Shown: positions 1 through 64,000 of the stretch, one piece after another
Layout: each line of letters starts with the position of its first letter
Numbering within the stretch: position 1 is the stretch's first letter
Source of the DNA: Bacteroidales bacterium
Lineage (GTDB): Bacteria; Bacteroidota; Bacteroidia; Bacteroidales; UBA932
NCBI GenBank assembly: GCA_017450165.1
Contig: JAFSWO010000105.1
Coordinates: 13,131 to 77,130, forward strand
DNA length: 64,000 bases
Reading direction: 5' to 3'
Made by a program: the position numbers and the translations under genes
The notes under the pieces: model-generated
The model's input: the letters and a program-made list of their open reading frames with translations, nothing else
What the model was told of the DNA's origin: nothing
Database searches by the model: none

Positions 1-1
1 G

Positions 2-1075
2 GCCGACACATTCGTGACGAACTAATTGTCGGAAAACGGTTGCCCGAATTGGACAGAAGGCATAAGCCGCTGTTGCCTTTCTGTATTCTATTCCACCGAC
101 AATGGCATTCTGGGTACAATTGGGAACGACGCAGACCGCCGCCCCGTCCATTATCGGCCGACCAAGTGCATCTTCGATAAACTTTTTACAGGAAACGAAA
201 TCAAAGGTCACCGCACCATTGTTCAAATCCGCCTGGCAGTAGTGAAACCTGGAATTGATTCTGTCTGTACCCAGACTAATACCGCGGACGGGGGACCAGT
301 TATAGATGATATAGACATTGAAGTACTTATATAATTTATCCATCGGATCAATGTCAAAATGCGCTTGGGCGGCTATTCGTAACCAATAGGCCGCTGTACC
401 GTCTATACTGTTTTCGTCCTTGTCAAACCCGTCGCCTATAATAATCAAGTCGTATCCTTTCCCCTCTTCCGCCTTGTGCACTACCTCCACCTGTCCATCC
501 GAGTAATACTCGCCTTTCCCATCGCGGTCGCTGTCAACGAAGATCCGGAAAGACGGATTATTCGAAGGATAGACACGAAGAGCTGTCGAAAGGGGCTCTA
601 TACGGGCTTCAGGTACGCGTAGGGTTGTCGTCTCAAAAGTGTTTCCAGAAAGATACGCCGTGAAGTTATCTGTAGCGATCTGCCGGAAGGTCTGCGGCAA
701 AGGCCCTGAAAGATAATTGTCGTCCAGCCGTAGTAGTTCCAGCTTAGGAAAGCGGTCGAAGATATCGGGAAGCGTTCCTTTAAGGCCATTCCCCCTAAGT
801 TCAATCTTCCTGACGACTCCGCCTTCATCTGCGGTGATTCCGAACCAGTCGTTGAGAGGGGCATCCGTGCACCATCCGTCATTAGATACCCATCCCGAGC
901 CCCGTGTTGCTTCATACAGATTCATCAGGGCAGACCGAACTTCTTCTTCGGTATATTCCTTCACTTCCGGGCCGCTCGGTTCCGATGGTTCATTTTCCGG
1001 CTGGCAGGAAAACAACGGCAGGAGCGCCGCAAGAAGAAAAAGGATCTTCAGGAAAGGTGTCTTAGACAGAGGCAT
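2..1075 (-). CDS. Lipoprotein with an LRR-like N-terminal segment and an M64/IgA-peptidase-like region; its 3' end is cut by the window edge
   Basis: It is absent from the ORF track because it has no stop in the window. My reverse-complement translation from the ATG at 1075 reads MPLSKTPFLKILFLLAALLPLFSCQPEN (lipobox LFSC) and stays open to position 2. It contains GNGLKGTLPDIF..LELLRLDDNYLSGPLPQTF (LRR), then YDLIIIGDGFDKDE...YFNVYIIY...VRHECVG, which resembles M64-family layout. The metal motif is cut off or atypical. Confidence 0.7.
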   Translation of the reverse strand, partial: MPLSKTPFLKILFLLAALLPLFSCQPENEPSEPSGPEVKEYTEEEVRSALMNLYEATRGSGWVSNDGWCTDAPLNDWFGITADEGGVVRKIELRGNGLKGTLPDIFDRFPKLELLRLDDNYLSGPLPQTFRQIATDNFTAYLSGNTFETTTLRVPEARIEPLSTALRVYPSNNPSFRIFVDSDRDGKGEYYSDGQVEVVHKAEEGKGYDLIIIGDGFDKDENSIDGTAAYWLRIAAQAHFDIDPMDKLYKYFNVYIIYNWSPVRGISLGTDRINSRFHYCQADLNNGAVTFDFVSCKKFIEDALGRPIMDGAAVCVVPNCTQNAIVGGIEYRKATAAYAFCPIRATVFRQLVRHECVG

Positions 1076-1079
1076 CTGA

Positions 1080-2051
1080 TTACTCTTTTATGGAACGTTT
1101 AAACTTGGAAAGGTCCACATCGATGGTGGTCACCTCACCGGCAGAACGCTCATAACGATATTCATCCAGCGTCCGGGTATAGACGGCAGCATCCGTCTCA
1201 ACTTTGATGGTCCTGATATAAGAGAAGGCTCTTCCCCGCGGGCCACCGTTACCATAGGTGCACATATACACCTTTACTCCGTCTGTTTTCTTGCGGTCGG
1301 CAAGGGTACACTGCTCTTGGAGAAGGACGGTTTCAGAGGTTCTGCCGTTAATATAATTCCAGATACGTCCTGTTTCTGCGTTGATGAACGGCTGTGCATT
1401 GATGTGGTTGCCCACGCGCTCAATGCCATTTTCATCGGCCTCTTCTTGAGTGTAACGAGTGATTGTTACAGAGCGTAAGATCTCTTCCTTGTCCATCTTG
1501 CGCGCTTTGCCATAAATATTGAAAAGCACATAAGCACAAGCGTGCCTCAACTGGACATTATCGGCAAGATAAGAGCCGTCGTCCTGCTTGACGAGCTTCA
1601 GCGGTGCGTACATAAAGAAGCGATCCAAAATTCCTGATTTTTTTTGAATCTGCCTAGGTACCAATTTGATGGTATTAGTTGGAACATTTGCACGAACGCA
1701 GGTATGACCCTCGGCATTGTAAACAAATAAAGGCTCCGGCACCCCTTTCCAGGGAGTACCCCATCCTACGTATCGAACGTCATCAATCGTAAATCTGCCC
1801 AGATCAATCTCGCCGGAAAAGACACCAGGTTCCACTTCTACAAGAGAGACCTGCTTGCCGTCAGCGGCAGACATGCTAAGTTCATTTCCAATGAGAACCT
1901 TCAAATTATTGGAAGGTGCTTCAGTAAAATCTCCGTCCAGATCGGGGAATGTTGCTCGAACGGTAAGTTTGATGACATTTTCCTGAGCGAGGAGCGAGGT
2001 AGAAAGAAGTAACGCTCCGACCAACATGAGAATCTTTTTCATAATAATCAA
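1080..2051 (-). CDS. Secreted protein with a pilin-fold (fimbrillin/Mfa-like) paralogous domain
   Basis: Signal peptide MKKILMLVGALLLSTSLLAQ. It shares GVFSGEIDLGRFTIDDVR and LFNIYGKARKMDKEEILRSVT with the products of 5398..7362 and 7369..8412. It lies 4 nt from its downstream neighbour. Confidence 0.8.
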   Translation of the reverse strand: MIIMKKILMLVGALLLSTSLLAQENVIKLTVRATFPDLDGDFTEAPSNNLKVLIGNELSMSAADGKQVSLVEVEPGVFSGEIDLGRFTIDDVRYVGWGTPWKGVPEPLFVYNAEGHTCVRANVPTNTIKLVPRQIQKKSGILDRFFMYAPLKLVKQDDGSYLADNVQLRHACAYVLFNIYGKARKMDKEEILRSVTITRYTQEEADENGIERVGNHINAQPFINAETGRIWNYINGRTSETVLLQEQCTLADRKKTDGVKVYMCTYGNGGPRGRAFSYIRTIKVETDAAVYTRTLDEYRYERSAGEVTTIDVDLSKFKRSIKE

Positions 2052-2054
2052 TGG

Positions 2055-5000
2055 TTATTTTCGATTGTCGAGAGGGTATAGATATCCACATCCGAAACTC
2101 GCCAAGGGCTCTTTCGGAGAGAAGAAAAGATCAAGGATAGCATCGTAATAATTAATCCTGTTTGCTGTATTGGTAAATAAGCAGAAGGTTTTGCTGCTTT
2201 CAGGAAGAACAACCACTGTCGAACGCCAAGCTCCGTTCCGGCCAGTATGGACCAGCATTGTGCCGAATTCTGTGTTTTCCTCCACTATCCAGCCGAGTCC
2301 CCGCCAAAGGCTCATTCTCTCGCGGCGGTATTCGGACGCCGGGATGTGGGTATTATGCCCATAAGCGAGCGCAAGCGTTTCGGGCTTTAAATCCGCACCA
2401 GCAGCAGCCCATCTCAGGAATTTAGTGAAATCAGATGCTGTCGTAAGCAAGGTAAGACCGGTGTTGAGTTCGCCCTTCACGCTCCAAGCGGGACGAGGTG
2501 AAGATTTTGTGTTTCCCGTATAAGCAGGAACGGCCGTATTGGCAAACTGTTTCTTCCAGAGATACGACGTGTTTTTCATGCCCAGCGGTCCAAAAATCGC
2601 TTTTCGGCAAAGCTCCTCGGCCGTTTTTCCTGTCAGGTATTCCACGGTCCATTGCAACACTTTGTAATTATTGCGGCTTTCCGCATAAATAGTTCCGGGG
2701 ATATAGATATTTCGGATCTTCAACTCATCATCTCCCGCCGAGATTGCAGAAGTATGGGCAAGGCATTGTCTAACGGTAACCTCTTTTGCCTTGCTGCGAG
2801 AAGATTCCGCAAAACGGTTGACAAGGCCCGGATAATATTTGCAGAGCGGAGTATCCAAATCCAATTTCCCGTCCTCCACCATCTTCAAGACTACATAAAC
2901 AAAGGGCAGAGCGCCTGCCTCACAAGCCTGGAAAACGCACTCGTTTCCATAGGGTTGAATCCAGGCTTTACGCGTCGCGTTCGTCCGGAACCACTCATCG
3001 TTTGAAAGGGTCATATTCACCTCTCCGAGATTGTCGCTGTATGCAACCTGAAGGGCGGCAAGGTCAGCACGATCCTTCCCCATGATTGAGAGAAGACTGT
3101 TTCGGATTTGATCGATATCGCGCTCGAAGGGACGAACGGTCCATCCTGCAGCCACGGGATTAGCGGGAATGACTTCATCAAATGAGGAACACTTGCCCGC
3201 TTCGAAAAGAGTTCCCGAAACAAGCACCTCATGAGAGAGAACCTCAATTTGGTTGCCATTGGCGAGATAATAATCAAGATGTATCTTTCCGGTTTTAAGC
3301 ATAACAGGGTAGACGGTCATTGGGAAGGAGAAGGTTTTTCGACCAAGAGGTCCGGCACCCGCCACCTCAAGTGTAACCGCATTTCCTTGAGCCGTATCGT
3401 CAACCAGCATTATATCATTCCGTTTTCTGTGATAACGAGCTGTACCGACAATGGGTTGCGATGTGCTAAGAACAATACGTTTGAGTTCCCATTTCGCATA
3501 TTTGCTGCCACTTTCAGCAGAAATCGCAACCTGAGCGGACGCGAGCCTTGGATCAGGAGGACAAACAGCTCCGGGGCGAACAATCTGGGTGGGACTGATG
3601 CGTACAGAATCAATAATCAAATCCCTTTCAGTATCCTCAGCCACCCGGTCATCGTCATCCGTTACATATTTCCATCCGGGAACCGGCATGCCGGCGACCC
3701 AACCCAATGCCCGGACCGGTTCTGTATTGTGAAGGAATACATTGATGGCGGGATTATAGTTGTCATACGGATGGCGACAATTGACGAAAAGCGTCATGGT
3801 AGCATTCATATCCAGGAAGGTCATGGCAATCGAGCGAAAATCTCCATTGTGTCCAGTGTGGTATATAATCGTACCCAGTTCTTCATTTTCCTCCACTACG
3901 ACTACCTGCGCATGATGAACGGTCCCTTTTTCCATGGTAATGTCCTTTGCGATGTGTGCGCCATCGTCAATCATCCGGTTGAAGGAGTCCTCCGTCAGGT
4001 CTGCTCCAATGAGATACCAGCTCCAGAAACGGTTGAATTCTGTGGAGTTGGTGCGAAAATGGAAGGAACAATTGTTGTTGAATCCCTCCTTTTCCCACCA
4101 GAAATCAGGATCTGCCAGACCTTGATCGTTATGCTCCCACTTCTCGGGTCTAATCATCGGGGTCGTTCCCGTCCATCCGTAAACGGCCAGGGAGTCGTAT
4201 TGAGGCTGCCAGGTATAACGGCTGTTGGGCATGTTGCGCTTAGAATAGATGTATTCTTCCGCCACCTCATCAAGCGGTTTCCCCATCAAGTGCTCAATGG
4301 TCCATTGGAGTGCCACCGTATTGGAATTGCGATAGTTATAATGGAATCCTGGATAATAATCCAGCGGAGTGTTCCGATAGCCCGCTCCACAACCTGATGT
4401 GTGGGTAAGAGCCATCCGCCCCGTAATGAGTTTTACACGCTCTCGATACTCCGGACGAAATCGGTCAAGAAGCTTTGGATAATACTTGTAAAGCGGCGTA
4501 TCAAGATCGACTACTCCGTCGTTAGCCAGTTTTGTATATAAGTAGCCACACGGGACTTTACTGATGGAGCAAGCCTGGTAAATGGAAAGCATATCAATCG
4601 GACGCGTGAGGAATTTCTTCCGAACTGGTTTAGATTCATAAAAATCCTGATTGAATGCAACAAAACCTACACTATCGATGTGCGAAGTGAAGGTTACCTG
4701 ACAAGAAGCAATATCACACTTCTTGACCATTTCCATAAAAATCTTCTTGTATGAATCCGTCGGATCCTCTCTCTCCCGAATGGACCATCCGCTTTCTGCT
4801 GAATCAATCTTTTCAAGAAATACAGAGACATCCCCTGCAGTAAACACCGTTTCCGTTATAGGAATACTATGTGTTAACACTACGCTTTTCGAACGATCCG
4901 GACTCCGGAGAATATAATCAATAACTAGAGCCCCCGAATGGAGACGGGCCGGATATACCGACATATAATATCTGGCCGGGACAGACGACAGTATCGCTTC

Positions 5001-5393
5001 GCCCATTACGTCCAGTTTGATTCTTGATTTTCGGGCCGTATTGTCTATCAGTTTGATATCATGGTATGTTTCATCAAAGAGAACATCTCCGGCAATATTG
5101 CGGGAAGCCGCCATTTCGATACGAAGCAAAGTCCATCCGCTAAAAGGGCTTCCTTCTGAAACCGAAATCTCAAAAGCAGCCAAAGAGAGCCTTTTATCGA
5201 ATTCAACCGTGGTCTTCGGAGGCATCGCGACTACGGGATAATGACCTTTTTTCACCAAGTGCGCAGTCTGGTTGGGCCCCGCTTGAATCTGGAAAGGGGA
5301 CACTCTTCCTTTCTCTGTTTCAAACGCAGTTGCCGTTTGGACGATTGTCAGAATCAGAGCCAGCGTGAATAGAAGATTTCTTGACATATTCAT
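2055..5393 (-). CDS. Secreted tandem beta-lactamase-fold (serine hydrolase / family VIII esterase / DD-peptidase-like) protein, built as 2 x [beta-sandwich + beta-lactamase-fold]
   Basis: Internal duplication is visible in the translation. Module 1 has ACSISKVPCGYLY...DLDTPLYKYYP and IIYHTGHNGDFRS. Module 2 has ACEAGALPFVYVV...DLDTPLCKYYP and MLVHTGRNGAWRS. The SxxK motif (SISK, nt 4557..4568) is present only in module 1. Confidence 0.85.
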   Translation of the reverse strand: MNMSRNLLFTLALILTIVQTATAFETEKGRVSPFQIQAGPNQTAHLVKKGHYPVVAMPPKTTVEFDKRLSLAAFEISVSEGSPFSGWTLLRIEMAASRNIAGDVLFDETYHDIKLIDNTARKSRIKLDVMGEAILSSVPARYYMSVYPARLHSGALVIDYILRSPDRSKSVVLTHSIPITETVFTAGDVSVFLEKIDSAESGWSIREREDPTDSYKKIFMEMVKKCDIASCQVTFTSHIDSVGFVAFNQDFYESKPVRKKFLTRPIDMLSIYQACSISKVPCGYLYTKLANDGVVDLDTPLYKYYPKLLDRFRPEYRERVKLITGRMALTHTSGCGAGYRNTPLDYYPGFHYNYRNSNTVALQWTIEHLMGKPLDEVAEEYIYSKRNMPNSRYTWQPQYDSLAVYGWTGTTPMIRPEKWEHNDQGLADPDFWWEKEGFNNNCSFHFRTNSTEFNRFWSWYLIGADLTEDSFNRMIDDGAHIAKDITMEKGTVHHAQVVVVEENEELGTIIYHTGHNGDFRSIAMTFLDMNATMTLFVNCRHPYDNYNPAINVFLHNTEPVRALGWVAGMPVPGWKYVTDDDDRVAEDTERDLIIDSVRISPTQIVRPGAVCPPDPRLASAQVAISAESGSKYAKWELKRIVLSTSQPIVGTARYHRKRNDIMLVDDTAQGNAVTLEVAGAGPLGRKTFSFPMTVYPVMLKTGKIHLDYYLANGNQIEVLSHEVLVSGTLFEAGKCSSFDEVIPANPVAAGWTVRPFERDIDQIRNSLLSIMGKDRADLAALQVAYSDNLGEVNMTLSNDEWFRTNATRKAWIQPYGNECVFQACEAGALPFVYVVLKMVEDGKLDLDTPLCKYYPGLVNRFAESSRSKAKEVTVRQCLAHTSAISAGDDELKIRNIYIPGTIYAESRNNYKVLQWTVEYLTGKTAEELCRKAIFGPLGMKNTSYLWKKQFANTAVPAYTGNTKSSPRPAWSVKGELNTGLTLLTTASDFTKFLRWAAAGADLKPETLALAYGHNTHIPASEYRRERMSLWRGLGWIVEENTEFGTMLVHTGRNGAWRSTVVVLPESSKTFCLFTNTANRINYYDAILDLFFSPKEPLASFGCGYLYPLDNRK

Positions 5394-5397
5394 TGTT

Positions 5398-7362
5398 TTA
5401 ATTAAAGGTAACAGGAGTAAGTTGATATCCTAATTGATCCTGAACCACAGTTTTCCAAATACCCGTATTGTAAAGTGTTTCCGATCCTGCCGGAACACGA
5501 AGTTTCTTTTGAGAAGCAGGTATGTTATATCCCGTGGATCGGGATGCATTATTACCATTCACATCATAATAACGGAAGGTTGTTGCCAGGATGCTAGGTG
5601 CTACCGTTTGTGATCGGCATTCAATCTCTCGCAGGTAACGACAGCAGCCGAAAACGTTTCCTGCAAGGCCGGAAGCCCCGTCTTCAATAATGACTTTGTC
5701 GACATTGGCATTCGTCCAGAAGGTCAATGATGTTGACGAAGAGTGAGGTCCAAGCACTACGGTCAGGTTACCTGTATGCTCATATGGCGTAACGTAACTG
5801 CTTGTCTGCCATGAAAACGCTATTCCGCAGGAAGATGCGTCCAAATAGAGATATCGAAGCGCATACAACCTATAAAAAGAGTAGTTCTCACAGATAACTT
5901 GTTCTCCTACAAATACCGAGTCAATGCTCTTATCCGGCTCCAGCGATTCGTTGAGAAACGCATGAGCGGCGACTGTCGTTCCCGGAGCGGCATTTCTCAA
6001 ATCCACTTTCGTCAACGGTACATTCCCGAAAGCATTCGAACCAATTGAGCGTATTTTTGAAAAATCCACATTAAGAAGGTACGAACAGTTGTAAAACGCT
6101 TTGTTCCCGAGAACGGCTCCTTCGGGAAGAGGAACCTCACTAAGCCCAGTACAATTCATAAAACAGCCTTCGTCCAGGGTCGTTACATTCTGCGGCAAGA
6201 GAATGGATGCAAGCATTTTACATTGTGTTTCTCCGTCACTGCCGAATACGCTGGGGAAAATGGCGGAAACGTACTTGGCCTGTGAAAGGTCAAGATTAAC
6301 TGGAAGCGCCTGTCCATCGATTGCTGTACGAATCGTTTGCAAATCGCTTTCCTGGAGATTTCCACGCACCGAGAGAGAGCGGAAAGTGACGGGCAAACTG
6401 GTCGTCCAGGTGAGGCCTCCGTCGACGGAGAACTCGGCATGAATGGCCTTATTGCCGAAACCAGCCAAATCAATGGCAGCCTGTATCACTTCTCCCGCCC
6501 GGGGCGAAATAGTTTCATTGAATCGGGCGCTGTAGTCCGCCTTGTCAGTGGATACACAAATACTATCTATCGTTACGTTCTCACTGGCATTTCCATATGG
6601 AAGCAATGCAACAAAGGCTTTGACGCCGTTGCTTCGATCTTTTCCCGTCACCTGAGATGCCTCTTCCAGCAGTATCTTGACCGTAGAGGATGGCGTACCC
6701 GCTACGGACCAGGCGCCATTGCGGCCGATCCGGATCGTTCCGGAAAGTCCTTTGTTTCCAGCGGCATGAAGCGTGAGGCTCTTCAGTTTCTCGCCATCCT
6801 CCATCTCGGCGGCTTTGCCATAAACATTGAAACGAATGATAGCCGCGGACGAGTTCAGGATCATGGAGTGCAGCGTGTACGTATTGTCCCCTGTAATAAA
6901 GCTATCCTCATTCACAAATGCATAAAAAGGCACGAAATCCCCATTGAAGACGCCATCACTTTGCTGAACCTGGGATTCAGCGATAGAAAGCACAATCTCG
7001 TCCTTTGGCCCGTCATACCATGCGCTGTTTTGGGCGGGGACGACAGCTGCCCGTAGATCAGCTACAGTAAAAGGCGAGAGATCGGCAGAACCGGTGAAAA
7101 TTCCGGAGGAAGAACTGGGAAGCGATATCTGTTTTCCTTCAGCTGATGATGAAGATCCGCTGTTTGCCAACAGAACGGAGAGGACTTCATCTCCCTCCCA
7201 TATTGCCTGACCTTCACTCATACCGATGCGAGTTTGCGTATCCTGAAAACCCGGTTCCGCACCGATGAGGAATGTCACGCGCGAATGGGTTTCTGGCTTC
7301 TCCAAAGAGCACGAGAAGAAAAACGGGGCGCAGATTGCAAGAATATACAGAATTTTTTTCAT
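5398..7362 (-). CDS. Lipoprotein with a pilin-fold N-terminal domain and a BspA-type leucine-rich repeat C-terminal domain
   Basis: Lipobox FFFSCS. The N-terminal half carries the paralog motifs GIFTGSADLSPFTVADLR and RFNVYGKAAEMEDGEKLKSLT. The C-terminal half has CFMNCTGLSEVPLPEG..NKAFYNCSYLLNVDFSKIRSIGSNAFGN repeats. Confidence 0.85.
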   Translation of the reverse strand: MKKILYILAICAPFFFSCSLEKPETHSRVTFLIGAEPGFQDTQTRIGMSEGQAIWEGDEVLSVLLANSGSSSSAEGKQISLPSSSSGIFTGSADLSPFTVADLRAAVVPAQNSAWYDGPKDEIVLSIAESQVQQSDGVFNGDFVPFYAFVNEDSFITGDNTYTLHSMILNSSAAIIRFNVYGKAAEMEDGEKLKSLTLHAAGNKGLSGTIRIGRNGAWSVAGTPSSTVKILLEEASQVTGKDRSNGVKAFVALLPYGNASENVTIDSICVSTDKADYSARFNETISPRAGEVIQAAIDLAGFGNKAIHAEFSVDGGLTWTTSLPVTFRSLSVRGNLQESDLQTIRTAIDGQALPVNLDLSQAKYVSAIFPSVFGSDGETQCKMLASILLPQNVTTLDEGCFMNCTGLSEVPLPEGAVLGNKAFYNCSYLLNVDFSKIRSIGSNAFGNVPLTKVDLRNAAPGTTVAAHAFLNESLEPDKSIDSVFVGEQVICENYSFYRLYALRYLYLDASSCGIAFSWQTSSYVTPYEHTGNLTVVLGPHSSSTSLTFWTNANVDKVIIEDGASGLAGNVFGCCRYLREIECRSQTVAPSILATTFRYYDVNGNNASRSTGYNIPASQKKLRVPAGSETLYNTGIWKTVVQDQLGYQLTPVTFN

Positions 7363-7368
7363 GGCTAG

Positions 7369-8412
7369 TTATTCAACGGGTACCCAAACAGATTCATTGA
7401 TCCAGCTGAGTTGTCCCAGCGTATTTGCGTTGGGGAAAGCGGCCGTCAGGTCTATCCCTATTTTCGTTACCGTTCCCACCGTCACGGGAAGATTTGCATA
7501 GACCGGCATCCGATAGGTCTTGCGATCGGTCTTAATCTCGAAATAAGAATCGCCGCCGATCTTGTATCCCTTAGCAGCAACGGCCATATAGATTTTGAGG
7601 CCGTTTGCTTGGCTTCTGCCGGCCAGAACAGCCGGCTCCTCGAGATTGACCGTAATCAGGCCCGAGTTTGTCTGGGCGTAGAGGAAAGAGTCGCTCTCAA
7701 TCAGATAGTAGACGTAGTCCCCGATGGTTCTGTTGGAATTGCTACTTCCCTCCCAAGTACCTTGTTTATCCACGTAAAAGGTAATAGAACGCAACTTTTC
7801 ATCTGCAGTCATGCCGGCTCCCGTTCCGAAGAGATTGAACCGCAACAGGCCGCAAGCCCATCGAAAGGTCTTTCCGTCCACGAAATAAGTACCCTCGTCT
7901 TCTCCGACATCTCCCGCTCCAAAAGCACATATCAACGATATGTTGTTTCCGTTAAGGACTCCTTCCTGCCATTGCGTCTGGATTCTATCACCGTTGGATT
8001 CCAACGAACCGCCCACGGAAAGACGGACTCGATGGTCATTGGTGCTCTTGTAATAATGACAGCTTGAATTGTACGGAAAAACGGCACCGCGAATATCGTT
8101 GACCGTAAACTTTCCAAAATCAACCGTCCCCTCAAAAATACCATTCCCGTACGAATTCAGCGGTACGGTCGCATGCGTATCCGAAGTAATCGTACTAGAG
8201 CTTTGATCGTTTCCAAGCAACAGACCTATGGTCTCGAACGACCCCCAGGTGAGTTGATCATCAGAACCGAAGGTGACACGAGTATCCGCCAGAGAACCGG
8301 TAAGGCGGAAGTTGTAGATATGATGAAGGTCTGTTTCAAGACCGGGGTCCCTGCCGCACCCCGAAGCAACGACAAGCAACAGAAATGAAACAATTGGAAC
8401 AAATTTTCTCAT
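7369..8412 (-). CDS. Lipoprotein with a pilin-fold paralogous domain
   Basis: Lipobox VASGCG. Motifs GIFEGTVDFGKFTVNDIR and RFNLFGTGAGMTADEKLRSIT are present. It overlaps the upstream gene by 4 nt. Confidence 0.8.
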   Translation of the reverse strand: MRKFVPIVSFLLLVVASGCGRDPGLETDLHHIYNFRLTGSLADTRVTFGSDDQLTWGSFETIGLLLGNDQSSSTITSDTHATVPLNSYGNGIFEGTVDFGKFTVNDIRGAVFPYNSSCHYYKSTNDHRVRLSVGGSLESNGDRIQTQWQEGVLNGNNISLICAFGAGDVGEDEGTYFVDGKTFRWACGLLRFNLFGTGAGMTADEKLRSITFYVDKQGTWEGSSNSNRTIGDYVYYLIESDSFLYAQTNSGLITVNLEEPAVLAGRSQANGLKIYMAVAAKGYKIGGDSYFEIKTDRKTYRMPVYANLPVTVGTVTKIGIDLTAAFPNANTLGQLSWINESVWVPVE

Positions 8413-10160
8413 AGCGATTGTGTATAGACTTTTTTCAGGAGCCTCACATACGCTCCGTAATAGATGGTAATATCATAAATGGGCTCGTAAGTATTGGAAA
8501 GGAGGCGCAAAGATGTCATCGTATGAGAGCCAAATGCATAGTTGTAATTCATGGAGAGATAGTACAACACCGCGCCGTAAGCACCTGTGGCTGCCCTACC
8601 CCGGGATCCAATCGCGGAAAAACCCGTTACGTTCCCTTTGTTTACATGCATTTTTTCTATCAGCTCCGCTGTATAATCCTCATTGCTCATTTCGCGAATA
8701 TCCTTTTGTATCACATAGCCCAACAATTGCGAAAAGTCATCTTTGGATGGAATACTCCACCCCTCGGGAGAAAGCCTGTCTTCCTTGACAAAATCAGCCC
8801 GAGCCGTGTCCGTAAAAGTAATACTCTGGCCCACTATGGCGGAATAGTTGTAGAGGCAACCATACTGAGCCCGGATTGCCTGGGCTTCCGGAACATTTGC
8901 GTCCTCATAGGTATTTGCAGAACCTGTTGCGGAAACGAGGCACATCGGCTGCAGCTGACCGGTTGACCGTGCCGCCCATTCTTCCGCGTTAAATCCTGTC
9001 GGAATAGGGGTCCCGTCTTTCTGACGGGAAGATGCGAAATTGCTCTTGATCCAATATTGCATGCCGATCTTGACGATTGCGTACTCAAAGTACTCTGACG
9101 TGTTACCTGCGGAATCGGCAGCGCCGCTACGATGATCCTTAAGTGTATATGGTTCGCAAATGGCAATTGTCGCGCCCTCATATCCGGAACCGGACAGATC
9201 GACCGCCTCCGGATAGGTAGAACCAGCCGAAAGGAAAACCGTCGTCACACCCGAGGCGGTCCCAAGCTCTACAAGCGCAATCATGTCGGACCCTTTTGTC
9301 TCATGATTTGAAGCGATATTCCAGGTGACAGCGCCTCCGTTTTCGCAGATAAATCCCTTGGTAAAATCCGGAGCCCCATTGAAATAGGGATAAATAACCG
9401 TGTATGAACCATCTACGATTGGATTGCTACCCTCCGGGCGCGTTTTGTAAAGATACTCCCGGCAAACAAGGCCTACCGGGTTTCCGGTATCTGGATCTTT
9501 CGCCTCATAAACAGGCCATTGGCCCAGATTGAGAGAATTAAGAGATATCAAATAGGATTTGCCAGCGGAAGAAAGTTGTGTAATGGAAACCGAGGTCTGT
9601 ACCTGCACAGAGGAAATACTCACTTCCGTGGTTCGTTGGGCGCCGGTATTCTCCGTCACTGTGAGGTAAAGCCAGCCCTCTTCAAATCGAAGAGCTGTTA
9701 ACCAATCGGCGGAACAGGATAGCGAAACCTCCTCCGGAAGAAGATTGGAAGAGACGGGAACCCGATATTCGCCGGCAGCGGCGTCTATTGGATTGTTTGT
9801 GGCATAAAAATCAAAATGGCGGCGATAATCTTGTTCAACACCCAACGTAATGAAAGAGGTTCCGGACCAGATCTTTACGTGAGAGTTTCGCGGTGCTGCA
9901 TCTTCGTTAGCACACACAGTAACTACAAAGGTTTGGAATCCTTCACAATAACAGGAAATCCATGTATCAGAAGTAGGAGTCGTCGGTTCTCCACCCTTTC
10001 CGCTGGTGGTAACAGTAAAGGTTTGCGCATCACCTGAAAGATGAACGGATGCACCGTCATAGGAAGCCACAGAAACGGCCTCAATATGAATACTATCGGG
10101 TTCCTCGGAACAAGAAACGGCAACCGCCAAAGCCACAAACCAAGTCAGATATTTCTTCAT
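8409..10160 (-). CDS. Lipoprotein with two BACON-like domains and a FISUMP (Fibrobacter succinogenes major paralogous) lectin-fold domain
   Basis: The start is trimmed to MKKYLTWFVALAVAVSCS. The BACON-like signature is TWISCYCEG..VTVCANEDAAPRNSHVKIW. The FISUMP signature is MQYWIKSNF...YGCLYNYSA...PEGWSIPSKDDFSQLL. Confidence 0.8.
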   Translation of the reverse strand: MKKYLTWFVALAVAVSCSEEPDSIHIEAVSVASYDGASVHLSGDAQTFTVTTSGKGGEPTTPTSDTWISCYCEGFQTFVVTVCANEDAAPRNSHVKIWSGTSFITLGVEQDYRRHFDFYATNNPIDAAAGEYRVPVSSNLLPEEVSLSCSADWLTALRFEEGWLYLTVTENTGAQRTTEVSISSVQVQTSVSITQLSSAGKSYLISLNSLNLGQWPVYEAKDPDTGNPVGLVCREYLYKTRPEGSNPIVDGSYTVIYPYFNGAPDFTKGFICENGGAVTWNIASNHETKGSDMIALVELGTASGVTTVFLSAGSTYPEAVDLSGSGYEGATIAICEPYTLKDHRSGAADSAGNTSEYFEYAIVKIGMQYWIKSNFASSRQKDGTPIPTGFNAEEWAARSTGQLQPMCLVSATGSANTYEDANVPEAQAIRAQYGCLYNYSAIVGQSITFTDTARADFVKEDRLSPEGWSIPSKDDFSQLLGYVIQKDIREMSNEDYTAELIEKMHVNKGNVTGFSAIGSRGRAATGAYGAVLYYLSMNYNYAFGSHTMTSLRLLSNTYEPIYDITIYYGAYVRLLKKVYTQSL

Positions 10161-10165
10161 GTCTG

Positions 10166-10609
10166 TTACCTCCATATGATTTCATCGTTGCCCCAAACGG
10201 TTATCGGTAGAATAGAGGGTTTGGGTTCGTAAGCCGGGATATACAGAAAATCCTGTACGATATTGATGCGAGAAACGTTTTTCCCAATAACCACATCTAC
10301 CCAGGATGATCGCTCAGACTTACTATTATTAGGCTTAACAATAACATAAAGATCATCAACAACACTTATGAACGAACACCACGACACATCAAGATTACAC
10401 CTCATCTGCCAAGCGTTCGCATTAACCTTGTGATTTACATGTACAATGACTGTGTCTCTTTCTGCCGGGAAGAAGATGGTACCGTCATTCCAATAAGCGT
10501 TCGTGCATTCCAGCGAAAAATCGTTATCTGGCTGGATTAGATTCTCTCCCTCATCACAGGAGCAAAAGAGGGCCAAGCCGGCTATTATTGTGATTAATAG
10601 TTTTTTCAT
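10166..10609 (-). CDS. Small BACON-like lipoprotein
   Basis: The start is trimmed to the ATG at 10609 (MKKLLITIIAGLALFCSC lipobox). It contains VSWCSFISVVDDLYVIVKPNNSKSERSSWVDVVIG. It begins 13 nt after the susD-like stop. Confidence 0.7.
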   Translation of the reverse strand: MKKLLITIIAGLALFCSCDEGENLIQPDNDFSLECTNAYWNDGTIFFPAERDTVIVHVNHKVNANAWQMRCNLDVSWCSFISVVDDLYVIVKPNNSKSERSSWVDVVIGKNVSRINIVQDFLYIPAYEPKPSILPITVWGNDEIIWR

Positions 10610-10622
10610 CTCTTTAAGCTCT

Positions 10623-12194
10623 TTAATAAACATCGTCATTAACCTCAACTCGATCGCTATAGGCAGCATACCCGGGATTCTGCTGAGACCGAATCGCTTT
10701 ATTGGCTGTCATCTCATCCAATGGAATAGGATACACAGCCCGAATCCCCAAACCGGTCGGATTGCCGAATGTTATAGTAGCAGCACTCGTGATACATCCA
10801 ACAATCGGTCGTCCCGTAATGTTCCTCCCATTGCGGAACCAGTCAAAATAATTCTGTCCCTCCAACATAAATTCCCTACGGCGCTCGTCCAAAATATTAT
10901 CCAAAGAGGATACGGAAGGTGCGTTATCGCGGCGGCGGACAGACGTTACTCTGGATAGCATCTCTTTTGCCGCGTCATAATTGGCTCTTTTGTAATAGGC
11001 TTCTGCCAAATTGAAGTAGATTTCCGGAAGGCGGACGACAGGCACGTTGTGAACACTGTGATATGGGTCGCCTACATACTTACGCAACGTCAACTCATCA
11101 CTGAACGGAATGCCTAGTGTACAGATGAGATAGCGCCGCACATCGGAATCATACGCACATAGGCACTCAACCGCTGATGACGCTGTGCCGGTGGTCAAAC
11201 CCAGCTTGGCATAGCCGACATCTTTACTCACAGTACCGTCAAGGGGAGAACCTGGAATATTGTAAGTCTGTTTGCGAACCCAGTAATTGATGGAGTTTCC
11301 TCCAAGGTTGTCCGTCTCTGAATATTTGATCTCCCAAATTCTTTCGCTGTTGTACGGCTTATAATACTGTGATGAATAACCCTCGTAGGAAATCATCGTA
11401 TAATTTCCCTCATAAAGATTAAGCCACTTCTTGCCGAGGTCGACCACGCTCTTATAATCTTCCATATAGAGAGCAACCCGAATACGCAACGCGAGAGCTG
11501 CGGCCGGCCCAATGTGCCCCCGTTCTGTTTCCGTATCCTCAAGAAGCTCGAACGCCTTATCCATGTCTGCGGCCACCATCATCCAGCATTCGTCCGCAGA
11601 AGAACGCGTGATAACGTGATCTTTGACATCGAAAGACATAGCCATCGTATTGATGATTGGGACTCCGAGTGCTAGATTTTCCGAATAAGAGCTACCCCAA
11701 GTGCAGCTGTATTTTGGCGGATAGGAGAAACAGCGCAACAGATCAAAATAGGCGAGAGCCCTAAGCGCATACGCCTGACCCTTAATCTTTCGGAGTTCCG
11801 ACACGTCGCCTGTAGCGTTATTGATAGATTCAAGTAGAATAGTGCTATTTCTGATAACATTATAACACCTGAGCCAGAGGTTGCGCGGATTTCCATTGAT
11901 ATTGGCCGCCGTAGTGTATGCATTTTCTGTTTTAAACGAAAAGCCGCCACCAACATCTCGCATATAGAAATCAGGACTCTTGACAGCATCATAAAGGTAA
12001 AGCAAGGCCCCGTAGTACTGGTAGCTCGAGACATCGTCATAGATGCCCGTCAGAAGAAGATCCAACCCTTTCTGGGTGGTTTTAACCGTTTCCCCTTCAA
12101 GACCAGTGTAGGAGGGCTTATCCAAAAGCGATTCGCAGCTATGGCAAAATAGGAGAATCGCAGAACAGAATAGTATCGCAAAGAATCGTTTCAT
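10623..12194 (-). CDS. SusD/RagB family nutrient-binding outer membrane lipoprotein
   Basis: Lipobox LFCHSCE and an all-helical TPR-like composition. It begins 10 nt downstream of the SusC-like gene, and its 523-aa length is typical of the family. Confidence 0.9.
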   Translation of the reverse strand: MKRFFAILFCSAILLFCHSCESLLDKPSYTGLEGETVKTTQKGLDLLLTGIYDDVSSYQYYGALLYLYDAVKSPDFYMRDVGGGFSFKTENAYTTAANINGNPRNLWLRCYNVIRNSTILLESINNATGDVSELRKIKGQAYALRALAYFDLLRCFSYPPKYSCTWGSSYSENLALGVPIINTMAMSFDVKDHVITRSSADECWMMVAADMDKAFELLEDTETERGHIGPAAALALRIRVALYMEDYKSVVDLGKKWLNLYEGNYTMISYEGYSSQYYKPYNSERIWEIKYSETDNLGGNSINYWVRKQTYNIPGSPLDGTVSKDVGYAKLGLTTGTASSAVECLCAYDSDVRRYLICTLGIPFSDELTLRKYVGDPYHSVHNVPVVRLPEIYFNLAEAYYKRANYDAAKEMLSRVTSVRRRDNAPSVSSLDNILDERRREFMLEGQNYFDWFRNGRNITGRPIVGCITSAATITFGNPTGLGIRAVYPIPLDEMTANKAIRSQQNPGYAAYSDRVEVNDDVY

Positions 12195-12204
12195 CTCAGT
12201 GTCA

Positions 12205-15200
12205 TTAAAATCTTATGGAAAAGCCGAGTGTGAAGGTTGCAGCAGTTGGATAGCGATCCTGTTGCCTGTAACCCGATGTCGTCATTTCGGGGTCATAGTT
12301 TTTGAGTGCACATAGAATAAGGGCGTTCTCAGCCTGGAGGTATGCCGAGGCGGAAACGGCTTTCATTGCTTTGGCAAATCGGTTCGGTACAGCCCAGGTA
12401 AGACGGGCTGAATTCAGTTTGAGGTAATCTCCCTTGTAGAGGTAACGGGTTGTATTGGTGGCCCGGCTCTGACCATTAATACGCAACGGGTTAGCTGCAT
12501 CTTTGTGATCCGGTGTCCAACGGTCCAGCATTGAACGATCCATCACGACACTATAGGAGCCATCATTGTTGTGAAGAGAGGCGCCCATACTGTCGAATAA
12601 ATAGTGTCCCAATCCATAGGTGAACGAAAGATCCAGCGTTAACCTGGAATATCTCAGGGCGGATTTGATGCTTCCGTACACTTTCGGGACGCCTTGTTTA
12701 TTGTATTTGTAAGGCCCAGCCGTCGTTGACTTGTATTTATTACCATTCTCGTCCGTATTCCAGTACAAGCAGTATCCTGTATCGGGGTCGATTCCGGCGA
12801 ACTCAATCAGATACCACGTATGGACGTTAAGTCCATTGGCAATAATCTGACGCTGCGCATCATCTAGATAAGAATCCTCCAAGCCGTAGTAAACGCTGCT
12901 GAGCGTGCTCATATTGAAGTTCAAATCCCATTTCACTTTGCTGGACTGGATTGCTGTTCCTTTGACGGTAAGTTCAATACCTCTATTATTGATACCGGCT
13001 TCTGTGTTCCTGAGCATCGTCCGGTAACCGGATGTCTCAGAGACCAACTCATACCGAAGCAGGTTGTTGGATTTTCGCTGAAAGTACTCCAGCCCGACGG
13101 TAAGCCGGTTCCCGAAAAACGCCGCATCGACACCTGCATTCCAGACGGTATTGCCCTCCCAGGTAAGATCAGGACGGTGGCGATAGGTACTGATTACGCC
13201 GACCTCCCCGTCGTAACGGGTCGTGTCAAAAATCTCTCGCCAATACGCGCGTGCGGCGGGCTGGTTTCCATTAATGCCGTAACTACCTTTAATCTTGAGC
13301 AGGTTGATATCTCTGAGAAAACGACGCATGAAGGGCTCCTTTGAAAGGTCCCAGCCGCCGGAAAGAGACCAGAAATTACCAGCTCGGTATCCAGGGGCAA
13401 ACCGCGAAGAGTAATCCCGTCGGAAGGATGCTCCCATAATATAACGATTCTTGAGGGTGTACCCCCCCGTTGAGATTAAACTCAGCAATGCGGAGCCTGT
13501 TCTTGTTCCGGTATAATCGGAAATGCTTGACGCGCTGCTCAGATACGGGAAGCCGTCATCTGCAAAGTCTTGTGAAGCAAGATAGAGCAGTCTGTCATCG
13601 ATATCCTCAATTTCTACGCCTATGGTTCCAGTCAATTGGTGCTTTTTCCCAAATTGTTTGTCAATTTGAAGGAGTGAAGCTCCTGTCACTTTGGTGCTCT
13701 CGTTATACCGTTCCTGCAAGCGGCCATTCAACATATAACCACCGCCGAAGGTACTTGTATAATAGGTCATGCGATGCGTCTGATTCCATCGAACCGCTGC
13801 TCGGTTTTCCCATTTTAGCCAGGGCGCTATCTTCCAAATTACATCGCCGTTGATCTGGAGCGTAATCGCCGGACGACTATTGCTGAAAAGCTCTGCCGTA
13901 GCTAACGGATTATTATTGGAATTAAGAAGATTGCCGGGAAAATGAAGATTATAACTACCATCCTCCAGATAGGCCGGAACCACGGGAGGTATGCAATTAG
14001 CCGCATACATGGGCGACATATAAAGTGTTCCTCCGTAGAGAGGACCATCCTGAGTGGAGTGGGCAGCATAACTATTAATGCTCCAATTCACTTTCTTGCT
14101 CTTGGCGCTTTGATTAAGCTTCATTCGGAAAGCCAGACGCTCGAGTGAAGAGTTCTTGATGGTACCCTGTTGGTCCAGGTATTCCAAAGAGGCATAATAA
14201 CCGATATTGGCAAAACCGCCGCTCACCTGCAGTGAATTCTTCGTATAGACGGCTGTTCGAGTGATGGCATCATACCAATCAACATTCGGCAGTTTATCAT
14301 AATTGTCTCCGAAATAATCATAATAGGTATAGCTACCATTCGGAGCGGGCATTACGTAATAGGTGTTGAACGACTCGCGGGCGAGTTTCTGCCAGGCATA
14401 GTAGTTCTTTCCGTCGAAGTTATGGCCCGTCTTGTCTGCATAGAGTGCATTCAATTCTTCAACCAACATTCTCCGCTGGGTGAGAGTGGATGATGTCGTA
14501 CCGCGGATAACATTGTAAATCATACGATTCATTTCTCCTTCCACCCAAAGCTCTGCATACTCGCGCGCATCGACCAGATCTGGTTGATAAGCCATTATGG
14601 AGATACCATTGGTTGTCCTGAAGTCAATCCGCATCTTCTCTCCCGTCTTTCCCTGTTTCGTCGTGATGACTATCACGCCATTGGCGCCACGTGAGCCGTA
14701 TAGTGCAGCGGAAGATGCATCTTTAAGAACAGTAAAGCTCTCAATATCCGAAGAGTTCAGCGCAGCCAGAGGGTTATCGGTGATATTCTCGCTACCAGAA
14801 AGATTGTCTTGTTCCCAGACAACTCCATCCACAACAAACAGCGGTTGGTTAGAACCTTCCAACGAACCAAATCCTCTCAGCAAAATGTCCCCCGGATCGC
14901 CCGGCTGTCCCGCCGTCACCGCGAGGGCGCCTACAACGTTGTCGCGAATGGATTCCTCAAATACTCCGATAGCCCTGTTTTCGAAAGTGGCGTTGGCAAC
15001 AGTAACTGCACTACCTGTATAGGATTCTTTTGCAATTGTTCCGTAGCCGGTAACCACGGCACTCTCCAACGTACGAACTTCCTCCTTGAGGACGATGTCG
15101 ACCAGAGTTTTTCCCTGTACTTGTACCCGCTGAGTCACCATGCCGGCGAGTATTACATCGAATGCAGAGTCCTCAGCAATTTTCAGCAGAAATTCTCCCT

Positions 15201-15390
15201 TCTCGTCCACATATGTGTAATTGCTGGTTGAACCAACTTCAACAACTACGGCTCCCGGCAGGGCGAGACCTGCCTTATCCATAACGTGACCTCTCACTGA
15301 AATGACCTTGGGTTGAGAATTCTGGCCAAAGGCATGGAAAGACATCAGCGCCAATAGACAAACCGTCACAATCCTTTTGAATGATACCAT
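12205..15390 (-). CDS. SusC/RagA family TonB-dependent outer membrane transporter
   Basis: It has a signal peptide, a carboxypeptidase-regulatory-like N-domain (VRGHVMDKAGLALPGAVV) and a plug motif (VVTGYGTIAKESYTGS). It is 1061 aa and ends in an aromatic residue (..FSIRF). There is no STN domain. Confidence 0.95.
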   Translation of the reverse strand: MVSFKRIVTVCLLALMSFHAFGQNSQPKVISVRGHVMDKAGLALPGAVVVEVGSTSNYTYVDEKGEFLLKIAEDSAFDVILAGMVTQRVQVQGKTLVDIVLKEEVRTLESAVVTGYGTIAKESYTGSAVTVANATFENRAIGVFEESIRDNVVGALAVTAGQPGDPGDILLRGFGSLEGSNQPLFVVDGVVWEQDNLSGSENITDNPLAALNSSDIESFTVLKDASSAALYGSRGANGVIVITTKQGKTGEKMRIDFRTTNGISIMAYQPDLVDAREYAELWVEGEMNRMIYNVIRGTTSSTLTQRRMLVEELNALYADKTGHNFDGKNYYAWQKLARESFNTYYVMPAPNGSYTYYDYFGDNYDKLPNVDWYDAITRTAVYTKNSLQVSGGFANIGYYASLEYLDQQGTIKNSSLERLAFRMKLNQSAKSKKVNWSINSYAAHSTQDGPLYGGTLYMSPMYAANCIPPVVPAYLEDGSYNLHFPGNLLNSNNNPLATAELFSNSRPAITLQINGDVIWKIAPWLKWENRAAVRWNQTHRMTYYTSTFGGGYMLNGRLQERYNESTKVTGASLLQIDKQFGKKHQLTGTIGVEIEDIDDRLLYLASQDFADDGFPYLSSASSISDYTGTRTGSALLSLISTGGYTLKNRYIMGASFRRDYSSRFAPGYRAGNFWSLSGGWDLSKEPFMRRFLRDINLLKIKGSYGINGNQPAARAYWREIFDTTRYDGEVGVISTYRHRPDLTWEGNTVWNAGVDAAFFGNRLTVGLEYFQRKSNNLLRYELVSETSGYRTMLRNTEAGINNRGIELTVKGTAIQSSKVKWDLNFNMSTLSSVYYGLEDSYLDDAQRQIIANGLNVHTWYLIEFAGIDPDTGYCLYWNTDENGNKYKSTTAGPYKYNKQGVPKVYGSIKSALRYSRLTLDLSFTYGLGHYLFDSMGASLHNNDGSYSVVMDRSMLDRWTPDHKDAANPLRINGQSRATNTTRYLYKGDYLKLNSARLTWAVPNRFAKAMKAVSASAYLQAENALILCALKNYDPEMTTSGYRQQDRYPTAATFTLGFSIRF

Positions 15391-15567
15391 CGATAAGGTT
15401 TGAATAAAACGTAACTTCGGCTTACGCCATTATTTTGTTGGTAAAGATACATTTTTGTTTCCAATAAAAAAAGCTGTCTTAAAGAGGATTGACAAAATCT
15501 CCTTCTCTTTGACTGCAAGAAGGTTATCAATCTACGTAACCTTGATATCTATCATTTCCGAAAGGAG

Positions 15568-15714
15568 TTTCGCCAAAGTCGCGGAGAGTCACCGGCGTTC
15601 TGGGTTGCTGTAGGGCACATCTGCCTCCGCGAAGGGCCGATATCGAACAGTCGCGGAGGACGATAGGCATTCTGGAACTCTCCAGAGCTTATCGTCCTCC
15701 GCGACTTTGGCGAA
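15568..15714. repeat. 147-bp element bounded by perfect 19-bp inverted repeats, with a nested 16-bp hairpin
   Basis: tttcgccaaagtcgcggag (15568..15586) is the exact reverse complement of ctccgcgactttggcgaaa (15696..15714). Inside it, gtcgcggaggacgata (15650..15665) pairs with tatcgtcctccgcgac (15690..15705). A further ctccgcga copy lies at 15625..15632. Confidence 0.8.
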
Positions 15715-15739
15715 AATGGCGGGAGCGCCGCCTCTTAGA

Positions 15740-16555
15740 TTATTTCTTGACGTAGACGCCCTGCCAGGTGGTGTAGAGTTTGCCGTCGAAGAGACAGACA
15801 GCTATCGTCGTGGGGCTGAGACCGTACTGAGCGGGAACCCAGGTTTCAGCCTCGAGCGTTTCGGGATTGACCGTGTAGGTAGTGTACACGCCTTGGTTGT
15901 ACGCATAGGAGTACTGCAGCGTCGTAGGGGTCAGCGTGAGCATCACGCCCTTGTGTGACCAGGTTCCAACCTCCTTGGAGACAGCCAGCTGTCCGTTAAT
16001 CTCAAATACATTGTAAAACGTGTAATTCTTGCCTTTGATAACGACGCGGGTGTCAAGTTTGCCGTCATAATAATACTCCCAGGTACCGTCGAGGTCATTG
16101 GATTTGATGTTCTGCTCAAAGTCCTCTCGCATCATGATGACCGGACCGCCAAAAGCTTGCGCGCTCGACTGCATCATCCAGTCGCCTTCCCATTCCCACA
16201 GCGTAGCGCCTTTCATAAGAGGGCTAACCGTCACCGTACGGGGACCATTCCAACCGAAAATCTCGGCAGAGACGGAGATCAGTTTGCCGACATCCTCCTC
16301 CTCTTTGTAGGACTTCGGGGTCATCTTGATGACACCGTTGATGTAGGTATAGTCGCCGGCATCGATACGAATACCGCCGGCACCCATCCATTTCCATTCG
16401 TAGGTGCCGTTTGCGTTGAAAGTGGCGTTGAAGTAGTGATACTCGTCGCCGCGCATCATCCAGGTGCCCTCGATATCGGAGTCACCCTCGCCGCCGCATG
16501 CGCTCACGGTCAGCATGGCCAGAGCAGCCATTGCAAAAAGGATAAATCGTTTCAT
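15740..16555 (-). CDS. Lipoprotein of unknown function, lipocalin-like by repeat pattern
   Basis: The start is trimmed to MKRFILFAMAALAMLTVSACGG. It has repeated GTW...Y beta-rich segments: EGTWMMRGDEYHYF, DGTWEYYYDGKL and VGTWSHKGVML. Confidence 0.75.
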   Translation of the reverse strand: MKRFILFAMAALAMLTVSACGGEGDSDIEGTWMMRGDEYHYFNATFNANGTYEWKWMGAGGIRIDAGDYTYINGVIKMTPKSYKEEEDVGKLISVSAEIFGWNGPRTVTVSPLMKGATLWEWEGDWMMQSSAQAFGGPVIMMREDFEQNIKSNDLDGTWEYYYDGKLDTRVVIKGKNYTFYNVFEINGQLAVSKEVGTWSHKGVMLTLTPTTLQYSYAYNQGVYTTYTVNPETLEAETWVPAQYGLSPTTIAVCLFDGKLYTTWQGVYVKK

Positions 16556-16592
16556 AGTAGTTATGGTTATAAATATGGTTATTAAATAATGA

Positions 16593-17843
<1,251 letters not shown>

Positions 17844-17876
17844 ATTGTAAGAATGGTTCGTCCGGTTAAGCCGTTA

Positions 17877-17884
17877 CAAAAATA
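17877..17884 (-). promoter_or_regulatory. Candidate Bacteroidota -7 box (TATTTTTG) for pgk
   Basis: The plus strand reads caaaaata, which is TAnnTTTG on the minus strand. It lies 34 nt upstream of the pgk ATG. Confidence 0.45.
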
Positions 17885-17898
17885 CAAATAATAATCAA

Positions 17899-17906
17899 TA
17901 CTTTTG
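17899..17906 (+). promoter_or_regulatory. Candidate -7 box (TACTTTTG) for the methyltransferase-lgt-aldolase unit
   Basis: It matches TAnnTTTG and lies 20 nt upstream of the ATG at 17926. Confidence 0.45.
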
Positions 17907-17925
17907 CAAGCATAAACGCGCGCGC

Positions 17926-18837
17926 ATGACGATTGAACAACCCCCGCAATCCTGGCAGGATTATGAACTGATCGATTCCGGCAACTTCCGGAAGCTGGAA
18001 CGGTTCGGTCCGTACGTGATGATCCGGCCCGAGCCCAAGGCCCTCTGGGATCCGACGCTGCCCGAGAGCGAGTGGCGCGCCATGGCGCATACGGAATTCA
18101 AGCCGGGTGCCGGATTCGGCAAGGCCGGCAAGGAGGACAGCGGCACCTGGACCCCGCTTCGCAAGATGCAGGAACAGTGGACCATCGCCTATCCGCCGGT
18201 AGGACTTCGCCTGCGGCTCGGCCTGACCTCTTTCAAACATGTGGGCGTCTTCCCCGAGCAGGCCACCAACTGGGACTTTATCGTGCGCAACACGCGCGAG
18301 ATTGCCGAGGTGCGCGCCAAGGCCGGCGAGGGTGCCCCGAAAGTGCTGAACCTCTTTGCCTACACGGGTGCCGCATCGCTGGCAGCCTGCAAGGGTGGCG
18401 CCGACGTGACCCACCTGGATTCGGTGAAACAGGTGGTGACCTGGGCCCGCGAGAATATGGAACTCTCCGGCATGGACGGCATCCGCTGGATCGTGGAAGA
18501 TGCGCTTAAGTTTGCCCGCCGGGAGGTCCGTCGCGGCAACAAATGGCAGGGCATTATCCTGGATCCGCCGGCCTACGGACATGGCCCGGACGGCGAGCGC
18601 TGGAAACTGGACGAATGCCTGAACGAACTGCTCAAATGCTGCGCCCGGCTGCTGGCCCCGGAAAACAGTTTCCTGGTGCTGAATCTCTATTCCAACGGCT
18701 ATTCCGCGGTGCTGGCCGAGACGCTGGTCCGCACGGCTTTCGGCACGGACGGCCGTCTGGAATGCGGCGAATCGGTGCTTCGCGACCGCTACGGCAAGGC
18801 GCTCCCGCTGAGCGTATTCACGCGGCTGCGGCGCTGA
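17926..18837 (+). CDS. Class I SAM-dependent methyltransferase, RlmI/YcbY-like catalytic domain
   Basis: It contains LNLFAYTGAASLAA (SAM-binding loop) and GIILDPPAYG (the DPP motif). Confidence 0.8.
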   Translation: MTIEQPPQSWQDYELIDSGNFRKLERFGPYVMIRPEPKALWDPTLPESEWRAMAHTEFKPGAGFGKAGKEDSGTWTPLRKMQEQWTIAYPPVGLRLRLGLTSFKHVGVFPEQATNWDFIVRNTREIAEVRAKAGEGAPKVLNLFAYTGAASLAACKGGADVTHLDSVKQVVTWARENMELSGMDGIRWIVEDALKFARREVRRGNKWQGIILDPPAYGHGPDGERWKLDECLNELLKCCARLLAPENSFLVLNLYSNGYSAVLAETLVRTAFGTDGRLECGESVLRDRYGKALPLSVFTRLRR

Positions 18838-18889
18838 CCTCCGTCCCGCCGCTAACCATAATTAAACGTAACAAAACGGATAATAAGAT

Positions 18890-19819
18890 ATGACCAACTT
18901 TCTCTCTGTAGTCTGGGACATCAACCCGATTCTTTTCAAGATCGGCCCGCTGGCCATTCGCTGGTATTCTCTGCTCTTCGTCTCCGGTTTCCCGCTGGGT
19001 TGCTGGATGATGAGTAAGTTCTTCAAGCGCGAGGGCGTGGATCCCGCCAAGATCGAACCGCTGCTCTACGCCATGCTGATCGGCGTGATCGTGGGCGCAC
19101 GCCTCGGTCACTGCTGGTTCTACCAGCCGGATTACTTTCTGGCGCCTTTTGTAGCTGCTTTCGGCGGCAAGGTGGACCCGCACATCGCACAACAGGGAAT
19201 GACCAATTGGCAGGCCTTCTGGGAGACCTTCATGCCCTGGAAGGGCGGTCTGGCTTCGCACGGCGGCGCCATCGGTATCCTGCTGGGACTCTGGTGGTAC
19301 ACCCATAAGTACGGCAAGGCCAACCACTTTGACATGCTTTGGATCATTGACCGCCTGGTAATCTGTGTCTGCTTTGCCGGCGCGCTCATCCGTCTGGGCA
19401 ACCTCTTCAACTCGGAGATCTACGGCAACGAGACCAGCCTTCCCTGGGGCTTCATCTTCAAGCGCAACGGCGAGACGGTCCCCAAGCATCCTACGCAGAT
19501 CTACGAAGCCCTCAGCTATATTCTGCTCGGTATCTTTTTGGTTATCATGTATTGGAAGCGGCTGGACAAGTTATATCGCGGCTGGATCTTCGGCGCTTTC
19601 CTGATTGGCTGCTTCGGCATGCGTATCCTGATTGAGTTCATCAAGCAGCCGCAGGTGGAGTTTGAGAAAGGCATGGCACTCAACATGGGTCAGTTACTGA
19701 GCATTCCGTTCGTGCTGGCCGGTATCTTCTTCATTGTCCGGGCCTACATCAAGAAAACGCCGGCCCGGGTCGTCGTCCCTGAACAGGCCAACTATTGTCC
19801 TCCCAAAAAACAGCGATGA
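18890..19819 (+). CDS. lgt: Prolipoprotein diacylglyceryl transferase
   Basis: Motifs IRWYSLLFVSGF, GGLASHGGAIG and HPTQIYEAL are present, and the protein is polytopic. Confidence 0.93.
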   Translation: MTNFLSVVWDINPILFKIGPLAIRWYSLLFVSGFPLGCWMMSKFFKREGVDPAKIEPLLYAMLIGVIVGARLGHCWFYQPDYFLAPFVAAFGGKVDPHIAQQGMTNWQAFWETFMPWKGGLASHGGAIGILLGLWWYTHKYGKANHFDMLWIIDRLVICVCFAGALIRLGNLFNSEIYGNETSLPWGFIFKRNGETVPKHPTQIYEALSYILLGIFLVIMYWKRLDKLYRGWIFGAFLIGCFGMRILIEFIKQPQVEFEKGMALNMGQLLSIPFVLAGIFFIVRAYIKKTPARVVVPEQANYCPPKKQR

Positions 19820-20841
19820 TCCGTTTTGACTGCGTCTATCTCGAAGGCTGCCTGCCCGAGATTCTGGAACGCCTGACGGCCTCCAACCTGGAACAGACGG
19901 TGGGCTATGGCGAAGATGCCCATTGCGCGGCCGCGCGCGGGAAGATTAAGGAAGCGGTTGGCCGGAGCGACGCCGAAGTCCACTTTCTGGTAGGCGGCAC
20001 GCAGACCAACACCACCGTCATCTCCTCCCTCCTGAAACCCTATCAGGGCGTGGTATGCGCCGCAAGCGGTCACATCAACGTCCACGAGACCGGGGCTATC
20101 GAGCACGGCGGCCACAAGGTGCTCGCCCTCCCTGCAACGAGCGGGAAGATTACGGCAGCCCAGGTGGAAGAGACCTTTGCCGGACACCGCGACGATGCCA
20201 ACCACGAGCACATGGTGCAGCCCGGCATGGTCTATATCTCCTATTCCACCGAGTTGGGCACGCTCTACAGCAAGGCCGAGCTTACGGCTATCTCGGAGGT
20301 ATGCCGCCGCTGGCAGCGCCCGCTCTTCATTGACGGCGCGCGACTGGGCTACGGCCTGGCCTCCCCCGCTTCCGACCTTACGCTGAAAGAGGTTGCCGCA
20401 CTGGCAGACGTCTTCTACATTGGCGGCACCAAACAGGGCGCCCTCTTCGGCGAAGCGGTGGTCTTCTGCAATCCGGCGCTGGCCCACGAGTTCCGCTACC
20501 ACATCAAACAGAATGGCGGCATGCTGGCCAAAGGTCGGCTGCTGGGCATCCAGTTCGAGACACTCTTCACGGACGATCTCTACCTGAGGGCTGCCAAACA
20601 CGCGATTGACGAGGCTTTCCGCCTGCGGGACGGCCTCCGCGCCAAGGGCTACGCATTCCTCTGCGACAGCCCCACCAACCAGCAGTTCCCCATTCTGGAA
20701 GACAGCCAGATCGAGGCGCTACGCGCCGACTTCGGATTCGAGTTCTGGCAGCGGATCGACGCGACGCACTCAGCGGTGCGATTCTGCACCAGCTGGGCCA
20801 CCCGGCCTGATGCGGTGGATGCGCTGCTCGCCGCGCTGTAG
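19816..20841 (+). CDS. Threonine aldolase / beta-eliminating lyase family PLP enzyme
   Basis: It contains LVGGTQTN, FIDGARL and GGTKQGALFGE (the PLP lysine). I chose the ATG at 19816, which forms an ATGA overlap with the lgt stop. The track start at 19795 is also possible. Confidence 0.8.
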   Translation: MIRFDCVYLEGCLPEILERLTASNLEQTVGYGEDAHCAAARGKIKEAVGRSDAEVHFLVGGTQTNTTVISSLLKPYQGVVCAASGHINVHETGAIEHGGHKVLALPATSGKITAAQVEETFAGHRDDANHEHMVQPGMVYISYSTELGTLYSKAELTAISEVCRRWQRPLFIDGARLGYGLASPASDLTLKEVAALADVFYIGGTKQGALFGEAVVFCNPALAHEFRYHIKQNGGMLAKGRLLGIQFETLFTDDLYLRAAKHAIDEAFRLRDGLRAKGYAFLCDSPTNQQFPILEDSQIEALRADFGFEFWQRIDATHSAVRFCTSWATRPDAVDALLAAL

Positions 20842-20859
20842 ATTTTCTGTCTCAACGTT

Positions 20860-20888
20860 CATAGTGGTCCAGTCGATGGACCACTATG
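20860..20888. terminator. Stem-loop 1 in the convergent gap, 12-bp perfect stem
   Basis: The sequence is catagtggtcca gtcga tggaccactatg. Confidence 0.6.
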
Positions 20889-20907
20889 TGCATTTACCCC
20901 CAAAAAA

Positions 20908-20944
20908 TGTAGATAGTGGTCCAGGAGCTGGACCACTATCTACA
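20908..20944. terminator. Stem-loop 2 in the convergent gap, 17-bp perfect stem reusing the same core
   Basis: The sequence is tgtagatagtggtccag gag ctggaccactatctaca, preceded by cccccaaaaaa. Confidence 0.6.
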
Positions 20945-20965
20945 TGTAGTGCGAATTCCGCAGGA

Positions 20966-22858
20966 TTATTCCGTAACAATCTTCTGGCATCGGACAAAGC
21001 CGCCGGTTGCACGGTCGCCGTTCGTAGAGTTGGTGACGACATTGCCGCCATTGGTCGTGAATTTCAGTTGGAACACACGACCGTTATACCAGGAGCGCTT
21101 GGTGGTATTACCTGTCACTCCCACATCATTTCGGCACCAGTACCAACCACCGGTGTAATACGAACCGTTGTTGCCGGAGCAGTAGGAACCACGCGGCATG
21201 AAGAGCGGCTGGGTAGCGTCTGCGGTGACATTGAACCAGTATCCTTTCAGATCAGCAAAGTAACCCGCAGCGTCCGTGGTGGAATTGCCATCCCACTCCT
21301 TGATGACGTTGGACTTGAAGTCAATGGTTGCCCAGAACGAAGAGGAGCCACCTTCCGGTACGCGGTAACCTGCCGGGCACGGATCCCAAATGGTCTTTTC
21401 ATCACCAGCCCAAAGATTCTTGGTACCTTCCCACAGCCAGTCACCATACCATTGCTGGTGTTCAGCCAGAGTAGTGTCAAGCGGCTGGATGAATGCAGCG
21501 GGGTGCTGAACGGCATATACCAAAGTTCCGACCTCTGCAGAGGTTTCGATTTTGTTGGTGGAGGCGTTGAAGACAGGGTCCTTGCGGCCGAACTGGAAGC
21601 GGAGGCCCCAGTTCTCCGAGTAAGCGACAACCGTATCCTTCGGGTAAGCGCAGACGGCGCCGATGTTACGGTCCATCAGAATGGTCTTGTTGTCCTTCAG
21701 GGTGATGTCGGCGGGGGTATCGGTAATCCAGATAATCCAGGACCAAAGAACGGTTTCATCCGCATCCTTTGCTTCCAGGATATAGTCACCTTCGTTTTCG
21801 CCTGCCGTCACCTTGCAGAAGTTGGCGTAGTTGTTGATGGTGATTGACGGGTTCTGACCATTGATCTGGGTATAGTAACGGGGTCTGCCGTATCCACCGC
21901 TCTTTACGTGACCGACCAGTTTGCCATCCGGACGGAACGGACCGAGCTCCAAATAGTTGTTCGGCTCAACGATATAGGTGTTGGCCAGTTTAGCCTTCGC
22001 GAAGGTAAAGCGGACCTCCGCAACCGGCATATCCTGAATGGTGCTGCGGATGATGGTGTTCTCAACCACCGTACGGTTCAGGGAGAGATAAGCCGGGGTC
22101 TGGTCGCTCGTCAGGGAGACGGAGAGACCGGCAGCAAAAGCGTTTACAGGAACAACTGCGTAGACGATCGTCGGTGCGGCGGGATCCGCGCTGAGGATGG
22201 TACCTTCGGGCAGCGTCACGGTGATGACCTTGGTGGTGTTGTCTGTGAACTCAAGGACCGGGTCGTTGCCACTGATGGTGACGGTAGCGTTACCTGCCAG
22301 CGGTTCGTTGGCGGCAATCTGGATGAGCTTGATAGGGCGCTCAGCGGTGCCGTAGAGCTGCAGTTTGAGCAGACCCATCACGTTCTTGAATTCGAACGCG
22401 GTGGTTCCGACAGCCACGGCCAGGTTAGCGTTGTTGGGAATATTGCCCACAACACCTTCCTGCACGTCGGGAATCACGACGGGAAGATAGAATGTGCCTT
22501 CTACCTGATCACCGAAAGACTCGGTGTCGAAGAAGCTGGCGGGATAGACAGCTGCTTTGAGTTCATCCGCGATAGCGTCACCTTCAAATGCACCGTTGGT
22601 GGTCTCTTCACCGGCAATGATCGTGTAAGTGACTGCATTTTCAGGGGCGGAAGAGCCGACTACGGCAATCTTGTCGCCTGCGCTCCAAAGCACGAGGTTG
22701 CTCTCATCCAGCGAGGTTCGCGTTGCGCTGACCGGCTGTTCGAGCGATGCTTTGAGGGTAACTTTTTCCACCGGTTTAGCGATGGGTGAATCGATGTCAT
22801 TCTGGCATCCGACGACGGCAAACAGAACTGCGGTCGCGAGAATCAGTACTTTTTTCAT
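20966..22858 (-). CDS. Lipoprotein with a pilin-fold N-terminal region and a FISUMP/DUF1566-like lectin-fold C-terminal domain
   Basis: The start is trimmed to MKKVLILATAVLFAVVGCQ. The N-terminus has LKASLEQPVSATRTSL..WSAGDKIAVV..AAVYPASFF. The C-terminus has MDRNIGA..WGLRFQFGRKDPV..WDPCPAGYRVP..GFVRCQKI. Confidence 0.85.
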   Translation of the reverse strand: MKKVLILATAVLFAVVGCQNDIDSPIAKPVEKVTLKASLEQPVSATRTSLDESNLVLWSAGDKIAVVGSSAPENAVTYTIIAGEETTNGAFEGDAIADELKAAVYPASFFDTESFGDQVEGTFYLPVVIPDVQEGVVGNIPNNANLAVAVGTTAFEFKNVMGLLKLQLYGTAERPIKLIQIAANEPLAGNATVTISGNDPVLEFTDNTTKVITVTLPEGTILSADPAAPTIVYAVVPVNAFAAGLSVSLTSDQTPAYLSLNRTVVENTIIRSTIQDMPVAEVRFTFAKAKLANTYIVEPNNYLELGPFRPDGKLVGHVKSGGYGRPRYYTQINGQNPSITINNYANFCKVTAGENEGDYILEAKDADETVLWSWIIWITDTPADITLKDNKTILMDRNIGAVCAYPKDTVVAYSENWGLRFQFGRKDPVFNASTNKIETSAEVGTLVYAVQHPAAFIQPLDTTLAEHQQWYGDWLWEGTKNLWAGDEKTIWDPCPAGYRVPEGGSSSFWATIDFKSNVIKEWDGNSTTDAAGYFADLKGYWFNVTADATQPLFMPRGSYCSGNNGSYYTGGWYWCRNDVGVTGNTTKRSWYNGRVFQLKFTTNGGNVVTNSTNGDRATGGFVRCQKIVTE

Positions 22859-22875
22859 AGTCTTTCCTCCGATTT

Positions 22876-23010
22876 TTAAGCAGCAGTCCATGCCCCGTTG
22901 TTTACATCGAATCCTTCCGTGGATCCGCTCGAAGCGAGAACGGCATTTTCAGCTTCGGTCAGAACGAGGTCCGTCTGCGGAGCCGTGTAAAAGCGTTTTT
23001 CGAGATTCAT
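22876..23010 (-). CDS. Candidate 44-aa small ORF, either a leader peptide or a small protein, upstream of the FISUMP lipoprotein
   Basis: My hand translation gives MNLEKRFYTAPQTDLVLTEAENAVLASSGSTEGFDVNNGAWTAA*. It is below the ORF-track length cutoff. It sits between a candidate -7 box (23060..23067) and the lipoprotein ATG (22858). Confidence 0.35.
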   Translation of the reverse strand: MNLEKRFYTAPQTDLVLTEAENAVLASSGSTEGFDVNNGAWTAA

Positions 23011-23059
23011 AATACAAATGGGATTATAATAGTATTAACCGTGAATCAATTACGTCCGT

Positions 23060-23067
23060 CAAAAATA
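23060..23067 (-). promoter_or_regulatory. Candidate -7 box (TATTTTTG) for the sORF + FISUMP lipoprotein
   Basis: The plus strand reads caaaaata. It lies 50 nt upstream of the sORF ATG. Confidence 0.4.
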
Positions 23068-23120
23068 ATAGTTTTTTTGCAATTCCAAAAGCGGCTACGG
23101 AATTATTCAATAGAATTTCC

Positions 23121-23128
23121 TATTTTTG
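23121..23128 (+). promoter_or_regulatory. Candidate -7 box (TATTTTTG) for pyrH-frr
   Basis: It lies 21 nt upstream of the pyrH ATG at 23149. Confidence 0.45.
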
Positions 23129-23148
23129 TCTGGCTAAAAACCCGACTT

Positions 23149-23853
23149 ATGAAATACAAACGCATACTCCTCAAACTCAGCGGTGAAACGCTCGGCGGTC
23201 CGGAAGGACGCGGCTTGGATGAGCAGGTGATTGACAACTTTGCCGCACGCATTGCCCGCATCGCGCAAAGCGGCGTGCAGGTGGCCATCGTGGTGGGCGG
23301 CGGCAACATCTTCCGCGGGCTGCAAGGCACCGGCAAGGGATTCGACCGCGTACACGGCGACCAGATGGGCATGCTGGCTACGGTGATCAACAGCAAGGCG
23401 CTGGCCATCTTCATCCGCAACCACGGCGTGCAGGCAGAGGTTTTCACCTCCACCCCGATGCGCCCCATGGCCCGTTATTATATGCGCGACGAGGTGGTGG
23501 AGGTGCTCGAAAAGGGCGGCGTAGCGCTGCTCAGCGGCGGCACCGGCAACCCCTTCTTCACCACGGACAGCGGAGCATCCCTGCGCGCCTGTGAGATCGG
23601 TGCGGATGCCATCCTCAAGGCCACCAAGGTGGACGGCGTCTATGATTGCGACCCCATGAAGAACCCCAATGCCGTGCGCTACGAAACCCTCTCCTTTGAC
23701 AAGGCAATCGCCGATAATCTCAAAGTGATGGACCTCACCGCGTTCGCGATGTGCAAAGAGAACAAGATGCCCATCGTGGTCTTCAACATCAACCGCGAAG
23801 GGGAACTGGAGCGTGCGGCTGCCGGCGAAAAGGCCGGCACCCTGGTTTGCTAA
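23149..23853 (+). CDS. pyrH: UMP kinase
   Basis: It reads MKYKRILLKLSGE..VVGGGNIFRG..ATKVDGVYDCDP. The start is trimmed from the longer track ORF. Confidence 0.96.
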   Translation: MKYKRILLKLSGETLGGPEGRGLDEQVIDNFAARIARIAQSGVQVAIVVGGGNIFRGLQGTGKGFDRVHGDQMGMLATVINSKALAIFIRNHGVQAEVFTSTPMRPMARYYMRDEVVEVLEKGGVALLSGGTGNPFFTTDSGASLRACEIGADAILKATKVDGVYDCDPMKNPNAVRYETLSFDKAIADNLKVMDLTAFAMCKENKMPIVVFNINREGELERAAAGEKAGTLVC

Positions 23854-23871
23854 CGAATAAAACGAAATACC

Positions 23872-24435
23872 ATGATTGAAAAAGCCCAGCAAACGGTTGC
23901 TTCCGCTGAAGAAAAGATGGAAGAAACCATTCTCTATCTGGATGAGAGCCTGAAGAATTACCGCGCCGGCAAGGCAAATACCTCCGTGTTCAACCCTGTG
24001 CTCGTCTCCTACTACGGCACGATGACCCCGCTGCCCCAGATGTCCAGCATCACGGCGCCGGATGCCAAGACCATCCTGATCCAGCCGTGGGACAAGAGCC
24101 AGATCCGCGCCATTGAGAAGGCCATCCTGGACGCCAACCTCGGTTTCACCCCGCAGAACAACGGCGAAACCATCCGCATCAATATTCCGGTCCTGACCGA
24201 GGAACGCCGCGCCGAACTGGTCAAAAAGGCCCGCACGGAAGGCGAACAGTCCAAAGTCTCCATCCGCAACACCCGCCGCGAAGCCATCGAAGCCCTCAAG
24301 AAGATGGTGAAGGAAGGTCTCCCCGAGGACGTGGAGAAAGACGACGAAGACGCCGTCCAGAAGCTTACCGACACCTATACCAAAAAGATTGACGAACTTC
24401 TCGCCGCCAAAGAGAAGGAAATTATGACGGTGTAG
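23872..24435 (+). CDS. frr: Ribosome recycling factor
   Basis: It is 187 aa and contains NYRAGKANTSVF..IQPWDKS..IRINIPVLTEERR..IRNTRREA. Confidence 0.96.
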   Translation: MIEKAQQTVASAEEKMEETILYLDESLKNYRAGKANTSVFNPVLVSYYGTMTPLPQMSSITAPDAKTILIQPWDKSQIRAIEKAILDANLGFTPQNNGETIRINIPVLTEERRAELVKKARTEGEQSKVSIRNTRREAIEALKKMVKEGLPEDVEKDDEDAVQKLTDTYTKKIDELLAAKEKEIMTV

Positions 24436-24463
24436 GCAGTCGGCGGTTACTTGTGGCGAAAAA

Positions 24464-24500
24464 GAAGAAGTGCTGCCCCGGGATGGGGTAGCACTTCTTT
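24464..24500. terminator. Intrinsic terminator hairpin shared by the convergent frr and pilus-operon ends
   Basis: The sequence is gaagtgctgcccc ggga-t ggggtagcacttc followed by ttt. It lies in a 79-nt convergent gap. Confidence 0.7.
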
Positions 24501-24514
24501 AAATATTCAGAAGA

Positions 24515-27500
24515 TTAGTTATCATCTGCAAGATAAACGACGATAGAAGCGATACGAGTATCGCGATTGTTGCGTTTTGTTGTTCTTAGTGTTACGCTGG
24601 TTGTTGAATTATTACCAGCTGTCCAGGTGCCAACCGTACCGCTTCGATTATAGGAACCGCCACCACTTCGGACAGTAACACTCTCAGCGTAATAATTAGC
24701 CCCCGAGTAATTAATCTCAATTTTTGTAACATGACAGTCTGCCGGAGCGGTTACTGTAATGTCTGTATTATTAGGCGCTGTTGTATAAGTACCTCCAAAT
24801 GTAGGGGTGGTATTACTAAACGCCACGGTAACGCCATCTGCAGTCGTGTACGAGCGGTTGTTATTAGAATAATTGGCGCTTGTTGTGGCAACAGATATAC
24901 TAGACGGCGATCTATTGATTGTCACATCCGCAGCGTCATAATCATCGGCAGAAAGATAAACGGTGCACGGTGAGAATCTGTATGTCGTTTTTAAGGCGAT
25001 TGTATAAGTGCGCTGCGTAAGGTCAGTAGGTGTTAAAGTGTACGTGACACCATCGCTATTGAGGCTTAACAGGGCATTATCGCCGGTGTTTCCATCCGGA
25101 GTCAAACCTTCGAACCTAAGTCTTGCCGGTTCAACAACCCCATCCGCATACGTAAAGTGGAAAGAAAGGGTTCTATTCAGGCCGGTGTTGATATAGGTTC
25201 CGCTGAATCCAACATTCGAAAATTGAGCACCTTGAATGGTAATTATATTAGACTGGGCCTGTGCATAGAGCAACGGGTTCTCCGTGATATTCGCCGTAGA
25301 GAGGGTTACGGAAGCTGCGGTACCAACAACACCGGTTGCTGTGAGCGCAAGTTCAACGGCATTCGCAAAGCCATGGGTCAGGTTTGCATCAGGGATATAA
25401 TAGAGATAGGTGTTTCCACTTGAGTGTTGCAGGCCTGAAGTAACCGGAGTCTCACCGTCTGCGTAATACTGTGGCGTAAAGCCATTGAGTATCACTGTCA
25501 TAACCTGAGGAATCACACGATTGTTCGGATCCAGGCCGTTCTCCCGAGCTGTCGCGGCATCTGCGCTCAAACCCTTATCGTTCGTAGGATCCCACCAGAA
25601 AATGGAATTGCTTCTGTGGTCATAGTCCATCCGGAAGGTCAGGGTCACGTTTCCATGACGAGAAACCGTTGTCGGAGACCATTGCTGGGTCGGGAACGTG
25701 AAGAGACGCTGCGTATAGTTGTAGAAATCGTCATGGGCCATCGCATCGCTGAAATACTTGTTGTGTACGTACACGGTGCAGGCATTATTGGAAACGGTGG
25801 TCTTAAAATAGCAGTCAACATACTTCCATACGGTACCATTCTTCGTTACGGTCCCCAGTCCATCATATTCCGACTGGGTTACCGTCTTGATAAAATAGAA
25901 CGCAGGGGTTTCAACGCCGGGTACCGTCGAGGAACCATAAGTTACAGGCAGCACGTCTCCATCCGGGGTCAGACTGTAGCCGTCCGGTTCGATGGTAAAT
26001 TCCAGCGGGAAGACGGAGCGGGAAAGGCCTCGGGGAATGAGGATTCGAACAACCTCTTGTTCACCAGCACTCTGTGCAACATATTTCTGACGACAGGTTA
26101 CTTCCATTGATTGACGAGGAGAAGTTCTGATAATCACATTTCGGCTAAGTGTATTTCCATTATAAGTACCTTCCACATGGATCGTCTGCGTACGAGCCTC
26201 CGTAAAGAATCTGTCACCATCTATATAGGATTCACTCAACTCGTACATGATCTTACCCCATTTTTCAATCGTTGTATCCGCAACTTGTGCTTGCGTTGCA
26301 GGAACCCAGTTGTTCTGTTGACGGACATACGAGATTGCATTGCCACTACCGTCCTTATCTATCCATACATGGCACGTATCAGCGACCGTCTTGAAGGCCA
26401 GAATACCCTGGCTTGCCGCCTGTGCCGCCGTCAACTCCGTGAAAACGCCAGATGACTCATCCAAAGAACCCACTTTGACGATTACACGCTCATTGGCCTC
26501 CTGATTGGCATTATAGACCGTATCCTGCACATTGGTAGGAATATACCGGAACATGACGGAATCCAATTGCGGCTGTACGTAGAATTTCTCCGTGAAAGAG
26601 GTACCGATACTCGACTTACCATCGGAGATGCTGATCAGGCTCTGGAAGTTCGGGTCGCCCGTTACGGAAGCCGAGGTGGCCTTTGATGCCTTATTGATAT
26701 CCGACTCACCGGTACCTGCCTCAATATTCAACAGGTGTACTGTATAGGACTGGTTGCGGAGCAGCGGAATTGCCACGCCTTCCGTGTTGACGATATCCAA
26801 AGCGTAGTATTTTTCCGGTTCGGGATCTCCGTCATAATCATGTCTAATTGCTTTGATAATCAATCTGGTAGCACGTCGTGCCGCGGAAGGCATAGTTCGC
26901 TCGTACACAAAGAGGACATTATTTTCCGGATTCGAGCTATCCCAGTCCTGGAGATCTGCATCTCCCGGAACACCCACATCGGCATTGCCGGGGTAATAAT
27001 TATATGCCTGATTCGAGGGAGAATAACCACCATAATAAAACGGAGCTCCCGTCACAAGCGTATCGCTTTGATTCACCCGAACCAGAGGATAACGCTGGTA
27101 GTTCATCAGAAAATTCTCAAAGTAGAGCGGCGAAGTCGTATCCTCATCGCCCGGCTCTATAATGGGGTTGCCTGCTGCGTCGGTTGAGAAGGGAGCGGAC
27201 AGAATCGGTGCCACAACACCCTCCGACGGGGCATATGCCAAACCAAATTTACTGATTGTCACCAACTGGTGGTTCTTCTCCGGTTCATTTTGATACTCAA
27301 ATAATTGCGTCAGGTTACGCAGGTATACGCGGGCAAAGTTGCGCACCAGGATGATGGGGTCAGGGAACTGCCTCATTGTAGCTTCCGTTGCCACATAATC
27401 GTTCCCCACCTTGTTGACGCGGACGCCATTGGGCAGAATCACTTTCTGCCAGTAAGCATCGTTGTACTCTTCGGAGCGCTGGGAACGGATTCGGGACATC

Positions 27501-27922
27501 ACATACTCTTCCGTATCCTGGCTACCGGAAATAGGCGGACTGGTACGGACCGCCGTCGGACAGTTTGCAATGAAGTGCAGACGCAGGCGGCTGTCGCTGA
27601 TGGAGAGTTTGGCCTCGAGCGCATACACCGTTGCATTGGTACCGTCGTAATGAGCCGGAGTCGTCTCCGTTACCGTTGCCCGCACCCACTCGTTGAAGTA
27701 ACCGCTACCACCGAATACAGCAATATAGAAACCGGTTGTATCGATGGTTGGATCGTTGCCCATTACACGGGTTGCTCCTGCATCTGAGGGAATCGCCACC
27801 TTGAAAGAGAGGGTTACGCGCTCGGTATCCTTTTCCAAATCGGGGGTAGGGAACGGATCAATCCCGTGGCAGCCCGTCAAGAGCGCCAACGCTACAAACA
27901 ATATGTATCCAAATCTTTTCAT
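24515..27922 (-). CDS. Giant pilin-like lipoprotein (1135 aa), candidate pilus tip/adhesin
   Basis: Lipobox LLTGCHG. It has an N-terminal strand plus Arg site, LSFKVAIPSDAGATR. It is the last gene of the pilus operon, 4 nt after the preceding gene. Confidence 0.8.
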   Translation of the reverse strand: MKRFGYILFVALALLTGCHGIDPFPTPDLEKDTERVTLSFKVAIPSDAGATRVMGNDPTIDTTGFYIAVFGGSGYFNEWVRATVTETTPAHYDGTNATVYALEAKLSISDSRLRLHFIANCPTAVRTSPPISGSQDTEEYVMSRIRSQRSEEYNDAYWQKVILPNGVRVNKVGNDYVATEATMRQFPDPIILVRNFARVYLRNLTQLFEYQNEPEKNHQLVTISKFGLAYAPSEGVVAPILSAPFSTDAAGNPIIEPGDEDTTSPLYFENFLMNYQRYPLVRVNQSDTLVTGAPFYYGGYSPSNQAYNYYPGNADVGVPGDADLQDWDSSNPENNVLFVYERTMPSAARRATRLIIKAIRHDYDGDPEPEKYYALDIVNTEGVAIPLLRNQSYTVHLLNIEAGTGESDINKASKATSASVTGDPNFQSLISISDGKSSIGTSFTEKFYVQPQLDSVMFRYIPTNVQDTVYNANQEANERVIVKVGSLDESSGVFTELTAAQAASQGILAFKTVADTCHVWIDKDGSGNAISYVRQQNNWVPATQAQVADTTIEKWGKIMYELSESYIDGDRFFTEARTQTIHVEGTYNGNTLSRNVIIRTSPRQSMEVTCRQKYVAQSAGEQEVVRILIPRGLSRSVFPLEFTIEPDGYSLTPDGDVLPVTYGSSTVPGVETPAFYFIKTVTQSEYDGLGTVTKNGTVWKYVDCYFKTTVSNNACTVYVHNKYFSDAMAHDDFYNYTQRLFTFPTQQWSPTTVSRHGNVTLTFRMDYDHRSNSIFWWDPTNDKGLSADAATARENGLDPNNRVIPQVMTVILNGFTPQYYADGETPVTSGLQHSSGNTYLYYIPDANLTHGFANAVELALTATGVVGTAASVTLSTANITENPLLYAQAQSNIITIQGAQFSNVGFSGTYINTGLNRTLSFHFTYADGVVEPARLRFEGLTPDGNTGDNALLSLNSDGVTYTLTPTDLTQRTYTIALKTTYRFSPCTVYLSADDYDAADVTINRSPSSISVATTSANYSNNNRSYTTADGVTVAFSNTTPTFGGTYTTAPNNTDITVTAPADCHVTKIEINYSGANYYAESVTVRSGGGSYNRSGTVGTWTAGNNSTTSVTLRTTKRNNRDTRIASIVVYLADDN

Positions 27923-27926
27923 GGCG

Positions 27927-30446
27927 TTACTTCTTTCTTACAGTTGCCCGGTCCTCATCACCCCAGGTAAAGGTAGTCTTGGTTACTCTCTCGTTGGTTG
28001 TTCCCTCCCAATACCATTCATCATACACACAACGGACATAGTTAGTGCCAGAAGTGCTGGTATTGGATGACAATGAAGCGCTGCTATTTCCGGCAGGAAC
28101 TGTAACGTACCCGTTATTACTCCAATAATTAGTACTATTGCCCGTATCACTACCTAACAGACGGGGAATCAGGTTGTCCTTTGTCAACTGCGCCATATAC
28201 GTAATCTCCGCCACAGTCGGCAAGCGCCAGCGACCTGCAGGATAACCGTCTTCCTGATACGATGCGCAGCGACGCTGAGCATTTGCGAAAGTCATCGGTT
28301 GGGTCGCACCGAATGACGATGCGATTCTGAATTTTGGCGCGATAAAATAACTATACTCAGCGCCTCCTGCGGGATAGTAATAGGTTATCGGGCGGGTTTC
28401 ATTTTGAACAGAAGCTTTGCTCTGACTCCATGTCTGTCCTAGATTATCGATGGTTCGGCTTCTCGGATCGCCTAACATATAGGTTGAAACCGCACCGGTA
28501 GTCGGAAGAACCGAAGTCTCGATGACATACATATTTGTATTCGTATTGCTCGAATTGCTTAAATCAGAAGGAGCAGACCCCAAATAATAATCCCATCCGT
28601 TCTGCTGGGAAGAGCTTGTCCAACTGCCGTCGACATTAATTGTCTGATTATACCAGGAACCGCTGGTATTCGTCCCGTTATCCTGTCCTCCATTGACATA
28701 GCCATAGCCACAATTCGAAGTACCGCCACTATTCTCCTCCGGCTTGATAATGATAGAGGGCCGCTGCTCAATAATAACGTCAGTGAAATAGAGGTTTGCC
28801 CCTTCTCCCTCATGACGCAACCGCATACGGATCGTATAAGGCGCCACGTCATAGTTATTGGCAGACATGTCCCGCTTCAGTGGATGGTTGAAGGTGACGC
28901 TGTCGCGACCATGAACGATCACGGACCAACCGTCAGAATCGGCCGCCTGGTTATACGTAAACGAATGAGAGGCGGGTGCCGGTGTCGCACTGCTATAGTT
29001 CGGACGCACCGCTATGATCTGGTTGCTGAGGGTCGTGGTGAAAGGATTGTAAATTCTCGGGTTGACACCGACGTAATTTGCATCTATTTCATGCGAAGAG
29101 GTGTACACGCCGCTGGCCACCGTAAAACCTACCACCTCCACATCGTGGCTCGATTGAATCGGGATGATAAGATTATCCTCGTTGTACAAGACATACTCGG
29201 TGGTCGGTACGTTCAAATAACGGGCCGTAATGACCGTTGCCGGCACAGAGGTGATACTGGTGATGTTCTCCTCGGTCACCTCTTCTATCGCGCCACACCA
29301 GGGGGCAATACCATAGTGGATGGTTACCTGCGGCGGATCAGCCTGCTCGGTACCCAGAATCTGCACGTCGATAGAAATGTGGTACCAGTGGTTGCGAAGC
29401 AGTTCATTGCCATGGAACGGAATCTTGTAGTAATACTTACGGGTCGTGTTGCCGTATTGCCAGGGAATGATGAGCTTCATGTACGGCTCCATGGACGATC
29501 CTGTCTCCCAGGACATCGGATAGGAATAGAAGGGCTTAATTTGTCCGATATGCCCCTCAAATACGCTGTCAATCGGCGTGTAAACCGGAACCTTGACCGA
29601 AACCGTAGCGTTGTTGATTTCCCGGCTGCGGCTGGTGGAGTCACCCGTAGCGTACAGTATAAAATCGTGATACTGCGAATAAACCACCGGTTCACCCGAG
29701 CCGAACGTCGCAGAGGCCGTTACCGGCACCGGCTCAGGCTCCGCTCCGAGTGAAGCTTTCCGCATGGGGTACACCATGTAGACAGACATATTTTTTTTGT
29801 CCGGTATCCACTGGTTGTCCTCGTCACCGACGGCCTGATCGGCCACCGTGACGGCGAAGGTCACTTTTGCTGCCACGCGGGCCATTCCCACGGTTGCATA
29901 AACCGGCGTCGAACCCTGCGCATTACCCAGCGTAAGCTGCATCTCGCCGGTCATCACGAAATCGGATTGAATATAGTTCCAATAGGAGTTTTCACCGACC
30001 GTCACGGAATTCTCCCACGTGGGGGCCGGAAGGAGCGAGCCCTTGATATCACTGATATTACGACTGCCGGGGGTTCCCTGATAGGTTCCGCCATTGTTGG
30101 TGAAGTTCGCCACTACGAACAATCCGCAGTGCGCACCTGAACCGGTCGTACCGAAGATGCTTTCAATGTCTGTCGGGTTGGTCTGAAGCTGTACCAAGGT
30201 ACCGTTTCGACGGACTTGAAGAACCTCCTTCGTGATCTCTCCGGTAGTTTCATTATAGAAAAATATGTCGATTCTCTCGGAGATGACGTTCTCATTCAGA
30301 GCCTCTTCTCCTTCCTTGGTGGCACGAGTCTCCGGATCAGCAATAACGAGGTTCAGGACAATTCCATCGATATACTCGGGAACATCCGGGACGCAGCCGA
30401 CAAAGGCCAGCAGTGCCAATGCAAATATGATGAGTTTAGTTCGCAT
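27927..30446 (-). CDS. Large pilin-like lipoprotein (839 aa) with a C-terminal FISUMP/DUF1566-like lectin-fold domain
   Basis: Lipobox AFVGC, with LNLVIADPETR at the N-terminus. The C-terminus has RCASYQEDGYPAGRWRLPTVAEITYMAQL...NYVRCVYDEWYW. Confidence 0.8.
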   Translation of the reverse strand: MRTKLIIFALALLAFVGCVPDVPEYIDGIVLNLVIADPETRATKEGEEALNENVISERIDIFFYNETTGEITKEVLQVRRNGTLVQLQTNPTDIESIFGTTGSGAHCGLFVVANFTNNGGTYQGTPGSRNISDIKGSLLPAPTWENSVTVGENSYWNYIQSDFVMTGEMQLTLGNAQGSTPVYATVGMARVAAKVTFAVTVADQAVGDEDNQWIPDKKNMSVYMVYPMRKASLGAEPEPVPVTASATFGSGEPVVYSQYHDFILYATGDSTSRSREINNATVSVKVPVYTPIDSVFEGHIGQIKPFYSYPMSWETGSSMEPYMKLIIPWQYGNTTRKYYYKIPFHGNELLRNHWYHISIDVQILGTEQADPPQVTIHYGIAPWCGAIEEVTEENITSITSVPATVITARYLNVPTTEYVLYNEDNLIIPIQSSHDVEVVGFTVASGVYTSSHEIDANYVGVNPRIYNPFTTTLSNQIIAVRPNYSSATPAPASHSFTYNQAADSDGWSVIVHGRDSVTFNHPLKRDMSANNYDVAPYTIRMRLRHEGEGANLYFTDVIIEQRPSIIIKPEENSGGTSNCGYGYVNGGQDNGTNTSGSWYNQTINVDGSWTSSSQQNGWDYYLGSAPSDLSNSSNTNTNMYVIETSVLPTTGAVSTYMLGDPRSRTIDNLGQTWSQSKASVQNETRPITYYYPAGGAEYSYFIAPKFRIASSFGATQPMTFANAQRRCASYQEDGYPAGRWRLPTVAEITYMAQLTKDNLIPRLLGSDTGNSTNYWSNNGYVTVPAGNSSASLSSNTSTSGTNYVRCVYDEWYWEGTTNERVTKTTFTWGDEDRATVRKK

Positions 30447-31917
30447 CCAATACTAGTCTAATGTTTTTCCGGTTGAATTCAGAGTTTGCATCGTGCCATT
30501 CACCGTTGAAGTAGATGGCCACGTTGAAAAAGAGTGTCTGGGTGGTAGTCGGAGAGAGATCGTTATTTGGCTTCACGGTGAATTCCACTTTACCGTTTTC
30601 CGTGAAGGCGTCAATCTCGCCGGAAGTCGGTTCGATCTCGAAGTATTGTGCCGCAGAGAGCGGATAAGCCGTTATTTGCCAACGACCGGAGGTCGGAGCC
30701 TCTATATAGAAACGGCCCTTCATTACCTCGGTATTGGTCCTGAATCGCATTGTCTTAGCCGACCATTCTTCAGTCGTCGGCTCCGTGGAATATGATTCTG
30801 TGGTACTGTTGTAGCGATAAAATGCCAACACACCATCCTTGAACATACCGCTTCGCGCGGAGATGGAGTGATCGGAGTAATCCCAGTCATACGCCTCATA
30901 TTCCCAAGGCAGCACGCGCGTATAGATCTCGATGGAACTTCTCTTGAACTGAAGCATCAGAGAGTATTTCGTACCGGCATCCATACCTACGAAGTTGTCT
31001 TTGAAGAACTTCTGGCGGGAAAGGACAACGGATGCGGTCAGGTCGGCCGACAGATTGTCATTGTTGTCAAGCACATTGTATTCTACGACCAGGCGGGCGT
31101 TCGTATCCAGCTCCATATAGGTCTGGGGCCACATCAGGATATAATCCGTCAGATTCAGAATCGTTTCCTGATTGATGTAAACACTTCCTGCCGGATCTGC
31201 CGACTGGAAAAGCACCGTGCTCACGGAGTCGATATTGGCCGTGGCAACCTGTACGGTGGCGGCGGAGTAGTCAATCGTAGCGCTGCGCTTGTTCTTCATT
31301 CCCACGAGGGTGACTCTCTTAAGATAGACGGTGTTGCCGGAGGTATTCTGAACCTCGAGGTTCATCGCCGTGAAGAGGTGATGATGCTTCAGGCTGATGG
31401 GGGTGTTCGCCTTGTGGGTTTGTGCGGGAACCGTGATCACGTCGGAATACATGAAGTCGAACAGCGGCGTGGAAGCGTCCATCACCTTCTGGGGAATGGT
31501 CAGGACCTGCGTGCTTGCATTGTAAGAGGTTCCGGCCCCGAAGAATTCTTCCTCGTACATGCCGAGCGTGTTATCATAGTGGAGCCAGGAGAAGAACTTG
31601 TGGGTACCGTCGGCCGTCCAGGGATAGGTCCGGCTCGAACCGTAGTTCCAGACAGGACTGCCCGCGAAGACCAGCGAGTCATTGATGTAATACGGATTCT
31701 CTGCGCTCATCCAGGAGACATTCCCCGAGAATCCGGTGAGAACGTCAAAGACGCGCAACTTGTTGCCGGTGCTGTTGAGCGCAGTGGAGTCCATCATGGC
31801 TCGGGTAGGGCCGGCGTTCACTGCAGAGAAGGAGATGGTTCCCTCGCCGAAGTAATCCTTGCCGCAGGAGACTACCGACAGCACAACAACGATCAGGTAT
31901 AGTACTTTTCTTCTCAT
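30436..31917 (-). CDS. Fimbrillin-family (type V pilin-like) lipoprotein, 493 aa
   Basis: The start is trimmed to the ATG at 31917 (MRRKVLYLIVVVLSVVSC); the track start is a TTG. It contains TISFSAVNAGPTR and LKHHHLFTAMNLEV. Confidence 0.8.
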   Translation of the reverse strand: MRRKVLYLIVVVLSVVSCGKDYFGEGTISFSAVNAGPTRAMMDSTALNSTGNKLRVFDVLTGFSGNVSWMSAENPYYINDSLVFAGSPVWNYGSSRTYPWTADGTHKFFSWLHYDNTLGMYEEEFFGAGTSYNASTQVLTIPQKVMDASTPLFDFMYSDVITVPAQTHKANTPISLKHHHLFTAMNLEVQNTSGNTVYLKRVTLVGMKNKRSATIDYSAATVQVATANIDSVSTVLFQSADPAGSVYINQETILNLTDYILMWPQTYMELDTNARLVVEYNVLDNNDNLSADLTASVVLSRQKFFKDNFVGMDAGTKYSLMLQFKRSSIEIYTRVLPWEYEAYDWDYSDHSISARSGMFKDGVLAFYRYNSTTESYSTEPTTEEWSAKTMRFRTNTEVMKGRFYIEAPTSGRWQITAYPLSAAQYFEIEPTSGEIDAFTENGKVEFTVKPNNDLSPTTTQTLFFNVAIYFNGEWHDANSEFNRKNIRLVLDAN

Positions 31918-31926
31918 TATTCTCAA

Positions 31927-32901
31927 TTACTCAACCGTAACACCAGCTTCCGCGGCCGTCCAGACGTCCGTGGTGGCGGTAAAGGTGATATTGTCGTTCA
32001 GTCCGATGCTGAGTGTGTAAATATATTTTTTACCGGGTTCCCATTGCGTAATCGTACCACGAAGCGGAATGGTAACCGGAGCGTTTTCAAATGTAAAGGT
32101 AGCAGAATTTAACGTTTGAGCAATACTATAGCTCACGGTAAGTGACGCTGTAGCGTCAACTGCTGAAGAAAGTGTCTGCGGCAAAAAGAGATATGTGCAG
32201 ACCGTATCGATATCCGGTTCGTTCTGGGCGTTATAGGTCAGCGCCAGGGACGCGTTGGACAGGAATGTAAAATCATGGAGACTCTCCTGGTTGGACCAGG
32301 TGCCGTCGGCAAAGTCCCCGACAGTATATATATTATTGAGGGACAAGCCCTTGAGGGACAGATTCACCGTGCTGTTGGCGTTGTTATAGTAATCTGCCGC
32401 TTTCACGCGGAATACCACCTGCGAAAGTGCGTGTGAGAAAGTCAAAGGAACACTTTCCGGATGCGTGGAGCAGTCTGCAACCGTCGCGGTTGCGTAGCAG
32501 AGGTCCGTCGTCATCTCGGTGGTGGATTGTACGGTGTAATCAGTGGCGGTAACGCCGTTTGTCTGATCGATGCTCAGGCCGGTTGCGCTAGCCGGACTGT
32601 ATGCTTTGAATGTGAGGGAGCCGCCCAGGGGCCAGTACTGGTCGGTAGATGTTGCCCAGAGGGCTATGGTAGAATTGTATGAGGCTTCAAGACGCTCAAA
32701 ATACGGTGCGGCACCATCGTGAAAAGCACTCACGACGAAATGCTCCGTTTCAGGATAGACCGTGCCTGTAATGATAGCCCTCGTTGCTTTGGAAGCTACC
32801 GGCGCAAAGGAGATCTTACTGGAGGTGATCTCCGATATCGTGCAGGCCGAAAGCAGGAATGCGGCCGCAACGACAGTCAGGTATGCGTGTCTTGTTTTCA
32901 T
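31927..32901 (-). CDS. Fimbrillin-family type V pilin lipoprotein
   Basis: Lipobox LLSAC. It contains KISFAPVASKATR, FKAYSPAS, LTFSHALSQVVFRV and C-terminal ITFTATTDVW. Confidence 0.85.
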   Translation of the reverse strand: MKTRHAYLTVVAAAFLLSACTISEITSSKISFAPVASKATRAIITGTVYPETEHFVVSAFHDGAAPYFERLEASYNSTIALWATSTDQYWPLGGSLTFKAYSPASATGLSIDQTNGVTATDYTVQSTTEMTTDLCYATATVADCSTHPESVPLTFSHALSQVVFRVKAADYYNNANSTVNLSLKGLSLNNIYTVGDFADGTWSNQESLHDFTFLSNASLALTYNAQNEPDIDTVCTYLFLPQTLSSAVDATASLTVSYSIAQTLNSATFTFENAPVTIPLRGTITQWEPGKKYIYTLSIGLNDNITFTATTDVWTAAEAGVTVE

Positions 32902-32909
32902 ACGATTCT

Positions 32910-33947
32910 CTATTCGTCCAGAATAATTTCACGGGTCTCGACCCAGTCTGTGACAGCCAGGCTTAAAACGCTGCTTTCCAGACCGACAGCGAGTCGGAAC
33001 GTGTATTTGTAATGAGGAAGCCACTTCTGGCAGCAGTTCCAAATGGGAAGATGTGCTTCACCGGGGACCTCGTAGGTCAGGTCTTGAAGGACATTTCCGG
33101 TTGTCAGGTCCGTCAACGTGGAATGCACGACGGTACGGTGCCATTCGTCGATCCGGGCCGTTTCCGGCAGGAGTTGCGGAATCAGCAGCAGCGGATCCAG
33201 CGGAGTGAGGACCGGCGTGTTGTGGTTGTCGCACTCCAGCGCCAGGCCGGAGGGTTTGTTGAAAATGGTGTAGGTGGTCACGGAAGGGTTGGTTATCCAG
33301 CCCATAGGTTCCTGGGTAAAGTGACCTTCGCAGATCACGCCCGAAATCTTTACGGAATCGAGCACCACGGTCATTTGGTCGGATTGCAGCAGGTTCTCGG
33401 AAACCAGCAGTTTGGAGTATTGCTTCAAGGGGCGGACCTTGATGCAGACCTGCGTGAGCGCGTGATCGAACACGATCGGAACCACGGCGGAGTGCAGTTT
33501 GCAATTCTCGGTGGTTTTCGCGTAGCAGAGGTCTACCTGCGCCTCTTCGAACGAAGAGATGGACCAATCGGTTTCAACGCCCTTTTCGGGGCTGATTCTA
33601 ATTTGCGGAATAGCGGGAGAAGCGGCGTAGAAGACGACATCGCCATCGTGCGGCCAGAGAAACTCCTCCGTAGGACGCCACCAGGAATCTTTTGCGTCGA
33701 ATTCAATTCTCGCTCCCGACATGTAGATATTATCCCAGTCGTTATCAAGTCCTTGAGGGTAATGGACCGCCTCCACGACAAACGGAATATCCTGCGGATA
33801 GCTTGTCGAGCTGATGATGCACTTGGTGTGCGAAGCCACAGCGGAGAACACGATCTTGTCTCCCGGCATCGGATAGCGGGAATTGATCGTGCACGATGCG
33901 GTCAGCAGTGCAACATTCAACAGGATGATTGCGAGTCTTTTACCCAT
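32910..33947 (-). CDS. Fimbrillin-family type V pilin lipoprotein
   Basis: The start is trimmed to MGKRLAIILLNVALLTASC. It contains KIVFSAVASHTK, FYAASPA, IVFDHALTQVCIKV and C-terminal LAVTDWVE. Confidence 0.85.
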   Translation of the reverse strand: MGKRLAIILLNVALLTASCTINSRYPMPGDKIVFSAVASHTKCIISSTSYPQDIPFVVEAVHYPQGLDNDWDNIYMSGARIEFDAKDSWWRPTEEFLWPHDGDVVFYAASPAIPQIRISPEKGVETDWSISSFEEAQVDLCYAKTTENCKLHSAVVPIVFDHALTQVCIKVRPLKQYSKLLVSENLLQSDQMTVVLDSVKISGVICEGHFTQEPMGWITNPSVTTYTIFNKPSGLALECDNHNTPVLTPLDPLLLIPQLLPETARIDEWHRTVVHSTLTDLTTGNVLQDLTYEVPGEAHLPIWNCCQKWLPHYKYTFRLAVGLESSVLSLAVTDWVETREIILDE

Positions 33948-33963
33948 AACACTATCCCCTTCC

Positions 33964-33997
33964 CGGACGGGGTGCGCGGGGAATTGCACCCCGTCCG
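33964..33997 (-). promoter_or_regulatory. Perfect 12-bp GC-rich stem-loop inside the pilus operon, a candidate attenuator or RNA-stabilising/processing structure
   Basis: The sequence is cggacggggtgc gcggggaatt gcaccccgtccg. It sits in the only sizeable intergenic gap (88 nt) of the operon, and no U-tract follows it on the minus strand. Confidence 0.55.
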
Positions 33998-34035
33998 TTG
34001 GGAGATGATTTATATAAACAATCGATTCTCAGGCA

Positions 34036-35121
34036 TTACAGCAGTACTGCGTTGACGGCGTCGATGGTGATACCGGAGATATCCTCGGTATCCCAGCCTT
34101 CAACAAGGGGTGAGAACATGATCTCGTTGTTGGCACCGTCAAGGGAGATGCCGATATGGAAGACATAACGCTTGCCGTTCTGGAACTTGTTGGCGCTTAT
34201 CTTGCCATAGATGGGGATGTTGACGGTCTGGGTAGGAGTTGCAGGATAGTCGAAGCCGTTGATGGTATAAGCGGCGATGCTGTATTGGACCTCGATGACC
34301 TGATCTGCTGCAGTGCCGGTGACAACGTTGTCGGGAATGACTACAAATGCTGCGCTGTTGTCGATTGATGCCACGAAGGATGCCCCGGAGAGATAACTCT
34401 CAGTCTCCTGAAGGACCTCGCTGCCCTGGAAGGAAACGAAGTCTGCGGTGGTGTTGATGTTGCTCCATGCGCCCTTGCCGATGGTCGTGCTCTTGGTGTA
34501 GTCACCGCTGGTGTGCAGGTTCTTGAAGGTAACCTTCTCGATGGAGATCTTGCCCTTCAGACTCTCGGTGGTGGTGGCGTCGAAAGCGGTAACTGCGATC
34601 TGGCTGGTGATGTGCTTGAACACAAGGTTTACCGTGGGCTTCGAGGTTGCCATCTGGGCGAGGGTGGTAGCTACGAGGGGGTCGATCTGGCTGCCGATAG
34701 CGGTACCGAGGCTCACACCGGTCAAGTTGATTCCCTTGGGCTCGGTTGCAGAGTCGAAGGTGGCGTTGAGGCTGCCGGGATAGTATGCGTAGAAGTCTAC
34801 GGTACCGGTAGCAGGCCAGAGGTATGTACCTGTAGTAGCCTTCCAGTCACCGCCCTGATTGGAGATGTTCACATCGTCCATAAGGGGAGTGGCGTAGTTG
34901 TAGGAACTTCCGTCAAGAGCTGCAAATGCATACACGTTGAAGGACTCCGTGGTGGGGAAAGCAAGCTGCTCGGGGCTGTTGCTGTCCGGGAGGATAAGTG
35001 CCTTCGTGGTGAGGGCATTGGGAGCGAAGTCGATAGGAGAATTCGCGGGAACGGTGAATTCGTTCTTGGAGCAGGCTGCAAATGCGAGAACTGCTGCTGC
35101 GATGATGAATACTTTTTTCAT
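34036..35121 (-). CDS. Fimbrillin-family type V pilin lipoprotein, stalk-type candidate
   Basis: Lipobox AFAACS. It contains PIDFAPNALTTK, FYAYYPG and LVFKHITSQIAV. Confidence 0.85.
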   Translation of the reverse strand: MKKVFIIAAAVLAFAACSKNEFTVPANSPIDFAPNALTTKALILPDSNSPEQLAFPTTESFNVYAFAALDGSSYNYATPLMDDVNISNQGGDWKATTGTYLWPATGTVDFYAYYPGSLNATFDSATEPKGINLTGVSLGTAIGSQIDPLVATTLAQMATSKPTVNLVFKHITSQIAVTAFDATTTESLKGKISIEKVTFKNLHTSGDYTKSTTIGKGAWSNINTTADFVSFQGSEVLQETESYLSGASFVASIDNSAAFVVIPDNVVTGTAADQVIEVQYSIAAYTINGFDYPATPTQTVNIPIYGKISANKFQNGKRYVFHIGISLDGANNEIMFSPLVEGWDTEDISGITIDAVNAVLL

Positions 35122-35143
35122 TTTGTTTGAGAATATTATGCTA

Positions 35144-36178
35144 TTACTTAACTGTGATTTGGGTGGGCTGAGGATCTGCGGCTACCCAGTCAACCATGGT
35201 AGGATTGAAGTAAATCTTGTTGAGGTCGATGACGATGTTGTAGTTGTAAATCTTGTTCTGCTCCCATGCGGTGACATCCGTGGTGCGGAGGTCAACGGTC
35301 ACGGTCTTCGAACCCAGATCGACGCCGCTCTTCTCGAGGGAGTAGGTGATGTCGAACTGCTGGGTTGCTGCGACAAGAGACTGGGGAACCATCATGTTGG
35401 CATTGCCGAACGCGGCGAAATCAGCAGAGTAGTTGGGAGCGACGACATCGCTGCCCTCGCTGTCATAATCAGCGTCAACCGTTGCGCTGCCCCAAACCGG
35501 CGTGTCGTCGGTGACGGTGAGGGTACCGGTGGAGTAAGCGTTGAAAACGATGCTGTTCACGGTAACGGTGTAGTCATCGAGACCGTCGGCCTTCTTGACA
35601 AGGAACTTCACCTGGGAAAGAGCGTGGTGGAAAATCATGTTGACACCGGTGAGGGTGCTGGTTGTGATCTCGGAGGTATAGGTGCTCTGGTTGTCAGAAA
35701 GATCCTTCTGGGTGGTTGCCCACATAAGGTCGGTCTGTGCTGCAGTCGTGCCGGCCGCAACATAGTTTGTGACGGTCATGACCTTGGTTCCTGGCGCATA
35801 GGCGACCTTGGAAGCCTCGGCGTAAGGTGAAAATCCCGTGAAGGTAAGGCTACCGGAAAGGGGCCAGTAATAAACGCTGGCGGGTTCCCAGATGAGATCG
35901 GTGCTGTTGTAGGAAATTTCAACCTTATCCATATAAGCCTGGCCGTCAGCGCTGTTGGCAGCCCACGTTTTACCATCGGTAAGAGCATAGCAGAAAACGC
36001 CGAAAGTAGGATCGGTAGTCTTGTAGACAGTACCGCTGAGAGGAGTTCTCGTGGCCGGGCCGGACACGGTGTTGAAGTTGATCTCGCGAGCTTTCCGGCT
36101 CTGCGGATCCAGCGTGTTGTGCGAGCAGGATGCGAGTGCTAAGACTGCAATGGCTGCGATTGCGAAAAACTTTTTCAT
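35144..36178 (-). CDS. Fimbrillin-family type V pilin lipoprotein, stalk-type candidate
   Basis: The start is trimmed to MKKFFAIAAIAVLALASCS. It contains EINFNTVSGPATR, FTGFSPY, MIFHHALSQVKFLV and C-terminal IYFNPTMVDWV. Confidence 0.85.
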   Translation of the reverse strand: MKKFFAIAAIAVLALASCSHNTLDPQSRKAREINFNTVSGPATRTPLSGTVYKTTDPTFGVFCYALTDGKTWAANSADGQAYMDKVEISYNSTDLIWEPASVYYWPLSGSLTFTGFSPYAEASKVAYAPGTKVMTVTNYVAAGTTAAQTDLMWATTQKDLSDNQSTYTSEITTSTLTGVNMIFHHALSQVKFLVKKADGLDDYTVTVNSIVFNAYSTGTLTVTDDTPVWGSATVDADYDSEGSDVVAPNYSADFAAFGNANMMVPQSLVAATQQFDITYSLEKSGVDLGSKTVTVDLRTTDVTAWEQNKIYNYNIVIDLNKIYFNPTMVDWVAADPQPTQITVK

Positions 36179-36211
36179 AATGGAATTATTGTTTGTTACT
36201 TTTTCCATGAA

Positions 36212-37309
36212 TTAGTCGAGAATGTTGATGGTCTGGACATCCACCTCTACCCAGTCGGTAACCGTCGGGTTGAAGGTGATTTCATTGAGCTTGAAGCAAA
36301 GGGTGTAGTTGTACTTCTTACCTGCTTCCCAAGCTGCGATAGCCTGAGCGGGATCGAGTTCACTGCCGGCCTCTTTCACTGCCATCCAAGGAGCGGCAAC
36401 GGTAACGGTACCGGTGATAGGAGCATACGTCTTCTGCTTCATGGTGTACTTGATGGTGATCGTCGTACCTTCGAGAACGTCGGCCGTTGCAGGATCATCA
36501 GCGTTCGCTGCCTGAGGGATCATGACGAGTGCGCGGCCATAGAGATCAGCTGCTGCATCGTTAGCTGCATAGTTCACAACCTGGGTCGTGTTGAAGTAAG
36601 TCAGATTCTCAGTCTGAGCTGCATTGTCTGCCCAAGCAATGGCATCGTTGGCGTAAGTGACATCACCGGAGAGGTCAATGTTGTTGATAGCGATGCTGTC
36701 GACTTTGAATTCAACCTCATCCAGCGTGTAGTCATAGTCGGTACGAACGCGGAACTGAATCTGCGAAAGAGCGTGCTTGAAAACCAGCGGAAGTGCATCT
36801 GCACGACGTGCGCCCTCGTTGGTTGCGAACATCAGGTCGGTAGAATCCTTGCCGGTAACGGTGTAATCTGCAATCGTTGCCTGCGGCTTCTTGTTGGTAG
36901 CATCCCAGCCGGTGGTGGTGGGAGCTACGGTCGACGGGTGGACGGCGAGGAAGCTGATCTTGCCGGTGAACGGCCAATAGTAGTAGTTGTCAGCATTACG
37001 CCATGCCTCGGCACGGCTGTCACGGCCGCCTGTCCAGGAGATGGTCAGGTTGGTCATGAAATTGGAAGCATCGTCCGTTACAAATTCGGAGAAGTCCCCT
37101 TCCGGAGACTGCCAGCCCCAAACGTTGAAGGTGTTGTCGGTGCCGTAGGTGGTACCAGAGATGATCGCGTCATTGGCGCGGGTTGCCAGACGAGTTACGG
37201 CGTTGAAACCGATTTCGTTGTCCCGAGTCTGATTGACAGGCTCGATGTTGCTGCAGGATGCGAACACTGCGAGTGTTGCCGCTGCGAGAATCAATTGAGT
37301 TTTTTTCAT
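36212..37309 (-). CDS. Fimbrillin-family type V pilin lipoprotein, stalk-type candidate
   Basis: Lipobox VFASCS. It contains EIGFNAVTRLATR, FLAVHPS, LVFKHALSQIQFRV and C-terminal ITFNPTVTDWVE. Confidence 0.85.
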   Translation of the reverse strand: MKKTQLILAAATLAVFASCSNIEPVNQTRDNEIGFNAVTRLATRANDAIISGTTYGTDNTFNVWGWQSPEGDFSEFVTDDASNFMTNLTISWTGGRDSRAEAWRNADNYYYWPFTGKISFLAVHPSTVAPTTTGWDATNKKPQATIADYTVTGKDSTDLMFATNEGARRADALPLVFKHALSQIQFRVRTDYDYTLDEVEFKVDSIAINNIDLSGDVTYANDAIAWADNAAQTENLTYFNTTQVVNYAANDAAADLYGRALVMIPQAANADDPATADVLEGTTITIKYTMKQKTYAPITGTVTVAAPWMAVKEAGSELDPAQAIAAWEAGKKYNYTLCFKLNEITFNPTVTDWVEVDVQTINILD

Positions 37310-37349
37310 GATGTTTGATTGTTTATAAAAATGGTTAATAGTTTCGTTT

Positions 37350-38369
37350 TTAAATGTTTATCGGGACATCCACCACTGTCCAGTCGTCCACGCCGGGCTG
37401 GAAGCCACCGCCTCCACCGGGGGTCGTAGGAACAGGGATGGTGATATCTTCTTCAATATGGATTACCTGATTCTTGATAGCTTCTTCCGTGTAGAATTCG
37501 TCGGTGATGTCACGGCGCCAGATAATGGTGTCGCCGCCCGTGGTCTTCAGGGTGAGCCACAGGACGCTTTCCACATTCGGGTTCTTTCCGAAGGTATTGA
37601 ACGTACCTACGACGATATCGTTGTTGTCATCGTCGGTACCGGGACCCATCTCGAACATCAGGGTGACGTCGGTATTGGTCTTACCTTCCTCGGTGGGCAG
37701 GCCAAGCATGTTGGATGCAATCTGGCCGGTGAGGAGTGCGCGTGCGGAAGATAGGTACTGACGATTCTTGAGGCGGACCGAGATGTGCCAGGTCTGGATG
37801 ATGCTCTCGGCATCGGTCTCGATCACCTGCTCTTCCGTAGTGTTCAGGACGGTGACGATCTCGCGGCTCACGAAGAGGTGGTCCGGTTCGTAAATCACCT
37901 TACCCTCCTGCACCTTCTGCAGAGCGACGGACCAAATGTCCGTCTCAGGATCGTCCTCGAGCAGCGTCTGACCATAGTGGATAGCCGCCAGGAGGCTAGA
38001 CTTCAGTGCGGAAGACACCTCGTTGGTGTAAGCCTCGATCGTATTGTAGTCGCGGTCGTTGCGGACGAGGGTAGCCTCGGTATCGAAGTTGTAACCGATG
38101 AACTTGTACTGTCCCGGAGGAAGGGCGATTCGACCGCCGCCTGCAGGCAGGTAGCTCTCGGTGACGAGTTCGTTGGTGTTGATGTCGAAGAACATCACGC
38201 GCATCATCTCCGGAGTCGGCAGGTTCTGGATCTTACCATTGACCTTGACGTTCAGATTGATACGGATCCTGAGGTCCAGCGTAGCGCTGCCGTACTCAAG
38301 CTCGCGCCGCTCGCAGCCTACGAGGACTGTGAGAAGAACAGCAAGAATTATGAGGATGCGCTTCTTCAT
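37350..38369 (-). CDS. Pilus anchor candidate (FimB/Mfa2-like or DUF5119-type lipoprotein)
   Basis: Lipobox VLVGCE. It lacks the strand + T[RK] maturation motif and the C-terminal xFxPxVxDW motif that the pilins have. It sits directly upstream of the stalk-type genes. Its ATG overlaps the upstream stop (TAATG). Confidence 0.6.
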   Translation of the reverse strand: MKKRILIILAVLLTVLVGCERRELEYGSATLDLRIRINLNVKVNGKIQNLPTPEMMRVMFFDINTNELVTESYLPAGGGRIALPPGQYKFIGYNFDTEATLVRNDRDYNTIEAYTNEVSSALKSSLLAAIHYGQTLLEDDPETDIWSVALQKVQEGKVIYEPDHLFVSREIVTVLNTTEEQVIETDAESIIQTWHISVRLKNRQYLSSARALLTGQIASNMLGLPTEEGKTNTDVTLMFEMGPGTDDDNNDIVVGTFNTFGKNPNVESVLWLTLKTTGGDTIIWRRDITDEFYTEEAIKNQVIHIEEDITIPVPTTPGGGGGFQPGVDDWTVVDVPINI

Positions 38370-40330
38370 TACTGGACCTTAACTTTTTTGTTGTAGTGGA
38401 TCAGGTACCGCAGCGACACCTTTGCGTCGGTGACACCGAAGTAGGTGAGTTTTCCACTGTATTGGTAAACGAGATGCTCGTTGTTGGAGCGTCCCACGTA
38501 GTATCTGTACTGGGTAAAGAGCGGACCGCCGCCCACAGCGAAGTCGAGGCTCCAGTCGTGGCCGAGGGTAAGGCCGTAGCCGATGCCGAGGGTACCGAGG
38601 ATCTCTTCTCCCTGATAACCGCGGCCATTGCGCTCGAAGTCATAGTAGCCTGCGCCCAGAGAAGCGTAAGCATACCAACCGTCAAGCAGTTCGCGATTTG
38701 CTTTGGGCTTGAACGGATTTGCGAAGGTACCGCCGGGATACCAGCGGGCACCGAGGTCGGCATGCAGCAGCTCGGCGCAATCTGCATTGCTGTTCCAAGC
38801 GCGCCAAGGTGCGGTTGCCATATAGTTTGCGAACACGCTGAAGTGCTGTCCGATAGGAACTTCAACACCGATGTTGAGCGGAACGCTGTGGAAACCGGTG
38901 AAGACCGTAGCGGACTCATACAGCAGGTTGTTGGAGATCGCGAAGAGCGGACGGCGCTCCTTGGTGTAAACCTCCGTTGCGGTGGTGCCGGCGGTGTCGG
39001 TTGCAGCAACCGCGTCGGCGTCGGTCACCGTGATGGCGATGGAGTCAGTTGCGGCAACGGCGGTGGTGTCGGTCTGAGGGTAGAGAAGACCCGGAACCAG
39101 CGTATCGACCGGATTCACCGCTGCAACCGTATCTACGGCCTTAACGGCAGTGCTGTCCTCGTTCGCGAGCGCGCGCTCCATAGTATCGCGAGCGTGCGCG
39201 AGGGTATCGGGTAACGCAGGCGCGGCGGTATCAACACTCTCGTACTCAGGGACCACCGATGCGAAACGGGTCTGCGGGAGGACATCCTCCAGGATGCGGT
39301 TCCACGCAGCGTTCTGGCGGAGGGCAGCCTCTTTTGCCTGAGCGCTCAGGTTGGGATTATCAATCGTCTTGAGAAGCTCATATTTCTCGATGGCGGTAAG
39401 GTTGTCGGCATTCTTGACGCTCTCACGAAGTTCATCCCAGGCCTCACCCTGCGACTCAACAACGATCAAGCCACTGAGTTTCGGATACTTAGATTCGATG
39501 TACTGCTTCAAAGCATCACCACGGCGCTGAGCTATCGCCTTGTTGAGGGCCACGGGGCCATCGATGGAGGAACCGGAGATGATTCTCAGTTTGGTCAGAC
39601 GGTCAGCGTTGCGGCCGCTCAGGAATTCGTCGAGGTCGGCGAGCACCTGTGCGTTGTCAGCGAACGTTGCATCAACCTCTGCGGAGTTCAGCGGGAACAG
39701 GATGTTGTAGCGGTCCTGCGATTCTTCAGTGCTCGGAGCAATCTGCTTGAGCGAAACCTCTGCGTAACGGAAGTACTTGAAGAAGTTGCGGTAAAGCAGA
39801 GAGAAAGCCGGCTGCTGACGAAGCTGGGCCTCTTTCTCGTCAGAAGTGATGTCCTTGTCAAGGATGGCAAGGAGCTTGGTGCGGCTCGTCTCATCCAGGC
39901 GCTCGTCGGAAACGACCGCTTCGCGGAGGTCGTCCCATGCCTCAGCGTTCGGGTTCATAAAGACGCGGCCCCAGAGCTTCGGATACTTGGCGAGGAGGTA
40001 ATCACGAAGAGCAGCCGAACGCTTCTCGGAGAGATACTGGTTGTAGTAGACATTGCCTTCCGGGGAGGAGTAAGAAATGATCTCGAGGGCGAGGCTGCTG
40101 TCTTCAGCGCAACGAGCGGCAATTTCTTCTGCAGCTGCGAGCGCATCAGCATTGTTCAGGTACGCCGCGTTGACCGACCACTTGTCCACGGGGAAGAACA
40201 CGCGAGCTGCGGAGTCCTGTGCGAGAGCGTTGGCGCGCGTAAAGAAAAACGCGACCAGGACGAACAAAAGGCGCACTGCGAGCTTTGCAGCCGCGTTTAC
40301 CGCCATGTGGGTTTTGTTGGTCCTGATCAT
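38369..40330 (-). CDS. Fusion protein: 2 x OmpA-like 'SPEG' module, an Ala/Thr/Asp-rich linker and a DUF3575-like outer-membrane beta-barrel
   Basis: It has a signal peptide ending ..ANALAQ. The SPEG modules are LEIISYSSPEGNVYYNQYLSEKRSAALRDYL and LRIISGSSIDGPVALNKAIAQRRGDALKQYI, each followed by EAWD(D/E)LRE. The C-terminal barrel has NNLLYESATVF..LNIGVEVPIG..GWYAYASLGAGYYDF and ends ..SLRY. Confidence 0.75.
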   Translation of the reverse strand: MIRTNKTHMAVNAAAKLAVRLLFVLVAFFFTRANALAQDSAARVFFPVDKWSVNAAYLNNADALAAAEEIAARCAEDSSLALEIISYSSPEGNVYYNQYLSEKRSAALRDYLLAKYPKLWGRVFMNPNAEAWDDLREAVVSDERLDETSRTKLLAILDKDITSDEKEAQLRQQPAFSLLYRNFFKYFRYAEVSLKQIAPSTEESQDRYNILFPLNSAEVDATFADNAQVLADLDEFLSGRNADRLTKLRIISGSSIDGPVALNKAIAQRRGDALKQYIESKYPKLSGLIVVESQGEAWDELRESVKNADNLTAIEKYELLKTIDNPNLSAQAKEAALRQNAAWNRILEDVLPQTRFASVVPEYESVDTAAPALPDTLAHARDTMERALANEDSTAVKAVDTVAAVNPVDTLVPGLLYPQTDTTAVAATDSIAITVTDADAVAATDTAGTTATEVYTKERRPLFAISNNLLYESATVFTGFHSVPLNIGVEVPIGQHFSVFANYMATAPWRAWNSNADCAELLHADLGARWYPGGTFANPFKPKANRELLDGWYAYASLGAGYYDFERNGRGYQGEEILGTLGIGYGLTLGHDWSLDFAVGGGPLFTQYRYYVGRSNNEHLVYQYSGKLTYFGVTDAKVSLRYLIHYNKKVKVQ

Positions 40331-40406
40331 GTTTCAGTTTTTTCTATGTCGATTTTCCGCCCTGCTTATGCGCGCATATATACGCGTACACGAGCAAAAA
40401 TCGGGG

Positions 40407-40414
40407 CAAAGGTA
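40407..40414 (-). promoter_or_regulatory. Candidate -7 box (TACCTTTG) for the pilus operon
   Basis: The plus strand reads caaaggta. It lies 77 nt upstream of the ATG at 40330. Confidence 0.45.
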
Positions 40415-40417
40415 ATG

Positions 40418-40631
40418 CTTTTTTTGAATCGTGAAACTTTTTTTGAATATTTTTTAAAATTAATTTTTGATTCTTGCTGTTTTTGGCCGATAAAAGCACT
40501 AAAATCAGGGGTAAAATAAAATTCTATTGCGGATTCATAAAAAGTTGATGATAATGGCAAAAATGGGGGAGGCGGCAAAAGCACCCCCTAGAGGGCCCCA
40601 GGACGTGAAAAAATCAAGATTCATAAAAAAA
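40418..40631. promoter_or_regulatory. Four copies of an AT-rich 12-13-nt motif, CTTTTT(T/A)TGAAT, arranged as two nested inverted pairs
   Basis: ctttttttgaat occurs at 40418..40429 and 40437..40448. The reverse orientation attcataaaaag occurs at 40533..40544 and attcataaaaaaa at 40619..40631. Confidence 0.4.
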
Positions 40632-40676
40632 TCGCAAAAAAGTGAAAAAATATTTACGATTTTAAGTTATTTGTTT

Positions 40677-40684
40677 TACCTTTG
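40677..40684 (+). promoter_or_regulatory. Candidate -7 box (TACCTTTG) for the pilin-like / 7TM-AraC pair
   Basis: It lies 48 nt upstream of the ATG at 40732. It is the same 8-mer as the divergent promoter box. Confidence 0.45.
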
Positions 40685-40731
40685 TTGACAGAAACAGAAC
40701 ACAATTTCGCGCACACCTATATATATTATAT

Positions 40732-41820
40732 ATGGAAAACAGGAATTCGATATTACGAATCTTAACGATAGGAGCGATTTCGCTTACTATTTTTAACTCA
40801 TGCGCCCAGGATAATTTCGGAATTGAAAGCGAACCTGAGGCTAAGAAAGTCAAATTTGACGTAAAGGTCACTCGCGAGGGAACCGAAATTCCCGGATCCG
40901 CCATCACGCGAGGCTCCTCTTATGAGTCTGAGGTCAACAAAATCGCCACGATGAACACGGAAATCCCCTTCGGTCTCATCGCAGTGGACCCTGAGAGCGA
41001 AACCGTGATTATCGACAATCAGGCCATCCACAACTATGCACACGGTGGTTATACTGGCCTGTTTGACGCCGGCCTGTGGGAAATACCCGTCAAGATGCAG
41101 TTCAGCGCTTACTATCCCTACGTAGAGGGTGTCACCTACTCGGAGGGCAAGAGTTCCTATTCCATTCCTTACTCAGCCGTTGAGACGGAAGCAGGTCCGC
41201 TCGTATCCAAAACCGTGGAGCGCGCCATCCAGCAACTGAACATGGTTCCCTTTGAATTCCAGCATATTACGAACGATATCGGCTTCAAGATTGCAGACGT
41301 AACTCCGGACAAGCGACTGCAGGGCCTGATTCACCTGCGCAAGGTTACCGCCTACAAAGTAGCCTCGGCCGGCGTATTTGTCAATGACCTGGCATTGAGC
41401 CACGGTGTCTGGCACAAGCAGGCCTACTTCCGCAACGTGGTGGTATTCGAGGGTGACGAGCTGGTGGGCGTAGGCGAGGCCAACGAGAAGTTCATCGGCC
41501 GTACTGCACTGGTAGACAAGTTCTCCCAGAGCTATCGCTACTACGCGATCCCGGATGAAATCAAGATTGGAAAGCAATTTATAAAGGTAGAATATGACAT
41601 TGACAGCTTCACCCTCAACGGATTTGAGTATCCGCGACTGGAGGGTGTCGTAGCCAAGTTCATGCTCTACGGTGTGCTGCCGGACAACGTGATGGTCTAC
41701 GGACGCCAGTATACTTTCCACCTGGGGTTGGACCTCTCCTCCGTTTATAGTGAAATTACCTTTAGTCCTTCCGTAAGTGAATGGGAAACAAGAATATACG
41801 AAAATAATGACATTTTCTGA
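40732..41820 (+). CDS. Fimbrillin-family (type V pilin-like) lipoprotein
   Basis: Lipobox IFNSCA. It contains VKFDVKVTREGTEIPGSAITR, FSAYYPY, FEFQHITNDIGFKI and C-terminal ITFSPSVSEWE. Confidence 0.85.
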   Translation: MENRNSILRILTIGAISLTIFNSCAQDNFGIESEPEAKKVKFDVKVTREGTEIPGSAITRGSSYESEVNKIATMNTEIPFGLIAVDPESETVIIDNQAIHNYAHGGYTGLFDAGLWEIPVKMQFSAYYPYVEGVTYSEGKSSYSIPYSAVETEAGPLVSKTVERAIQQLNMVPFEFQHITNDIGFKIADVTPDKRLQGLIHLRKVTAYKVASAGVFVNDLALSHGVWHKQAYFRNVVVFEGDELVGVGEANEKFIGRTALVDKFSQSYRYYAIPDEIKIGKQFIKVEYDIDSFTLNGFEYPRLEGVVAKFMLYGVLPDNVMVYGRQYTFHLGLDLSSVYSEITFSPSVSEWETRIYENNDIF

Positions 41821-43151
41821 TGCTACATGATCTACTGATTTTTGCACCAGTTGCGGCTTGCCTCTTCTGGGCAATCATGCACTGCCTCATAGCCTATCGG
41901 ACCAATACTTTCCCAGCCATCATGGTGCTAACCTTGACGGCTATGGTCTTTTTTATGATAGATGGTTATTACTCCGCTATTTACGGGACACCGGAAGTCT
42001 ATATTTGGTTCTCTTTGATCTATCAGTTGGTGGCGCCGGGATTGATCCCGGCCGCGATGTTTTATATGCGGCGGTTGATGAAGGAGCAACGATACCACTT
42101 CGTGCAATTCCTGTGGGTAATCATCCCAGCCATCATGTTCTCGGTTACTGCCCTGTTAATGAGCATTATAGGACCGTCCGAGATTGTCAATATGACCAAT
42201 GCCATCAACACGCACGGCCTCGCCGTGCTTTCGCAGTATAAAGGGGAGCTGGTATACCGGTATTATGTATGGTCTGATCTCGTGTTGCGCATAGTCATTG
42301 GTATGGAGATGGTTTACATGCTCATCTACATGATTGTTCTTTCCATCAACAGAAAGTATAGCCTTGGGCAAATCTTCAAATTTCTATTTAGAGGTGCCGA
42401 CATCGATGTGCTTCAGATTCAGTTAAATGCGCTATCTGGTATTGCCGTTGTGTATTTGTCCAAATTGTTCTTTTTCAAGAGTTATCTGGATACACACTTG
42501 TGGATCACGGCGCTTTTGTCGGTCTATGTAACCGTGGCCGTCTTCAGCCTCGGCTTTTTCTCACTGTTTGGCGCTCATCCCTCCTTCAGTATCAGGGATA
42601 TCCGCAATTTGATGCGGTTTAATTACAACCGCAAGAATAAGCAGAAGACCATTGAGTCTATGTTTGAACACTTGCTTGAGGATGCCGACACGGAAACCCA
42701 GCGGCGAATCCGCGGTAAGATTGTCGTATCCAGCGAGGTGGATACCTGGGAGCAAAACCAGGCGCAGAGCCGCCCCTCACTGGCAGACGCCTTATTCAAT
42801 GTCAGCAACGAAACCTGGTCGGAAAACAGCATGATGGGGCGCTTCCAGCGCCTGATGCGCGACGAACAGCTCTATCTGAAGCCCGGACTATCGCTGCAGG
42901 ACGTAGCAGAGCGGCTTGGAACCAACAAAACCTATGTCTCCAAGATGGTGAACAACACCTTCAACATGGGCTTCCCCGAACTGTTGAACATCCTGCGCGT
43001 AGATTATGCTGAGCACTATATCGTGTTGCACAAGGACGCCAAGCAGAGTCAGATTGCCGAGGCATGCGGTTTCTTCAGCGCCTCTTCATTCAACAATACC
43101 TTCAAGCACGTCACCGGTATGACGCCGAAGACGTGGCTGAGCACGAGGTAG
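41820..43151 (+). CDS. Membrane-embedded AraC/XylS-family transcriptional regulator with about 7 TM helices and a C-terminal HTH
   Basis: Seven hydrophobic segments fall in residues 1-260, for example LLIFAPVAACLFWAIMHCLIAY and LWITALLSVYVTVAVFSLGFFSLF. The C-terminus is LSLQDVAERLGTNKTYVSKMV...IAEACGFFSASSFNNTFKHVTGMTPKTW. Its ATG overlaps the upstream TGA by 1 nt. Confidence 0.85.
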   Translation: MLHDLLIFAPVAACLFWAIMHCLIAYRTNTFPAIMVLTLTAMVFFMIDGYYSAIYGTPEVYIWFSLIYQLVAPGLIPAAMFYMRRLMKEQRYHFVQFLWVIIPAIMFSVTALLMSIIGPSEIVNMTNAINTHGLAVLSQYKGELVYRYYVWSDLVLRIVIGMEMVYMLIYMIVLSINRKYSLGQIFKFLFRGADIDVLQIQLNALSGIAVVYLSKLFFFKSYLDTHLWITALLSVYVTVAVFSLGFFSLFGAHPSFSIRDIRNLMRFNYNRKNKQKTIESMFEHLLEDADTETQRRIRGKIVVSSEVDTWEQNQAQSRPSLADALFNVSNETWSENSMMGRFQRLMRDEQLYLKPGLSLQDVAERLGTNKTYVSKMVNNTFNMGFPELLNILRVDYAEHYIVLHKDAKQSQIAEACGFFSASSFNNTFKHVTGMTPKTWLSTR

Positions 43152-43191
43152 AGGAGTCGTTGCGCGCCTGTGAGGCAGGTTGCCAATTAGA

Positions 43192-44562
43192 CTAGAGAAA
43201 CAGGTCGGCGATAATTGCGTCGGAGACGAAGAAACGGTCTGCGGGAATACGCAGGCCGTTGTTTGTTTGCACAAGTCTTCCATCGGCGAGCATAGAATCC
43301 AGCTTCGGACGAATCGCTGAAAGGTGTTCCGGAGAAAGGTCGTCCAGCTTTAAACCGACAGCTGTCCGGAGCGAAAGCATCACTTTCTCGTTCGCCAAAT
43401 CTTTGTCCGAGAGTGTTTCAAAATCTAAAATAGATGCTTCTGAGGCGCCCTGACCGATGTTTGAGGCGGTGTTTTCGGTTTCGAAAATGAAACTTTGCGT
43501 GGAGTATTTTGCCAGATAGGCCGCCAGGTCCGGGCGGTTCCAGCAGCGTGTACGGTACCCGTCGTAGGAATGGGCACCCGGGCCAAATCCCCAATAAGGT
43601 TCACGGCGCCAGTAGGCTGAGTTGTGCTGTGCTTCCCGACCCGGCAGCGCAAAATTGGAGATTTCGTACTGGAGGTAGCCGGCGGCGGCAGCGCGCTGCT
43701 GGAGCAGCGCGTACTGCCGGGCGCAGGTCTCCTGCGCCGGCGGCGCGTAGGCGCCTGCCGCCGCCTCGTCGCCCAGCGTACTCCCCTCCTCTACGCTCAT
43801 CTGGTAGCAGGAGAGGTGTTCGGGGTGCAAGGCCAGCGCATGGTCGATAGTCGCGAGCCAGTCATCGTCCGACAGGCCGGCGAAACCAAAAATCAGGTCC
43901 AGCGAGAGGTTGTCGAAGCCGGCTTCACGCGCCATCCGCACGGCGTTTTCCGCCTGCGAGGCCGTATGTCGGCGGCACATCCAGCGCAGGTGGGCGTCGC
44001 AGAAAGACTGAACGCCGATACTCAGGCGGTTCACTCCCAGGCGACGCCACGCAGCGAGTTTCTCCGGCGAAATATCGTCCGGATTCGCCTCCAGCGTAAA
44101 CTCCTCGAACGGAGTCCCTGTTTGGGAACAAATACCGGTGACGGCGGAGACGATGCGCTCCAACTGCTCCGGAGGTAACAGAGACGGGGTTCCGCCGCCA
44201 ATGTAGAGTGTAGGGTGCTCCCACAGGTATGGCGATTGCACCTGTAGGCGCGTTTTGGGCGTATTTTGCTCCCACAGGTGCGGAGATTGAACCTGTAGGC
44301 GCACTTCGGGGGAAGCCTCCCCGGACGAAGAAGGTAAATATGGATCAAAGTGCTGTTTGCGTCCCTCCGAATGGGACGAGGACGGCAAATACGGCCCAAA
44401 ATGCGGTTTACGTCCCTCAAAATGGGACGCAAACCGCACTTCATTCAGGAGGGCGTCTACGTAGCGTTCCAACGACGCTGCATCCGTGCAGCACTCAGAA
44501 TAGAAGCTGCAGTAGCGGCAGAAGGAAGCGCAGAAAGGTATATGTATATATATGCCTGCCAT
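43192..44562 (-). CDS. hemW: Radical SAM heme chaperone HemW (HemN-like, oxygen-independent coproporphyrinogen oxidase family) with an in-frame repeat insertion
   Basis: It begins IYIHIPFCASFCRYCSFYS (CxxxCxxC), followed by LYIGGGTPSLL about 100 residues later, where I expect about 40. The remainder is HemW-like. Confidence 0.9.
   Translation of the reverse strand: MAGIYIHIPFCASFCRYCSFYSECCTDAASLERYVDALLNEVRFASHFEGRKPHFGPYLPSSSHSEGRKQHFDPYLPSSSGEASPEVRLQVQSPHLWEQNTPKTRLQVQSPYLWEHPTLYIGGGTPSLLPPEQLERIVSAVTGICSQTGTPFEEFTLEANPDDISPEKLAAWRRLGVNRLSIGVQSFCDAHLRWMCRRHTASQAENAVRMAREAGFDNLSLDLIFGFAGLSDDDWLATIDHALALHPEHLSCYQMSVEEGSTLGDEAAAGAYAPPAQETCARQYALLQQRAAAAGYLQYEISNFALPGREAQHNSAYWRREPYWGFGPGAHSYDGYRTRCWNRPDLAAYLAKYSTQSFIFETENTASNIGQGASEASILDFETLSDKDLANEKVMLSLRTAVGLKLDDLSPEHLSAIRPKLDSMLADGRLVQTNNGLRIPADRFFVSDAIIADLFL
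44217..44425. repeat. Two different 51-nt-period tandem duplications inside hemW
   Basis: Repeat A units at 44217..44251 and 44268..44302 match at 31 of 35 nt, and each contains cccacaggt...acctgtagg. Repeat B units at 44324..44374 and 44375..44425 match at 40 of 51 nt by my hand alignment. They encode EGRK(P/Q)HF(G/D)PYLPSSS x2 and RLQVQSP(H/Y)LWE x2. Confidence 0.85.
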
Positions 44563-44577
44563 AGGTGTTTCAAGTTA

Positions 44578-44647
44578 GGGCCGCCGGGGAGGACCGCCGG
44601 GGAGGACCGCCGGGAGGACCGCCAGGAAGACCGTCGGGGAGGGCCGC
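44578..44647. repeat. GC-rich tandem repeat of about 5.5 units of 12-13 nt, (g/a)g(g/a)ccg(c/t)c(g/a)gg(g)a
   Basis: The units read gggccgccgggga, ggaccgccgggga, ggaccgccggga, ggaccgccagga, agaccgtcgggga and gggccgc. The array lies 16-85 nt upstream of the hemW ATG. Confidence 0.85.
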
Positions 44648-44707
44648 ATTGGAGCATCGCCGGAGAATATCCCGGGAGCACCCCCTGGAAAACACCGGGA
44701 GGGCTGG

Positions 44708-45646
44708 CTATCGGAGGACGAGGTCGGCGGTGCCGAGTTTGGTTTCCGTGGAGAAGACCTCTACGCGGTAGACACCCTTAGTGAAGGGTGCGCCGTCAAC
44801 CTTGGCGAAGTAGATACAGATCTCGATTTCCTCGCCCTGGTAATCCACCACGCGGGAAGCGGAGGCCATCATATCCTCGTCGCCACAGCGGAACGCTTTC
44901 TGCTGGTCGCTGGGCAGCTGTGCGCCTTCCGGTCCGAACACCTTTATATATATGGTGCGGTTGCCGCGTTCGGCGATGCTGTTCTCAATGAGGCTTAGGC
45001 AGGTCTTCAGTTTGACGGTACGGCTGCTGCGGTCCGTCTCCTTGTTGGAGGCGTTGATGGCCGTCAGTACCACGCCGCGTCCCTTGACCACAGCTCCGGC
45101 AGAAGCCTTAGCGGCATACTGCTCGGTGGTGGTAACCAGTTCTTCATACGCCTTCTTGCTTTCTGCTGCCTCCTTGCGGGCCTCGCTGGCCTCGTGGCGG
45201 AGCGCAACATTCAGCGTGTTAAGCGAATCTATCTGGTGGATGTATCCTTTCATGATGGTGCGCAGCGTGCCAAGTTCCTTCTCGTACTGACGCATTTTGG
45301 TGCGGTTGGTGGCTTCGGTTTTCTGGAGCCGTTCGATCAGTTGTCCGACCTTCTCTTTCTCCACCGCCAGGGAGTCGTTGATGGCTTTGTTGGTGGTATT
45401 CAGTGTCTCGTATTCGCCCTGAAGCTCAACCAGCTCGTTGGTCAGGTCGGCCTTTTCTCCATTCAGGTCGTGGACCAGTTTGGAGTTGTTGATCCACATC
45501 ACCAGCAGTACCACGAGCAGCGCAGCGGCAATCGCGCCCAGCACGATCACCAGCTTGCGCATCTGGTCGTTCTTCTCTGCTTTTTCCTTTTTATTGTAAC
45601 GCTGTTCAAATTCCAGCATCTCCTGGTCAAAATCTTCCTGTGCCAT
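44708..45646 (-). CDS. Membrane-anchored coiled-coil protein of unknown function
   Basis: It has an N-terminal acidic/basic segment, one TM helix (LVIVLGAIAAALLVVLLVMWI), a long heptad-like region and a beta-rich C-terminal domain. Confidence 0.75.
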   Translation of the reverse strand: MAQEDFDQEMLEFEQRYNKKEKAEKNDQMRKLVIVLGAIAAALLVVLLVMWINNSKLVHDLNGEKADLTNELVELQGEYETLNTTNKAINDSLAVEKEKVGQLIERLQKTEATNRTKMRQYEKELGTLRTIMKGYIHQIDSLNTLNVALRHEASEARKEAAESKKAYEELVTTTEQYAAKASAGAVVKGRGVVLTAINASNKETDRSSRTVKLKTCLSLIENSIAERGNRTIYIKVFGPEGAQLPSDQQKAFRCGDEDMMASASRVVDYQGEEIEICIYFAKVDGAPFTKGVYRVEVFSTETKLGTADLVLR

Positions 45647-45678
45647 AATCTTATGGGTTTTATTCTCCGCAAAAGTAC

Positions 45679-45686
45679 TAAATTTG
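45679..45686 (+). promoter_or_regulatory. Candidate -7 box (TAAATTTG)
   Basis: It lies 26 nt upstream of the ATG at 45712. Confidence 0.4.
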
Positions 45687-45711
45687 TGCCATAATCTATC
45701 CGAAAACGCTT

Positions 45712-46179
45712 ATGAGATATCTGATTCGCGCCCTTAAGTATCTGGTTTACTTCGTAGTATTGTTTTTCGTAATTGTCGGCATCATTTGGCTCATTACGCC
45801 CAAGACCGACGGAGGATTCTCGCTCTCTGCCATGTTCCAGCCCGGCGCGCTGCCCAAGATCGCCATTCTATTCCTGGTGATTGCAGCGGGGTATCCCTAC
45901 TTTGCCTTCACCAAGCGCAAGGTTTACCTGGGCGGCACCTTCGCCGAGAAACGCGACGTAATCCTCGCCTGTTTCGAGCAGTGGGGTTACGAAATCGAAA
46001 ATGAGGAGCCCCAGCAGATTTCCTTCCGACTCAAGAGCAAGACCGGCCGCTTCACCCGTATGTATGAAGACCGGATAGTGATTGAGACCCAGAATGAACC
46101 TATCGTGCTGAACGGCTATCGCCGCGATATCGACCGCATGGCGCGCAACATCAACTACAGTCTCTCGCAAAGCGAATAA
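45712..46179 (+). CDS. Small two-TM membrane protein of unknown function
   Basis: Two hydrophobic helices (YLVYFVVLFFVIVGIIWLI and IAILFLVIAAGYPYFAF) are followed by a soluble C-terminal domain. Confidence 0.7.
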   Translation: MRYLIRALKYLVYFVVLFFVIVGIIWLITPKTDGGFSLSAMFQPGALPKIAILFLVIAAGYPYFAFTKRKVYLGGTFAEKRDVILACFEQWGYEIENEEPQQISFRLKSKTGRFTRMYEDRIVIETQNEPIVLNGYRRDIDRMARNINYSLSQSE

Positions 46180-46185
46180 ACCGTC

Positions 46186-46752
46186 ATGAAAAAAGATCTC
46201 GTTATCGGGATTGATGTTGGCGGACAGACCGCCAAATGTGGCGTGGTGAATGCTGAAGGCAACATCCTTGCCCAAAGTGTAATCTGATCAAACGAGCACA
46301 CCGGCGCCGTAGAATTCTTGGACGCGCTGGCAGATGCGCTGCACGCACTGGTCACAGAGGCCGGCTCGGTGGGTACTGCCAAAACCGCGCAGGAGTGGCT
46401 GGCAGAAAGTGACGAACCCTCGCTGCTCCGCAGGGTTGACAAAATTACCTCGAAAGATATTTATGAAGCAGCTTGCCAGGGAGACGAACTGGCCATCCGG
46501 GTACTGACCTATACCGGAACGCTTCTGGGACAAAAACTGGGAGACGTCATCGCCTTCTCGGCACCTGAAGCCATCATCCTCTTTGGCGGTCTGGCACGCG
46601 CGCGCAAGTTTCTGGAAGAACCCATCCGCACCTCCATGAATGAAAACGTCGTATCCCTCTGGCGCAACAAAGTGAACCTTCTCTTCTCGCCGCTTAAGGA
46701 ATCCGACGCCGCCATTCTCGGCGCCGCCGCACTTGCCTGGGATGTGAAATAA
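46186..46752 (+). pseudogene. Decayed ROK-family glucokinase with an in-frame TGA and a large internal deletion
   Basis: MKKDLVIGIDVGGQTAKCGVVNAEGNILAQSVI is followed by a TGA at 46285..46287. The same frame continues SNEHTGAVEFLDALADALHALVTEAG, then jumps straight to the C-terminal ROK region (..EPSLLR..ITSKDIYEAACQGDELA..FSAPEAIILFGGLA..ESDAAILGAAALAWDVK). The whole frame holds about 189 codons, against the roughly 320 I expect for a ROK kinase. The central sugar/zinc-binding part is absent. Confidence 0.8.
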
Positions 46753-46756
46753 AAAG

Positions 46757-47068
46757 CTACGGCTCGAGGTAGCGGATTTCTTTGCCGTGACAGCGGGCGT
46801 ATTCAATCTCGGAGCGCGTGCTGGAACCGATGTATCCGCCCACATTCAGCACATAGATCGCGTCGGCCATATCGATCTTTCGCTTGTGCATATCGTCCAG
46901 CATTTCTTTGGTGCCCTCCGTCCAAACTTCGTTATCGCCGCTGTGACCAAAGAGGCCAACACTGATTACGATATTGCCCTCCAGCATCAGCCGTTTCTGC
47001 GCTTCCATGAAGGCATCTTTGAACTTCGTGCTCCCGCAGAGCGTGATAACCGGGTACTTTCCTACCAT
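46757..47068 (-). CDS. Small (103 aa) flavodoxin-like protein, possibly nucleoside 2-deoxyribosyltransferase-like
   Basis: The pattern is ITLCGSTKF...ADAIYVLNVGGYIGSSTRSEIEYARCHGKEIRY. The family assignment comes from memory of that pattern only. Confidence 0.6.
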   Translation of the reverse strand: MVGKYPVITLCGSTKFKDAFMEAQKRLMLEGNIVISVGLFGHSGDNEVWTEGTKEMLDDMHKRKIDMADAIYVLNVGGYIGSSTRSEIEYARCHGKEIRYLEP

Positions 47069-47131
47069 AATCTGTTATCAAAAATGTAACATTTTCCCAG
47101 AAGAGGGAGGTAACATTTTTAAAATTCTAAT

Positions 47132-48148
47132 CTACTCAAATACAGAGGGTGAGACCCCGTAGAAGGCCTTAAAGGCGGAGGAGAAATAGGCCGGAGATGC
47201 GAAGCCGCAAGCTGCTGCAACGGTGGCCATGTTCTTCTCGCCGGAACGAAGCATCGTAGCGGCCGCTTCCATTCTGCGGGCCTTGATCATATCGGAGGGA
47301 GAAGAGGCCGAAAGGGCCTTCAATTTGCGGGAAAGGTGGACTCTCGAGATGCCCAATTCGGCAGCAATCTGATCTACGGAAAAGTCTTTGTCGGTATAAT
47401 TCTTTTCGACAATCTCCCGAACTTTTGCCTCGAAATCCTGGACCTCAAACAGCGTCCCGGGGTGAGCAACAGCTCCGGGCTTGACCTCGGGCTGAGGCTG
47501 AGATTTAGGCTGCGGTTCGAGCTTGGTTTCAGGCTTGACGGCGAGTTGAGTCTGCGGTTCGGGCTTGGCTTCGGGCTGAGGTTCTGGCCGGATCTCAGGC
47601 TTTGCCGCAGAAGGAGTGCTGGCGTTTCGCCTGCGAAGGATAAAGTAAACGAGGGCACAAATGACCGCAATAAGGCAGACGATTACGAGAACCCAAGGCC
47701 AGGTAGCCGGCTTCTTGGGCTCATCTACGACCGGCTCTTCAGGTTCCGGAGCGGTCGTCTCGAAAAGCGCTTCCCGGACAGAAGCGGGTATATCGCTGCG
47801 CTGGACAAACCCTTCAAGCGTGGAATAAGTGAGCACGACATCGCGCGCGTCACGTATCCAAAGGAGGCCGTTTTCATCAAAGGCGAGGGCGATGATTGAG
47901 TCGCATTCGAGATGGCCTGTCAGGGTAGAATAGGTAAAAGAGCGGCCGGTAGCACCGATCCGGAGAAGGCCTTTAGATGCCGTTCCAACCCACAGGGAGC
48001 TATCTTTGGGGCTAATTATTGAAATTGTAACATCATTTGCGGGTGTTGCATTTTCGCAAATTGCGGCCGTCTGATCGACAAGACTCAAGACGAGGATGCA
48101 GGCGATAAGACGGAGGAGGGAAAGAGATTTTACTGCTGGTCTCCTCAT
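47132..48148 (-). CDS. Single-pass membrane AraC/XylS-family regulator with a periplasmic propeller-like fragment, a TM helix, a Pro/Glu/Lys-rich linker and an HTH
   Basis: The start is trimmed to MRRPAVKSLSLLRLIACILVLSL. It contains LWVGTASKGLLRIG and GLLWIRDARD (Reg_prop-like), a TM helix (WPWVLVIVCLIAVICALVYFIL) and a linker (KPEIRPEPQPEAKPEPQ..). The HTH is FSVDQIAAELGISRVHLSRKL...AAACGFASPAYFSSAFKAFYGVSP. Confidence 0.85.
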   Translation of the reverse strand: MRRPAVKSLSLLRLIACILVLSLVDQTAAICENATPANDVTISIISPKDSSLWVGTASKGLLRIGATGRSFTYSTLTGHLECDSIIALAFDENGLLWIRDARDVVLTYSTLEGFVQRSDIPASVREALFETTAPEPEEPVVDEPKKPATWPWVLVIVCLIAVICALVYFILRRRNASTPSAAKPEIRPEPQPEAKPEPQTQLAVKPETKLEPQPKSQPQPEVKPGAVAHPGTLFEVQDFEAKVREIVEKNYTDKDFSVDQIAAELGISRVHLSRKLKALSASSPSDMIKARRMEAAATMLRSGEKNMATVAAACGFASPAYFSSAFKAFYGVSPSVFE

Positions 48149-48162
48149 AATACAAGGGGTAT

Positions 48163-49257
48163 TTATTCTGCGGTCGCAGAAATATTCACGCAGCGGAGCG
48201 ATCGCATCGACGCGGCAATCAGACGACTCCAAGTCACGCCTCCATCCAGGGCTTCGAGCTGCTCCTTCTTTGAGGAGTCGGAGAGAGATGTATCGTCGAG
48301 GATGTGTAAGATGTCGTTCTTGTCCGGACCCAACCAGGAGGAAGCGACGACTTCTCGCAAGCCCGCCCAGTTTTCTTCACAAGTGCGCACAGTGATCCTG
48401 TCGACGCTCACTCCGAGTTCGACAAGTTTTCGTTTGACTGCTTCTGCCCTTCGTCGTGCCAGTGTCTTGTTCCATGAGACTTTACCTTCCGGTGAAGACA
48501 AGGCGTCGAGGACCACGACGGATTCCGGAGGCAACGACACTATCCAGAACTGAAGCGACTGAAGCTGGGAAGTGTTGTCGAGGTAATGGGAGAGTATCTC
48601 AGAATTGCCGGCCGCGAACTTGACGGAAATCCGTTCGCCGTGCGGGTTTTCAGCAGGTGCTGCTGAACTCGCTGAGATTTCAATATTAGTGGTATACTCT
48701 ACGTAGATTTCCGTTCGTCGAATTCTCGTGAAGCAATTCCACAGCAAATCATCCCACACAATCCCGCCCCAGAGGTCCTGTAGAAGGGATTCTTTGTCAT
48801 TTTTGCCGCTTTTCAGCAGTGTCAAAGTTTCGTCCTTCCATTGTTTATTACACGCGCGCACGTAAGCCTCTGTCGATGCCCAGTCTTCGGGGACGTCGCT
48901 TACTACAATCTGTGAATCAGTAAGGCCGGGCAGTTTCTCCTTCAGCAAGGAGACGATTGCCTCGGAGCGGCGGGCAGCGAGTTTGGTGTTCCAGGAAAGA
49001 GATCCCTCGGGCGAAGAGTAGGAGGTCACGTTGATCCGCGCGATGCGGCCTGCCTCAACGGATGAAGCGAGCACGTCAATCTCGGCGATAGCAGAAGCAT
49101 TCTCCCGATTCGAAAGGTCAAGCGCTGATTTACCGGCCTGCCATCTGAAGCTGCCACTCCAGTTGCCCGCGAACAAGCCCGCTCCCGGGAACAGCATTCC
49201 CAGAACAACCAGAACCGATATGATTACCTTTCGAGACATTGATTTTGAAACATTCAA
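48163..49257 (-). CDS. Secreted 2 x OmpA-like 'SPEG' module protein, a paralog of the N-terminal half of 38369..40330
   Basis: It contains INVTSYSSPEGSLSWNTKLAARRSEAIVSLL and VLDALSSPEGKVSWNKTLARRRAEAVKRKL, each followed by (E)(D/N)WA.. helical segments. An alternative start at 49239 (MSRKVII..) is suggested by a TACCTTTG box at 49255..49262. Confidence 0.8.
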   Translation of the reverse strand: MNVSKSMSRKVIISVLVVLGMLFPGAGLFAGNWSGSFRWQAGKSALDLSNRENASAIAEIDVLASSVEAGRIARINVTSYSSPEGSLSWNTKLAARRSEAIVSLLKEKLPGLTDSQIVVSDVPEDWASTEAYVRACNKQWKDETLTLLKSGKNDKESLLQDLWGGIVWDDLLWNCFTRIRRTEIYVEYTTNIEISASSAAPAENPHGERISVKFAAGNSEILSHYLDNTSQLQSLQFWIVSLPPESVVVLDALSSPEGKVSWNKTLARRRAEAVKRKLVELGVSVDRITVRTCEENWAGLREVVASSWLGPDKNDILHILDDTSLSDSSKKEQLEALDGGVTWSRLIAASMRSLRCVNISATAE

Positions 49258-49290
49258 AGGTAATCATTTCTAAAATATCTTGCAAGATTG

Positions 49291-50391
49291 TTATTCAGAA
49301 TATAAATGATCGATCACAATGCTCAGCGGATGATCCGGAACGGCCACGGAGAGCTGTTCGTACAGGTGCTGCAGGTAGGTGCGGTCGTCCGTGATGGAAT
49401 AATCCGGCACCACGTCCACCGAGATGCGCCCGTCCTCGTAGCAGTAGAAACCATGCACCTCCAGGATATGCTCTTCACGCGAAAGGGTCTCTACCACAAT
49501 GCGTTGCAGTTCAGCATTCGCGCTATTTCCGGATGCATTGGCATAAACTCCTACCGTCATCACGATCCCGTGATTGTCGTACATCATCTCTGCAATCTGC
49601 CGTGTGAGTCCGTGGATCTGGTGGGCCGTCATGGTATCCGGCACGGCGATATGCAGCGAACCGATCGTCAGGTTGGGACCGTAACCGTTCAAAATGATAT
49701 CATATACCCCCTGCACACCTTCCTGCGCCATGATTTCACTTTTGATTTTGCTCACGAGCTCCGCCGAAACGCGCGCTCCCAGCAGCTGGTTGATGGGAGA
49801 AGAGAGCATCTCCACGCCGGCCTTGATAATCACGACCGAGATCACCGCACCCAGATAACCATCGATAGAGACATTCCAGATGAGCATGATGCCCGCGGAA
49901 ACGAGCGTAGCCAGCGTGATGACTGCATCAAATAGTGCATCCGATCCGGAGGCCACCAGCGCATCGCTGTCCAGCTTTTTGCCCTGACGGCGCACGTACC
50001 ATCCCAGCAGGAGTTTGGCCACGATGGCCACGATGATCACGATGAGCGTAACCGTGGTGTACTCCGGCTCAACCGGGTTGATAATCTTCTTGACAGATTC
50101 AATGAGCGACGTGATACCCGTGGTGAGGACAATCGCGGCGATGATGATAGCCGTGAGGTACTCTACTCGACCATGGCCGAAGGGATGCTTGTGGTCCGCC
50201 GGGCGCACGGAGAGCTTGGTGCCGATGATGGTAATCACGCTGGAGAGCGCGTCGCTCAGGTTGTTGACGGCATCCAGCACGATGGCCACCGAATGTGCCA
50301 GCAGACCCACAAGTGCCTTAAATCCAGCAAGAAAGACGTTGGCGATAATACCCACCACGCTGGTTCGGATGATTTGTTTGGTACGGTTCAT
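49291..50391 (-). CDS. Cation diffusion facilitator (CDF) family metal efflux transporter
   Basis: It has six TM helices, LLAHSVAIVLDAVNNLSDALSS, FGHGRVEYL and a C-terminal cytoplasmic domain. Confidence 0.9.
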   Translation of the reverse strand: MNRTKQIIRTSVVGIIANVFLAGFKALVGLLAHSVAIVLDAVNNLSDALSSVITIIGTKLSVRPADHKHPFGHGRVEYLTAIIIAAIVLTTGITSLIESVKKIINPVEPEYTTVTLIVIIVAIVAKLLLGWYVRRQGKKLDSDALVASGSDALFDAVITLATLVSAGIMLIWNVSIDGYLGAVISVVIIKAGVEMLSSPINQLLGARVSAELVSKIKSEIMAQEGVQGVYDIILNGYGPNLTIGSLHIAVPDTMTAHQIHGLTRQIAEMMYDNHGIVMTVGVYANASGNSANAELQRIVVETLSREEHILEVHGFYCYEDGRISVDVVPDYSITDDRTYLQHLYEQLSVAVPDHPLSIVIDHLYSE

Positions 50392-50397
50392 AGTGTG

Positions 50398-50841
50398 TTA
50401 TTCCTTGTTACTCAGCTTGTTGATGATATCATCCAGGTTGCGGTACAACTCCGGGAGAGTGGCGGGAGTGACGCTCTCGCATAGCACGGAGCGGCCCACG
50501 GTTTCCGGCACCCCGGAGAGTTGTTTCTGGAGTTTCTTGCCCTGCGGGGTGAGCGAGACAATCATTTGTCGCGCGTCGGTCTCCCCCTTCCTGCGAAGCA
50601 ACAACCCGGCCTTTTCCATCCGCTGCAGAAGCGGCGTGATGGTGTTGGTTTCCAGCTTCAACCGCTTTGCGATGTCATTCACCGGCTGGGCATCCTGCTC
50701 CCAGAGCACCAGCAGTACCAGGTATTGCGGGTAGGTCAAACCGTGCCCCGAGAGCAATGGATGATAAGCCTGCGTGATGAGGCGCGAAGCCGTGTAGAGC
50801 CTGAAGCAGAGCTGATTATTCAGCCTGAATTGCTCTTTCAT
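50398..50841 (-). CDS. ohrR: MarR-family regulator of the OhrR type
   Basis: It contains LNNQLCFRLYTASR (conserved sensing Cys), LTYPQYLVLLVLWE and a winged HTH. Its start overlaps the gpx stop (TAATG). Confidence 0.85.
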   Translation of the reverse strand: MKEQFRLNNQLCFRLYTASRLITQAYHPLLSGHGLTYPQYLVLLVLWEQDAQPVNDIAKRLKLETNTITPLLQRMEKAGLLLRRKGETDARQMIVSLTPQGKKLQKQLSGVPETVGRSVLCESVTPATLPELYRNLDDIINKLSNKE

Positions 50842-51491
50842 TACAGCATCTCCTCGATATCCTTTTCAATCTGGTCGGGCGTCGTAGTGGGGGCGTAACG
50901 CAGGACGTGGGCGCCGTCGCGGCTGATCAGGAACTTGGTGAAGTTCCACTTGATGTCGCTGTCCTTCTTGACGCTCTTGCTGATGGTCTTGAACATCTTG
51001 GCAGCGGCTTTTGCCTTCAGGCCGTTGTACTCCTCGGTGGGAGCCTGGGTCTTGAGATACTCGAAGATGGGCTCGGCATTGTCACCGTTGACGTCGGTCT
51101 TGGCCATCAGCGGGAAAGTGACGCCATGGTTCAGGCGGCAGAATTCAGCGATCTCCTCGTTGCTGCCCGGCTCCTGATGTGCAAACTGGTCGCAAGGGAA
51201 GCCGATAATGACCAAACCTTGATCCTTATACTTCTGATAAAGGGCCTCGAGGCCATCGTACTGCGGGGTGAAACCACACTTGGAAGCGGTGTTGACAATC
51301 ATCAGGATTTTGCCTTCATACTGAGCAAAATCAACTTCCTGACCTCTGTTGTTCAGGGCTTTGAAATCGTAAATCTTTGACATGGTAGTATTGTTTTTTG
51401 ATTTGTTGTCGGTTTGGGAGGAGGGGGTCTGCGCTGCGACGGGCATGACCATGAGGGCTGCCAGGGCCGCGATTAAAATGTTCTTTTTCAT
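50841..51491 (-). CDS. Glutathione peroxidase family protein, secreted form
   Basis: A signal peptide is followed by IYDFKA..LMIVNTASKCGFTPQY..LVIIGFPCDQFAHQEPG and WNFTKFLI. Confidence 0.92.
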   Translation of the reverse strand: MKKNILIAALAALMVMPVAAQTPSSQTDNKSKNNTTMSKIYDFKALNNRGQEVDFAQYEGKILMIVNTASKCGFTPQYDGLEALYQKYKDQGLVIIGFPCDQFAHQEPGSNEEIAEFCRLNHGVTFPLMAKTDVNGDNAEPIFEYLKTQAPTEEYNGLKAKAAAKMFKTISKSVKKDSDIKWNFTKFLISRDGAHVLRYAPTTTPDQIEKDIEEML

Positions 51492-51523
51492 TCGATTATG
51501 ACGTAATTAAGTGGTTCGCACGG

Positions 51524-51584
51524 ACGATATTTATATCGTTCACGATGCAAATATACAACTTAATTTTTATATCGCAAGCGATAT
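51524..51584. promoter_or_regulatory. Two palindromic operator candidates bracketing a -7 box upstream of gpx-ohrR-CDF
   Basis: P1 is acgatat-tt-atatcgt (51524..51539). P2 is atatcgc-aa-gcgatat (51569..51584). Both use CGATAT/ATATCG half-sites. Between them caaatata (51548..51555) is TATATTTG on the minus strand, 57 nt upstream of the gpx ATG. Confidence 0.55.
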
Positions 51585-51594
51585 TTTAATTTTT

Positions 51595-52758
51595 TTACAG
51601 ACTTTCGCGAATAATATCGGCGATATCGGACTCGGAGAGAGGAACGTAAGCCTCGTCGAGCCCCTCATTTACTGCGATGTGGTGAGCCATCTCCTCCACG
51701 CGACGTTCGTCAATACCAAGCTCGCGCAGATGCATCGGGATACCGATACTCTGGAAGAAGGCATAGGTGGCATCGATCGCGCGCTGCGCAATCTCGGGTG
51801 CCGGCAGTTTCGGATCGATTCCAAACACATTGATACCATATTTAACGAACCGCGGCAGGGTCCGCTCGCTCAGAATCTTCTTCATCCAGCGCGGGGTAAT
51901 AATGGCCAGACCCCAGCCGTGGGTGATGTCGTAATAGGCGCTCAAGGCATGCTCGATGGCATGGCAGGGCCAGCCGGAAGGGCTGTTACCCAGCGCTAAA
52001 ATACCGTTGCAACCGTATGTGCAGCAGAGCATCATCTCTGCGCGAGCCGTGTAATCTTCCGGATTCTCCAGACACTTGCGGCCGTTCTTCATCAGGCTGC
52101 GGAGCATCGATTCGCAGAATCCGTCGTTCAGCAGGGTCGTATCTTCCGTAAAATACTGCTCGATCGTGTGGTTCATGGCATCCGCAATGCCGGCTGCGGT
52201 CTGGCCCTTCGAGACTGTGAAGGTATATTCCGGATCCAGGAAGGAGACAGCCGGGTAGAGCAGGCGATCCTGATAGCCGATCTTGTCGTTGGTTTCGGTA
52301 CGCGAGATCACGCCACCCGCATCGTATTCGCTGCCGGTGGCTGCGAGGGTGAGTATATCCACGATGGGCAGCGCGGCCTTCGCCTTTACCTTATAGGTGA
52401 TGAGGTCCCACGGATCGCCGTCGTAGCAGGCGCCCGCCGCGATGGCCTTGGAGCAGTCCAGCACGCTGCCGCCACCCACCGAGAGAATCACGTCCACGCC
52501 GTTCTCCTTGCAGAGCCGCACGCCTTCCAGCACGCTGGGATCATACTTCGGGTTGGGCTGGATGCCGGGCAGTTCAATGATCTCCTTGTCGGGCAGCAGG
52601 GCCAACACCTTCTGGTAGAGTCCAATCTTTTTGATGCTGCCGCCACCATAGGTCAGGAGCACTTTCTTGCCGAATCGCGCCATCACGCGGGGGAGTTTTG
52701 CAATCGCGCCCTTGCCAAAAATCAAGCGCGTCGGGGTCTGATAATCAAAGTTTTGCAT
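51595..52758 (-). CDS. Iron-containing (group III) alcohol dehydrogenase, YqhD/butanol dehydrogenase-like
   Basis: It is 387 aa and contains VLLTYGGGSIKK, ILSVGGGSVLDCSKAIA and the conserved His cluster HAIEHALSAYYDITHG. Confidence 0.92.
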   Translation of the reverse strand: MQNFDYQTPTRLIFGKGAIAKLPRVMARFGKKVLLTYGGGSIKKIGLYQKVLALLPDKEIIELPGIQPNPKYDPSVLEGVRLCKENGVDVILSVGGGSVLDCSKAIAAGACYDGDPWDLITYKVKAKAALPIVDILTLAATGSEYDAGGVISRTETNDKIGYQDRLLYPAVSFLDPEYTFTVSKGQTAAGIADAMNHTIEQYFTEDTTLLNDGFCESMLRSLMKNGRKCLENPEDYTARAEMMLCCTYGCNGILALGNSPSGWPCHAIEHALSAYYDITHGWGLAIITPRWMKKILSERTLPRFVKYGINVFGIDPKLPAPEIAQRAIDATYAFFQSIGIPMHLRELGIDERRVEEMAHHIAVNEGLDEAYVPLSESDIADIIRESL

Positions 52759-52770
52759 GGAGTATTGTGT

Positions 52771-53385
52771 TTAATTATTTACATGTGATGCGGCCGCGGT
52801 GAGGGCGTCGTAAAAGTCGGAACCATAGGCGGCGGTCAGGGGTTCGCGGAGGAACTCGTAGACACGGATGCCCTCGCGGCGGCCCTTCTCAAAGGCGCAC
52901 CGGCAGATGTCCCAGCGGTGCAGGTTGAGCGCCGTCATGCCGTTCGAGAGTTGGGACGCACGGATGGGATAGAGCCGGCAGGAGATGGGTTTCACGAAGC
53001 GGCACCGGCCCGCGATGTGCGCACGCTCGATCGCGCAGAAGCAGGCCCCTTCCTCGAAGCGAGTATAAACGCATTCTTCGGAGTGGCCCAGGAGGGGTGT
53101 GACGCAGTCGCCGTCGCGGTCAATCTCGAAGAAACCTACTTCCGCCACGCGTGCCCGGGCGGCGGGGGCCATCAGCGGAGCATACGCATCGTATTCACGC
53201 TCAAGCGCTTCCGCCTCTGATTCGGTGAGCGGTGCGCCACTGTCGCCATACACGCAGCAGACCCCGCGACACGTTTCATAATCACACGCGAAGTACTCCG
53301 TGACAATCTCCGAGGAGACCAGTATGTCTCCGATTTGAAGGATGGCGGATTCCATAAACGGCATATCTTTTGCAAAATTAAACAT
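52771..53385 (-). CDS. DUF3109 family Cys-rich protein
   Basis: It contains CDYETCRGVCCVYGDSGAPL, GDCVTPLL..EECVY, CFCAIERA and ISCRLYPIR. Alternative starts lie at 53364 and 53355. Confidence 0.75.
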   Translation of the reverse strand: MFNFAKDMPFMESAILQIGDILVSSEIVTEYFACDYETCRGVCCVYGDSGAPLTESEAEALEREYDAYAPLMAPAARARVAEVGFFEIDRDGDCVTPLLGHSEECVYTRFEEGACFCAIERAHIAGRCRFVKPISCRLYPIRASQLSNGMTALNLHRWDICRCAFEKGRREGIRVYEFLREPLTAAYGSDFYDALTAAASHVNN

Positions 53386-53392
53386 TAGTAAC

Positions 53393-53400
53393 TAATTTTG
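53393..53400 (+). promoter_or_regulatory. Candidate -7 box (TAATTTTG)
   Basis: It lies 41 nt upstream of the ATG at 53441. Confidence 0.4.
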
Positions 53401-53440
53401 GAGGTTGAAAAACCGACAAAACGATTTAAAAAGCGATAAC

Positions 53441-54388
53441 ATGAAAAAGATTTTTGCAGCACTTCTGATGACGCTTTGCATGGCCGGTGTCGCTGTCGCT
53501 CAGGACATGGCGCAGGCAACCGAACTCGCAAAGCAGGCAAACGAATCCCTCGTGAACGGTGACAACGAAGCAGCGCTCGCCGGCTTCCGTCAGGCACTCG
53601 AGCAGGCATCTCTCTGCGGTGAAGAGGGCTTTGATCTCGTAACCACCTGCAAGAGCGTGATTCCCAAGATCCTGCTCAACCAGGCAAAAGCCAGCATCGC
53701 CGCCAATGAATTCGACGCAGCTGTAGAAAAACTGAAGGAGACGGCTTCCGTCGCCACCGAATACGAACAGGTCGACGCCGCTGAAGAAGCAAACGCGCTG
53801 GTTCCCCAGGTTCTGCTCCAGAAAGCAAACCAGCTGCTCAACGCCAAAGATTATAATGGTGCCGTTTCCGCTTACAAGGATGTGCTTGACGTAGATCCCG
53901 CAAACGGCAATGCTTACCTGCGCATGGGTATGGCTTACAACGGAATGAACAACCTCGACAGCGCAATCGACGCATTCGACAAGGCGCTCGAGAACACGCC
54001 GGAAACCAGCCAGGGCGCTGTCAAGAAGCAGCTCTCCACCGCTTACCTGAAGAAGGCCAACGGCTTCTACAAGGCAAAACAGTGGAAAGAGGCGCTTGAG
54101 TTCGCTCAAAAATCCATCGAAAGCCAGGATAACGCAAACGCTGAAAAGATCGTGGGTAACGCAGCCAGCCAGTTGAAGCAGAACAAGATCGCTGCTGAGG
54201 CGTTCGAGGCTTACCTTACCATGAAGCCCAATGCTGCGGATAAGGTTCAGGTCACCTACCAGCTCGGTACGGTGCTGCAGGCTCTCGGCGACAAGGAGAA
54301 GGCTTGCGGCTACTTCAAGACCATCCAGGACGATCCTAAATTCGGCGAAGGCGCTCGTTATCAGATCACTCAGCTGAAATGCAACTAG
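53441..54388 (+). CDS. Secreted tetratricopeptide-repeat protein
   Basis: The start is trimmed to MKKIFAALLMTLCMAGVAVAQ. It has repeated A..Y/F..AL..P.N TPR-like helices, for example GAVSAYKDVLDVDPANGNAYLRMGMAY. Confidence 0.8.
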   Translation: MKKIFAALLMTLCMAGVAVAQDMAQATELAKQANESLVNGDNEAALAGFRQALEQASLCGEEGFDLVTTCKSVIPKILLNQAKASIAANEFDAAVEKLKETASVATEYEQVDAAEEANALVPQVLLQKANQLLNAKDYNGAVSAYKDVLDVDPANGNAYLRMGMAYNGMNNLDSAIDAFDKALENTPETSQGAVKKQLSTAYLKKANGFYKAKQWKEALEFAQKSIESQDNANAEKIVGNAASQLKQNKIAAEAFEAYLTMKPNAADKVQVTYQLGTVLQALGDKEKACGYFKTIQDDPKFGEGARYQITQLKCN

Positions 54389-56421
54389 AGCTCCGGGCTC
54401 CTGCCGGAAACAGAGACATCGGCATCGCGGCAATTGACTGCGGTGCCGATGCCGTCTATATCGCAGGCCCCCGCTTCGGTGCCCGGCAAGCCGCCGGCAA
54501 TCCCGTTGCGGAGATCGGCGAGCTGGCCCGCTATGCCCATCGCTACAATGCGCGCGTCTATGCCGTCGTCAACACCATCCTGTTCGACGACGAACTGGAG
54601 GCTGCGCGCCGGCAGATGGTGGAGCTGGCCGAGGCAGGAGTGGATGCCTTTATCATTCAAGATCTTGGGCTGCTCAAGCTGGACCTGCCGGCGCTGCCCC
54701 TGTTTGCCTCAACCCAGACGGTAATCCGCACGCCGGAAGAGGCGCGGCGGCTGGAGGCGCTGGGCTTTCAGCGGCTGATTCTCGAGCGACAGATCTCGCT
54801 GGACCAGATCCGCGCCATCCGCTCCGCCGTGCAATGCGAGCTGGAGTTTTTCGTGCACGGTGCGCTCTGCGTCTCGTACAGCGGACAGTGTTATCTCAGT
54901 CAGGCCTTGACGGGCCGGAGTGCAAACCGCGGGACTTGCGTCCAGGCGTGCCGGTCACTTTATGACCTGGTGGATGCCGACGGCCATGTCCTGCTGCACG
55001 ATCGTAGTTTGCTCTCCCTGAAGGACTTTCGGCTGGACGACCGGCTGGGGGACCTGATTGCGGCGGGCATCTCCTCCTTCAAAATCGAGGGGCGTTTGAA
55101 GAACGCTTCCTATGTAAAGAACGTGGTGCGGCACTACCGCGCGCGGATTGATGCGTGGCTGGAGAAGGCGGCGAAGGGAGCGGCAACAGCCGATGGCTCG
55201 GCGGCGAGCTACACGCGCGCTTCGGCCGGACGGATCGTCGGCGGATTCACGCCCGACATCGATGCCACCTTCAACCGAGGCTATACCACGGCCTTTCTGG
55301 ATGGCCGGCGCGGGGCCTGGAACTCGGTGGACGCGGCCAAGTCGCTTGGCGCCTACCTGGGCACGATCACCGCAATCGACGGCAACACCATTACCATTGA
55401 CACCGATCGGGTTCTGGCAGCCGGTGACGGTCTGGCTTTCGTACCCCGCGAAGGGGCATCCGGCATCCGCGGCGGTGAGTTGACCGGCATGCGCATTGAG
55501 TCGGTGTTCGGGAGAACTTCGGCGAACGGCTCTCCGGCGAGTTCTGGATTGCGAATCCGCCTGAAGAGCACCGCCGGACTGTATCGCGGCCAAAAAGTCT
55601 ACCGCAATCTGGACAGCGCCCTTGAACGGGAGCTGGAACGCAATATGCCACGGCGTCTGATAGATGCTGTGATCGATTACCGGTCTTTCGGCGGTACGAC
55701 CACCTTTACAGCTACAGCCGAGGATGGACGTCGGGCGGAGGTTTCCATTGCAGAGACGGCCGATGTTGCGCGCAACGCTGAAACCGCGCTGGAGAGTCTC
55801 CGGAGCCAGCTTTCCAAGACCAGCGAGCCGTATCGGTTCACGCTGGGAACGGTGGAGAGCGACGCCGTCTATTTCTACCCGGCCGCCTTCCTCAACGGCA
55901 TCCGCCGCGACCTCGCCGAGCGGCTGGCCGCGAGAAGTACCGGGAGAAACGCCGGGGAAAATGCCGGGGAAAGCGCTAGGGAAAGCGCCGGGATGGGGGT
56001 CCCCGAGAATGGCTTGGCAGACAATCCATTGATTCACAGCAAAATACGCAAAGTGCTACCCCTCCCGGAAGGGGGTAGCGGTTTGAACAACTCGCTAAAT
56101 ATCAACAAGTTAAGTGCCAAAGCAAAACTGGACTACCGGGCAAACTGCGCGAATCATCTGGCGCGGGAGGTGCTGACGGAGATGGGCGCGGAGACGGTGG
56201 CGCCGGCCTATGAGCTGGAGGCTCCGCGCGGCGCCGAAGTGATGCGCAGTCGTTACTGCATCAAATATGAGTTGGGACTCTGTCCTAAGTGTCAATCCGG
56301 TGACCGTCTGGGGGGAGTCACTTCGGGGACGCTGCGGGAACCGCTCTATCTGGAGAACAATGGGCGGCGGCTCCAGTTGAAATTCGATTGCAAGAATTGC
56401 GAAATGGTTGTACTTTTGTAG
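54379..56421 (+). CDS. Peptidase U32 family protein, long form with a C-terminal extension
   Basis: It begins LELRAPAGNRDIGIAAIDCGADAVYIAG..FGAR and contains EFFVHGALCVSYSGQCYLS and FKIEGRLK. It overlaps the TPR gene by 10 nt. Confidence 0.9.
   Translation: MQLELRAPAGNRDIGIAAIDCGADAVYIAGPRFGARQAAGNPVAEIGELARYAHRYNARVYAVVNTILFDDELEAARRQMVELAEAGVDAFIIQDLGLLKLDLPALPLFASTQTVIRTPEEARRLEALGFQRLILERQISLDQIRAIRSAVQCELEFFVHGALCVSYSGQCYLSQALTGRSANRGTCVQACRSLYDLVDADGHVLLHDRSLLSLKDFRLDDRLGDLIAAGISSFKIEGRLKNASYVKNVVRHYRARIDAWLEKAAKGAATADGSAASYTRASAGRIVGGFTPDIDATFNRGYTTAFLDGRRGAWNSVDAAKSLGAYLGTITAIDGNTITIDTDRVLAAGDGLAFVPREGASGIRGGELTGMRIESVFGRTSANGSPASSGLRIRLKSTAGLYRGQKVYRNLDSALERELERNMPRRLIDAVIDYRSFGGTTTFTATAEDGRRAEVSIAETADVARNAETALESLRSQLSKTSEPYRFTLGTVESDAVYFYPAAFLNGIRRDLAERLAARSTGRNAGENAGESARESAGMGVPENGLADNPLIHSKIRKVLPLPEGGSGLNNSLNINKLSAKAKLDYRANCANHLAREVLTEMGAETVAPAYELEAPRGAEVMRSRYCIKYELGLCPKCQSGDRLGGVTSGTLREPLYLENNGRRLQLKFDCKNCEMVVLL
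55939..55998 (+). repeat. In-frame 12-nt tandem repeat (5 units) inside the U32 gene
   Basis: The units read accgggagaaac gccggggaaaat gccggggaaagc gctagggaaagc gccgggatgggg and encode TGRN AGEN AGES ARES AGMG. Confidence 0.8.
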
Positions 56422-56424
56422 GTC

Positions 56425-57555
56425 ATGAAGTTTCAGGACATCATAGGAAACAACGAGTTGAAGCGGCTGCTCCCGCAAATGGTGCGGGAGGGACGGCTGC
56501 CGCACGCAGTGCTCTTCACCGAGGAGGGCTGCTGGGGCGCGATGGCCTTTGCCCTGGCGCTGGCGCAGTATGTGAACTGCGAGCGGAACACGGCTCCGGA
56601 GTCGACCCCGTCGTTGTTCGGCGCTGGGACCGCAGCGGACGAGAGTCGGCGGGAACTTGGGGAGGCAGTCCCCGGAATAGAGGATTCCTGCGGCGTCTGT
56701 GATTCCTGTCACAAGTATGGCAAACTGATTCATCCGGACCTGCACTTTGTCTTTCCGGTGAGCGCGGGCAAGGGGCTCAGCGAGTCTGAGAAGAAGGCGC
56801 CGATTTCCGACTATTTCCTTACTCCATGGCGCGAACTGGTCCTGCGCAAGCCCTATTTCTCCGAGCAGGAGCTCTACGACGCGATCGGCATCGAGAACAA
56901 GAGCGGCATCATCACCGTCAACGAAGCCAAACGCATCATCGAGAAACTCTCCCTCCGCGCATTCGAAGGCGAGTACAAGACGATGATCATCTACCTGCCG
57001 GAGCGCATGAATATCGACGCGGCAAACAAACTTCTCAAACTGATTGAGGAGCCACCGCTCGGCACCCTTTTCCTGCTGGTGTCGCACAACCCGGAACGCA
57101 TCCTCCAGACGATCCGTTCCCGTTGCCAGCGCATCCAGCTCAAACCCCTCAGCCGCGAGGAACGCAAGGCCGCCGGCCTCACCTCCACTGCGAATCCTGA
57201 ATTCAGCGAGATCCTGCAGCACCTGCTCACCGTATCGCTGGAAAAGAAACTCATCGACACCTTCCCCCTTTGGGAATCCCTCTCCGAGATGGGACGTGAA
57301 CGGCAGCGTGACTGGTGTCTCTACGCTGAACAATATATTCGAACAATCTACCTGGTTGCCTCTGGACTTGAGGAACTTGCAGAGACCAAACCCGACGGGG
57401 CGGAGCGCATTCGCGACTTCGCGCATCGACTCAATCCCGGTTTCTACGAGAAGGCCTTCAAGGCCCTGGAAGGGGTGCTTTCCGCCGTTGACAGCAATGT
57501 CAACCCCAAGCTCACCTTCTGCAACCTGGCCAATATCTTCCAAGTAATCGCCTGA
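56425..57555 (+). CDS. holB: DNA polymerase III delta' subunit
   Basis: It contains GRLPHAVLF, CGVCDSCHKYGKLIHPDLHFVFP, ANKLLKLIEEPP and SRCQ. An extra segment of about 30 aa sits before the Zn-module Cys cluster. Confidence 0.88.
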   Translation: MKFQDIIGNNELKRLLPQMVREGRLPHAVLFTEEGCWGAMAFALALAQYVNCERNTAPESTPSLFGAGTAADESRRELGEAVPGIEDSCGVCDSCHKYGKLIHPDLHFVFPVSAGKGLSESEKKAPISDYFLTPWRELVLRKPYFSEQELYDAIGIENKSGIITVNEAKRIIEKLSLRAFEGEYKTMIIYLPERMNIDAANKLLKLIEEPPLGTLFLLVSHNPERILQTIRSRCQRIQLKPLSREERKAAGLTSTANPEFSEILQHLLTVSLEKKLIDTFPLWESLSEMGRERQRDWCLYAEQYIRTIYLVASGLEELAETKPDGAERIRDFAHRLNPGFYEKAFKALEGVLSAVDSNVNPKLTFCNLANIFQVIA

Positions 57556-57557
57556 CT

Positions 57558-58748
57558 ATGATCATAAAAGAACCCGGGGCAAAAGGATTTGACTGCGCGA
57601 GAGGCTGTAATGTGGACCGCACGCCCAACGGAACGCTCGATATCAACTACGACCAAAGCTGCTGCAAACTGGCCACCTTCAACTGGCTGGAAGGGATCCC
57701 TCAAGATGAATACCGCAACCTCTACGAGGTTCGCTTCAAGAATACCCGCAAGATTATCTTCCGCAACGAATCGGGACAGGTCATCAAGACCGGCGATATC
57801 GTGGTGGTAGAGGCCCAGAACGGCCATGACGTAGGAATCGTCACGCTGGAAGGCCCCCTCGTCGTGCACCAGCTGCGCCGCCACAATATCGATCCCAAGA
57901 CCTACGAATTCCGCAAGATTTACCGCCGTGCCAAGATTCTGGATATCGAGCGCTGGCAGGAGGCTATCGCCCGCGAACAGGCGGTGATGATCCGCTCCCG
58001 GCAGCTCGCCGCGCGGCTCGGCCTCAACATGAAAATCGGCGACGTGGAGTTCCAGGGCGACGGCACCAAGGCCATCTTCTACTACATCGCCGACGCCCGC
58101 GTGGACTTCCGCCAACTCATCAAAGACTTCGCGGCTGAGTTCGGCATCAAGGTGGAGATGAAGCAGATCGGCGCACGCCAGGAGGCTGGTCTGATTGGCG
58201 GTCTGGGCGTCTGCGGACGGGCCCTCTGTTGCTCGGGTTATATGTCTGAGTTCCAGTCCATCACCACTGCGGCAGCACGCGCACAGGATCTTTCACTCAA
58301 CCCGCAGAAGCTGGCTGGCCAGTGCAGCAAACTGAAATGCTGCATCAACTACGAAGCATCGGTCTACGTGGATGCCAACAAGCGGATGGCGACGGTTCAC
58401 GAACCGCTCGAATTTGAAGACGGACCGGCCTGGCTGGTCAAGACCGACGCGCTGCGCGGCCTGCTCTGGTTCTCGTACGACAAAGACAACCTGGCCAAGA
58501 TTTGGCCGCTCACATCCGTGCAGGTGCGCGAGATTCAGGAGCTGAACAAGAAAGGCATCAAGCCCGCTTCGCTGATGGACGACGGCAAGAACGAAGGTCC
58601 GGAGTTCGTGAGCGCCGTGGGAGACGACAGCATCTCCCGCTTTGACGAGAAGAAGCGTCACAAAGGCCATCGTGGCGGCAAGCATCGCCACGGCCGTGGC
58701 GGAAACGGCGGTGGCAACAACGGCTCCAACGGCAACGCCGCCCAGTAA
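57558..58748 (+). CDS. PSP1 domain protein (RicT/YaaT-like) with a Gly/Arg/His/Asn-rich tail
   Basis: The holB-adjacent position is conserved. It contains YEVRFKNTRKIIF..GDIVVVEAQNGHDVGIV, GVCGRALCCSGYM and KLKCCINYE. Confidence 0.85.
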   Translation: MIIKEPGAKGFDCARGCNVDRTPNGTLDINYDQSCCKLATFNWLEGIPQDEYRNLYEVRFKNTRKIIFRNESGQVIKTGDIVVVEAQNGHDVGIVTLEGPLVVHQLRRHNIDPKTYEFRKIYRRAKILDIERWQEAIAREQAVMIRSRQLAARLGLNMKIGDVEFQGDGTKAIFYYIADARVDFRQLIKDFAAEFGIKVEMKQIGARQEAGLIGGLGVCGRALCCSGYMSEFQSITTAAARAQDLSLNPQKLAGQCSKLKCCINYEASVYVDANKRMATVHEPLEFEDGPAWLVKTDALRGLLWFSYDKDNLAKIWPLTSVQVREIQELNKKGIKPASLMDDGKNEGPEFVSAVGDDSISRFDEKKRHKGHRGGKHRHGRGGNGGGNNGSNGNAAQ

Positions 58749-58750
58749 TC

Positions 58751-59491
58751 ATGGGATCCAAAGACAAACTCAAACGGTTCGCGGAGAACGAAACCTTCGC
58801 CTGCCTGCTGCAACCACGCACGGCAGAGGTGCTGAATACCAATCATCCCATTAAGGGGCACTGGGGCGCCCAGATGTTCCACAATGACAACCCTATCGTG
58901 CTGGAGCTGGGCTGCGGCAAAGGGGAGTATACGGTGGCGCTGGCTGAGAAGTTCCCGGAGCGCAACTTCATAGGTATCGACATCAAGGGCGCACGCCTCT
59001 GGAAAGGGGCCAAATACGCCACGGAAAACGCTTTGCCAAACGTGGCCTTCATCCGCACCCGGATTGAGTTTATAACGTCTCTATTTGCCTCGGGAGAGGT
59101 GTCCGAAATCTGGATCACCTTCGCCGACCCGCAGGAGAAAAAGGCTCGCAAGCGGCTCACCGCCCCGGGTTTCCTCAACCGCTACAACCAGATTTTGGCC
59201 GAAGGCGGCATCATCCATCTCAAGACTGACAGCCGGCTGCTGCATAACTACACCCTGCAGGTGGCGACGGTCAACGACCTCCCCGTCCTAATGCATGACG
59301 AGGACATCTACGGCCACGGCCTGGCCAATGAACTGCTCTCCATCAAGACCTTCTACGAGCAGAGCTTCCTGGCCAAGGGAATTCCCATCACCTATCTGGC
59401 TTTCCGACCGGGCACAAAAAAACCGCTCGTAGAGCCTGATTGGGATCAGACGCCCTACGAGCAGTCTTACAAAACTTCTACGCGAAATTAG
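58751..59491 (+). CDS. trmB: tRNA (guanine46-N7)-methyltransferase
   Basis: It contains LELGCGKGEYTVALA, FIGIDIKGARLW, WITFADPQ and HLKTDS. Confidence 0.92.
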   Translation: MGSKDKLKRFAENETFACLLQPRTAEVLNTNHPIKGHWGAQMFHNDNPIVLELGCGKGEYTVALAEKFPERNFIGIDIKGARLWKGAKYATENALPNVAFIRTRIEFITSLFASGEVSEIWITFADPQEKKARKRLTAPGFLNRYNQILAEGGIIHLKTDSRLLHNYTLQVATVNDLPVLMHDEDIYGHGLANELLSIKTFYEQSFLAKGIPITYLAFRPGTKKPLVEPDWDQTPYEQSYKTSTRN

Positions 59492-60135
59492 AACTTGAGA
59501 GCGAGGGAAACGCAGAAGGTTGCCTCAGAAATCTGGTAGCCTTCTTTGTCTTTGTAGTTGTCAGCAACTTCTTTCCAGCTCTTGAATTCGCCGAATCCCC
59601 AGTTGTATTTAGCGGTAACCTGGACGAACGAGAAGAGTTCCACACCAACACCGATGCCAATACCGTAGTCGAACTTAGCGTCCTTGGCCTTCTGGATAAC
59701 ATCCTGATAGGTCACCTCAGCCTGTTCGGCACCTTCACCCGTCACAGCCTGCGAGAGGTTGTAAGCGAAGTAAGGAGCTGCAAAAACGAACGGCTTGACA
59801 ACGAGCAGGTCGATACCCCACTGTGCAGCTACTGCGAGCTGAACGGTGTTCATCTTGAGGTTCGAAGTGTCATCGAGCGAAGAACTGTTTACCTGATAGA
59901 GGAGTTCCGGCTGCAGGGAGAAGCCAAGGAGGCTACCCGTCTGGAAACCGATACCTGCATGGTAACCAGCAAAATTCTTGTAGTCAAAGTTCTTGATGTC
60001 TTTCAGATCCTCTTTATAGTTAAAATCCGAATAGTTGACACCTGCCTTGACAATGAGACCGCCGCCTGCGTTTGCAGTTGCGCATACTGCAAACAACATC
60101 ACGAACGATGCAAACAAAACAGAAACTTTTTTCAT
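59488..60135 (-). CDS. Small outer-membrane beta-barrel (porin-family) protein
   Basis: It has a signal peptide, alternating beta-strand pattern and a C-terminal ..SLALKF. It overlaps the trmB stop by 4 nt in convergent orientation. Confidence 0.75.
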   Translation of the reverse strand: MKKVSVLFASFVMLFAVCATANAGGGLIVKAGVNYSDFNYKEDLKDIKNFDYKNFAGYHAGIGFQTGSLLGFSLQPELLYQVNSSSLDDTSNLKMNTVQLAVAAQWGIDLLVVKPFVFAAPYFAYNLSQAVTGEGAEQAEVTYQDVIQKAKDAKFDYGIGIGVGVELFSFVQVTAKYNWGFGEFKSWKEVADNYKDKEGYQISEATFCVSLALKF

Positions 60136-60146
60136 AATATTATGGT

Positions 60147-60464
60147 TTAAAAAAGGTTATTAATCTTTGCTTCGAGCTCCGGCTTGGGGAGTGCGCCCAC
60201 CGTACGGTCCACCAGTTCGCCATTCTTGAAGAAGAGCAGCGTGGGGATGTTGCGGATGCCATAACGGGAAGGAACCTCCGCTGCATCGTCCACATTGCAC
60301 TTCGCTACAGTGAGGCGGCCGTCAAACTTTTCAGCCATCTCATCTACGAGCGGAGAGAGCATCCGGCACGGGCCGCACCAGACTGCCCAGAAGTCTACCA
60401 TCACCGGGGTCTTCGCAGCTGCGAGAACCTCGTCAAAATTCTTATCGTTTACCTCAATTACCAT
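60147..60464 (-). CDS. trxA: Thioredoxin
   Basis: It contains VDFWAVWCGPCRMLSP and GIRNIPTLLFFKNGE. The start is trimmed to MVIEVNDKNF. Confidence 0.95.
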   Translation of the reverse strand: MVIEVNDKNFDEVLAAAKTPVMVDFWAVWCGPCRMLSPLVDEMAEKFDGRLTVAKCNVDDAAEVPSRYGIRNIPTLLFFKNGELVDRTVGALPKPELEAKINNLF

Positions 60465-60529
60465 AGTTTTCGATAATTTGTGAATGACGAAGGTAGGAAC
60501 ATTTTTCAATTATTACAAAAAAATCACGG

Positions 60530-60823
60530 TTATACGGATTTTTCGATGTTCCAGACGAAGGCCCGGACGCCCACTTCGCGGTTGCGGGCGTCGAGCTTGC
60601 GGACGGTGTCGAGAAGTTCATCCACGCGGTCGTCCGGAACCACCGTCAAAACGGCCGAATTCATCTCGGGCCAGGTATGGGTGCCCCGGTGCGGAGCGCC
60701 GGTTTCAGAGCCGCGGCCCTGCACATTTTCAAAGAAGGTGAAGCCGCGGTGGCCCAGCTCGTCGAGCATATACTCCACGCGGGAGGTGAAGGCCTGGTTG
60801 AAAACTATAAAAACGCTTTTCAT
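60530..60823 (-). CDS. Small PII/CutA-like transporter-associated protein, possibly the PG0541 family
   Basis: It is 97 aa with a beta-alpha-beta pattern (MKSVFIVFNQA...GFTFFENVQGRGSETG...AVLTVVPDD). It begins 4 nt downstream of the RND pump gene. Confidence 0.6.
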   Translation of the reverse strand: MKSVFIVFNQAFTSRVEYMLDELGHRGFTFFENVQGRGSETGAPHRGTHTWPEMNSAVLTVVPDDRVDELLDTVRKLDARNREVGVRAFVWNIEKSV

Positions 60824-60826
60824 GGC

Positions 60827-63800
60827 TTATTTGTCGTTCTTGGTGGGATCAATCTGCATGAAAATATAGGACTTGCGCTGTTTCTCCTCCTTGTCGCGCT
60901 CACCGTGACGGGAGAGGATGCCATAGACCACGGGGACGATGATCAGGGTCACGAAGGTCGAAACCAGCAGACCGCCAATGACGACGATGCCCAGCGGACG
61001 CCACATCTCGGAGCCTTCGCCCGTGCTGAGAGCCATCGGGAGCATACCGAGCAGCGTGGTGAAAGCGGTCATCAAGACCGGACGGAGACGCGAAGCTCCG
61101 GAAAGAGCGATGGCTTCGTTGAGGGCGTAACCCCTATCGCGCATCAGGTTGGTGTAATCCACCAGCACGATACCGTTCTTGACGGCGATACCGATCAGCA
61201 TCACCAGGCCGAGGGCGCCGATCATATCGAGCGTGGTTCCGGTGACCCAGAGGGCCAGAATCACGCCGGAAACGGCGAACGGCACGGAGAGCAGAATGAC
61301 GGCCGGTTTGGCCACCGACTCGAACTGGGAGGCAATCACGATATAGACGAGCAGCAGGATCAGCAAGCCCAGCAGCACGATGTCGCCGAAGGTCTTCTGC
61401 TGGTCCTCGTAGTCACCGGCAATGACCACCGTCACGCCCGAAGGGATGGCGGTCCTGTCGAGCAGCGCCTGGACCTCACCGGCCAGCTGGCCGAGCGACG
61501 TCTGGAACGGGGATACGGAGACCTTCAGGTAGCGCTGGCGGCTCTTCCGGTCGATGCTCTGCGGCGCCCAGTACTCCTCAACCGTTGCCACCTCGGAGAG
61601 CTTCACGCGGGCTCCGGTGGCGGTGGGAATGGTGAAGGCCTGGATGTCGGAGATGGAGTTGCGGTCCTCCTCCTTGAGGCGCACCACAATGTTGTATTCA
61701 TCGCCGTCCTCCTTGAGGAATCCGGCGGTAAAGCCGGCCACACGGTTGCGCATGTAGGTGGAAACCACCGATGCGCTCAGTCCGTGGCGGGCAATCTTTT
61801 CCTTGTCGAGGGTCACCTTCAGCTCGGGGCGGTCCTTGTCGCGGCTGATGGTGATGTTGCGGGCGCCGGCGATCTCTTCCGAAATGCGCTGCTTGAGTTC
61901 GTCGGCAAAGAGGCCCGTCTCGTCGAAGTCATAGCCGTAGATTTCCACATCCACCGTGGAGCCACCGCCCATACCCATACCGCCGCCGGACATGGCGTAT
62001 GCGGTGATAATCTCCGGATATTCAGCCATTTCGCGACGCAGGACCTCGGCAATTTCTTCGATGCCGCGGGAGCGTTCGTTTTTCTTGTTGCAGACCACCG
62101 TCATGGAAATCTTGTAGTTGGTGGTGGAGTTGAACATGGCGCCGATGCTGCTCTCGTCGTTGCTGCCGGCGGAGGTAGAAATGCGCTGAATTTCAGGCAC
62201 CAGCACCATGAAACGCTGCTCCAGCATGCGGGCCGTCTTGAGGGTCTCCTCGATCCGCGTGCCACGCTGCAGCTCGACCGTCACGTTGAGGCGGCCGTTG
62301 TCGCTCGACTGCATGAAGTCGGAACCGATGCGGCCGGTAAGGGCCGGGATGAGGGTCGCGGCGAAGAAGGCCAGCGCGATGAAAATCGTCAGCACCTTGT
62401 GCGTCAGGCACCAGCGCAGCAGGCGGGCATAGGCCGAATCGACCTTGTCCAGGATGGGTGTCACCACGCGCGCATAGAAGCCCATTCGGCCATTCACCTC
62501 TACCACTTTTCCATCCACCACCTCCACTTTGCGACCCTTGAGAATCTTGGAGCAAAGCATCGGGATCAGCGAAATAGCCGTGATGGTCGATGTCGAAACC
62601 ACGATGGTTACGATCCAGCCGAGTTCCTTGAAAAGGATGCCGGCCATGCCGGTGAGCATGGTCAGCGGGATGAAGACGGCCGCGATAACCAGCGTCGTGG
62701 CAATCACGGAGGTCCACACCTCATTGGTGGCGTAGATGGCCGCCTCGCGCGGGGAGGAGCCACGGTCGATATGCTTTTTGATATTCTCCAGCACCACGAT
62801 GGCATCGTCCACCACCATACCGATTGCCACGGTCAGTGCGGAGAGCGAGATGATGTTCAGCGAACTGTTCGCCAGGGCCAGGTAAATGAAGGAGACGATC
62901 AGCGAGATCGGGATCGTGATGCCGATGATGAGCGTAGCGCGCCAGTCTCCCAGGAAGAAGAAGACCACCAGTACCACGAAAAGTAGTGCATAGAGGATGG
63001 ATTCCGCCAGGGAATTGATGGAACCCTGGATGTCTTCGGAAGAGTCGTAGATCAGGTTGATCTGCACGTCGGAGGGAAGCCGCTTCTGCAGTTTGGCCAG
63101 CTCGTGGCGCACATCGCGGCAGATCTGCACCGTGTTGGCGCCGGACTGCTTGGTGACCATCAGGCGGACGGCGTCGCTGCCGTTGAGTTTTTCGTCGAGC
63201 GAGAGATCCTTGATCGTGTCACGCACCGCAGCCAGGTCGCGGACGTAGATCTGCTGGCCGGTAGGCATCGTAGCCACCACCACGTCTGCAATTTCCGAAC
63301 TCTGACCATACTCGCCCCTCACCTGCATCTGGTATTGCTGCCGGTCCATCTTCACGGTACCGGAAGAGAGGTTCAGGTTGTTGGCGGCCACGGCGTTGGC
63401 CACCTGTTCCAGCGTCAGGCCGTAGGCGTCGAGGCGGGCCTGGTCCAGGTCGATATAGACATAGCGGTCCGGGGCGCCCGAAATGGAGACCGTACCGATA
63501 CCATTGATGCGGTTCAGCTGCGGAACCACCTCGTCATCCAGAATCTTTTCCAGGCCGGGATAGCTCTCGCGGGCCGTCACGCCGTACTGGATGACCGGCA
63601 TCAGGTTGGAGTTCAGCTTGAAAATCATAGGGCTGGAGCAACCGTCGGGCAGGTTGTTCTTGGCCATATCGATATACGAGCGGATGTCATTGGTCGCCTC
63701 GTCCATGTTGGAGCCCCACTCCATTTCGAGCGAGACCACCGACATATTGTCCCTCGAGGAGGAGGTCATCTCCTTGAGGCCGTCCACCGAGGTCAGGGAG

Positions 63801-64000
63801 TTCTCGATGATTTTGGTGACGTTGGTCTCGATTTCGCTGGCGCTTGCACCCGCATAGGTGGTCATCACCGTGATGTAGGGCGGATCCATCTCCGGGAACT
63901 GGTCGATCGGGAGACGGGTGGCCGAGAAGAGGCCGATCACGATGACCGCGATGAAGATCAGCGCGGTGGTCACCGGTTTGCCGATAGCGGTCTTGTAGAT
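60827..64000 (-). CDS. RND efflux transporter permease (AcrB/CzcA superfamily); its 5' end lies outside the window
   Basis: At least 1057 aa fall in the window, with 12-TM topology and two large periplasmic loops. The track 'M' at 63973 is a GTG, and the frame stays open to 64000 (..IYKTAIGKPVTTALIFIAV..). Confidence 0.93.
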   Translation of the reverse strand: MYKTAIGKPVTTALIFIAVIVIGLFSATRLPIDQFPEMDPPYITVMTTYAGASASEIETNVTKIIENSLTSVDGLKEMTSSSRDNMSVVSLEMEWGSNMDEATNDIRSYIDMAKNNLPDGCSSPMIFKLNSNLMPVIQYGVTARESYPGLEKILDDEVVPQLNRINGIGTVSISGAPDRYVYIDLDQARLDAYGLTLEQVANAVAANNLNLSSGTVKMDRQQYQMQVRGEYGQSSEIADVVVATMPTGQQIYVRDLAAVRDTIKDLSLDEKLNGSDAVRLMVTKQSGANTVQICRDVRHELAKLQKRLPSDVQINLIYDSSEDIQGSINSLAESILYALLFVVLVVFFFLGDWRATLIIGITIPISLIVSFIYLALANSSLNIISLSALTVAIGMVVDDAIVVLENIKKHIDRGSSPREAAIYATNEVWTSVIATTLVIAAVFIPLTMLTGMAGILFKELGWIVTIVVSTSTITAISLIPMLCSKILKGRKVEVVDGKVVEVNGRMGFYARVVTPILDKVDSAYARLLRWCLTHKVLTIFIALAFFAATLIPALTGRIGSDFMQSSDNGRLNVTVELQRGTRIEETLKTARMLEQRFMVLVPEIQRISTSAGSNDESSIGAMFNSTTNYKISMTVVCNKKNERSRGIEEIAEVLRREMAEYPEIITAYAMSGGGMGMGGGSTVDVEIYGYDFDETGLFADELKQRISEEIAGARNITISRDKDRPELKVTLDKEKIARHGLSASVVSTYMRNRVAGFTAGFLKEDGDEYNIVVRLKEEDRNSISDIQAFTIPTATGARVKLSEVATVEEYWAPQSIDRKSRQRYLKVSVSPFQTSLGQLAGEVQALLDRTAIPSGVTVVIAGDYEDQQKTFGDIVLLGLLILLLVYIVIASQFESVAKPAVILLSVPFAVSGVILALWVTGTTLDMIGALGLVMLIGIAVKNGIVLVDYTNLMRDRGYALNEAIALSGASRLRPVLMTAFTTLLGMLPMALSTGEGSEMWRPLGIVVIGGLLVSTFVTLIIVPVVYGILSRHGERDKEEKQRKSYIFMQIDPTKNDK

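Follow-up and report, generated by a model that had tools for sequence, protein, structure and literature searches.

A 13-gene operon of ~21 kb led by a SusC/SusD pair was found in a rumen Bacteroidales genome and, judging from the sequences of its products, is probably an acquired locus for a peptide- or amide-linked substrate and not for a polysaccharide. In the window, i.e., the whole stretch of 64,000 nt analysed here, its genes form an unbroken minus-strand run from susC to the window edge, as originally predicted (Table 1). From susC to the edge gene, the intergenic gaps are 10, 13, 5, -4, 6, 4, 12, and 4 nt, which, with the ATG starts taken from the gene calls in L001, reproduce the predicted range of -4 to +13 nt. 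L001 is a near-identical metagenome contig (2 mismatches in 12,042 nt), from which the off-window part was read. At least ten genes had been expected; the window itself holds only nine, eight complete and one cut at its edge, but with the four more supplied by L001 the expectation holds for the operon as a whole. Off-window, L001 supplies the rest of the LRR lipoprotein with its M64 domain, another pilin-fold/LRR paralog (the fourth), a serine hydrolase resembling the poly(aspartic acid) hydrolase PahZ1 (PahZ1-like), and a secreted cysteine peptidase of aminopeptidase-C-like type.

The operon block displayed a GC3 of 0.45-0.57, compared with 0.79-0.81 in the flanking genes, and a ~150-nt repeat flanks it on both sides. 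The upstream copy contains a perfect 19-nt inverted repeat and a nested 20-nt inverted repeat, and its predicted RNA fold reaches -84 kcal/mol (z -7.1). The second, direct copy lies off-window past the last operon gene (about 16643-16790 of L001, by alignment), while the core motif was found neither in the rest of the window nor in 97 other loci. By its low GC3 and the two bracketing repeats, the block is therefore a horizontally acquired island. Upstream of susC, a 350-nt spacer is followed by a lipocalin-like gene and pgk. The putative leader contains TATCTTTA, which we take to resemble the Bacteroidetes -7 motif TAnnTTTG; a sigma-70 scan of the leader gave chance level, the sigma-70 model not being applicable to this phylum.

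Table 1. Features of the SusC/SusD operon and its upstream boundary in the window.
Coordinates	Strand	Feature	Basis
1..1075	-	LRR lipoprotein, first 358 of 482 aa: plant-type LRR cap and repeats, start of M64-like metallopeptidase domain	LRR_1/LRR_8 (Pfam)
1080..2042	-	Pilin-fold protein, 320 aa, paralog 3; SPI-type signal, no lipobox Cys	BLASTP
2055..3599	-	S12 protein (1112 aa), module 2: same two-domain layout as module 1, pseudo-enzyme	Catalytic Ser, Lys, Tyr replaced (EAGA, ESR)
3600..5393	-	S12 protein (1112 aa), module 1: SPI signal peptide, half-fimbrillin-like N-domain, beta-lactamase-fold domain predicted to be catalytically competent	SISK, YRN, HTG motifs
5398..7362	-	Lipoprotein, 654 aa: N-terminal pilin-fold domain (paralog 2) and BspA-type LRR_5 repeats	Pfam, PDB, BLASTP
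7369..8412	-	Pilin-fold (type V fimbrillin-like) lipoprotein, 347 aa, paralog 1	AF2 and Foldseek
8409..10160	-	BACON(-like x2) and FISUMP surface lipoprotein, 583-588 aa, C-SEEPD past lipobox	Pfam, TIGR02145
10166..10609	-	Small BACON-like lipoprotein, 147 aa, acidic segment after Cys (C-DEGEN)	Profile comparison
10623..12194	-	SusD/RagB-family lid lipoprotein, 523 aa	SusD-like_3 3.2e-18, SusD_RagB 1.7e-15 (Pfam)
12205..15390	-	SusC/RagA-family TonB-dependent transporter, 1061 aa: signal peptide, CarboxypepD_reg, plug, barrel	TIGR04056, Pfam
15391..15567	-	Operon leader and probable promoter region (putative)	AT-rich spacer immediately 5' of susC ATG
15568..15715	.	~150-nt structured repeat with terminal inverted repeats TTTTCGCCAAAG...CTTTGGCGAAA; upstream boundary of low-GC island

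The transporter matched TIGR04056 (E 4e-181) with the SusC/RagA signature and revealed Plug and CarboxypepD_reg_2 domains in Pfam, its best PDB matches being the dextran SusC (7.7e-75) and RagA (5.4e-72) at about equal strength. For the SusD, 58 homologs with 39-94% identity were found, and its closest solved structures are uncharacterised SusD proteins, not RagB. The predicted absence of an STN domain from SusC was borne out by Pfam, and no regulator gene adjoins susC. Both absences are particular to the window copy, since orthologous loci carry an STN-bearing SusC, an ECF sigma factor, and FecR; on this comparison, the window copy has lost the STN, ECF sigma, and anti-sigma signalling that the orthologs kept.

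None of the 13 products matched a GH, PL, or CE family in Pfam or NCBIfam, in agreement with the claim that the cargo contains no recognisable glycoside hydrolase. Products encoded at 1080..8412 belong to no GH or PL family, being of pilin-fold, BspA-type LRR, or S12 beta-lactamase-fold type, and the genes left of position 1 encode the M64, PahZ1-like, and C1 enzymes rather than CAZymes accompanied by an HTCS or ECF regulator. The operon displayed four amidase/peptidase families (S12, M64, PahZ1-like, and aminopeptidase C-like). All its enzymes are thus predicted hydrolases of peptide or amide bonds, which makes peptide harvest, rather than polysaccharide harvest, the most likely function.

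The 1112-aa protein, described in the original prediction as a tandem beta-lactamase-fold hydrolase, indeed matched Beta-lactamase of Pfam in two stretches (E 2.7e-49), and its halves are 30% identical (E 2e-82), while matches to S12 D-peptidases and the R61 DD-peptidase in the PDB were weak. Its N-domain aligns to residues 140-357 of P0011 (E 3e-16), inside the PF13149 match of that protein. Module 2 ends in a conserved tail, FGCGxLYPLDNRK, and its replacement of catalytic residues is kept in six family members and in a separate gene, p534, of L008. Judged by its motifs, this tandem S12 enzyme combines a presumably active module with a dead one that has been conserved. An LRR and M64-like lipoprotein had likewise been foreseen: the window part showed the LRRs without a detectable M64 domain, and the full-length protein in L001 matched Peptidase_M64 (PF09471, E 3e-13). 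Its motif reads HECVGH...DEY, compared with HEFGH in 3p1v, and activity is uncertain because of this one-residue insertion (HExxGH). The off-window PahZ1-like hydrolase (321 aa) matched PDB 9o7u (E 1.4e-45) and 6ve6 (7.6e-40), and it keeps the residues that correspond to the catalytic Ser-Asp-His set and the substrate-positioning Arg of PahZ1 from Pedobacter KP-2 and Sphingomonas KT-1. PahZ1 cleaves beta-Asp amide bonds and prefers L-Asp/D-Asp (PMC4456602); it was defined on a synthetic polymer, whereas its homolog in the operon belongs to the core genes of a family of SusCD loci. The C1 peptidase (E 1.4e-50 to 3pw3 and 5wdk) kept Cys and His and has Asp at the position of papain's Asn. Across three orthologous loci, the split between lipoprotein and SPI signals is kept.

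Esterases, too, are found among proteins of S12 and alpha/beta-hydrolase fold, and the operon might instead serve an ester-linked polymer, such as plant polyesters, feruloylated or acetylated rumen xylan, or D-alanyl esters of teichoic acids. The S12 modules would then work like esterases of family VIII, and the alpha/beta hydrolases would depolymerise the substrate. A PDB match to carboxylesterase 4ivi and a weak NCBIfam match to methyl acetate hydrolase fit this, as do weak matches of the 321-aa hydrolase to PF00756 Esterase and PHA depolymerase (NCBIfam) and, in other proteins, fusions of the pilin-fold domain to GDPD and other phosphoesterases. We regard an ester substrate as quite unlikely: among characterised enzymes, the best relative of the 321-aa protein is the amide hydrolase PahZ1, M64 and aminopeptidase C are peptidases, and related loci carry a linked dipeptide epimerase. 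Moreover, S12 module 1 carries HTG, as does the R61 DD-peptidase, while family VIII esterases have WGG instead.

Three paralogous pilin-fold proteins, one of them LRR-fused, had been proposed from the window, and a fourth lies off-window; two of the four carry BspA-type LRRs and three have lipoprotein signals. The 347-aa protein had no match in Pfam or among PDB sequences, but its AF2 model (pLDDT 69, pTM 0.70) revealed Bacteroidales fimbrillins and adhesins as top Foldseek matches, namely 3ufi (2.8e-9), 3t2l, 3sy6, 4eps, Mfa4, FimA, and Mfa2. In the 654-aa protein, the LRR_5 repeats (6.4e-16, Pfam; ~1e-17 to the PDB LRR proteins 4gt6 and 4fs7) follow an N-terminal domain related to the 347-aa and 320-aa proteins (E 1e-22). 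The 320-aa protein itself matched them in BLASTP at 1.7e-19 (347 aa) and 2e-22 (654 aa); with its type of N-terminus, which is kept in its orthologs, it is probably periplasmic. With the type V pilins FimA/Mfa, the paralogs have the fold (Foldseek probability 1.0) and mostly the lipoprotein signal in common, but they form a small, separate family (133 matches in 1.84 billion representatives) without a PF13149 match. A true type V pilus operon is located at 24.5-40.3 kb of the same window.

These proteins could suggest a locus that is mainly a surface apparatus for adhesion or capture, the pilin-fold and BspA-type LRR lipoproteins binding host or bacterial cells and the hydrolases being incidental; 40 of 65 pilin-fold family members carry LRR_5. 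Such an apparatus is very improbable here. A TonB-dependent importer heads the operon, which includes four secreted hydrolase genes and, unlike the pilus operon, lacks genes for pilus anchoring or assembly (DUF3575, DUF5119). The pilin-fold domain, mostly the N-terminal part of longer enzymes or LRR proteins, presumably acts as a carrier, because it is also fused to enzymes. With four or five secreted hydrolases present, a pure capture apparatus, the alternative offered originally, is a poor fit.

Both BACON lipoproteins of the original prediction were recovered. The 147-aa protein has no Pfam match, but a profile of three orthologs matched the N-terminal domain of the BACON/FISUMP family (hhalign probability 92%, E 5e-7); the larger one matched Fib_succ_major (2.8e-15) and BACON (2.7e-6) in Pfam. 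Among 33 related metagenome loci, the small lipoprotein has orthologs in 15, and BACON/FISUMP genes adjoin SusD in 24, the protein being the hallmark partner of this SusD family; PahZ1-like genes occur in 10, S9 in 7, S12 in 5, and the epimerase in 3. We know of no function for FISUMP; BACON domains usually accompany glycan systems.

Synteny is kept in two diverged loci: L006 has an S12 protein with 61% identity and an added S9 peptidase, and L008 has a homolog of the 347-aa protein with 57% identity, S12 as three separate genes, and additional M64 genes. L013 and L014 carry a TAT-signal dipeptide epimerase (PDB 3iji, E 3.4e-140; L-Ala-D/L-Glu epimerase 1jpd, 1.2e-34) and three to four S12 genes in divergent transcription, and PahZ1-like orthologs adjoin SusC in L013, L015, L017, and L018. 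The window's own locus lacks the epimerase and S9 genes, which are the ones that hint at D-peptides, and this counts against the D-peptide reading. Xu et al. 2015 placed the B. thetaiotaomicron epimerase BT1313 in periplasmic processing of peptidoglycan peptides (PMC4600125).

Relatives also revealed glycan-type parts, namely an HTCS and GH97 between BACON/FISUMP and S9 in L038 and a GH63/MGH1-like gene after S9 in L014, and 54 unassigned neighbour proteins gave one NAGLU and two BNR_2 matches. It is therefore conceivable, though unlikely, that the operon serves a glycan or glycoconjugate (glycopeptide, peptidoglycan, or other), its glycosidases lying elsewhere or in undiscovered families and its peptidases stripping the peptide part only. 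To account for susC/D loci lacking CAZymes, Lapebie et al. suggested CAZymes that are remote or unknown (PMC6499787); the binding modules and SusD lid would suit a glycan. Peptide harvest itself gains nothing from SusC, which is as close to glycan SusCs as to RagA, nor from SusD, which is not near RagB. However, no GH, PL, or CE model was matched, and the GHs of the relatives are sporadic, of different families and once each, whereas the amidase families recur. The original non-glycan, peptide-linked reading is thus supported by the off-window hydrolases and the recurrence of PahZ1-like, S9, S12, and epimerase genes at SusD-ortholog loci.

For peptide harvest, gene content and domain identities are what we observed, and from these we infer each functional step. 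Substrate would be bound at the cell surface by the small BACON-like, BACON/FISUMP, and pilin-fold lipoproteins, with and without BspA-type LRRs, the LRR-M64 metallopeptidase being a candidate surface endo-acting enzyme. Fragments would be imported in a TonB-dependent manner by SusD and SusC, like oligopeptides by RagAB. The presumably periplasmic SPI-signal hydrolases (tandem S12, PahZ1-like, and aminopeptidase-C-like) would complete the breakdown, joined in relatives by the S9 peptidase and L-Ala-D/L-Glu epimerase; the active S12 module may use its R61-type SxxK/YxN/HxG set, and the dead module probably binds only. The enzyme set tentatively points to peptides with D-residues or beta/iso linkages, possibly, and most plausibly among these, the stem and bridge peptides of the bacterial cell wall, a specific substrate that is much less certain than peptide harvest as such.

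Transporters of SusCD type are known to import peptides in the case of RagAB (bioRxiv 10.1101/755678), and a peptide-bound SusCD complex was noted in PMC6499787. Like RagAB of Porphyromonas gingivalis and the peptide-bound BT2263/BT2264, the pair combines a SusC/RagA-family TonB-dependent barrel without STN and a SusD/RagB lid, and as with RagAB it is linked to proteolysis, not glycan breakdown. However, RagAB consists of two genes and is supplied by gingipains that are not linked to it, whereas the operon co-encodes 11 further genes, including four hydrolase families and binding lipoproteins. It is arranged like canonical PULs (Sus-like, utilisomes), with SusC/SusD first, then lipoproteins for binding at the surface, a putative endo-enzyme at the surface, and exo-enzymes in the periplasm, and its orthologs are under similar ECF sigma, anti-sigma, and STN control, but all its enzymes are predicted amidases or peptidases.

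CAZyme-free susC/D loci make up ~52% of 28,250 in PULDB, and 11% of them carry sulfatases or peptidases (Lapebie et al. 2019, PMC6499787). Neither the composition nor a mechanism or substrate of the present locus family is given there. A sister SusD group (L048, with Metallophos and alkaline phosphatase) matches the phosphodiesterase-containing loci of that survey. Our literature search found no description of the recurring set of BACON/FISUMP, PahZ1-like, S9, S12, and epimerase genes. Since SusCD loci without CAZymes are already familiar and widespread, the operon is best placed as a variant within that class.

Gene content shows that a SusCD importer is co-encoded in this locus with binding lipoproteins and four peptide/amide hydrolase families, and the predicted activities of the products suggest that the locus probably serves the use of a peptide- or amide-linked substrate. 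From susC to the gene cut by the window edge, the genes form an uninterrupted minus-strand run with gaps of 10, 13, 5, -4, 6, 4, 12, and 4 nt, which confirmed the gap range of the original prediction (gaps were computed with ATG starts from independent gene calls; the 320-aa product starts at an ATG, the corresponding TTG-start ORF having 323 aa). Its count of at least ten genes was not borne out within the window, where nine were found. The near-identical ENA metagenome contig L001, with 2 differences in 12,042 compared bases, extends the operon leftwards by the remainder of an LRR-M64 gene, a 46-aa ORF, and genes for proteins of 649, 321, and 360 aa, followed by convergent genes; with this extension, the operon comprises 13 genes in about 21 kb. 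The source MAG is labelled “Bacteroidales bacterium” at NCBI (proteins MBQ7640697 to MBQ7640705), and ruminant gut or rumen is the origin of the samples and of the only two related species representatives, which are MAGs as well. A conserved ORF of 40-46 aa without a signal peptide, displaying the pattern M..K.NY..P...G.EW.D and an acidic tail, lies directly upstream of a pilin-fold/LRR_5 gene in three diverged loci (L001, L006, and L016).

Coordinates of the genes and elements described (window positions unless another contig is named)
Feature	Coordinates	Strand	Remarks
susC	12205-15390	minus	
susD	10623-12194	minus	
147-aa lipoprotein	10166-10609	minus	
583-aa lipoprotein	8409-10160	minus	
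347-aa protein	7369-8412	minus	
654-aa protein	5398-7362	minus	
1112-aa protein	2055-5393	minus	
predicted dead S12 module	2055-3599		part of the 1112-aa protein
320-aa protein	1080-2042	minus	
gene cut by window edge	1-1075	minus	N-terminal part of LRR-M64; full gene L001 10968-12416, 482 aa
40-46-aa ORF	L001 12459-12599; L006 15663-15791; L016 2445-2567		
~150-nt element	15568-15715; L001 ~16643-16790		two direct copies
286-aa lipocalin-like lipoprotein	15740-16600	minus	
core neighbourhood of insertion site	L001 16796-20963		
type V pilus operon	24515-40330	minus	
Mfa_like_1 gene and AraC-type regulator	40732-43151	plus	divergent from the pilus operon
example of sister SusD group	L048 4567-14503		

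The 13-gene block is an acquired island, as evidenced by its low GC3 (0.45-0.57 vs. 0.79-0.81 for the neighbouring genes pgk, Ntn-like, DUF456, and M24) and by a ~150-nt element, framed by terminal inverted repeats, whose two copies bracket the low-GC block exactly. The 3' 57 nt of the copies are about 90% identical, and a fold of -84 kcal/mol (z -7.1) was computed for the upstream one; no further instance of the core motif turned up in the window or in 97 other loci. No integrase, transposase, or recombinase genes were seen inside the block. Between the core gene pgk and the island lies the gene of a 286-aa lipocalin-like lipoprotein, which overlaps the pgk stop by 8 nt and has an intermediate GC3 (0.67). 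The insertion site is located in a peptidase-rich core neighbourhood, including an M24 Xaa-Pro aminopeptidase, a second Peptidase_C1_2 (PepC-like) gene, and a protein of 410 aa, possibly Ntn or C69-like, which lacks a Pfam match and carries a Cys at its N-terminus following the signal peptide.

SusC is a complete SusC/RagA transporter (TIGR04056, 4e-181) with CarboxypepD_reg and Plug domains, and SusD, encoded 10 nt away, matches SusD-like_3 and SusD_RagB. Together they show the layout of RagAB, namely a SusC/RagA barrel and a SusD/RagB lid without STN. PDB sequence searches with both proteins did not tell peptide-type from glycan-type transporters (SusC matched RagA at 5.4e-72 vs. dextran SusC at 7.7e-75, and RagB was not among the matches of SusD); the pair shows no specific likeness to RagAB in these searches, which is a point against a peptide substrate. 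As predicted, SusC revealed no STN domain in Pfam and no regulator is visible: tblastn found no sigma factor or FecR homologs in the window or L001, and neither an HTCS nor an ECF/anti-sigma system with STN accompanies the operon. Among the related loci, L006 encodes an STN-SusC, L008 an ECF sigma factor and an STN-SusC, and L013 a sigma factor, FecR, and an STN-SusC; trans-envelope signalling is thus kept in orthologous loci and absent from the window copy. Scans of the window and L001 for sigma-70 promoters and terminators gave counts at chance level and are therefore uninformative for Bacteroidetes, and no Rfam family was found anywhere in the window.

Searches of Pfam and NCBIfam assigned none of the 13 products to a GH, PL, or CE family, in agreement with the prediction that the cargo holds no recognisable glycoside hydrolase. 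Of the features that PULDB/CAZy ask of a PUL, the adjacent susC/susD pair is present, and neither a linked CAZyme (by these two databases) nor a linked regulator was found. It had been considered that conventional CAZymes might lie beyond the window edge; the genes on L001 instead encode LRR-M64, PahZ1-like, C1, and pilin-fold/LRR_5 proteins. About 52% of 28,250 susC/D loci are without CAZymes, sulfatases or peptidases are encoded in 11% of this CAZyme-free portion, and the substrates of such loci are largely unknown (PMC6499787), while SusCD-type peptide import is established for RagAB (bioRxiv 10.1101/755678). Since CAZyme-free loci are common and RagAB imports peptides, a “PUL without a GH” is unsurprising in itself.

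The 583-aa lipoprotein carries BACON and FISUMP domains (Pfam, NCBIfam). Without a Pfam match of its own, the 147-aa lipoprotein is weakly supported as BACON-like, hhalign having linked the profile of its three orthologs to the BACON-like domain with which the 583-aa family begins (probability 92%, E 5e-7). BACON domains usually accompany glycan systems, an association that counts against peptide use.

Paralogy (BLASTP 1e-19 to 1e-28) connects four products, namely the 347-aa and 320-aa proteins and, through their N-terminal parts, the 654-aa protein and the 649-aa protein outside the window; these paralogs have no Pfam or meaningful PDB sequence match. Sequence comparison of the 347-aa protein with the PDB being fruitless, its fold was assigned from AF2 and Foldseek only: the model (pLDDT 69, pTM 0.70) matched nearly exclusively Bacteroidales type V pilin/adhesin structures, with 3ufi as the best (2.8e-9), further 3t2l, 3sy6, 4eps, 4h40, 5dhm, 6jzk, and 5nfi; Mfa4, FimA, and Mfa2 are among the proteins matched. 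With TM-scores of 0.3-0.5, a two-domain fimbrillin (pilin) fold is supported by the model at fold level only, and neither the window paralogs nor 65 family members matched PF13149 (Mfa_like_1) or similar fimbrillin families. In its C-terminal half, each of the two longer paralogs (654 and 649 aa) is made up of BspA-type LRR_5 repeats. Among the 65 members, the domain is fused to LRR_5 (40), Beta-lactamase (8), Exo_endo_phos (5), GDPD (4), and once each to Metallophos, M64, an esterase, and Laminin_G_3, and judging from these architectures it looks like a carrier domain. Some proteins of the family carry 4-5 tandem copies of it.

The matches to pilins and adhesins could also be taken to indicate an adhesion or capture apparatus. 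We regard this as very improbable, as the anchor and assembly genes of type V pilins of the FimA/Mfa kind (DUF5119/Mfa2-like, DUF3575) are missing from the SusCD locus, unlike in the canonical type V pilus operon present elsewhere in the window (24.5-40.3 kb). That operon comprises genes for DUF3575 (653 aa) and DUF5119 (339 aa) proteins, four Mfa_like_1 fimbrillin genes, and one 354-aa gene without a Pfam match, followed by three large proteins (496, 839, and 1135 aa) likewise without Pfam matches; a Mfa_like_1 gene and an AraC-type regulator are located beside it.

The 1112-aa protein is a tandem duplication (halves 30% identical, E 2e-82), each half consisting of an N-domain of about 200 aa and a beta-lactamase-fold domain. 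Module 1 displays SISK, YRN, and HTG at the SxxK/YxN/(K/H)xG positions, invariant in 6 homologs; this combination is that of the DD-peptidase R61 of family S12. At these positions, module 2 shows EAGA and ESR instead, with the nucleophile changed to Glu in all homologs, and is by its motifs a predicted pseudo-enzyme. This pairing of an active and a dead module is kept in six homologs; in L008, each module has a gene of its own, two of them active by motifs and one dead. A conserved C-terminal tail of the dead module, EPL(A/S)xFGCGxLYPLDNR(K/R), is retained in the stand-alone L008 protein p534. The N-domain aligns with residues 140-357 of the homologous protein P0011 (E 3e-16), within the Mfa_like_1 match of the latter; direct profile comparison (hhalign) of the pilin-fold and S12-tandem families was negative, so that the link to fimbrillins is transitive via P0011 only. 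Antibiotic resistance as the role of the beta-lactamase genes was rejected in view of the dead-module tandem, the fimbrillin-like N-domains, and the operon context.

The LRR-M64 protein matches PF09471 with E 3e-13 (50.1 bits vs. a cut-off of 26). In place of the canonical zinc motif, HExxH followed by DEY, it has HECVGH...LIDEY, whose first part is one residue longer than HEFGH of 3p1v; the resulting HExxGH form is conserved in four members of the M64 clade (HECVGH, HESSGH, HETGGH, and HEFGGH, from the L001, L006, and L008 loci). This non-canonical motif counts against the peptide reading. In its N-terminal LRR region, the protein resembles the LRRs of receptor kinases from plants, N-cap included. 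Closely homologous to the 321-aa protein is PahZ1 (PDB 9o7u, 1.4e-45; 6ve6, 7.6e-40), a poly(aspartic acid) hydrolase that cuts beta-Asp amide bonds with L-Asp/D-Asp preferred at the scissile site (PMC4456602). Alignment with 9o7u places the Ser of GHSAGG, the Asp of GERD, the His of GIGH, and the Arg of GRHR at the catalytic and substrate-positioning sites of PahZ1 (PMC13017698), and the protein is predicted to be an alpha/beta-hydrolase with the Ser-Asp-His triad and Arg of that enzyme. A CE1-type carbohydrate esterase is less likely for this gene, its PahZ1 match (E 1e-45) standing against weak esterase and PHA-depolymerase matches. The 360-aa protein matches the secreted “aminopeptidase C” structures 3pw3 and 5wdk (1.4e-50) and, of the catalytic Cys-His-Asn residues of papain-like C1B peptidases (C1 below), keeps Cys (STCWCF) and His (DDHAM), with Asn changed to Asp (KDSHG) in both orthologs.

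S12 proteins and alpha/beta-hydrolases can also be esterases, which counts against a peptide substrate and would be in keeping with an ester-polymer locus. With the R61-type motifs of module 1 and the PahZ1-type active site on the other side, we consider such a locus quite unlikely.

Lipobox Cys residues were read from the sequences of SusD, the 147-aa, BACON/FISUMP, 347-aa, 654-aa, and 649-aa proteins, and LRR-M64, and in several of these lipoproteins acidic residues follow the Cys, which is a surface-export signal in Bacteroidetes. The S12 tandem, the 320-aa, PahZ1-like, and C1 proteins, and likewise the S9 peptidase of L006, have SPI-type signals without a Cys; this split is kept in all three orthologous loci. 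These signals would place the binding proteins and one endo-enzyme outside and the exo-enzymes in the periplasm, mirroring the Sus paradigm. Most likely, surface lipoproteins would capture a peptide substrate, with M64 cleaving it at the surface, and the fragments would be imported through SusCD and then trimmed in the periplasm. Such a route would parallel oligopeptide uptake by RagAB (bioRxiv 10.1101/755678), with the operon logic of a PUL.

The accessory families of the operon are very rare. Relatives of the 347-aa protein and of the S12 tandem number 4 and 11, respectively, in 5.8 billion clusters, and an exhaustive profile search of 1.84 billion representatives returned 133 pilin-fold relatives (P0083-P0214). 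No relative was found in a profile search of genome contigs with the pilin-fold alignment, and an alignment-based contig search found the S12 tandem in only two GTDB species representatives, both rumen MAGs carrying it as a stand-alone gene. The SusD family has 58 homologs with 39-94% identity. There are two fully syntenic, diverged loci, represented by L006 (S12 61% identical) and by L008 and L009 (347-aa protein 57% identical in both). L016 combines S9, LRR_5, SusCD, small BACON-like, BACON/FISUMP, pilin-fold, LRR_5, and S12 genes; L013 and L014 carry SusCD, BACON/FISUMP, pilin-fold/LRR_5, and S9 (L013 also PahZ1-like), and a divergent operon of a TAT-signal enolase-superfamily epimerase with 3-4 S12 genes. 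Minimal loci (L015, L017 from Alistipes sp., GCA_036652595, and L018) consist of PahZ1-like, SusC, SusD, and BACON/FISUMP, with S9 in L018. Those of L015 and L017 adjoin aspartate ammonia-lyase/fumarase-type and DcuC genes and an M3 peptidase; these neighbours would fit aspartate release, the gene order being common to both and perhaps not independent evidence.

A metagenome scan with the SusD alignment gave 80 loci, and the 33 with a SusD of at least ~41% identity, many on short contigs, were searched by local BLAST. BACON/FISUMP was found in 24 of the 33, PahZ1-like in 10 (often as two copies upstream of SusC), S9 in 7, S12 in 5, pilin-fold in 4, the epimerase in 3, and C1 and M64 in 1 each. 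The remaining neighbours were heterogeneous. An HTCS is present in a SusD-family subgroup (L038, L039, and L041), beside which L038 has a GH97; both count against a peptide substrate and, with the BACON domains, could point to a PUL for a glycoconjugate whose CAZymes are encoded elsewhere or belong to unknown families. Such a PUL seems unlikely to us, the GH-type matches being single and from differing families (the GH97, one NAGLU, two BNR_2, and a GH63-like gene in L014).

Two more distant SusD groups are non-glycan in content. In a sister group of 36% identity (L043-L053), which includes human-gut contigs, L048-L050 encode ECF, FecR, SusC, SusD, Metallophos, and alkaline phosphatase, resembling the phosphoester-type CAZyme-free loci noted by Lapebie et al. 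(PMC6499787). At 27-28% identity, L060, L063, and L066 encode ECF, FecR, SusC, SusD, a dipeptide epimerase, S12 (452 aa), Amidohydro_3, Asp/Glu-racemase-like, and Amidohydro_1 proteins, a set that looks dedicated to D-amino-acid peptides. The epimerase of L013 and L014 matches PDB 3iji at 3.4e-140 and the L-Ala-D/L-Glu epimerase 1jpd at 1.2e-34; 3iji is presumably the B. thetaiotaomicron dipeptide epimerase BT1313. According to Xu et al., BT1313 acts in periplasmic processing of peptidoglycan peptides (PMC4600125).

Taken together, the R61-type motifs, the PahZ1-type core gene, and the L-Ala-D/L-Glu epimerase of the relatives suggest D-, beta-, or iso-linked peptides. Cell-wall stem or bridge peptides, with D-residues and beta/iso-linkages, are a possible substrate, although we put this forward with reserve. 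More tentative still is the idea that the SusD family represents an undescribed locus class scavenging non-ribosomal-type cell-wall peptides from necromass by capture, import, and degradation. On the cell surface, a dedicated carrier domain of the pilin fold would bear the metallopeptidase and the binding lipoproteins, entry would be via SusCD, and periplasmic S12, PahZ1-like, S9, and C1 enzymes with the dipeptide epimerase would finish the breakdown. Were this the case, the natural role of PahZ1-type “polyaspartate hydrolases” would be the cutting of beta-aspartyl links, e.g., in D-iso-Asx cross-bridges.

In the literature searched, we found nothing relevant on a SusCD system for peptidoglycan peptides or on FISUMP function, and no description of the recurring set of BACON/FISUMP, PahZ1-like, S9, S12, and dipeptide epimerase, of an active-plus-dead S12 tandem with fimbrillin-like N-domains, of a PahZ1-like protein as a core SusCD partner, or of the pilin-fold carrier family. 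The locus class is ordinary, yet the locus opens a specific and testable way into that half of the SusCD loci which lacks an explanation: one CAZyme-free group gains a concrete identity through its recurring set, to which the operon described here adds M64, C1, and pilin-fold/LRR proteins. If peptide processing holds true, it would show gut and rumen Bacteroidales harvesting peptide or cell-wall nitrogen, assign a natural role to PahZ1-type hydrolases, and reveal a modular pilin-fold carrier displaying enzymes and LRR binders beside the transporter.

Follow-up and report, generated by a model that had tools for sequence, protein, structure and literature searches.

A ten-gene operon of a rumen Bacteroidales lineage very probably encodes a large type V (FimA/Mfa-class) pilus

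The locus very probably encodes a type V (FimA/Mfa-class) pilus; apart from its unusually large size it is an ordinary example of a well-known system type. Ten densely arranged ORFs occupy positions 24515-40330 on the minus strand of the window (the whole 64-kb stretch of DNA that was analysed), and they bear out an earlier note that had placed a ten-gene type V pilus operon there. The products are a fusion of two OmpA-like modules with a DUF3575 barrel (P10), a DUF5119 lipoprotein (P9), five small paralogous fimbrillins of ~330-365 aa (P8 to P4) and three larger subunits (P3, P2 and P1); nine of the ten are lipoproteins. Neighbouring genes are spaced by -11 to 40 nt, with the sole exception of an 88-nt gap that separates fimbrillin genes three and four. 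Together the ten make up a single compact unit ending at a strong terminator (-23.1 kcal/mol, z = -5.5), which none of 200 shuffles matched in folding. The AT-rich region at the head of the operon presumably holds its promoter and carries a Bacteroidetes-type TAnnTTTG box at 40407-40414 on the minus strand (Table 1).

Table 1. Positions and strand, within the window, of the operon genes and neighbouring features
Feature	Positions	Strand	Description
Intrinsic terminator	24459..24497	-	operon end; 14-bp stem, one mismatch, then UUCUUUUU
P1	24515..27922	-	1135-aa lipoprotein; N-terminal pilin module (~33-415, modelled)
P2	27927..30446	-	839 aa; pilin module (~1-380), ~460-aa C-terminal extension
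P3	30436..31917	-	493 aa; fimbrillin module (1-341), extra ~150-aa C-terminal domain
P4	31927..32901	-	324-aa fimbrillin; Pfam Mfa_like_1, E 2.9e-26
P5	32910..33947	-	345-aa fimbrillin; Pfam Mfa_like_1, E 7.6e-11
Hairpin within operon	33951..34006	-	in the one large intergenic gap; no U-tract
P6	34036..35121	-	361-aa fimbrillin, last gene before hairpin; Pfam Mfa_like_1, E 4.3e-20
P7	35144..36178	-	344-aa fimbrillin; paralogy to P8 and P4
P8	36212..37309	-	365-aa fimbrillin; Pfam Mfa_like_1, E 5.1e-24
P9	37350..38369	-	339-aa lipoprotein; Pfam DUF5119, E 9.8e-24
P10	38369..40330	-	653 aa; signal peptide, two OmpA-like modules, linker, DUF3575 barrel
Putative divergent promoter region	40331..40731	.	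AT-rich; TAnnTTTG box TACCTTTG
Ninth fimbrillin-like lipoprotein	40732..41820	+	362 aa; Pfam Mfa_like_1, 28.6 bits (cut-off 27)
AraC-family regulator, probably membrane-bound	41820..43151	+	443 aa; Pfam HTH_18, E 4.6e-15; HTH_AraC

Family membership, comparison of profiles or a modelled fold supports a pilin module in eight of the products. Four of the five small fimbrillins (P4, P5, P6 and P8) match Mfa_like_1 above the Pfam cut-off. P7 has no Pfam match and is related to P8 and P4 by 29-33% identity over its full length (E 1e-25). Residues 1-341 of P3 align with a profile of P4-P8 (hhalign, 98.7%, E 2e-16, 313 columns), about a third of P3 homologues have a precomputed PF13149 match, and one bears the name fimbrillin family protein. 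P2 passes the NCBIfam equivalog NF052322 (FimD_tip_adhes) with 315.5 bits against a cut-off of 170, covering positions 9-664 of the 664 in the model, and is by this sequence measure a predicted FimD-family tip adhesin; in the PDB its family profile matches type V pilins only (4rdb, 5dhm, 3r4r and 4q98, E 1e-3 to 4e-2). P1 has no match in the local Pfam and NCBIfam libraries, and its first ~415 residues model as a type V pilin module, an assignment that depends on one AlphaFold model. The full-length AF2 model has a pLDDT of 85.6 and that of residues 1-430 a pTM of 0.79. The best 12 PDB matches of the latter, at E 5e-11 to 5e-5, are all type V pilins, including 3liu, 3r4r, 4jg5, 5nf3 (Mfa1), 6jzk (FimA1), 4rdb, 3pay and 5dhm (Mfa4), with moderate TM-scores of 0.3-0.58. 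In comparisons of sequence profiles, P1 and P2 resemble the small fimbrillins in no more than the leader, first strand and cleavage site.

All eight pilin-like products contain a lipobox cysteine followed by a T-[K/R] site, located in the loop after the first strand of the pilin module. The eight strings quoted for this site in the earlier note are all found in the products; the distance from the cysteine, given there as 15-40 residues, measures 21-34 to the basic residue. The lipobox and site are LSAC and TR 40-41 in P4, TASC and TK 41-42 in P5, FAAC and TK 39-40 in P6, FASC and TR 43-44 in P8, and LTGC and T51-R52 in P1. The site is more than a chance occurrence, because it is conserved in large homologue sets of P1 (T in 56/57, K/R in 57/57), P2 (T40 in 53/57, K/R41 in 57/57) and P3 (T38 in 59/60, K/R39 in 60/60). 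A C-terminal (I/L)xFx(P/A)xVxDW motif had been attributed to P8, P7, P5 and P4, of which only P8 (ITFNPTVTDW) matches exactly. Looser versions end P7 (IYFNPTMVDW), P4 (ITFTATTDVW) and also P6 (IMFSPLVEGW), a gene missing from that list, and P5 ends in SLAVTDW.

The second gene of the operon, P9, had been named as an anchor candidate, and a DUF5119 lipoprotein without a cleavage motif is in keeping with this. P9 has the lipobox LVGC, no T-[RK] within its first 80 residues, and a C-terminal GFQPGVDDW that is invariant among orthologues. Its profile matches an uncharacterised Bacteroides-type protein (PDB 5cag, E 6e-17), the alignment being collinear as far as the C-terminal GGGG..VDxW. From sequence logic and gene position, P9 is proposed to be the anchor and terminator subunit. 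In P10 the tandem OmpA-like modules, each of ~155 aa, form an internal repeat (34% identity, E 3e-28), and an Ala/Thr/Asp-rich linker leads to the C-terminal DUF3575 outer-membrane barrel (residues 464-644, Pfam E 1.6e-14). The OmpA Pfam match is slightly under the cut-off, and NCBIfam gives weak matches to OmpA-type peptidoglycan anchors. The previous description of P10 as a SPEGx2-DUF3575-like fusion holds for the two-module repeat and the barrel; the second 'SPEG' reads SSIDG. P10 probably serves in assembly or docking at the outer membrane, with a link to peptidoglycan.

The three large subunits carry extra domains after the pilin module and thus have no free C-terminal donor strand. P3, immediately 5' of the FimD-like gene, occupies the place of FimC and is proposed to be an adaptor or accessory pilin. 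The extension of P2 ends in a DUF1566/Lcl_C-like domain (residues 714-807), the Lcl_C match being weak (E 8e-5, below the Pfam cut-off). In P1 the pilin module is followed by about five beta-sandwich domains, the last part of which is a strain-variable C-terminal head (~900-1135), and P1 is proposed to be a distal or tip adhesin. The earlier note held that the subunit number and these two giants exceed classical layouts. The number is indeed high, nine pilin-class genes in one operon being the high end and not a different kind of system, but the giants are not distinctive: the 839-aa P2 is a FimD equivalog and the 1135-aa P1 falls in a large uncharacterised metagenomic family (1059 clusters).

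The source is an uncultured rumen Bacteroidales lineage known solely from metagenome-assembled genomes (MAGs). Other rumen Bacteroidales MAGs share the ten-gene layout. All ten genes are matched by tblastn in loci L001, L002, L003 and L005, and L008 has the same layout by gene count and Pfam, likewise headed by an OmpA-like/DUF3575 fusion and with five ORFs of ~340-430 aa between the DUF5119 gene and the P3 orthologue. Synteny of P3, P2 and P1 holds in each of the 12 loci found.

The stem-loop previously noted after the third fimbrillin gene is real by fold energy and kept in orthologous operons. A 12-bp inner stem (33965-33996) sits inside a composite hairpin of -35.3 kcal/mol (z = -3.2), and a hairpin with altered stem sequence is present at the equivalent spot in L001, L002, L003 and L005, both sides of the stem having changed in three of 15 pairs. 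It has no Rfam match. The hairpin divides the operon into five upstream and five downstream genes and is proposed to be an attenuator or mRNA-stabilising element; lying 3' of P6, it would probably raise the barrel, anchor and stalk mRNA above the accessory-gene mRNA. The earlier lengths of 345 aa (P5) and 493 aa (P3) agree with ATG starts at 33947 and 31917. A GTG start for P5 at 33989 is spurious, its extension running into the stem-loop.

Upstream of the operon is a divergent gene pair absent from the earlier note. The fimbrillin-like lipoprotein has the lipobox FNSC, SAITR and a C-terminal ITFSPSVSEW, and L001 and L007 retain it upstream of the operon. The AraC-family regulator has a C-terminal HTH_18 domain, and its first ~260 residues are hydrophobic and probably cross the membrane several times; in L002 and L008 a homologue is the immediate upstream neighbour of the operon. 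This protein probably governs operon expression.

The FimA/Mfa1 assembly mechanism is established (PMC13655056), and the steps suggested here are carried over from it. The pilins would be exported by Sec, lipidated at the lipobox cysteine and transferred to the cell surface. An Arg/Lys-specific protease would then cleave after T-[K/R], releasing the N-terminal anchor strand and opening a groove into which the next subunit would insert its C-terminal donor strand (the ...F.P.V.DW region). P9 has no cleavage motif and carries a conserved ...GVDDW at its C-terminus; it would keep its lipid, act as strand donor for the final stalk subunit and serve as fibre anchor. P8, P7 and P6 are likely stalk candidates, and P5 and P4 may be minor or adaptor pilins. 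P3, P2 and P1 would be distally placed accessory or tip adhesins, in a position like that of FimC-D-E, the variable C-terminal parts of P2 and P1 being likely ligand-binding heads. Without a free donor strand in any of the three, they cannot all fill one linear tip.

Three subunits of this kind would also suit several alternative pili, in which the five small paralogues are stalks and P3, P2 and P1 are tips on a shared anchor and barrel, giving a mixed fibre population. The five paralogues are only 24-33% identical and all have a cleavage site and a donor-type C-terminus, P7 is apparently replaced between close relatives (40% identity to its L001 counterpart, against 70-93% for neighbouring genes), and the hairpin cuts the operon in two. 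However, no internal promoters or switches were detected in the operon, and the one-to-one orthology of each paralogue across related operons suggests roles that are fixed and distinct, not interchangeable; alternative pili are judged rather unlikely. It is less probable still, and would be surprising, that the products are pilin-fold surface lipoproteins that do not polymerise, serving instead as a cell-bound adhesin or as a glycan-binding complex at the outer membrane. BovT and BfiT resemble tip adhesins but are periplasmic and outside pili (bioRxiv 10.1101/2024.11.15.621889), the large subunits lack the donor strand, and no Arg/Lys-specific protease candidate is found among the ORFs scanned in the window. 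Against this, the small fimbrillins retain the two features that strand exchange needs (a T-[K/R] site and a ...DW strand at the C-terminus), an anchor-type lipoprotein without that site is maintained beside them, and the full set is syntenic across distant relatives, as expected of parts of one structure.

The distal parts of P2 and P1, to which mosaic variation is confined, raise the matter of a tip adhesin diversified or switched by a diversity-generating retroelement (DGR) or an invertible promoter, devices known from some pilus operons in gut Bacteroides. The DUF1566/C-type-lectin-like end of P2 is the fold that DGRs target in tip adhesins (bioRxiv 10.1101/2024.11.15.621889), and both subunits differ between strains: P2 residues 560-640 are ~50% different from a relative ~99% identical elsewhere, and P1 is nearly identical to P0002 over residues 1-440 and unrelated over 900-1135. 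This variation resembles block replacement rather than adenine-site mutagenesis, however. The whole 64-kb window has no template/variable repeat pair, no reverse transcriptase or recombinase occurs among the scanned ORFs, and the inverted repeats around the promoter are low-complexity ones of 14-19 nt, with no sign of an invertible promoter. Such a mechanism is thus hardly credible here, and a type V pilus remains the preferred reading.

In the Fim (major) pilus cluster of Porphyromonas gingivalis (fimA-fimB-fimC-fimD-fimE), too, the pilins are lipoproteins bearing an Arg/Lys processing site, there is an anchor subunit, and the stalk is succeeded at the 3' end by three accessory genes. Strain variation affects these accessory genes in both systems (PMC8512630 for Fim). 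FimD is represented by its own NCBIfam model, the one that the middle accessory gene here passes; P3 and P1, with no NCBIfam match, are likened to FimC and FimE by position only. In contrast to Fim, the anchor-type gene here precedes the stalk genes instead of following them, five small paralogous fimbrillins replace one FimA, an OmpA-like/DUF3575 fusion heads the operon, and the last gene encodes an 1135-aa chain of beta-sandwich domains. The Mfa (minor) pilus cluster of P. gingivalis (mfa1-mfa5) likewise has a stalk, an anchor and three accessory pilins with a large multidomain last subunit, and the P1 N-terminus counts Mfa1 and Mfa4 structures among its best fold matches. Large accessory subunits are known in type V pili, Mfa5 being a multidomain accessory pilin with von Willebrand factor A and T9SS C-terminal domains (PMC8512630), and Mfa4 and Mfa5, without donor strands, are placed at the tip (PMC13655056). 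P1 differs from Mfa5 in being a lipoprotein with a predicted N-terminal pilin module, and neither Mfa5 domain is seen in it by Pfam.

Gut Bacteroides and Parabacteroides have type V pilus operons that are catalogued from JCSG structures and in a study of DGRs (bioRxiv 10.1101/2024.11.15.621889). As here, they combine anchor and stalk genes with tip adhesins at the operon end, and the best structure matches of P1 and P9 are proteins of these two genera (3liu, 3r4r, 4jg5, 3pay and 5cag). Their tip adhesins likewise have lectin-like domains at the C-terminus, and Bacteroides genomes hold many multi-pilin operons (bioRxiv 10.1101/2024.11.15.621889). The present operon differs in having no DGR, ICE or inverton and in coming from a rumen lineage without a cultured representative. 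It contains nine pilin genes, with one more divergent, compared with an average of ~4 per operon in B. fragilis 638R, as computed from 93 pilin genes in 22 operons (bioRxiv 10.1101/2024.11.15.621889).

The ten genes of the pilus operon fill positions 24515-40330 of the minus strand, as the earlier note had described, and their products are numbered downwards in transcription order from P10 to P1. The junctions between neighbouring genes range from -11 to +40 nt, with the sole exception of an 88-nt gap between P6 and P5. The stem-loop that had been noticed here is confirmed, with a 12-bp inner stem (33965-33996) and a longer hairpin at approximately 33951-34006 (-35.3 kcal/mol, z = -3.2). A GTG-extended open reading frame for P5, reaching to 33989, crosses this hairpin and is regarded as spurious, and the length originally assigned to P5, 345 residues, is correct. 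The hairpin is found at the same position in four orthologous operons with a differing stem sequence; both sides are changed in 3 of 15 pairs, in a sample of two lineages only. It may act to give more mRNA from the five upstream genes. A 14-bp hairpin followed by UUCUUUUU lies right after the stop codon of P1 (24459-24497; -23.1 kcal/mol, z = -5.5), and a 400-bp AT-rich region lies upstream of P10. Rfam and tRNA scans of the window gave no match.

Genes of the pilus operon and of the divergent pair upstream of it
Product	Positions	Strand	Length	Remark
P10	38369-40330	-	653 aa	
P9	37350-38369	-	339 aa	
P8	36212-37309	-	365 aa	
P7	35144-36178	-	344 aa	
P6	34036-35121	-	361 aa	
P5	32910-33947	-	345 aa	
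P4	31927-32901	-	324 aa	
P3	30436-31917	-	493 aa	
P2	27927-30446	-	839 aa	
P1	24515-27922	-	1135 aa	
Fimbrillin-like lipoprotein	40732-41820	+	362 aa	Mfa_like_1 barely over cut-off
AraC-type regulator	41820-43151	+	443 aa	long hydrophobic, probably membrane-spanning N-terminus

The pilin fold proposed for the eight pilin-like products is borne out by HMM and structure searches, which place all of P1-P8 by a fimbrillin family, a profile or a modelled fold. Among the five small fimbrillins, P8, P6, P5 and P4 match Pfam Mfa_like_1 above the cut-off. P7, which lacks a Pfam match, aligns with P8 and P4 along its entire length at 29-33% identity (BLAST E 1e-25). P4-P8 make up a single paralogous set. 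P3, analysed with a profile built from 60 homologues, aligns over residues 1-341 to the profile of these five fimbrillins (hhalign 98.7%, E 2e-16) and continues for some 150 residues more. PF13149 is present in many of its homologues, one of which bears the name fimbrillin family protein; a PDB sequence search with P3 returned nothing.

The first two products of the operon are of a different kind. P10 matches Pfam DUF3575, with a sub-threshold match to OmpA. It had been described as a fusion of two SPEG-containing modules with DUF3575; the two modules of approximately 155 residues are genuine tandem repeats (34% identity, E 3e-28), but the second 'SPEG' actually reads SSIDG. P9 belongs to Pfam DUF5119 and is related to PDB 5cag. 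It has a lipobox and no T-[RK] within its first 80 residues, as expected of an anchor that stays lipidated, and its C-terminus, GFQPGVDDW, is invariant and related to the C-terminal motif of the fimbrillins. P9 is a candidate anchor subunit.

P1-P9 and the divergent 362-residue protein all have a lipobox, which marks the precursors as lipoproteins; there is a minor possibility that the products are surface lipoproteins that do not polymerise. Every lipobox string quoted for the eight pilin-like products was found, as was every T-[RK] string, the proposed site of maturation by an Arg/Lys protease, with its basic residue 21-34 residues past the Cys. Within the P1 family Thr occupies this site in 56 of 57 sequences and K/R follows in all 57. 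The corresponding counts are 53 and 57 of 57 for the P2 family, and 59 and 60 of 60 for that of P3. These alignments point to a conserved putative Arg/Lys cleavage site after the N-terminal anchor strand, as type V pilins require. The ORFs of the window that were scanned include no candidate Arg/Lys-specific protease.

The C-terminal motif (I/L)xFx(P/A)xVxDW, which the earlier note had assigned to four of the small fimbrillins, is exact in P8 only (ITFNPTVTDW) and is looser elsewhere than had been stated. Relaxed forms end P7 (IYFNPTMVDW), P4 (ITFTATTDVW) and P6 (IMFSPLVEGW), and P5 ends in SLAVTDW, a partial match. Unlike P8, P7, P6 and P4, with their C-terminal motif of the ...F.P.V.[DE]W type, the three distal products P3, P2 and P1 have further domains after the pilin module and would therefore lack a free donor strand.

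P2 passes the NCBIfam equivalog model for FimD, NF052322, with 315.5 bits against a cut-off of 170, the match spanning model positions 9-664 of 664. Its sequence places it as a member of the family of FimD, the fimbrial tip adhesin of P. gingivalis. P2 is approximately 170 residues longer than the model and has a weak DUF1566/Lcl_C-like domain (Pfam) at residues 714-807. When the P2 family profile was compared with the PDB, only type V pilins were returned, with marginal E-values: Mfa4 (4rdb, 5dhm), 3r4r and FimA 4q98. Aligning the P1 and P2 families by hhalign with the small fimbrillins, with P3 and with each other matches only the leader, the first strand and the cleavage site, which is insufficient for claiming fold homology of P1 or P2.

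P1 has no match in the Pfam or NCBIfam libraries, and neither its single sequence nor its profile matched any PDB sequence. The full-length AlphaFold model is all-beta and confident (pLDDT 85.6), and the matches of the whole model in Foldseek were all generic multi-Ig arrays (alpha-2-macroglobulin, mastigoneme, integrin). As this was uninformative on the question of a pilin, residues 1-430 were modelled separately (AF2; pLDDT 81.6, pTM 0.79). The 12 best PDB matches of this model are exclusively type V pilins (E 5e-11 to 5e-5), among them 3liu, 3r4r, 4jg5, Mfa1 5nf3, FimA1 6jzk, PG_0181 4rdb, 3pay and Mfa4 5dhm, and the hit that follows them has E > 2e-3. P1 is therefore predicted to consist of a pilin module followed by some 700 residues of beta-sandwich domains. 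The P1 family, the head of which is modular, comprises 1059 clusters at 50% identity by profile search at E <= 1e-3 and 544 at E <= 1e-30, mostly metagenomic proteins of 800-1600 residues. Homologues of P1 carry the precomputed Pfam domain PF27397, and the few distant relatives with a name are called 'hypothetical' or 'Ig-like domain-containing protein'. Several relatives of ~1240-1270 residues have extra domains, Big_2 (PF02368) among them, where P1 of the window has its C-terminal domain of ~130 residues.

A scan for relatives that took one genome per species yielded 12 related loci, all in ruminant-gut Bacteroidales or Bacteroidia MAGs (sheep, yak, deer and others). P3 and P2 are 100% identical to IJS91_06990 and IJS91_06985 ('hypothetical proteins' of a Bacteroidales MAG), which is also the label given to products of the operon in the public records that name them. 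Every one of the 12 loci keeps P3-P2-P1 in synteny, and four of them (L001, L002, L003 and L005) have the whole ten-gene arrangement, with tblastn matches for 10/10 genes. At a further locus, L008, P1 is only 43% identical and the layout was judged by gene count and Pfam: an OmpA/DUF3575 fusion, a DUF5119 protein, five ORFs of ~340-430 residues and the distal trio, Pfam supporting a fimbrillin identity for one alone of the five middle ORFs.

P7, P2 and P1 vary between close strains. P7 of the window is only 40% identical to its counterpart in L001 (5585-6697), the closest relative, whereas the flanking genes are 70-93% identical; the L002 copy is 82% identical to that of the window. It looks as though this single pilin gene was swapped by allelic replacement inside the operon. 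P2 and its close relative P0220 are nearly identical at residues 1-560 and approximately 50% different at 560-640. Similarly, P1 and its close relative P0002 are nearly identical at residues 1-440 and unrelated at 900-1135. Such variation in P7, P2 and P1 is the pattern that would be expected of exposed subunits and exchangeable adhesin heads.

Upstream of the operon lies a divergent pair of plus-strand genes (40732-43151) that the earlier note had missed. The fimbrillin-like protein has the lipobox FNSC, the putative site SAITR and the C-terminal sequence ITFSPSVSEW. At least one of the two, a fimbrillin-like or an AraC gene, immediately precedes the operon in L001, L002, L007 and L008, and the pair probably belongs to the pilus system. 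For the DUF3575 barrel and the AraC protein, any role is a guess based on their domains and on linkage.

The G+C content of the window is 0.56-0.60 at 16-22 kb (16000-22000), beside the operon, ~0.50-0.52 over the operon 3' half (P1-P3; 24000-32000) and 0.48 in the promoter region at 40-42 kb; the genes for the distal adhesins have a lower G+C content than the adjoining housekeeping genes (pgk, frr, pyrH-like). Two tandem palindromic elements of ~43 nt (20854-20948; ATAGTGGTCCAG...CTGGACCACTAT; families D9 and I2) lie directly downstream of a 641-aa minus-strand ORF (20966-22891) and could represent a double terminator or else a small repeated element. A SusC/SusD-like pair (12205-15390 and 10623-12194), a Fib_succ_major/BACON protein (8409-10175) and a BspA-type leucine-rich-repeat protein (5398-7362), all on the minus strand, form a separate cluster of surface or polysaccharide-utilisation type (5398-15390). 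A 1112-aa ORF at 2055-5393 (-) has a beta-lactamase/transpeptidase-like domain confined to its last ~250 residues. A second AraC-type regulator (366 aa), within 47132-49257 (-), contains a short tandem DNA repeat (47504-47601); its ORF is just downstream of an OmpA-domain gene (48163-49257) and overlaps the start of that gene.

Assembly of the pilus can be outlined by analogy with the strand-exchange mechanism established for FimA and Mfa1 (PMC13655056). The pilins would be exported, lipidated and then brought to the cell surface, where a protease would cleave after T-[K/R], releasing the anchor strand, the place of which would be taken by the C-terminal strand of the next subunit. P9 would serve as fibre terminator and anchor, the candidates for the stalk are P8, P7 and P6, minor or adaptor subunits may be represented by P5 and P4, and P3, P2 and P1 would be distal accessory or tip subunits. 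A tentative and rather doubtful extension of this scheme is that the type V pili of rumen Bacteroidales have in P3-P2-P1 a conserved 'extended tip' module, where P1 would combine its pilin module with a beta-sandwich rod of ~700 residues and an exchangeable distal head and, with the lectin-like adhesin of FimD type, would attach cells to rumen plant fibre or partner microbes. If so, type V tip adhesins would gain a new architectural class, and the balance between stalk and tip subunits would be set by the conserved internal hairpin.

Other identities were considered for the distal products and the promoter region. The lectin-like end of P2 recalls the pilus tips targeted by diversity-generating retroelements (DGRs), which end in a lectin-like domain (bioRxiv 10.1101/2024.11.15.621889). 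A DGR-diversified adhesin is rejected because the 64-kb window contains no template/variable repeat, with no repeats of at least 30 nt involving the 3' end of either P2 or P1; the ORFs scanned in it include no reverse transcriptase. An invertible promoter is likewise rejected: the only two inverted repeats in 40250-40800 are 14-19 nt long, AT-rich and of low complexity, and the neighbours are the fimbrillin-like gene and the AraC regulator, with no recombinase. Accessory pilins of the Mfa5 type have a VWA and a T9SS sorting domain and a plain signal peptide, whereas P1 and P2 start with a lipobox and neither matches VWA or Por_Secre_tail in Pfam at E <= 0.01; P1 is accordingly rejected as a pilin of the Mfa5 type.

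Among the adhesive fibres of the Bacteroidia, type V pili are the principal kind, but work on them has, to our knowledge, been almost confined to P. gingivalis and a small number of gut Bacteroides. The operon shows that uncultured rumen Bacteroidales retain a large and stable ten-gene version of the system. P2 and P1 are clear candidate adhesins, and their distal parts, varying between close strains, offer concrete targets for studying rumen attachment to feed particles or other microbes. The five paralogous stalk-type pilins are a natural set for testing how strand-exchange assembly fixes the order of its subunits.

The locus leaves the present understanding of type V pili as it was. Its type of system, the logic of subunit processing and the FimD family were all known before. 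P3, P2 and P1 match P. gingivalis FimC, FimD and FimE by position, and P2 also by family; NCBIfam searches at E <= 10 gave no match of FimC or FimE type for P3 or P1, so that their equivalence is positional only. Operons with several pilin genes are common among Bacteroidales; the genome of B. fragilis 638R has 93 pilin genes in 22 operons (bioRxiv 10.1101/2024.11.15.621889). The locus is a well-preserved, large and unannotated representative of a known system type, mildly unusual in its conserved ten-gene layout, its fused OmpA-like/DUF3575 first gene, its conserved internal hairpin and its giant pilin-headed P1.

Follow-up and report, generated by a model that had tools for sequence, protein, structure and literature searches.

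The window, by which we mean the whole 64,000-nt stretch of DNA analysed here, comes from an uncultured rumen Bacteroidales bacterium. At its centre are two genes on the forward strand, a pilin-like lipoprotein gene (40,732–41,820, 362 aa; identified from its ORF, Pfam, AlphaFold2 and a homologue alignment) and a gene for a 7TM-AraC transmembrane transcription regulator (41,820–43,151, 443 aa; identified from its ORF, Pfam and AlphaFold2). Both ORFs are as the initial annotation gave them, and so is the overlap it described at their junction, TTCTGATGCTA, where the lipoprotein TGA (41,818–41,820) and the regulator ATG (41,820–41,822) have a single A in common, giving an overlap of 1 nt. About 80 nt past the regulator stop codon, a terminator-like hairpin (43,233–43,260) lies inside the 3′ end of the convergent hemW ORF.

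On its other side the pair is divergent from a pilus-type operon, again as initially described, and we identify this neighbour as a DUF3575–DUF5119–fimbrillin operon on the reverse strand. Its first gene (38,369–40,330) encodes a 653-aa protein that combines an OmpA-like repeat periplasmic half with a DUF3575 beta-barrel, and its second (37,350–38,369) encodes a 339-aa DUF5119 lipoprotein. Five fimbrillin-type genes come next (36,212–37,309, 35,144–36,208, 34,036–35,121, 32,910–33,989 and 31,927–32,901), four of them detected by Pfam Mfa_like_1 and the other, at 35,144–36,208, having no Pfam match but aligning with the rest. Three large ORFs (496, 839 and 1,135 aa) after the fimbrillin genes take the operon to its end at 24,515.

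Between the two transcription units lies a divergent control region of 401 bp (40,331–40,731), which is ~96% identical to its counterpart in a relative whose regulator protein is 90% identical. The promoter −7 consensus of Bacteroidetes is TAnnTTTG, and a box of this type, TACCTTTG, is found at 40,677–40,684 on the forward strand, ending 47 nt before the ATG of the putative lipoprotein/regulator operon, with an identical box at 40,407–40,414 on the reverse strand for the pilus operon. A direct repeat, GATTCATAAAAA, occurs on the forward strand at 40,532–40,543 and, 86 bp further on, at 40,618–40,629, and its two copies sit either side of a GC-rich hairpin, GGGGGAGGCGGCAAAAGCACCCCC (40,565–40,588), that is the degenerate counterpart of a G8–G13 homopolymer tract in relatives. 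The control regions of relatives have kept the divergent −7 boxes as well as GATTC-containing words, and as these words are enriched there we infer that the GATTCATAAAAA repeat is a candidate operator half-site. An Rfam scan of the control region returned no match. In one relative (L011) the poly-G tract was G9 in the assembler contigs of all four deep metagenomes; one of four low-coverage runs had a contig that ended exactly at the tract (X32, 8283), and in another a contig ended just before it (X34, 8257), which is uninformative because these are assembler contigs only. RNA runs contained only 6–10% of words, in scattered metatranscriptome contigs at 2–5x, which fits either low expression or DNA carry-over.

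Every motif initially ascribed to the lipoprotein is found in its translation, namely a lipobox (LTIFNSC) with Cys24, KVKFDVKVTREG...AITRG, QFSAYYPYVEG and EITFSPSVSEWE. A signal peptide and the lipobox Cys24, which is at least 90% conserved among 58 homologues, are followed by an N-terminal strand (residues 38–48), two beta-sandwich domains and a C-terminal tail (residues 342–362). The match to Pfam Mfa_like_1 is marginal, at 28.6 bits where the cut-off is 27; Foldseek aligned the AlphaFold2 model (pLDDT 80) with type V pilins of solved structure, with BF1858 as the top match (3t2l, E 4e-11) and BVU_2522, FimA, Mfa4 and Mfa2 next. Like the type V pilins (FimA/Mfa1 superfamily, Mfa_like_1), the protein has the form of a lipoprotein precursor, with a two-domain beta-sandwich fold, a basic residue after its N-terminal strand, and a C-terminal strand motif. 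Specifically, strand 38–48 terminates in an invariant T47-R48, with a second basic residue, K/R70, in the flexible loop after the strand; the N-terminal strand thus comes with a basic candidate for Arg/Lys-specific cleavage. The C-terminal motif, EITFSPSVSEW, is common to all five operon pilins, the closest of which is encoded at 34,036–35,121 (E 2e-34), and from these alignments the lipoprotein is a duplicated operon pilin. Since it keeps every pilin hallmark (the lipobox, the N-terminal strand ending in an invariant Arg, and the C-terminal EITFxPxVxxW), it could still polymerize into a pilus.

Unlike structural type V pilins, however, the lipoprotein is 55–62% conserved across genomes whose structural pilins barely align, and its gene accompanies regulators, sometimes far from any pilus operon. 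Its tail (342–362) is disordered in the AlphaFold2 model, ~57% of the tail positions are at least 90% conserved, and it includes an invariant motif, WETxIYENNDxF, that is absent from the operon pilins.

The regulator has seven predicted transmembrane helices (residues 2–24, 31–52, 58–86, 94–117, 144–177, 197–217 and 227–250), on which hydropathy and AlphaFold2 agree; together with the positive-inside rule, these strongly support the earlier reading of the N-terminal part as about seven helices. The same rule predicts an outside N-terminus, an inside C-terminus and a cytoplasmic HTH. AlphaFold2 modelled the protein with a mean pLDDT of 82 and with 80–95 for most 10-residue blocks in the transmembrane region, and in the model a low-confidence helical linker (residues 251–337) leads from TM7 of the membrane domain (residues 1–251; 41,820–42,572, forward strand) to the AraC/XylS-type DNA-binding domain (residues 338–443; 42,831–43,148, forward strand). 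Matches to HTH_18 over residues 363–440 (56.1 bits, cut-off 33.6, E 4.6e-15) and to HTH_AraC (40.8 bits, cut-off 26.6) confirm the C-terminal AraC/XylS HTH of the initial annotation, and Foldseek aligned this part of the model with isolated AraC-family DNA-binding domains at target-normalised TM-scores of 0.66–0.85. The domain places the regulator in the AraC/XylS family, DNA binding itself being predicted, and its sequence and model identify it as a one-component transmembrane transcription regulator that would hold its DNA-binding domain at the inner face of the cytoplasmic membrane.

Neither Pfam nor the PDB contains a relative of the seven-helix domain. At most 2 of 20 7TM-AraC members matched any one Pfam family, a sequence and profile search of the PDB with the domain gave no match, and Foldseek against the PDB returned the AraC part only, plus noise-level GPCR matches (E > 0.03, TM-score < 0.3). 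Assignment to 7TMR-DISM or other described bacterial 7TM sensor modules was rejected, given the lack of a Pfam 7TM match and of fusions to diverse outputs, and on these sequence and model comparisons the domain is previously undescribed. A profile search of 1.84 billion proteins recovered 397 cluster representatives, with full-length matches of ~340–470 aa; an HTH was present in 10 of 10 sampled full-length matches and the lengths of the others fit an AraC fusion, so that the domain appears to be found only fused to AraC.

To place the pair in its wider context, we compared 61 species-level genomes on the regulator side, all from uncultured herbivore-gut Bacteroidales, and 75 metagenomic loci on the lipoprotein side. 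Co-occurrence with pilus-type operons proved to be the rule, the DUF3575 operon lying upstream of and divergent from the 7TM-AraC gene in 57 of the 61 genomes. The lipoprotein gene is directly upstream of the regulator gene in 43 of the 61, in 55 of 58 pairs the lipoprotein stop and regulator start are −4 to +6 nt apart, and the layout is kept at 54%, 45% and ~40% identity while the downstream genes differ. Such a stop/start overlap and divergent layout, recurring in dozens of species at only 35–55% identity, are not due to chance. At the remaining 18 loci the 7TM-AraC gene stands alone opposite the operon, and as these cases are scattered over the regulator tree, the lipoprotein is dispensable for the link between regulator and operon.

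At loci that have the lipoprotein, its gene evolves more slowly than any other. In 43 of 43 genomes the lipoprotein is better conserved than the regulator, and the regulator better than the DUF3575 protein, with median normalised bit scores of 0.54, 0.34 and 0.19 respectively, against 0.03 for DUF5119, which like the operon pilins diverges almost past detection. A receiver gene lies directly downstream of the 7TM-AraC gene in 32 of the 61 genomes, comprising 32 of the 43 with the lipoprotein and none of the 18 without it. This CheY-like receiver has the canonical phospho-acceptor residues.

The lipoprotein-side loci show that the partner can change. The 7TM-AraC gene is next after the lipoprotein gene in 63 of the 75 loci, whereas in 8 the genes after it encode a sensor histidine kinase, a paralogue of the kinase periplasmic domain and a receiver, in that order; among the other 4, a kinase is nearby, not directly downstream, in 3. 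No pilus operon was found near L161, the only kinase-type locus for which upstream genes were scanned. With a kinase in place of the regulator at these 8 loci and the one checked without a pilus operon, the lipoprotein's behaviour is that of the input subunit in a modular signalling cassette, which would consist of the lipoprotein, the 7TM-AraC regulator and/or the kinase, and a CheY-like receiver. The window appears to hold the minimal form, as the receiver and sensor kinase are absent within its 64 kb. We also asked whether the 7TM domain is homologous to the N-terminus of the kinase that takes its place and rejected this, as hhalign found no homology.

Taken together, we consider it somewhat probable that the pair is a minimal conserved signalling cassette in which the regulator tunes the pilus operon and the lipoprotein is the extracytoplasmic input subunit. 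The conserved synteny suggests that the membrane-tethered regulator acts on the 401-bp control region, with its two back-to-back TACCTTTG promoters, and would thereby control its own operon as well as the divergent type V pilus-like DUF3575–DUF5119–fimbrillin operon. The lipoprotein might take the pilin export and maturation route, or might sample the cell surface, and would report that state to the membrane sensor, perhaps through its invariant, unstructured C-terminal ‘donor-strand’ tail, with the output of the cassette tuning pilus-operon transcription. In relatives the same lipoprotein is accompanied by further parts, a sensor kinase and a phosphorylatable CheY-like receiver.

The initial annotation had proposed that the pilin-like protein, or unassembled pilin, could be sensed at the membrane. 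A role of the lipoprotein as a signalling partner gains real support from its rank as the most conserved gene, its translational coupling and its place at the head of kinase cassettes. The periplasmic loops are the least conserved part of the 7TM domain (mean top-residue frequency ~0.33–0.36), and no residue on the periplasmic face separates lipoprotein-linked from lipoprotein-free regulators, only Q343 in the AraC domain differing between them. These variable loops and the lack of a lipoprotein-specific signature leave direct contact unsupported by the sequences and make a fixed interface between the loops and the lipoprotein unlikely. Control of the pilus operon by the regulator, a direct contact between the two proteins and assembly state as the signal would be features of the proposed model.

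An alternative that we consider unlikely is that the lipoprotein serves the neighbouring pilus as a normal structural or assembly pilin, such as an initiator, adaptor or tip subunit, and is merely co-transcribed with the regulator, having no part in signalling. It is a true paralogue of an operon pilin, with the lipobox, N-terminal strand, basic cleavage candidate, C-terminal strand motif and fold of pilins, and the missing lipoprotein-specific signature in the regulator also speaks for this alternative. Against it, the lipoprotein is the slowest-evolving gene of a locus whose operon pilins and DUF5119 are nearly undetectable between genomes, and it precedes a kinase cassette in 8 of 75 loci, with no pilus operon near the one checked. 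The occurrence of the receiver gene only alongside the lipoprotein, and the conserved start/stop overlap with the regulator, likewise speak against it.

A second alternative, which seems less likely still, is that the helix bundle of the regulator directly senses a membrane-borne or small-molecule cue, for instance a fatty acid, a bile-like compound, an ion or pH, and that the lipoprotein and the pilus operon merely belong to its regulon, with no assembly feedback. The conserved residues of the domain are intramembrane (P10, P77, Y82, W99, P103, E163 in mid-TM5, and Q201) and are common to lipoprotein-linked and lipoprotein-free members, the latter making up 18 of the 61 loci. Distant family members either precede an RND efflux operon or stand alone, and these other contexts suggest that the membrane domain may sense a membrane or small-molecule cue unaided. 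This alternative is compatible with the cassette model for the regulator half, but it leaves unexplained the strong constraint on the pilin paralogue, its translational coupling and the presence of the same lipoprotein at the head of kinase cassettes. That the adjacency is incidental, the regulator having its targets elsewhere and the pilus operon being under other control such as phase variation, is highly improbable: the homopolymeric G/C tract in the control regions of relatives does suggest an independent on/off mechanism, but in 57 of 61 species-level genomes the two units have stayed divergent, with free variation among the genes on the opposite flank.

Outer-membrane lipoproteins that report the state of the envelope or cell surface to inner-membrane sensors are known from RcsF-IgaA and NlpE-CpxA. 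The cassette model shares their logic, in that a lipoprotein on a general export route would report to a polytopic inner-membrane signalling protein; those systems differ in having no sequence or fold relation to this one and in acting through a phosphorelay rather than a DNA-binding membrane protein. We know of no pilin-sensing circuit of the PilA kind for type V pili. The closest functional analogues are nevertheless PilA-PilS of Pseudomonas, an intramembrane autoregulation of pilin expression (PMC6058289), and PilA-PleC, through which PilA signals in Caulobacter (PMC7196804), where a membrane-held pilus subunit is read by a polytopic sensor that adjusts pilin expression. In those systems the subunit is a type IV pilin with a TM helix and the sensor is a 6-TM histidine kinase acting through a response regulator, whereas here it would be a lipid-anchored type V pilin paralogue, not the major subunit, and a sensor with its own predicted DNA-binding domain.

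Transmembrane transcription regulators are a recognised class that is enriched in Bacteroidota (PMC10269533, PMC9214523). ToxR/ToxS, TcpP/TcpH, VtrA/VtrC, PsaE/PsaF and CadC likewise anchor a DNA-binding domain at the cytoplasmic membrane, and ToxR-type systems have a co-transcribed, often start/stop-overlapped extracytoplasmic partner, several of them controlling pili or fimbriae. They differ in their N-terminal OmpR/PhoB-type winged helix, single TM helix, periplasmic sensor domain and downstream partner gene, whereas the regulator in the window has a C-terminal AraC domain, a seven-helix bundle and almost no periplasmic mass, and its partner is a pilin-fold lipoprotein encoded upstream. A ToxR-like or co-component class was therefore rejected for the regulator, which has no Trans_reg_C match but does have seven TM helices, a C-terminal AraC domain and an upstream partner. 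The hybrid two-component systems of Bacteroides and TfoS of Vibrio also deliver an AraC-type output from the membrane, but the 7TM domain is unrelated to them. Hybrid systems join periplasmic sensor, kinase, receiver and AraC in one polypeptide of ~1,300 aa, and relatives of the cassette also add a receiver and a sensor kinase, but as separate genes; for the 443-aa regulator this class was rejected as Pfam found no HisKA, HATPase_c or Response_reg domain.

Type V pili are the chief adhesive fibres of Bacteroidota. Little is understood, as far as we know, of the route by which they are assembled at the outer membrane, and the only regulation that we know of is FimS/FimR in Porphyromonas gingivalis and the invertible promoters of gut Bacteroides. 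Our literature search on AraC or transmembrane regulators of type V pili or fimbrillins, and on DUF3575/DUF5119, returned nothing relevant to the arrangement, and the cassette looks like an undescribed way of controlling these pili. It would add a membrane sensor domain that is new and known only in fusion with AraC, a pilin paralogue with a signalling instead of a structural role, and a concrete link between pilus biogenesis and transcription. The cassette is present in dozens of abundant uncultured rumen Bacteroidales species for whose ecology attachment to plant fibre is central.

The window also contains a second cassette (47,132–49,257) in which a structural-protein paralogue once more accompanies a membrane AraC regulator. 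Its first gene (48,163–49,239, reverse strand) encodes a secreted OmpA-like repeat protein paralogous to the DUF3575 protein's periplasmic half (297 aa aligned at 25% identity, E 7e-16), and its second (47,132–48,148, reverse strand), starting 14 nt after the first, encodes a single-pass membrane AraC regulator with a signal-anchor, a small extracytoplasmic domain, a TM helix, a Pro/Glu/Lys linker and an HTH_18 domain. Such a recurring design may be a general way of wiring envelope machines to gene expression. We speculate, tentatively, that the pilin-fold lipoprotein and the paralogue of the DUF3575 half are recruited inputs that read pilus export and assembly, the lipoprotein by means of its free C-terminal donor strand; if true, this would be the first assembly checkpoint for type V pili, one that uses decoys copied from components of the machine itself. 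The second cassette lies less than 4 kb from the first in 22 of the 61 genomes.

The lipoprotein gene (40732..41820, + strand, 362 aa) and the gene for the membrane-bound AraC regulator (7TM-AraC; 41820..43151, + strand, 443 aa) meet at the sequence TTCTGATGCTA, where the TGA of the first (41818–41820) and the ATG of the second (41820–41822) share one base at 41820, confirming the two ORFs and the overlap that had been proposed. We measured the stop-to-start gap in 58 lipoprotein–regulator pairs and found −4 nt in 7 pairs, −1 nt in 27, 0 nt in 14, +1 to +6 nt in 7 and more than 20 nt in 3, a distribution that makes tight coupling a conserved property rather than an accident of this genome. Wherever it could be checked, the initial annotation described the locus correctly (ORFs, motifs, TM and AraC regions, opposite-strand operon); its interpretation of the pair as a pilus feedback or sensing circuit is partly supported, and is widened by a receiver, a kinase and a second cassette.

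Pfam places HTH_18 and HTH_AraC at regulator residues 363–440, as expected for the suggested C-terminal AraC-type HTH, and finds no match before residue 340. Hydropathy showed six hydrophobic segments clearly and a seventh more weakly, and an AlphaFold2 model built from 59 sequences (mean pLDDT 82, with the membrane part mostly at 80–95 per 10-residue block) contains seven TM helices (2–24, 31–52, 58–86, 94–117, 144–177, 197–217 and 227–250), supporting the seven-TM region first read from the sequence, along with two short extracytoplasmic helices at 119–140. Basic residues are concentrated in loops 25–30, 87–93 and 178–196 and beyond residue 250, so the N-terminus is predicted to lie outside, and hydropathy and model make the regulator a polytopic membrane protein whose AraC domain is cytoplasmic. 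A profile search with only the membrane domain, run against 1.84 billion cluster representatives, matched 397 proteins, with full-length matches of ~340–470 aa and shorter ones resembling fragments; all 10 of the distant matches that we sampled carry a C-terminal AraC domain, and no relatives of the seven-helix domain were found in Pfam, PDB sequences or PDB folds. From these lengths and sampled members, the domain is a small, undescribed family that is AraC-fused in every member checked. Its conserved residues D48, E163 and K215 suggest a polar pocket within the helix bundle. One distant member of ~400 aa lies immediately upstream of an RND efflux operon encoding a membrane fusion protein, pump and outer-membrane factor (locus L092, 8001–15312), which suggests that the bundle can also sense something by itself, and another of ~400 aa is solitary amid housekeeping genes (locus L093, 8001–9224).

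A database search returned 464 regulator relatives at E ≤ 0.001, the best 120 of which are nearly all ~445 aa, the exceptions being a few that come from short contigs and are truncated. Scanning one genome per species gave 79 regulator loci, all in metagenome-assembled genomes from the rumen or other herbivore guts; the closest, ‘ruminal_MAG_292’, shares 90% identity, and none of the relatives belongs to a named or cultured organism. Nearly all are labeled Bacteroidales or Bacteroidia, and the few Fibrobacter and Clostridia labels are probably binning errors. In the window, the pair is divergent from an opposite-strand operon, as annotated, whose first two genes encode a DUF3575/OmpA protein (38369..40330) and a DUF5119 protein (37350..38369). 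Five fimbrillin-type genes follow, four of them detected by Pfam as Mfa_like_1 and one with no Pfam match, and then three large ORFs down to 24515. The same layout recurs at 54%, 45% and ~40% regulator identity, with a ~360-aa lipoprotein and a ~445-aa regulator overlapping at stop and start and a divergent DUF3575-DUF5119-fimbrillin operon; the far-side genes vary.

To quantify this synteny, ORFs were called at all regulator loci and searched with the proteins of the window, and 61 species-level loci had enough flank. The DUF3575 gene is divergent upstream of the regulator in 57 of these and the DUF3575 operon lies just downstream in two more, whereas the lipoprotein is directly upstream in 43 and absent in 18; the proposed association of the pair with pilus loci thus recurs across species. 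A stand-alone CheY-like receiver gene with canonical residues (Asp-Asp, phospho-acceptor Asp, Ser/Thr and Lys) directly follows the regulator in 32/61 loci, and only where the lipoprotein is present (32/43 vs 0/18); in the window, which has no receiver gene, the next gene is a convergent hemW. Loci lacking lipoprotein or receiver are dispersed over the regulator tree, which points to repeated loss. Together with the co-occurrence counts, this scatter indicates that the core link is between the regulator and the pilus-type operon, to which the regulator is genetically locked, and that the lipoprotein and receiver are frequent accessories.

The lipoprotein contains all of the motifs quoted for it, namely the lipobox LTIFNSC, KVKFDVKVTREG...AITRG, QFSAYYPYVEG and EITFSPSVSEWE, and passes the Pfam Mfa_like_1 cut-off marginally (28.6 bits, cut-off 27). 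Its AlphaFold2 model (alignment of 58 homologs, pLDDT 80) has two beta-sandwich domains, and the Foldseek matches are solved type V pilins, with BF1858 best (E 4e-11), followed by BACUNI_00621, BVU_2522, the FimA prepilin, Mfa4 and Mfa2. The lipobox, an N-terminal strand with a basic residue after it and a C-terminal EITFxPxVxxW motif align it with each of the five operon pilins, and the pilin at 34036..35121 is a paralog (27% identity over 273 aa, E 2e-34). Within the lipoprotein family Thr47-Arg48-x-Gly50 is invariant, and conservation reaches 90% or more at ~57% of the final 21 residues (W351, I355, E357, N359 and F362 among them), a stretch modeled as disordered. In all 43 genomes having lipoprotein, regulator and DUF3575, the lipoprotein is the best conserved gene: its median bit score relative to self is 0.54, against 0.34 (regulator), 0.19 (DUF3575) and 0.03 (DUF5119), and its evolution is unlike that of a pilus subunit.

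Searching metagenome contigs with the lipoprotein alignment gave 80 loci, with 75 genes having at least 400 nt downstream. The gene directly downstream is 7TM-AraC in 63 of the 75 and a sensor histidine kinase of ~635 aa in 8, while in 3 the kinase is near but not directly downstream and in 1, on a short contig, the downstream sequence is uninformative. In the kinase, a signal peptide precedes a ~340-aa periplasmic domain that is helical and TPR-like, a single TM helix, and HisKA and HATPase_c domains. Downstream of it come a 401-aa paralog of this periplasmic domain, anchored in the membrane at its C-terminus, and then the same CheY-like receiver (L131, 945–5575; L161, 3908–8522; also L125, L138, L146, L148, L152, L158 and L050). 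No DNA-binding protein is encoded within this lipoprotein-kinase-paralog-receiver string. In one genome (L050) the lipoprotein, 7TM-AraC, receiver and kinase are contiguous, and in others the kinase–receiver pair is 2–6 kb away. At L161, the sole kinase-type locus whose upstream genes were scanned, there was no nearby pilus operon, and the upstream genes (a radical SAM enzyme, a Fic protein and a LuxR-type regulator) are unrelated to pili. By these neighbor counts 74/75 lipoprotein copies lie within a signaling cassette, the strongest evidence that the lipoprotein is a signaling component rather than a fiber subunit. By gene order, the regulator is translationally coupled to a constrained pilin paralog that elsewhere heads kinase cassettes.

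The first gene of a second cassette in the window (48163..49239, − strand) specifies a secreted protein containing two OmpA-like repeats, which is paralogous to the DUF3575 protein's periplasmic half (25% identity over 297 aa, E 7e-16). Starting 14 nt further downstream is the gene for a single-pass membrane-bound AraC regulator (47132..48148, − strand) with a signal-anchor, small extracytoplasmic domain, one strong TM helix, Pro/Glu/Lys linker and HTH_18. This cassette is at most 4 kb from the 7TM-AraC gene in 22/61 genomes. Given the two pairs, lipoprotein with 7TM-AraC and OmpA-like-repeat protein with single-pass AraC, a membrane-anchored AraC regulator is paired twice with a paralog of a pilus-operon structural protein.

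We propose that the membrane-held regulator would bind the shared control region and set transcription of both operons. The lipoprotein, made in fixed proportion, would take the lipoprotein and pilin export route and inform the sensor about export, assembly or a surface cue. Its invariant flexible C-terminal tail, the counterpart of the donor strand of polymerizing pilins, is the natural candidate for the part that is sensed; what reads it might be, in relatives, the kinase's TPR-like domain or, in the window, the polar pocket of the helix bundle. A fixed periplasmic interface is disfavored: the extracytoplasmic loops are the least conserved parts of the 7TM domain, we found no lipoprotein-specific residues in them, and 18/61 loci do without the lipoprotein. 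The same observations weigh against the feedback or sensing circuit originally suggested, while conserved synteny, coupling, the constrained paralog and the kinase cassettes speak for it. We consider it likely that 7TM-AraC is a dedicated membrane-bound regulator of the divergent operon and give even chances to the lipoprotein being its input subunit; the combined reading of dedicated regulator with lipoprotein input is slightly favored.

By kind, 7TM-AraC belongs to the transmembrane transcription regulators, which are enriched in Bacteroidota (PMC10269533). It resembles ToxR/ToxS and VtrA/VtrC (PMC9214523) in having a co-transcribed extracytoplasmic partner, but is outside those families, as its DNA-binding domain is AraC-type and C-terminal and is combined with a novel seven-helix bundle and an upstream pilin-fold lipoprotein. 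In function, the proposed feedback most resembles the sensing of type IV pilins by PilS or PleC (PMC6058289, PMC7196804), and our literature search found no report of such an arrangement for type V pili. What is new is the membrane domain and the unusual pilin-derived partner, an arrangement so far confined to uncultured herbivore-gut Bacteroidales.

The 401-bp control region (40331..40731), which separates the two divergent start codons, is ~96% identical to that of a relative whose regulator shares 90% protein identity. Word enrichment across 58 control regions recovered TAnnTTTG, the −7 element of Bacteroidetes, on both strands, and in the window the identical octamer TACCTTTG occurs at 40677–40684 (+) and 40407–40414 (−), 263 bp apart. 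Between the −7 boxes, words containing GATTC are enriched over shuffles, and copies of a direct repeat, GATTCATAAAAA, at 40532 and 40618 lie on either side of a GC-rich hairpin (40565–40588); these words and repeats are candidate operator sites. The hairpin is a degenerate G5...C5, vs G8 in the closest relative. Most relatives (loci L013–L091) carry in the middle of the region, between the divergent promoters, a homopolymeric G or C tract of 8–13 nt in either orientation, usually followed by TA or TG, and the fetched loci (1.37 Mb) contain 38 G/C runs of 8 nt or longer, 33 of them in the 31.7 kb of control regions (~280-fold enrichment). The tract looks like those of slipped-strand phase variation and differs in length (G8, G9, G10) between species with near-identical flanks; assembler contigs, the sole data type examined, showed no length variation. 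Just upstream of both start codons is an alternating TATATAT-type word (GCGCATATATACGCG, CACCTATATATATTATAT at 40370–40387 and 40714–40731), strongly enriched at equivalent places in relatives, that may be a 5′-UTR or translation-initiation element.

Scattered read-length contigs (depth 2–5) from four rumen/gut metatranscriptome runs map to 36000–44600 and cover the lipoprotein, regulator, DUF3575 gene and pilins, which weakly suggests in vivo transcription of both operons, although the contigs may also stem from DNA carry-over. The hemW gene (radical SAM heme chaperone HemW; 43192–44562, − strand) has an in-frame insertion near its N-terminus (44323–44429) that consists of 2.1 copies of a 51-bp tandem repeat (80% matches); immediately upstream of the gene, at 44577–44647, is a 13-bp GC-rich repeat.
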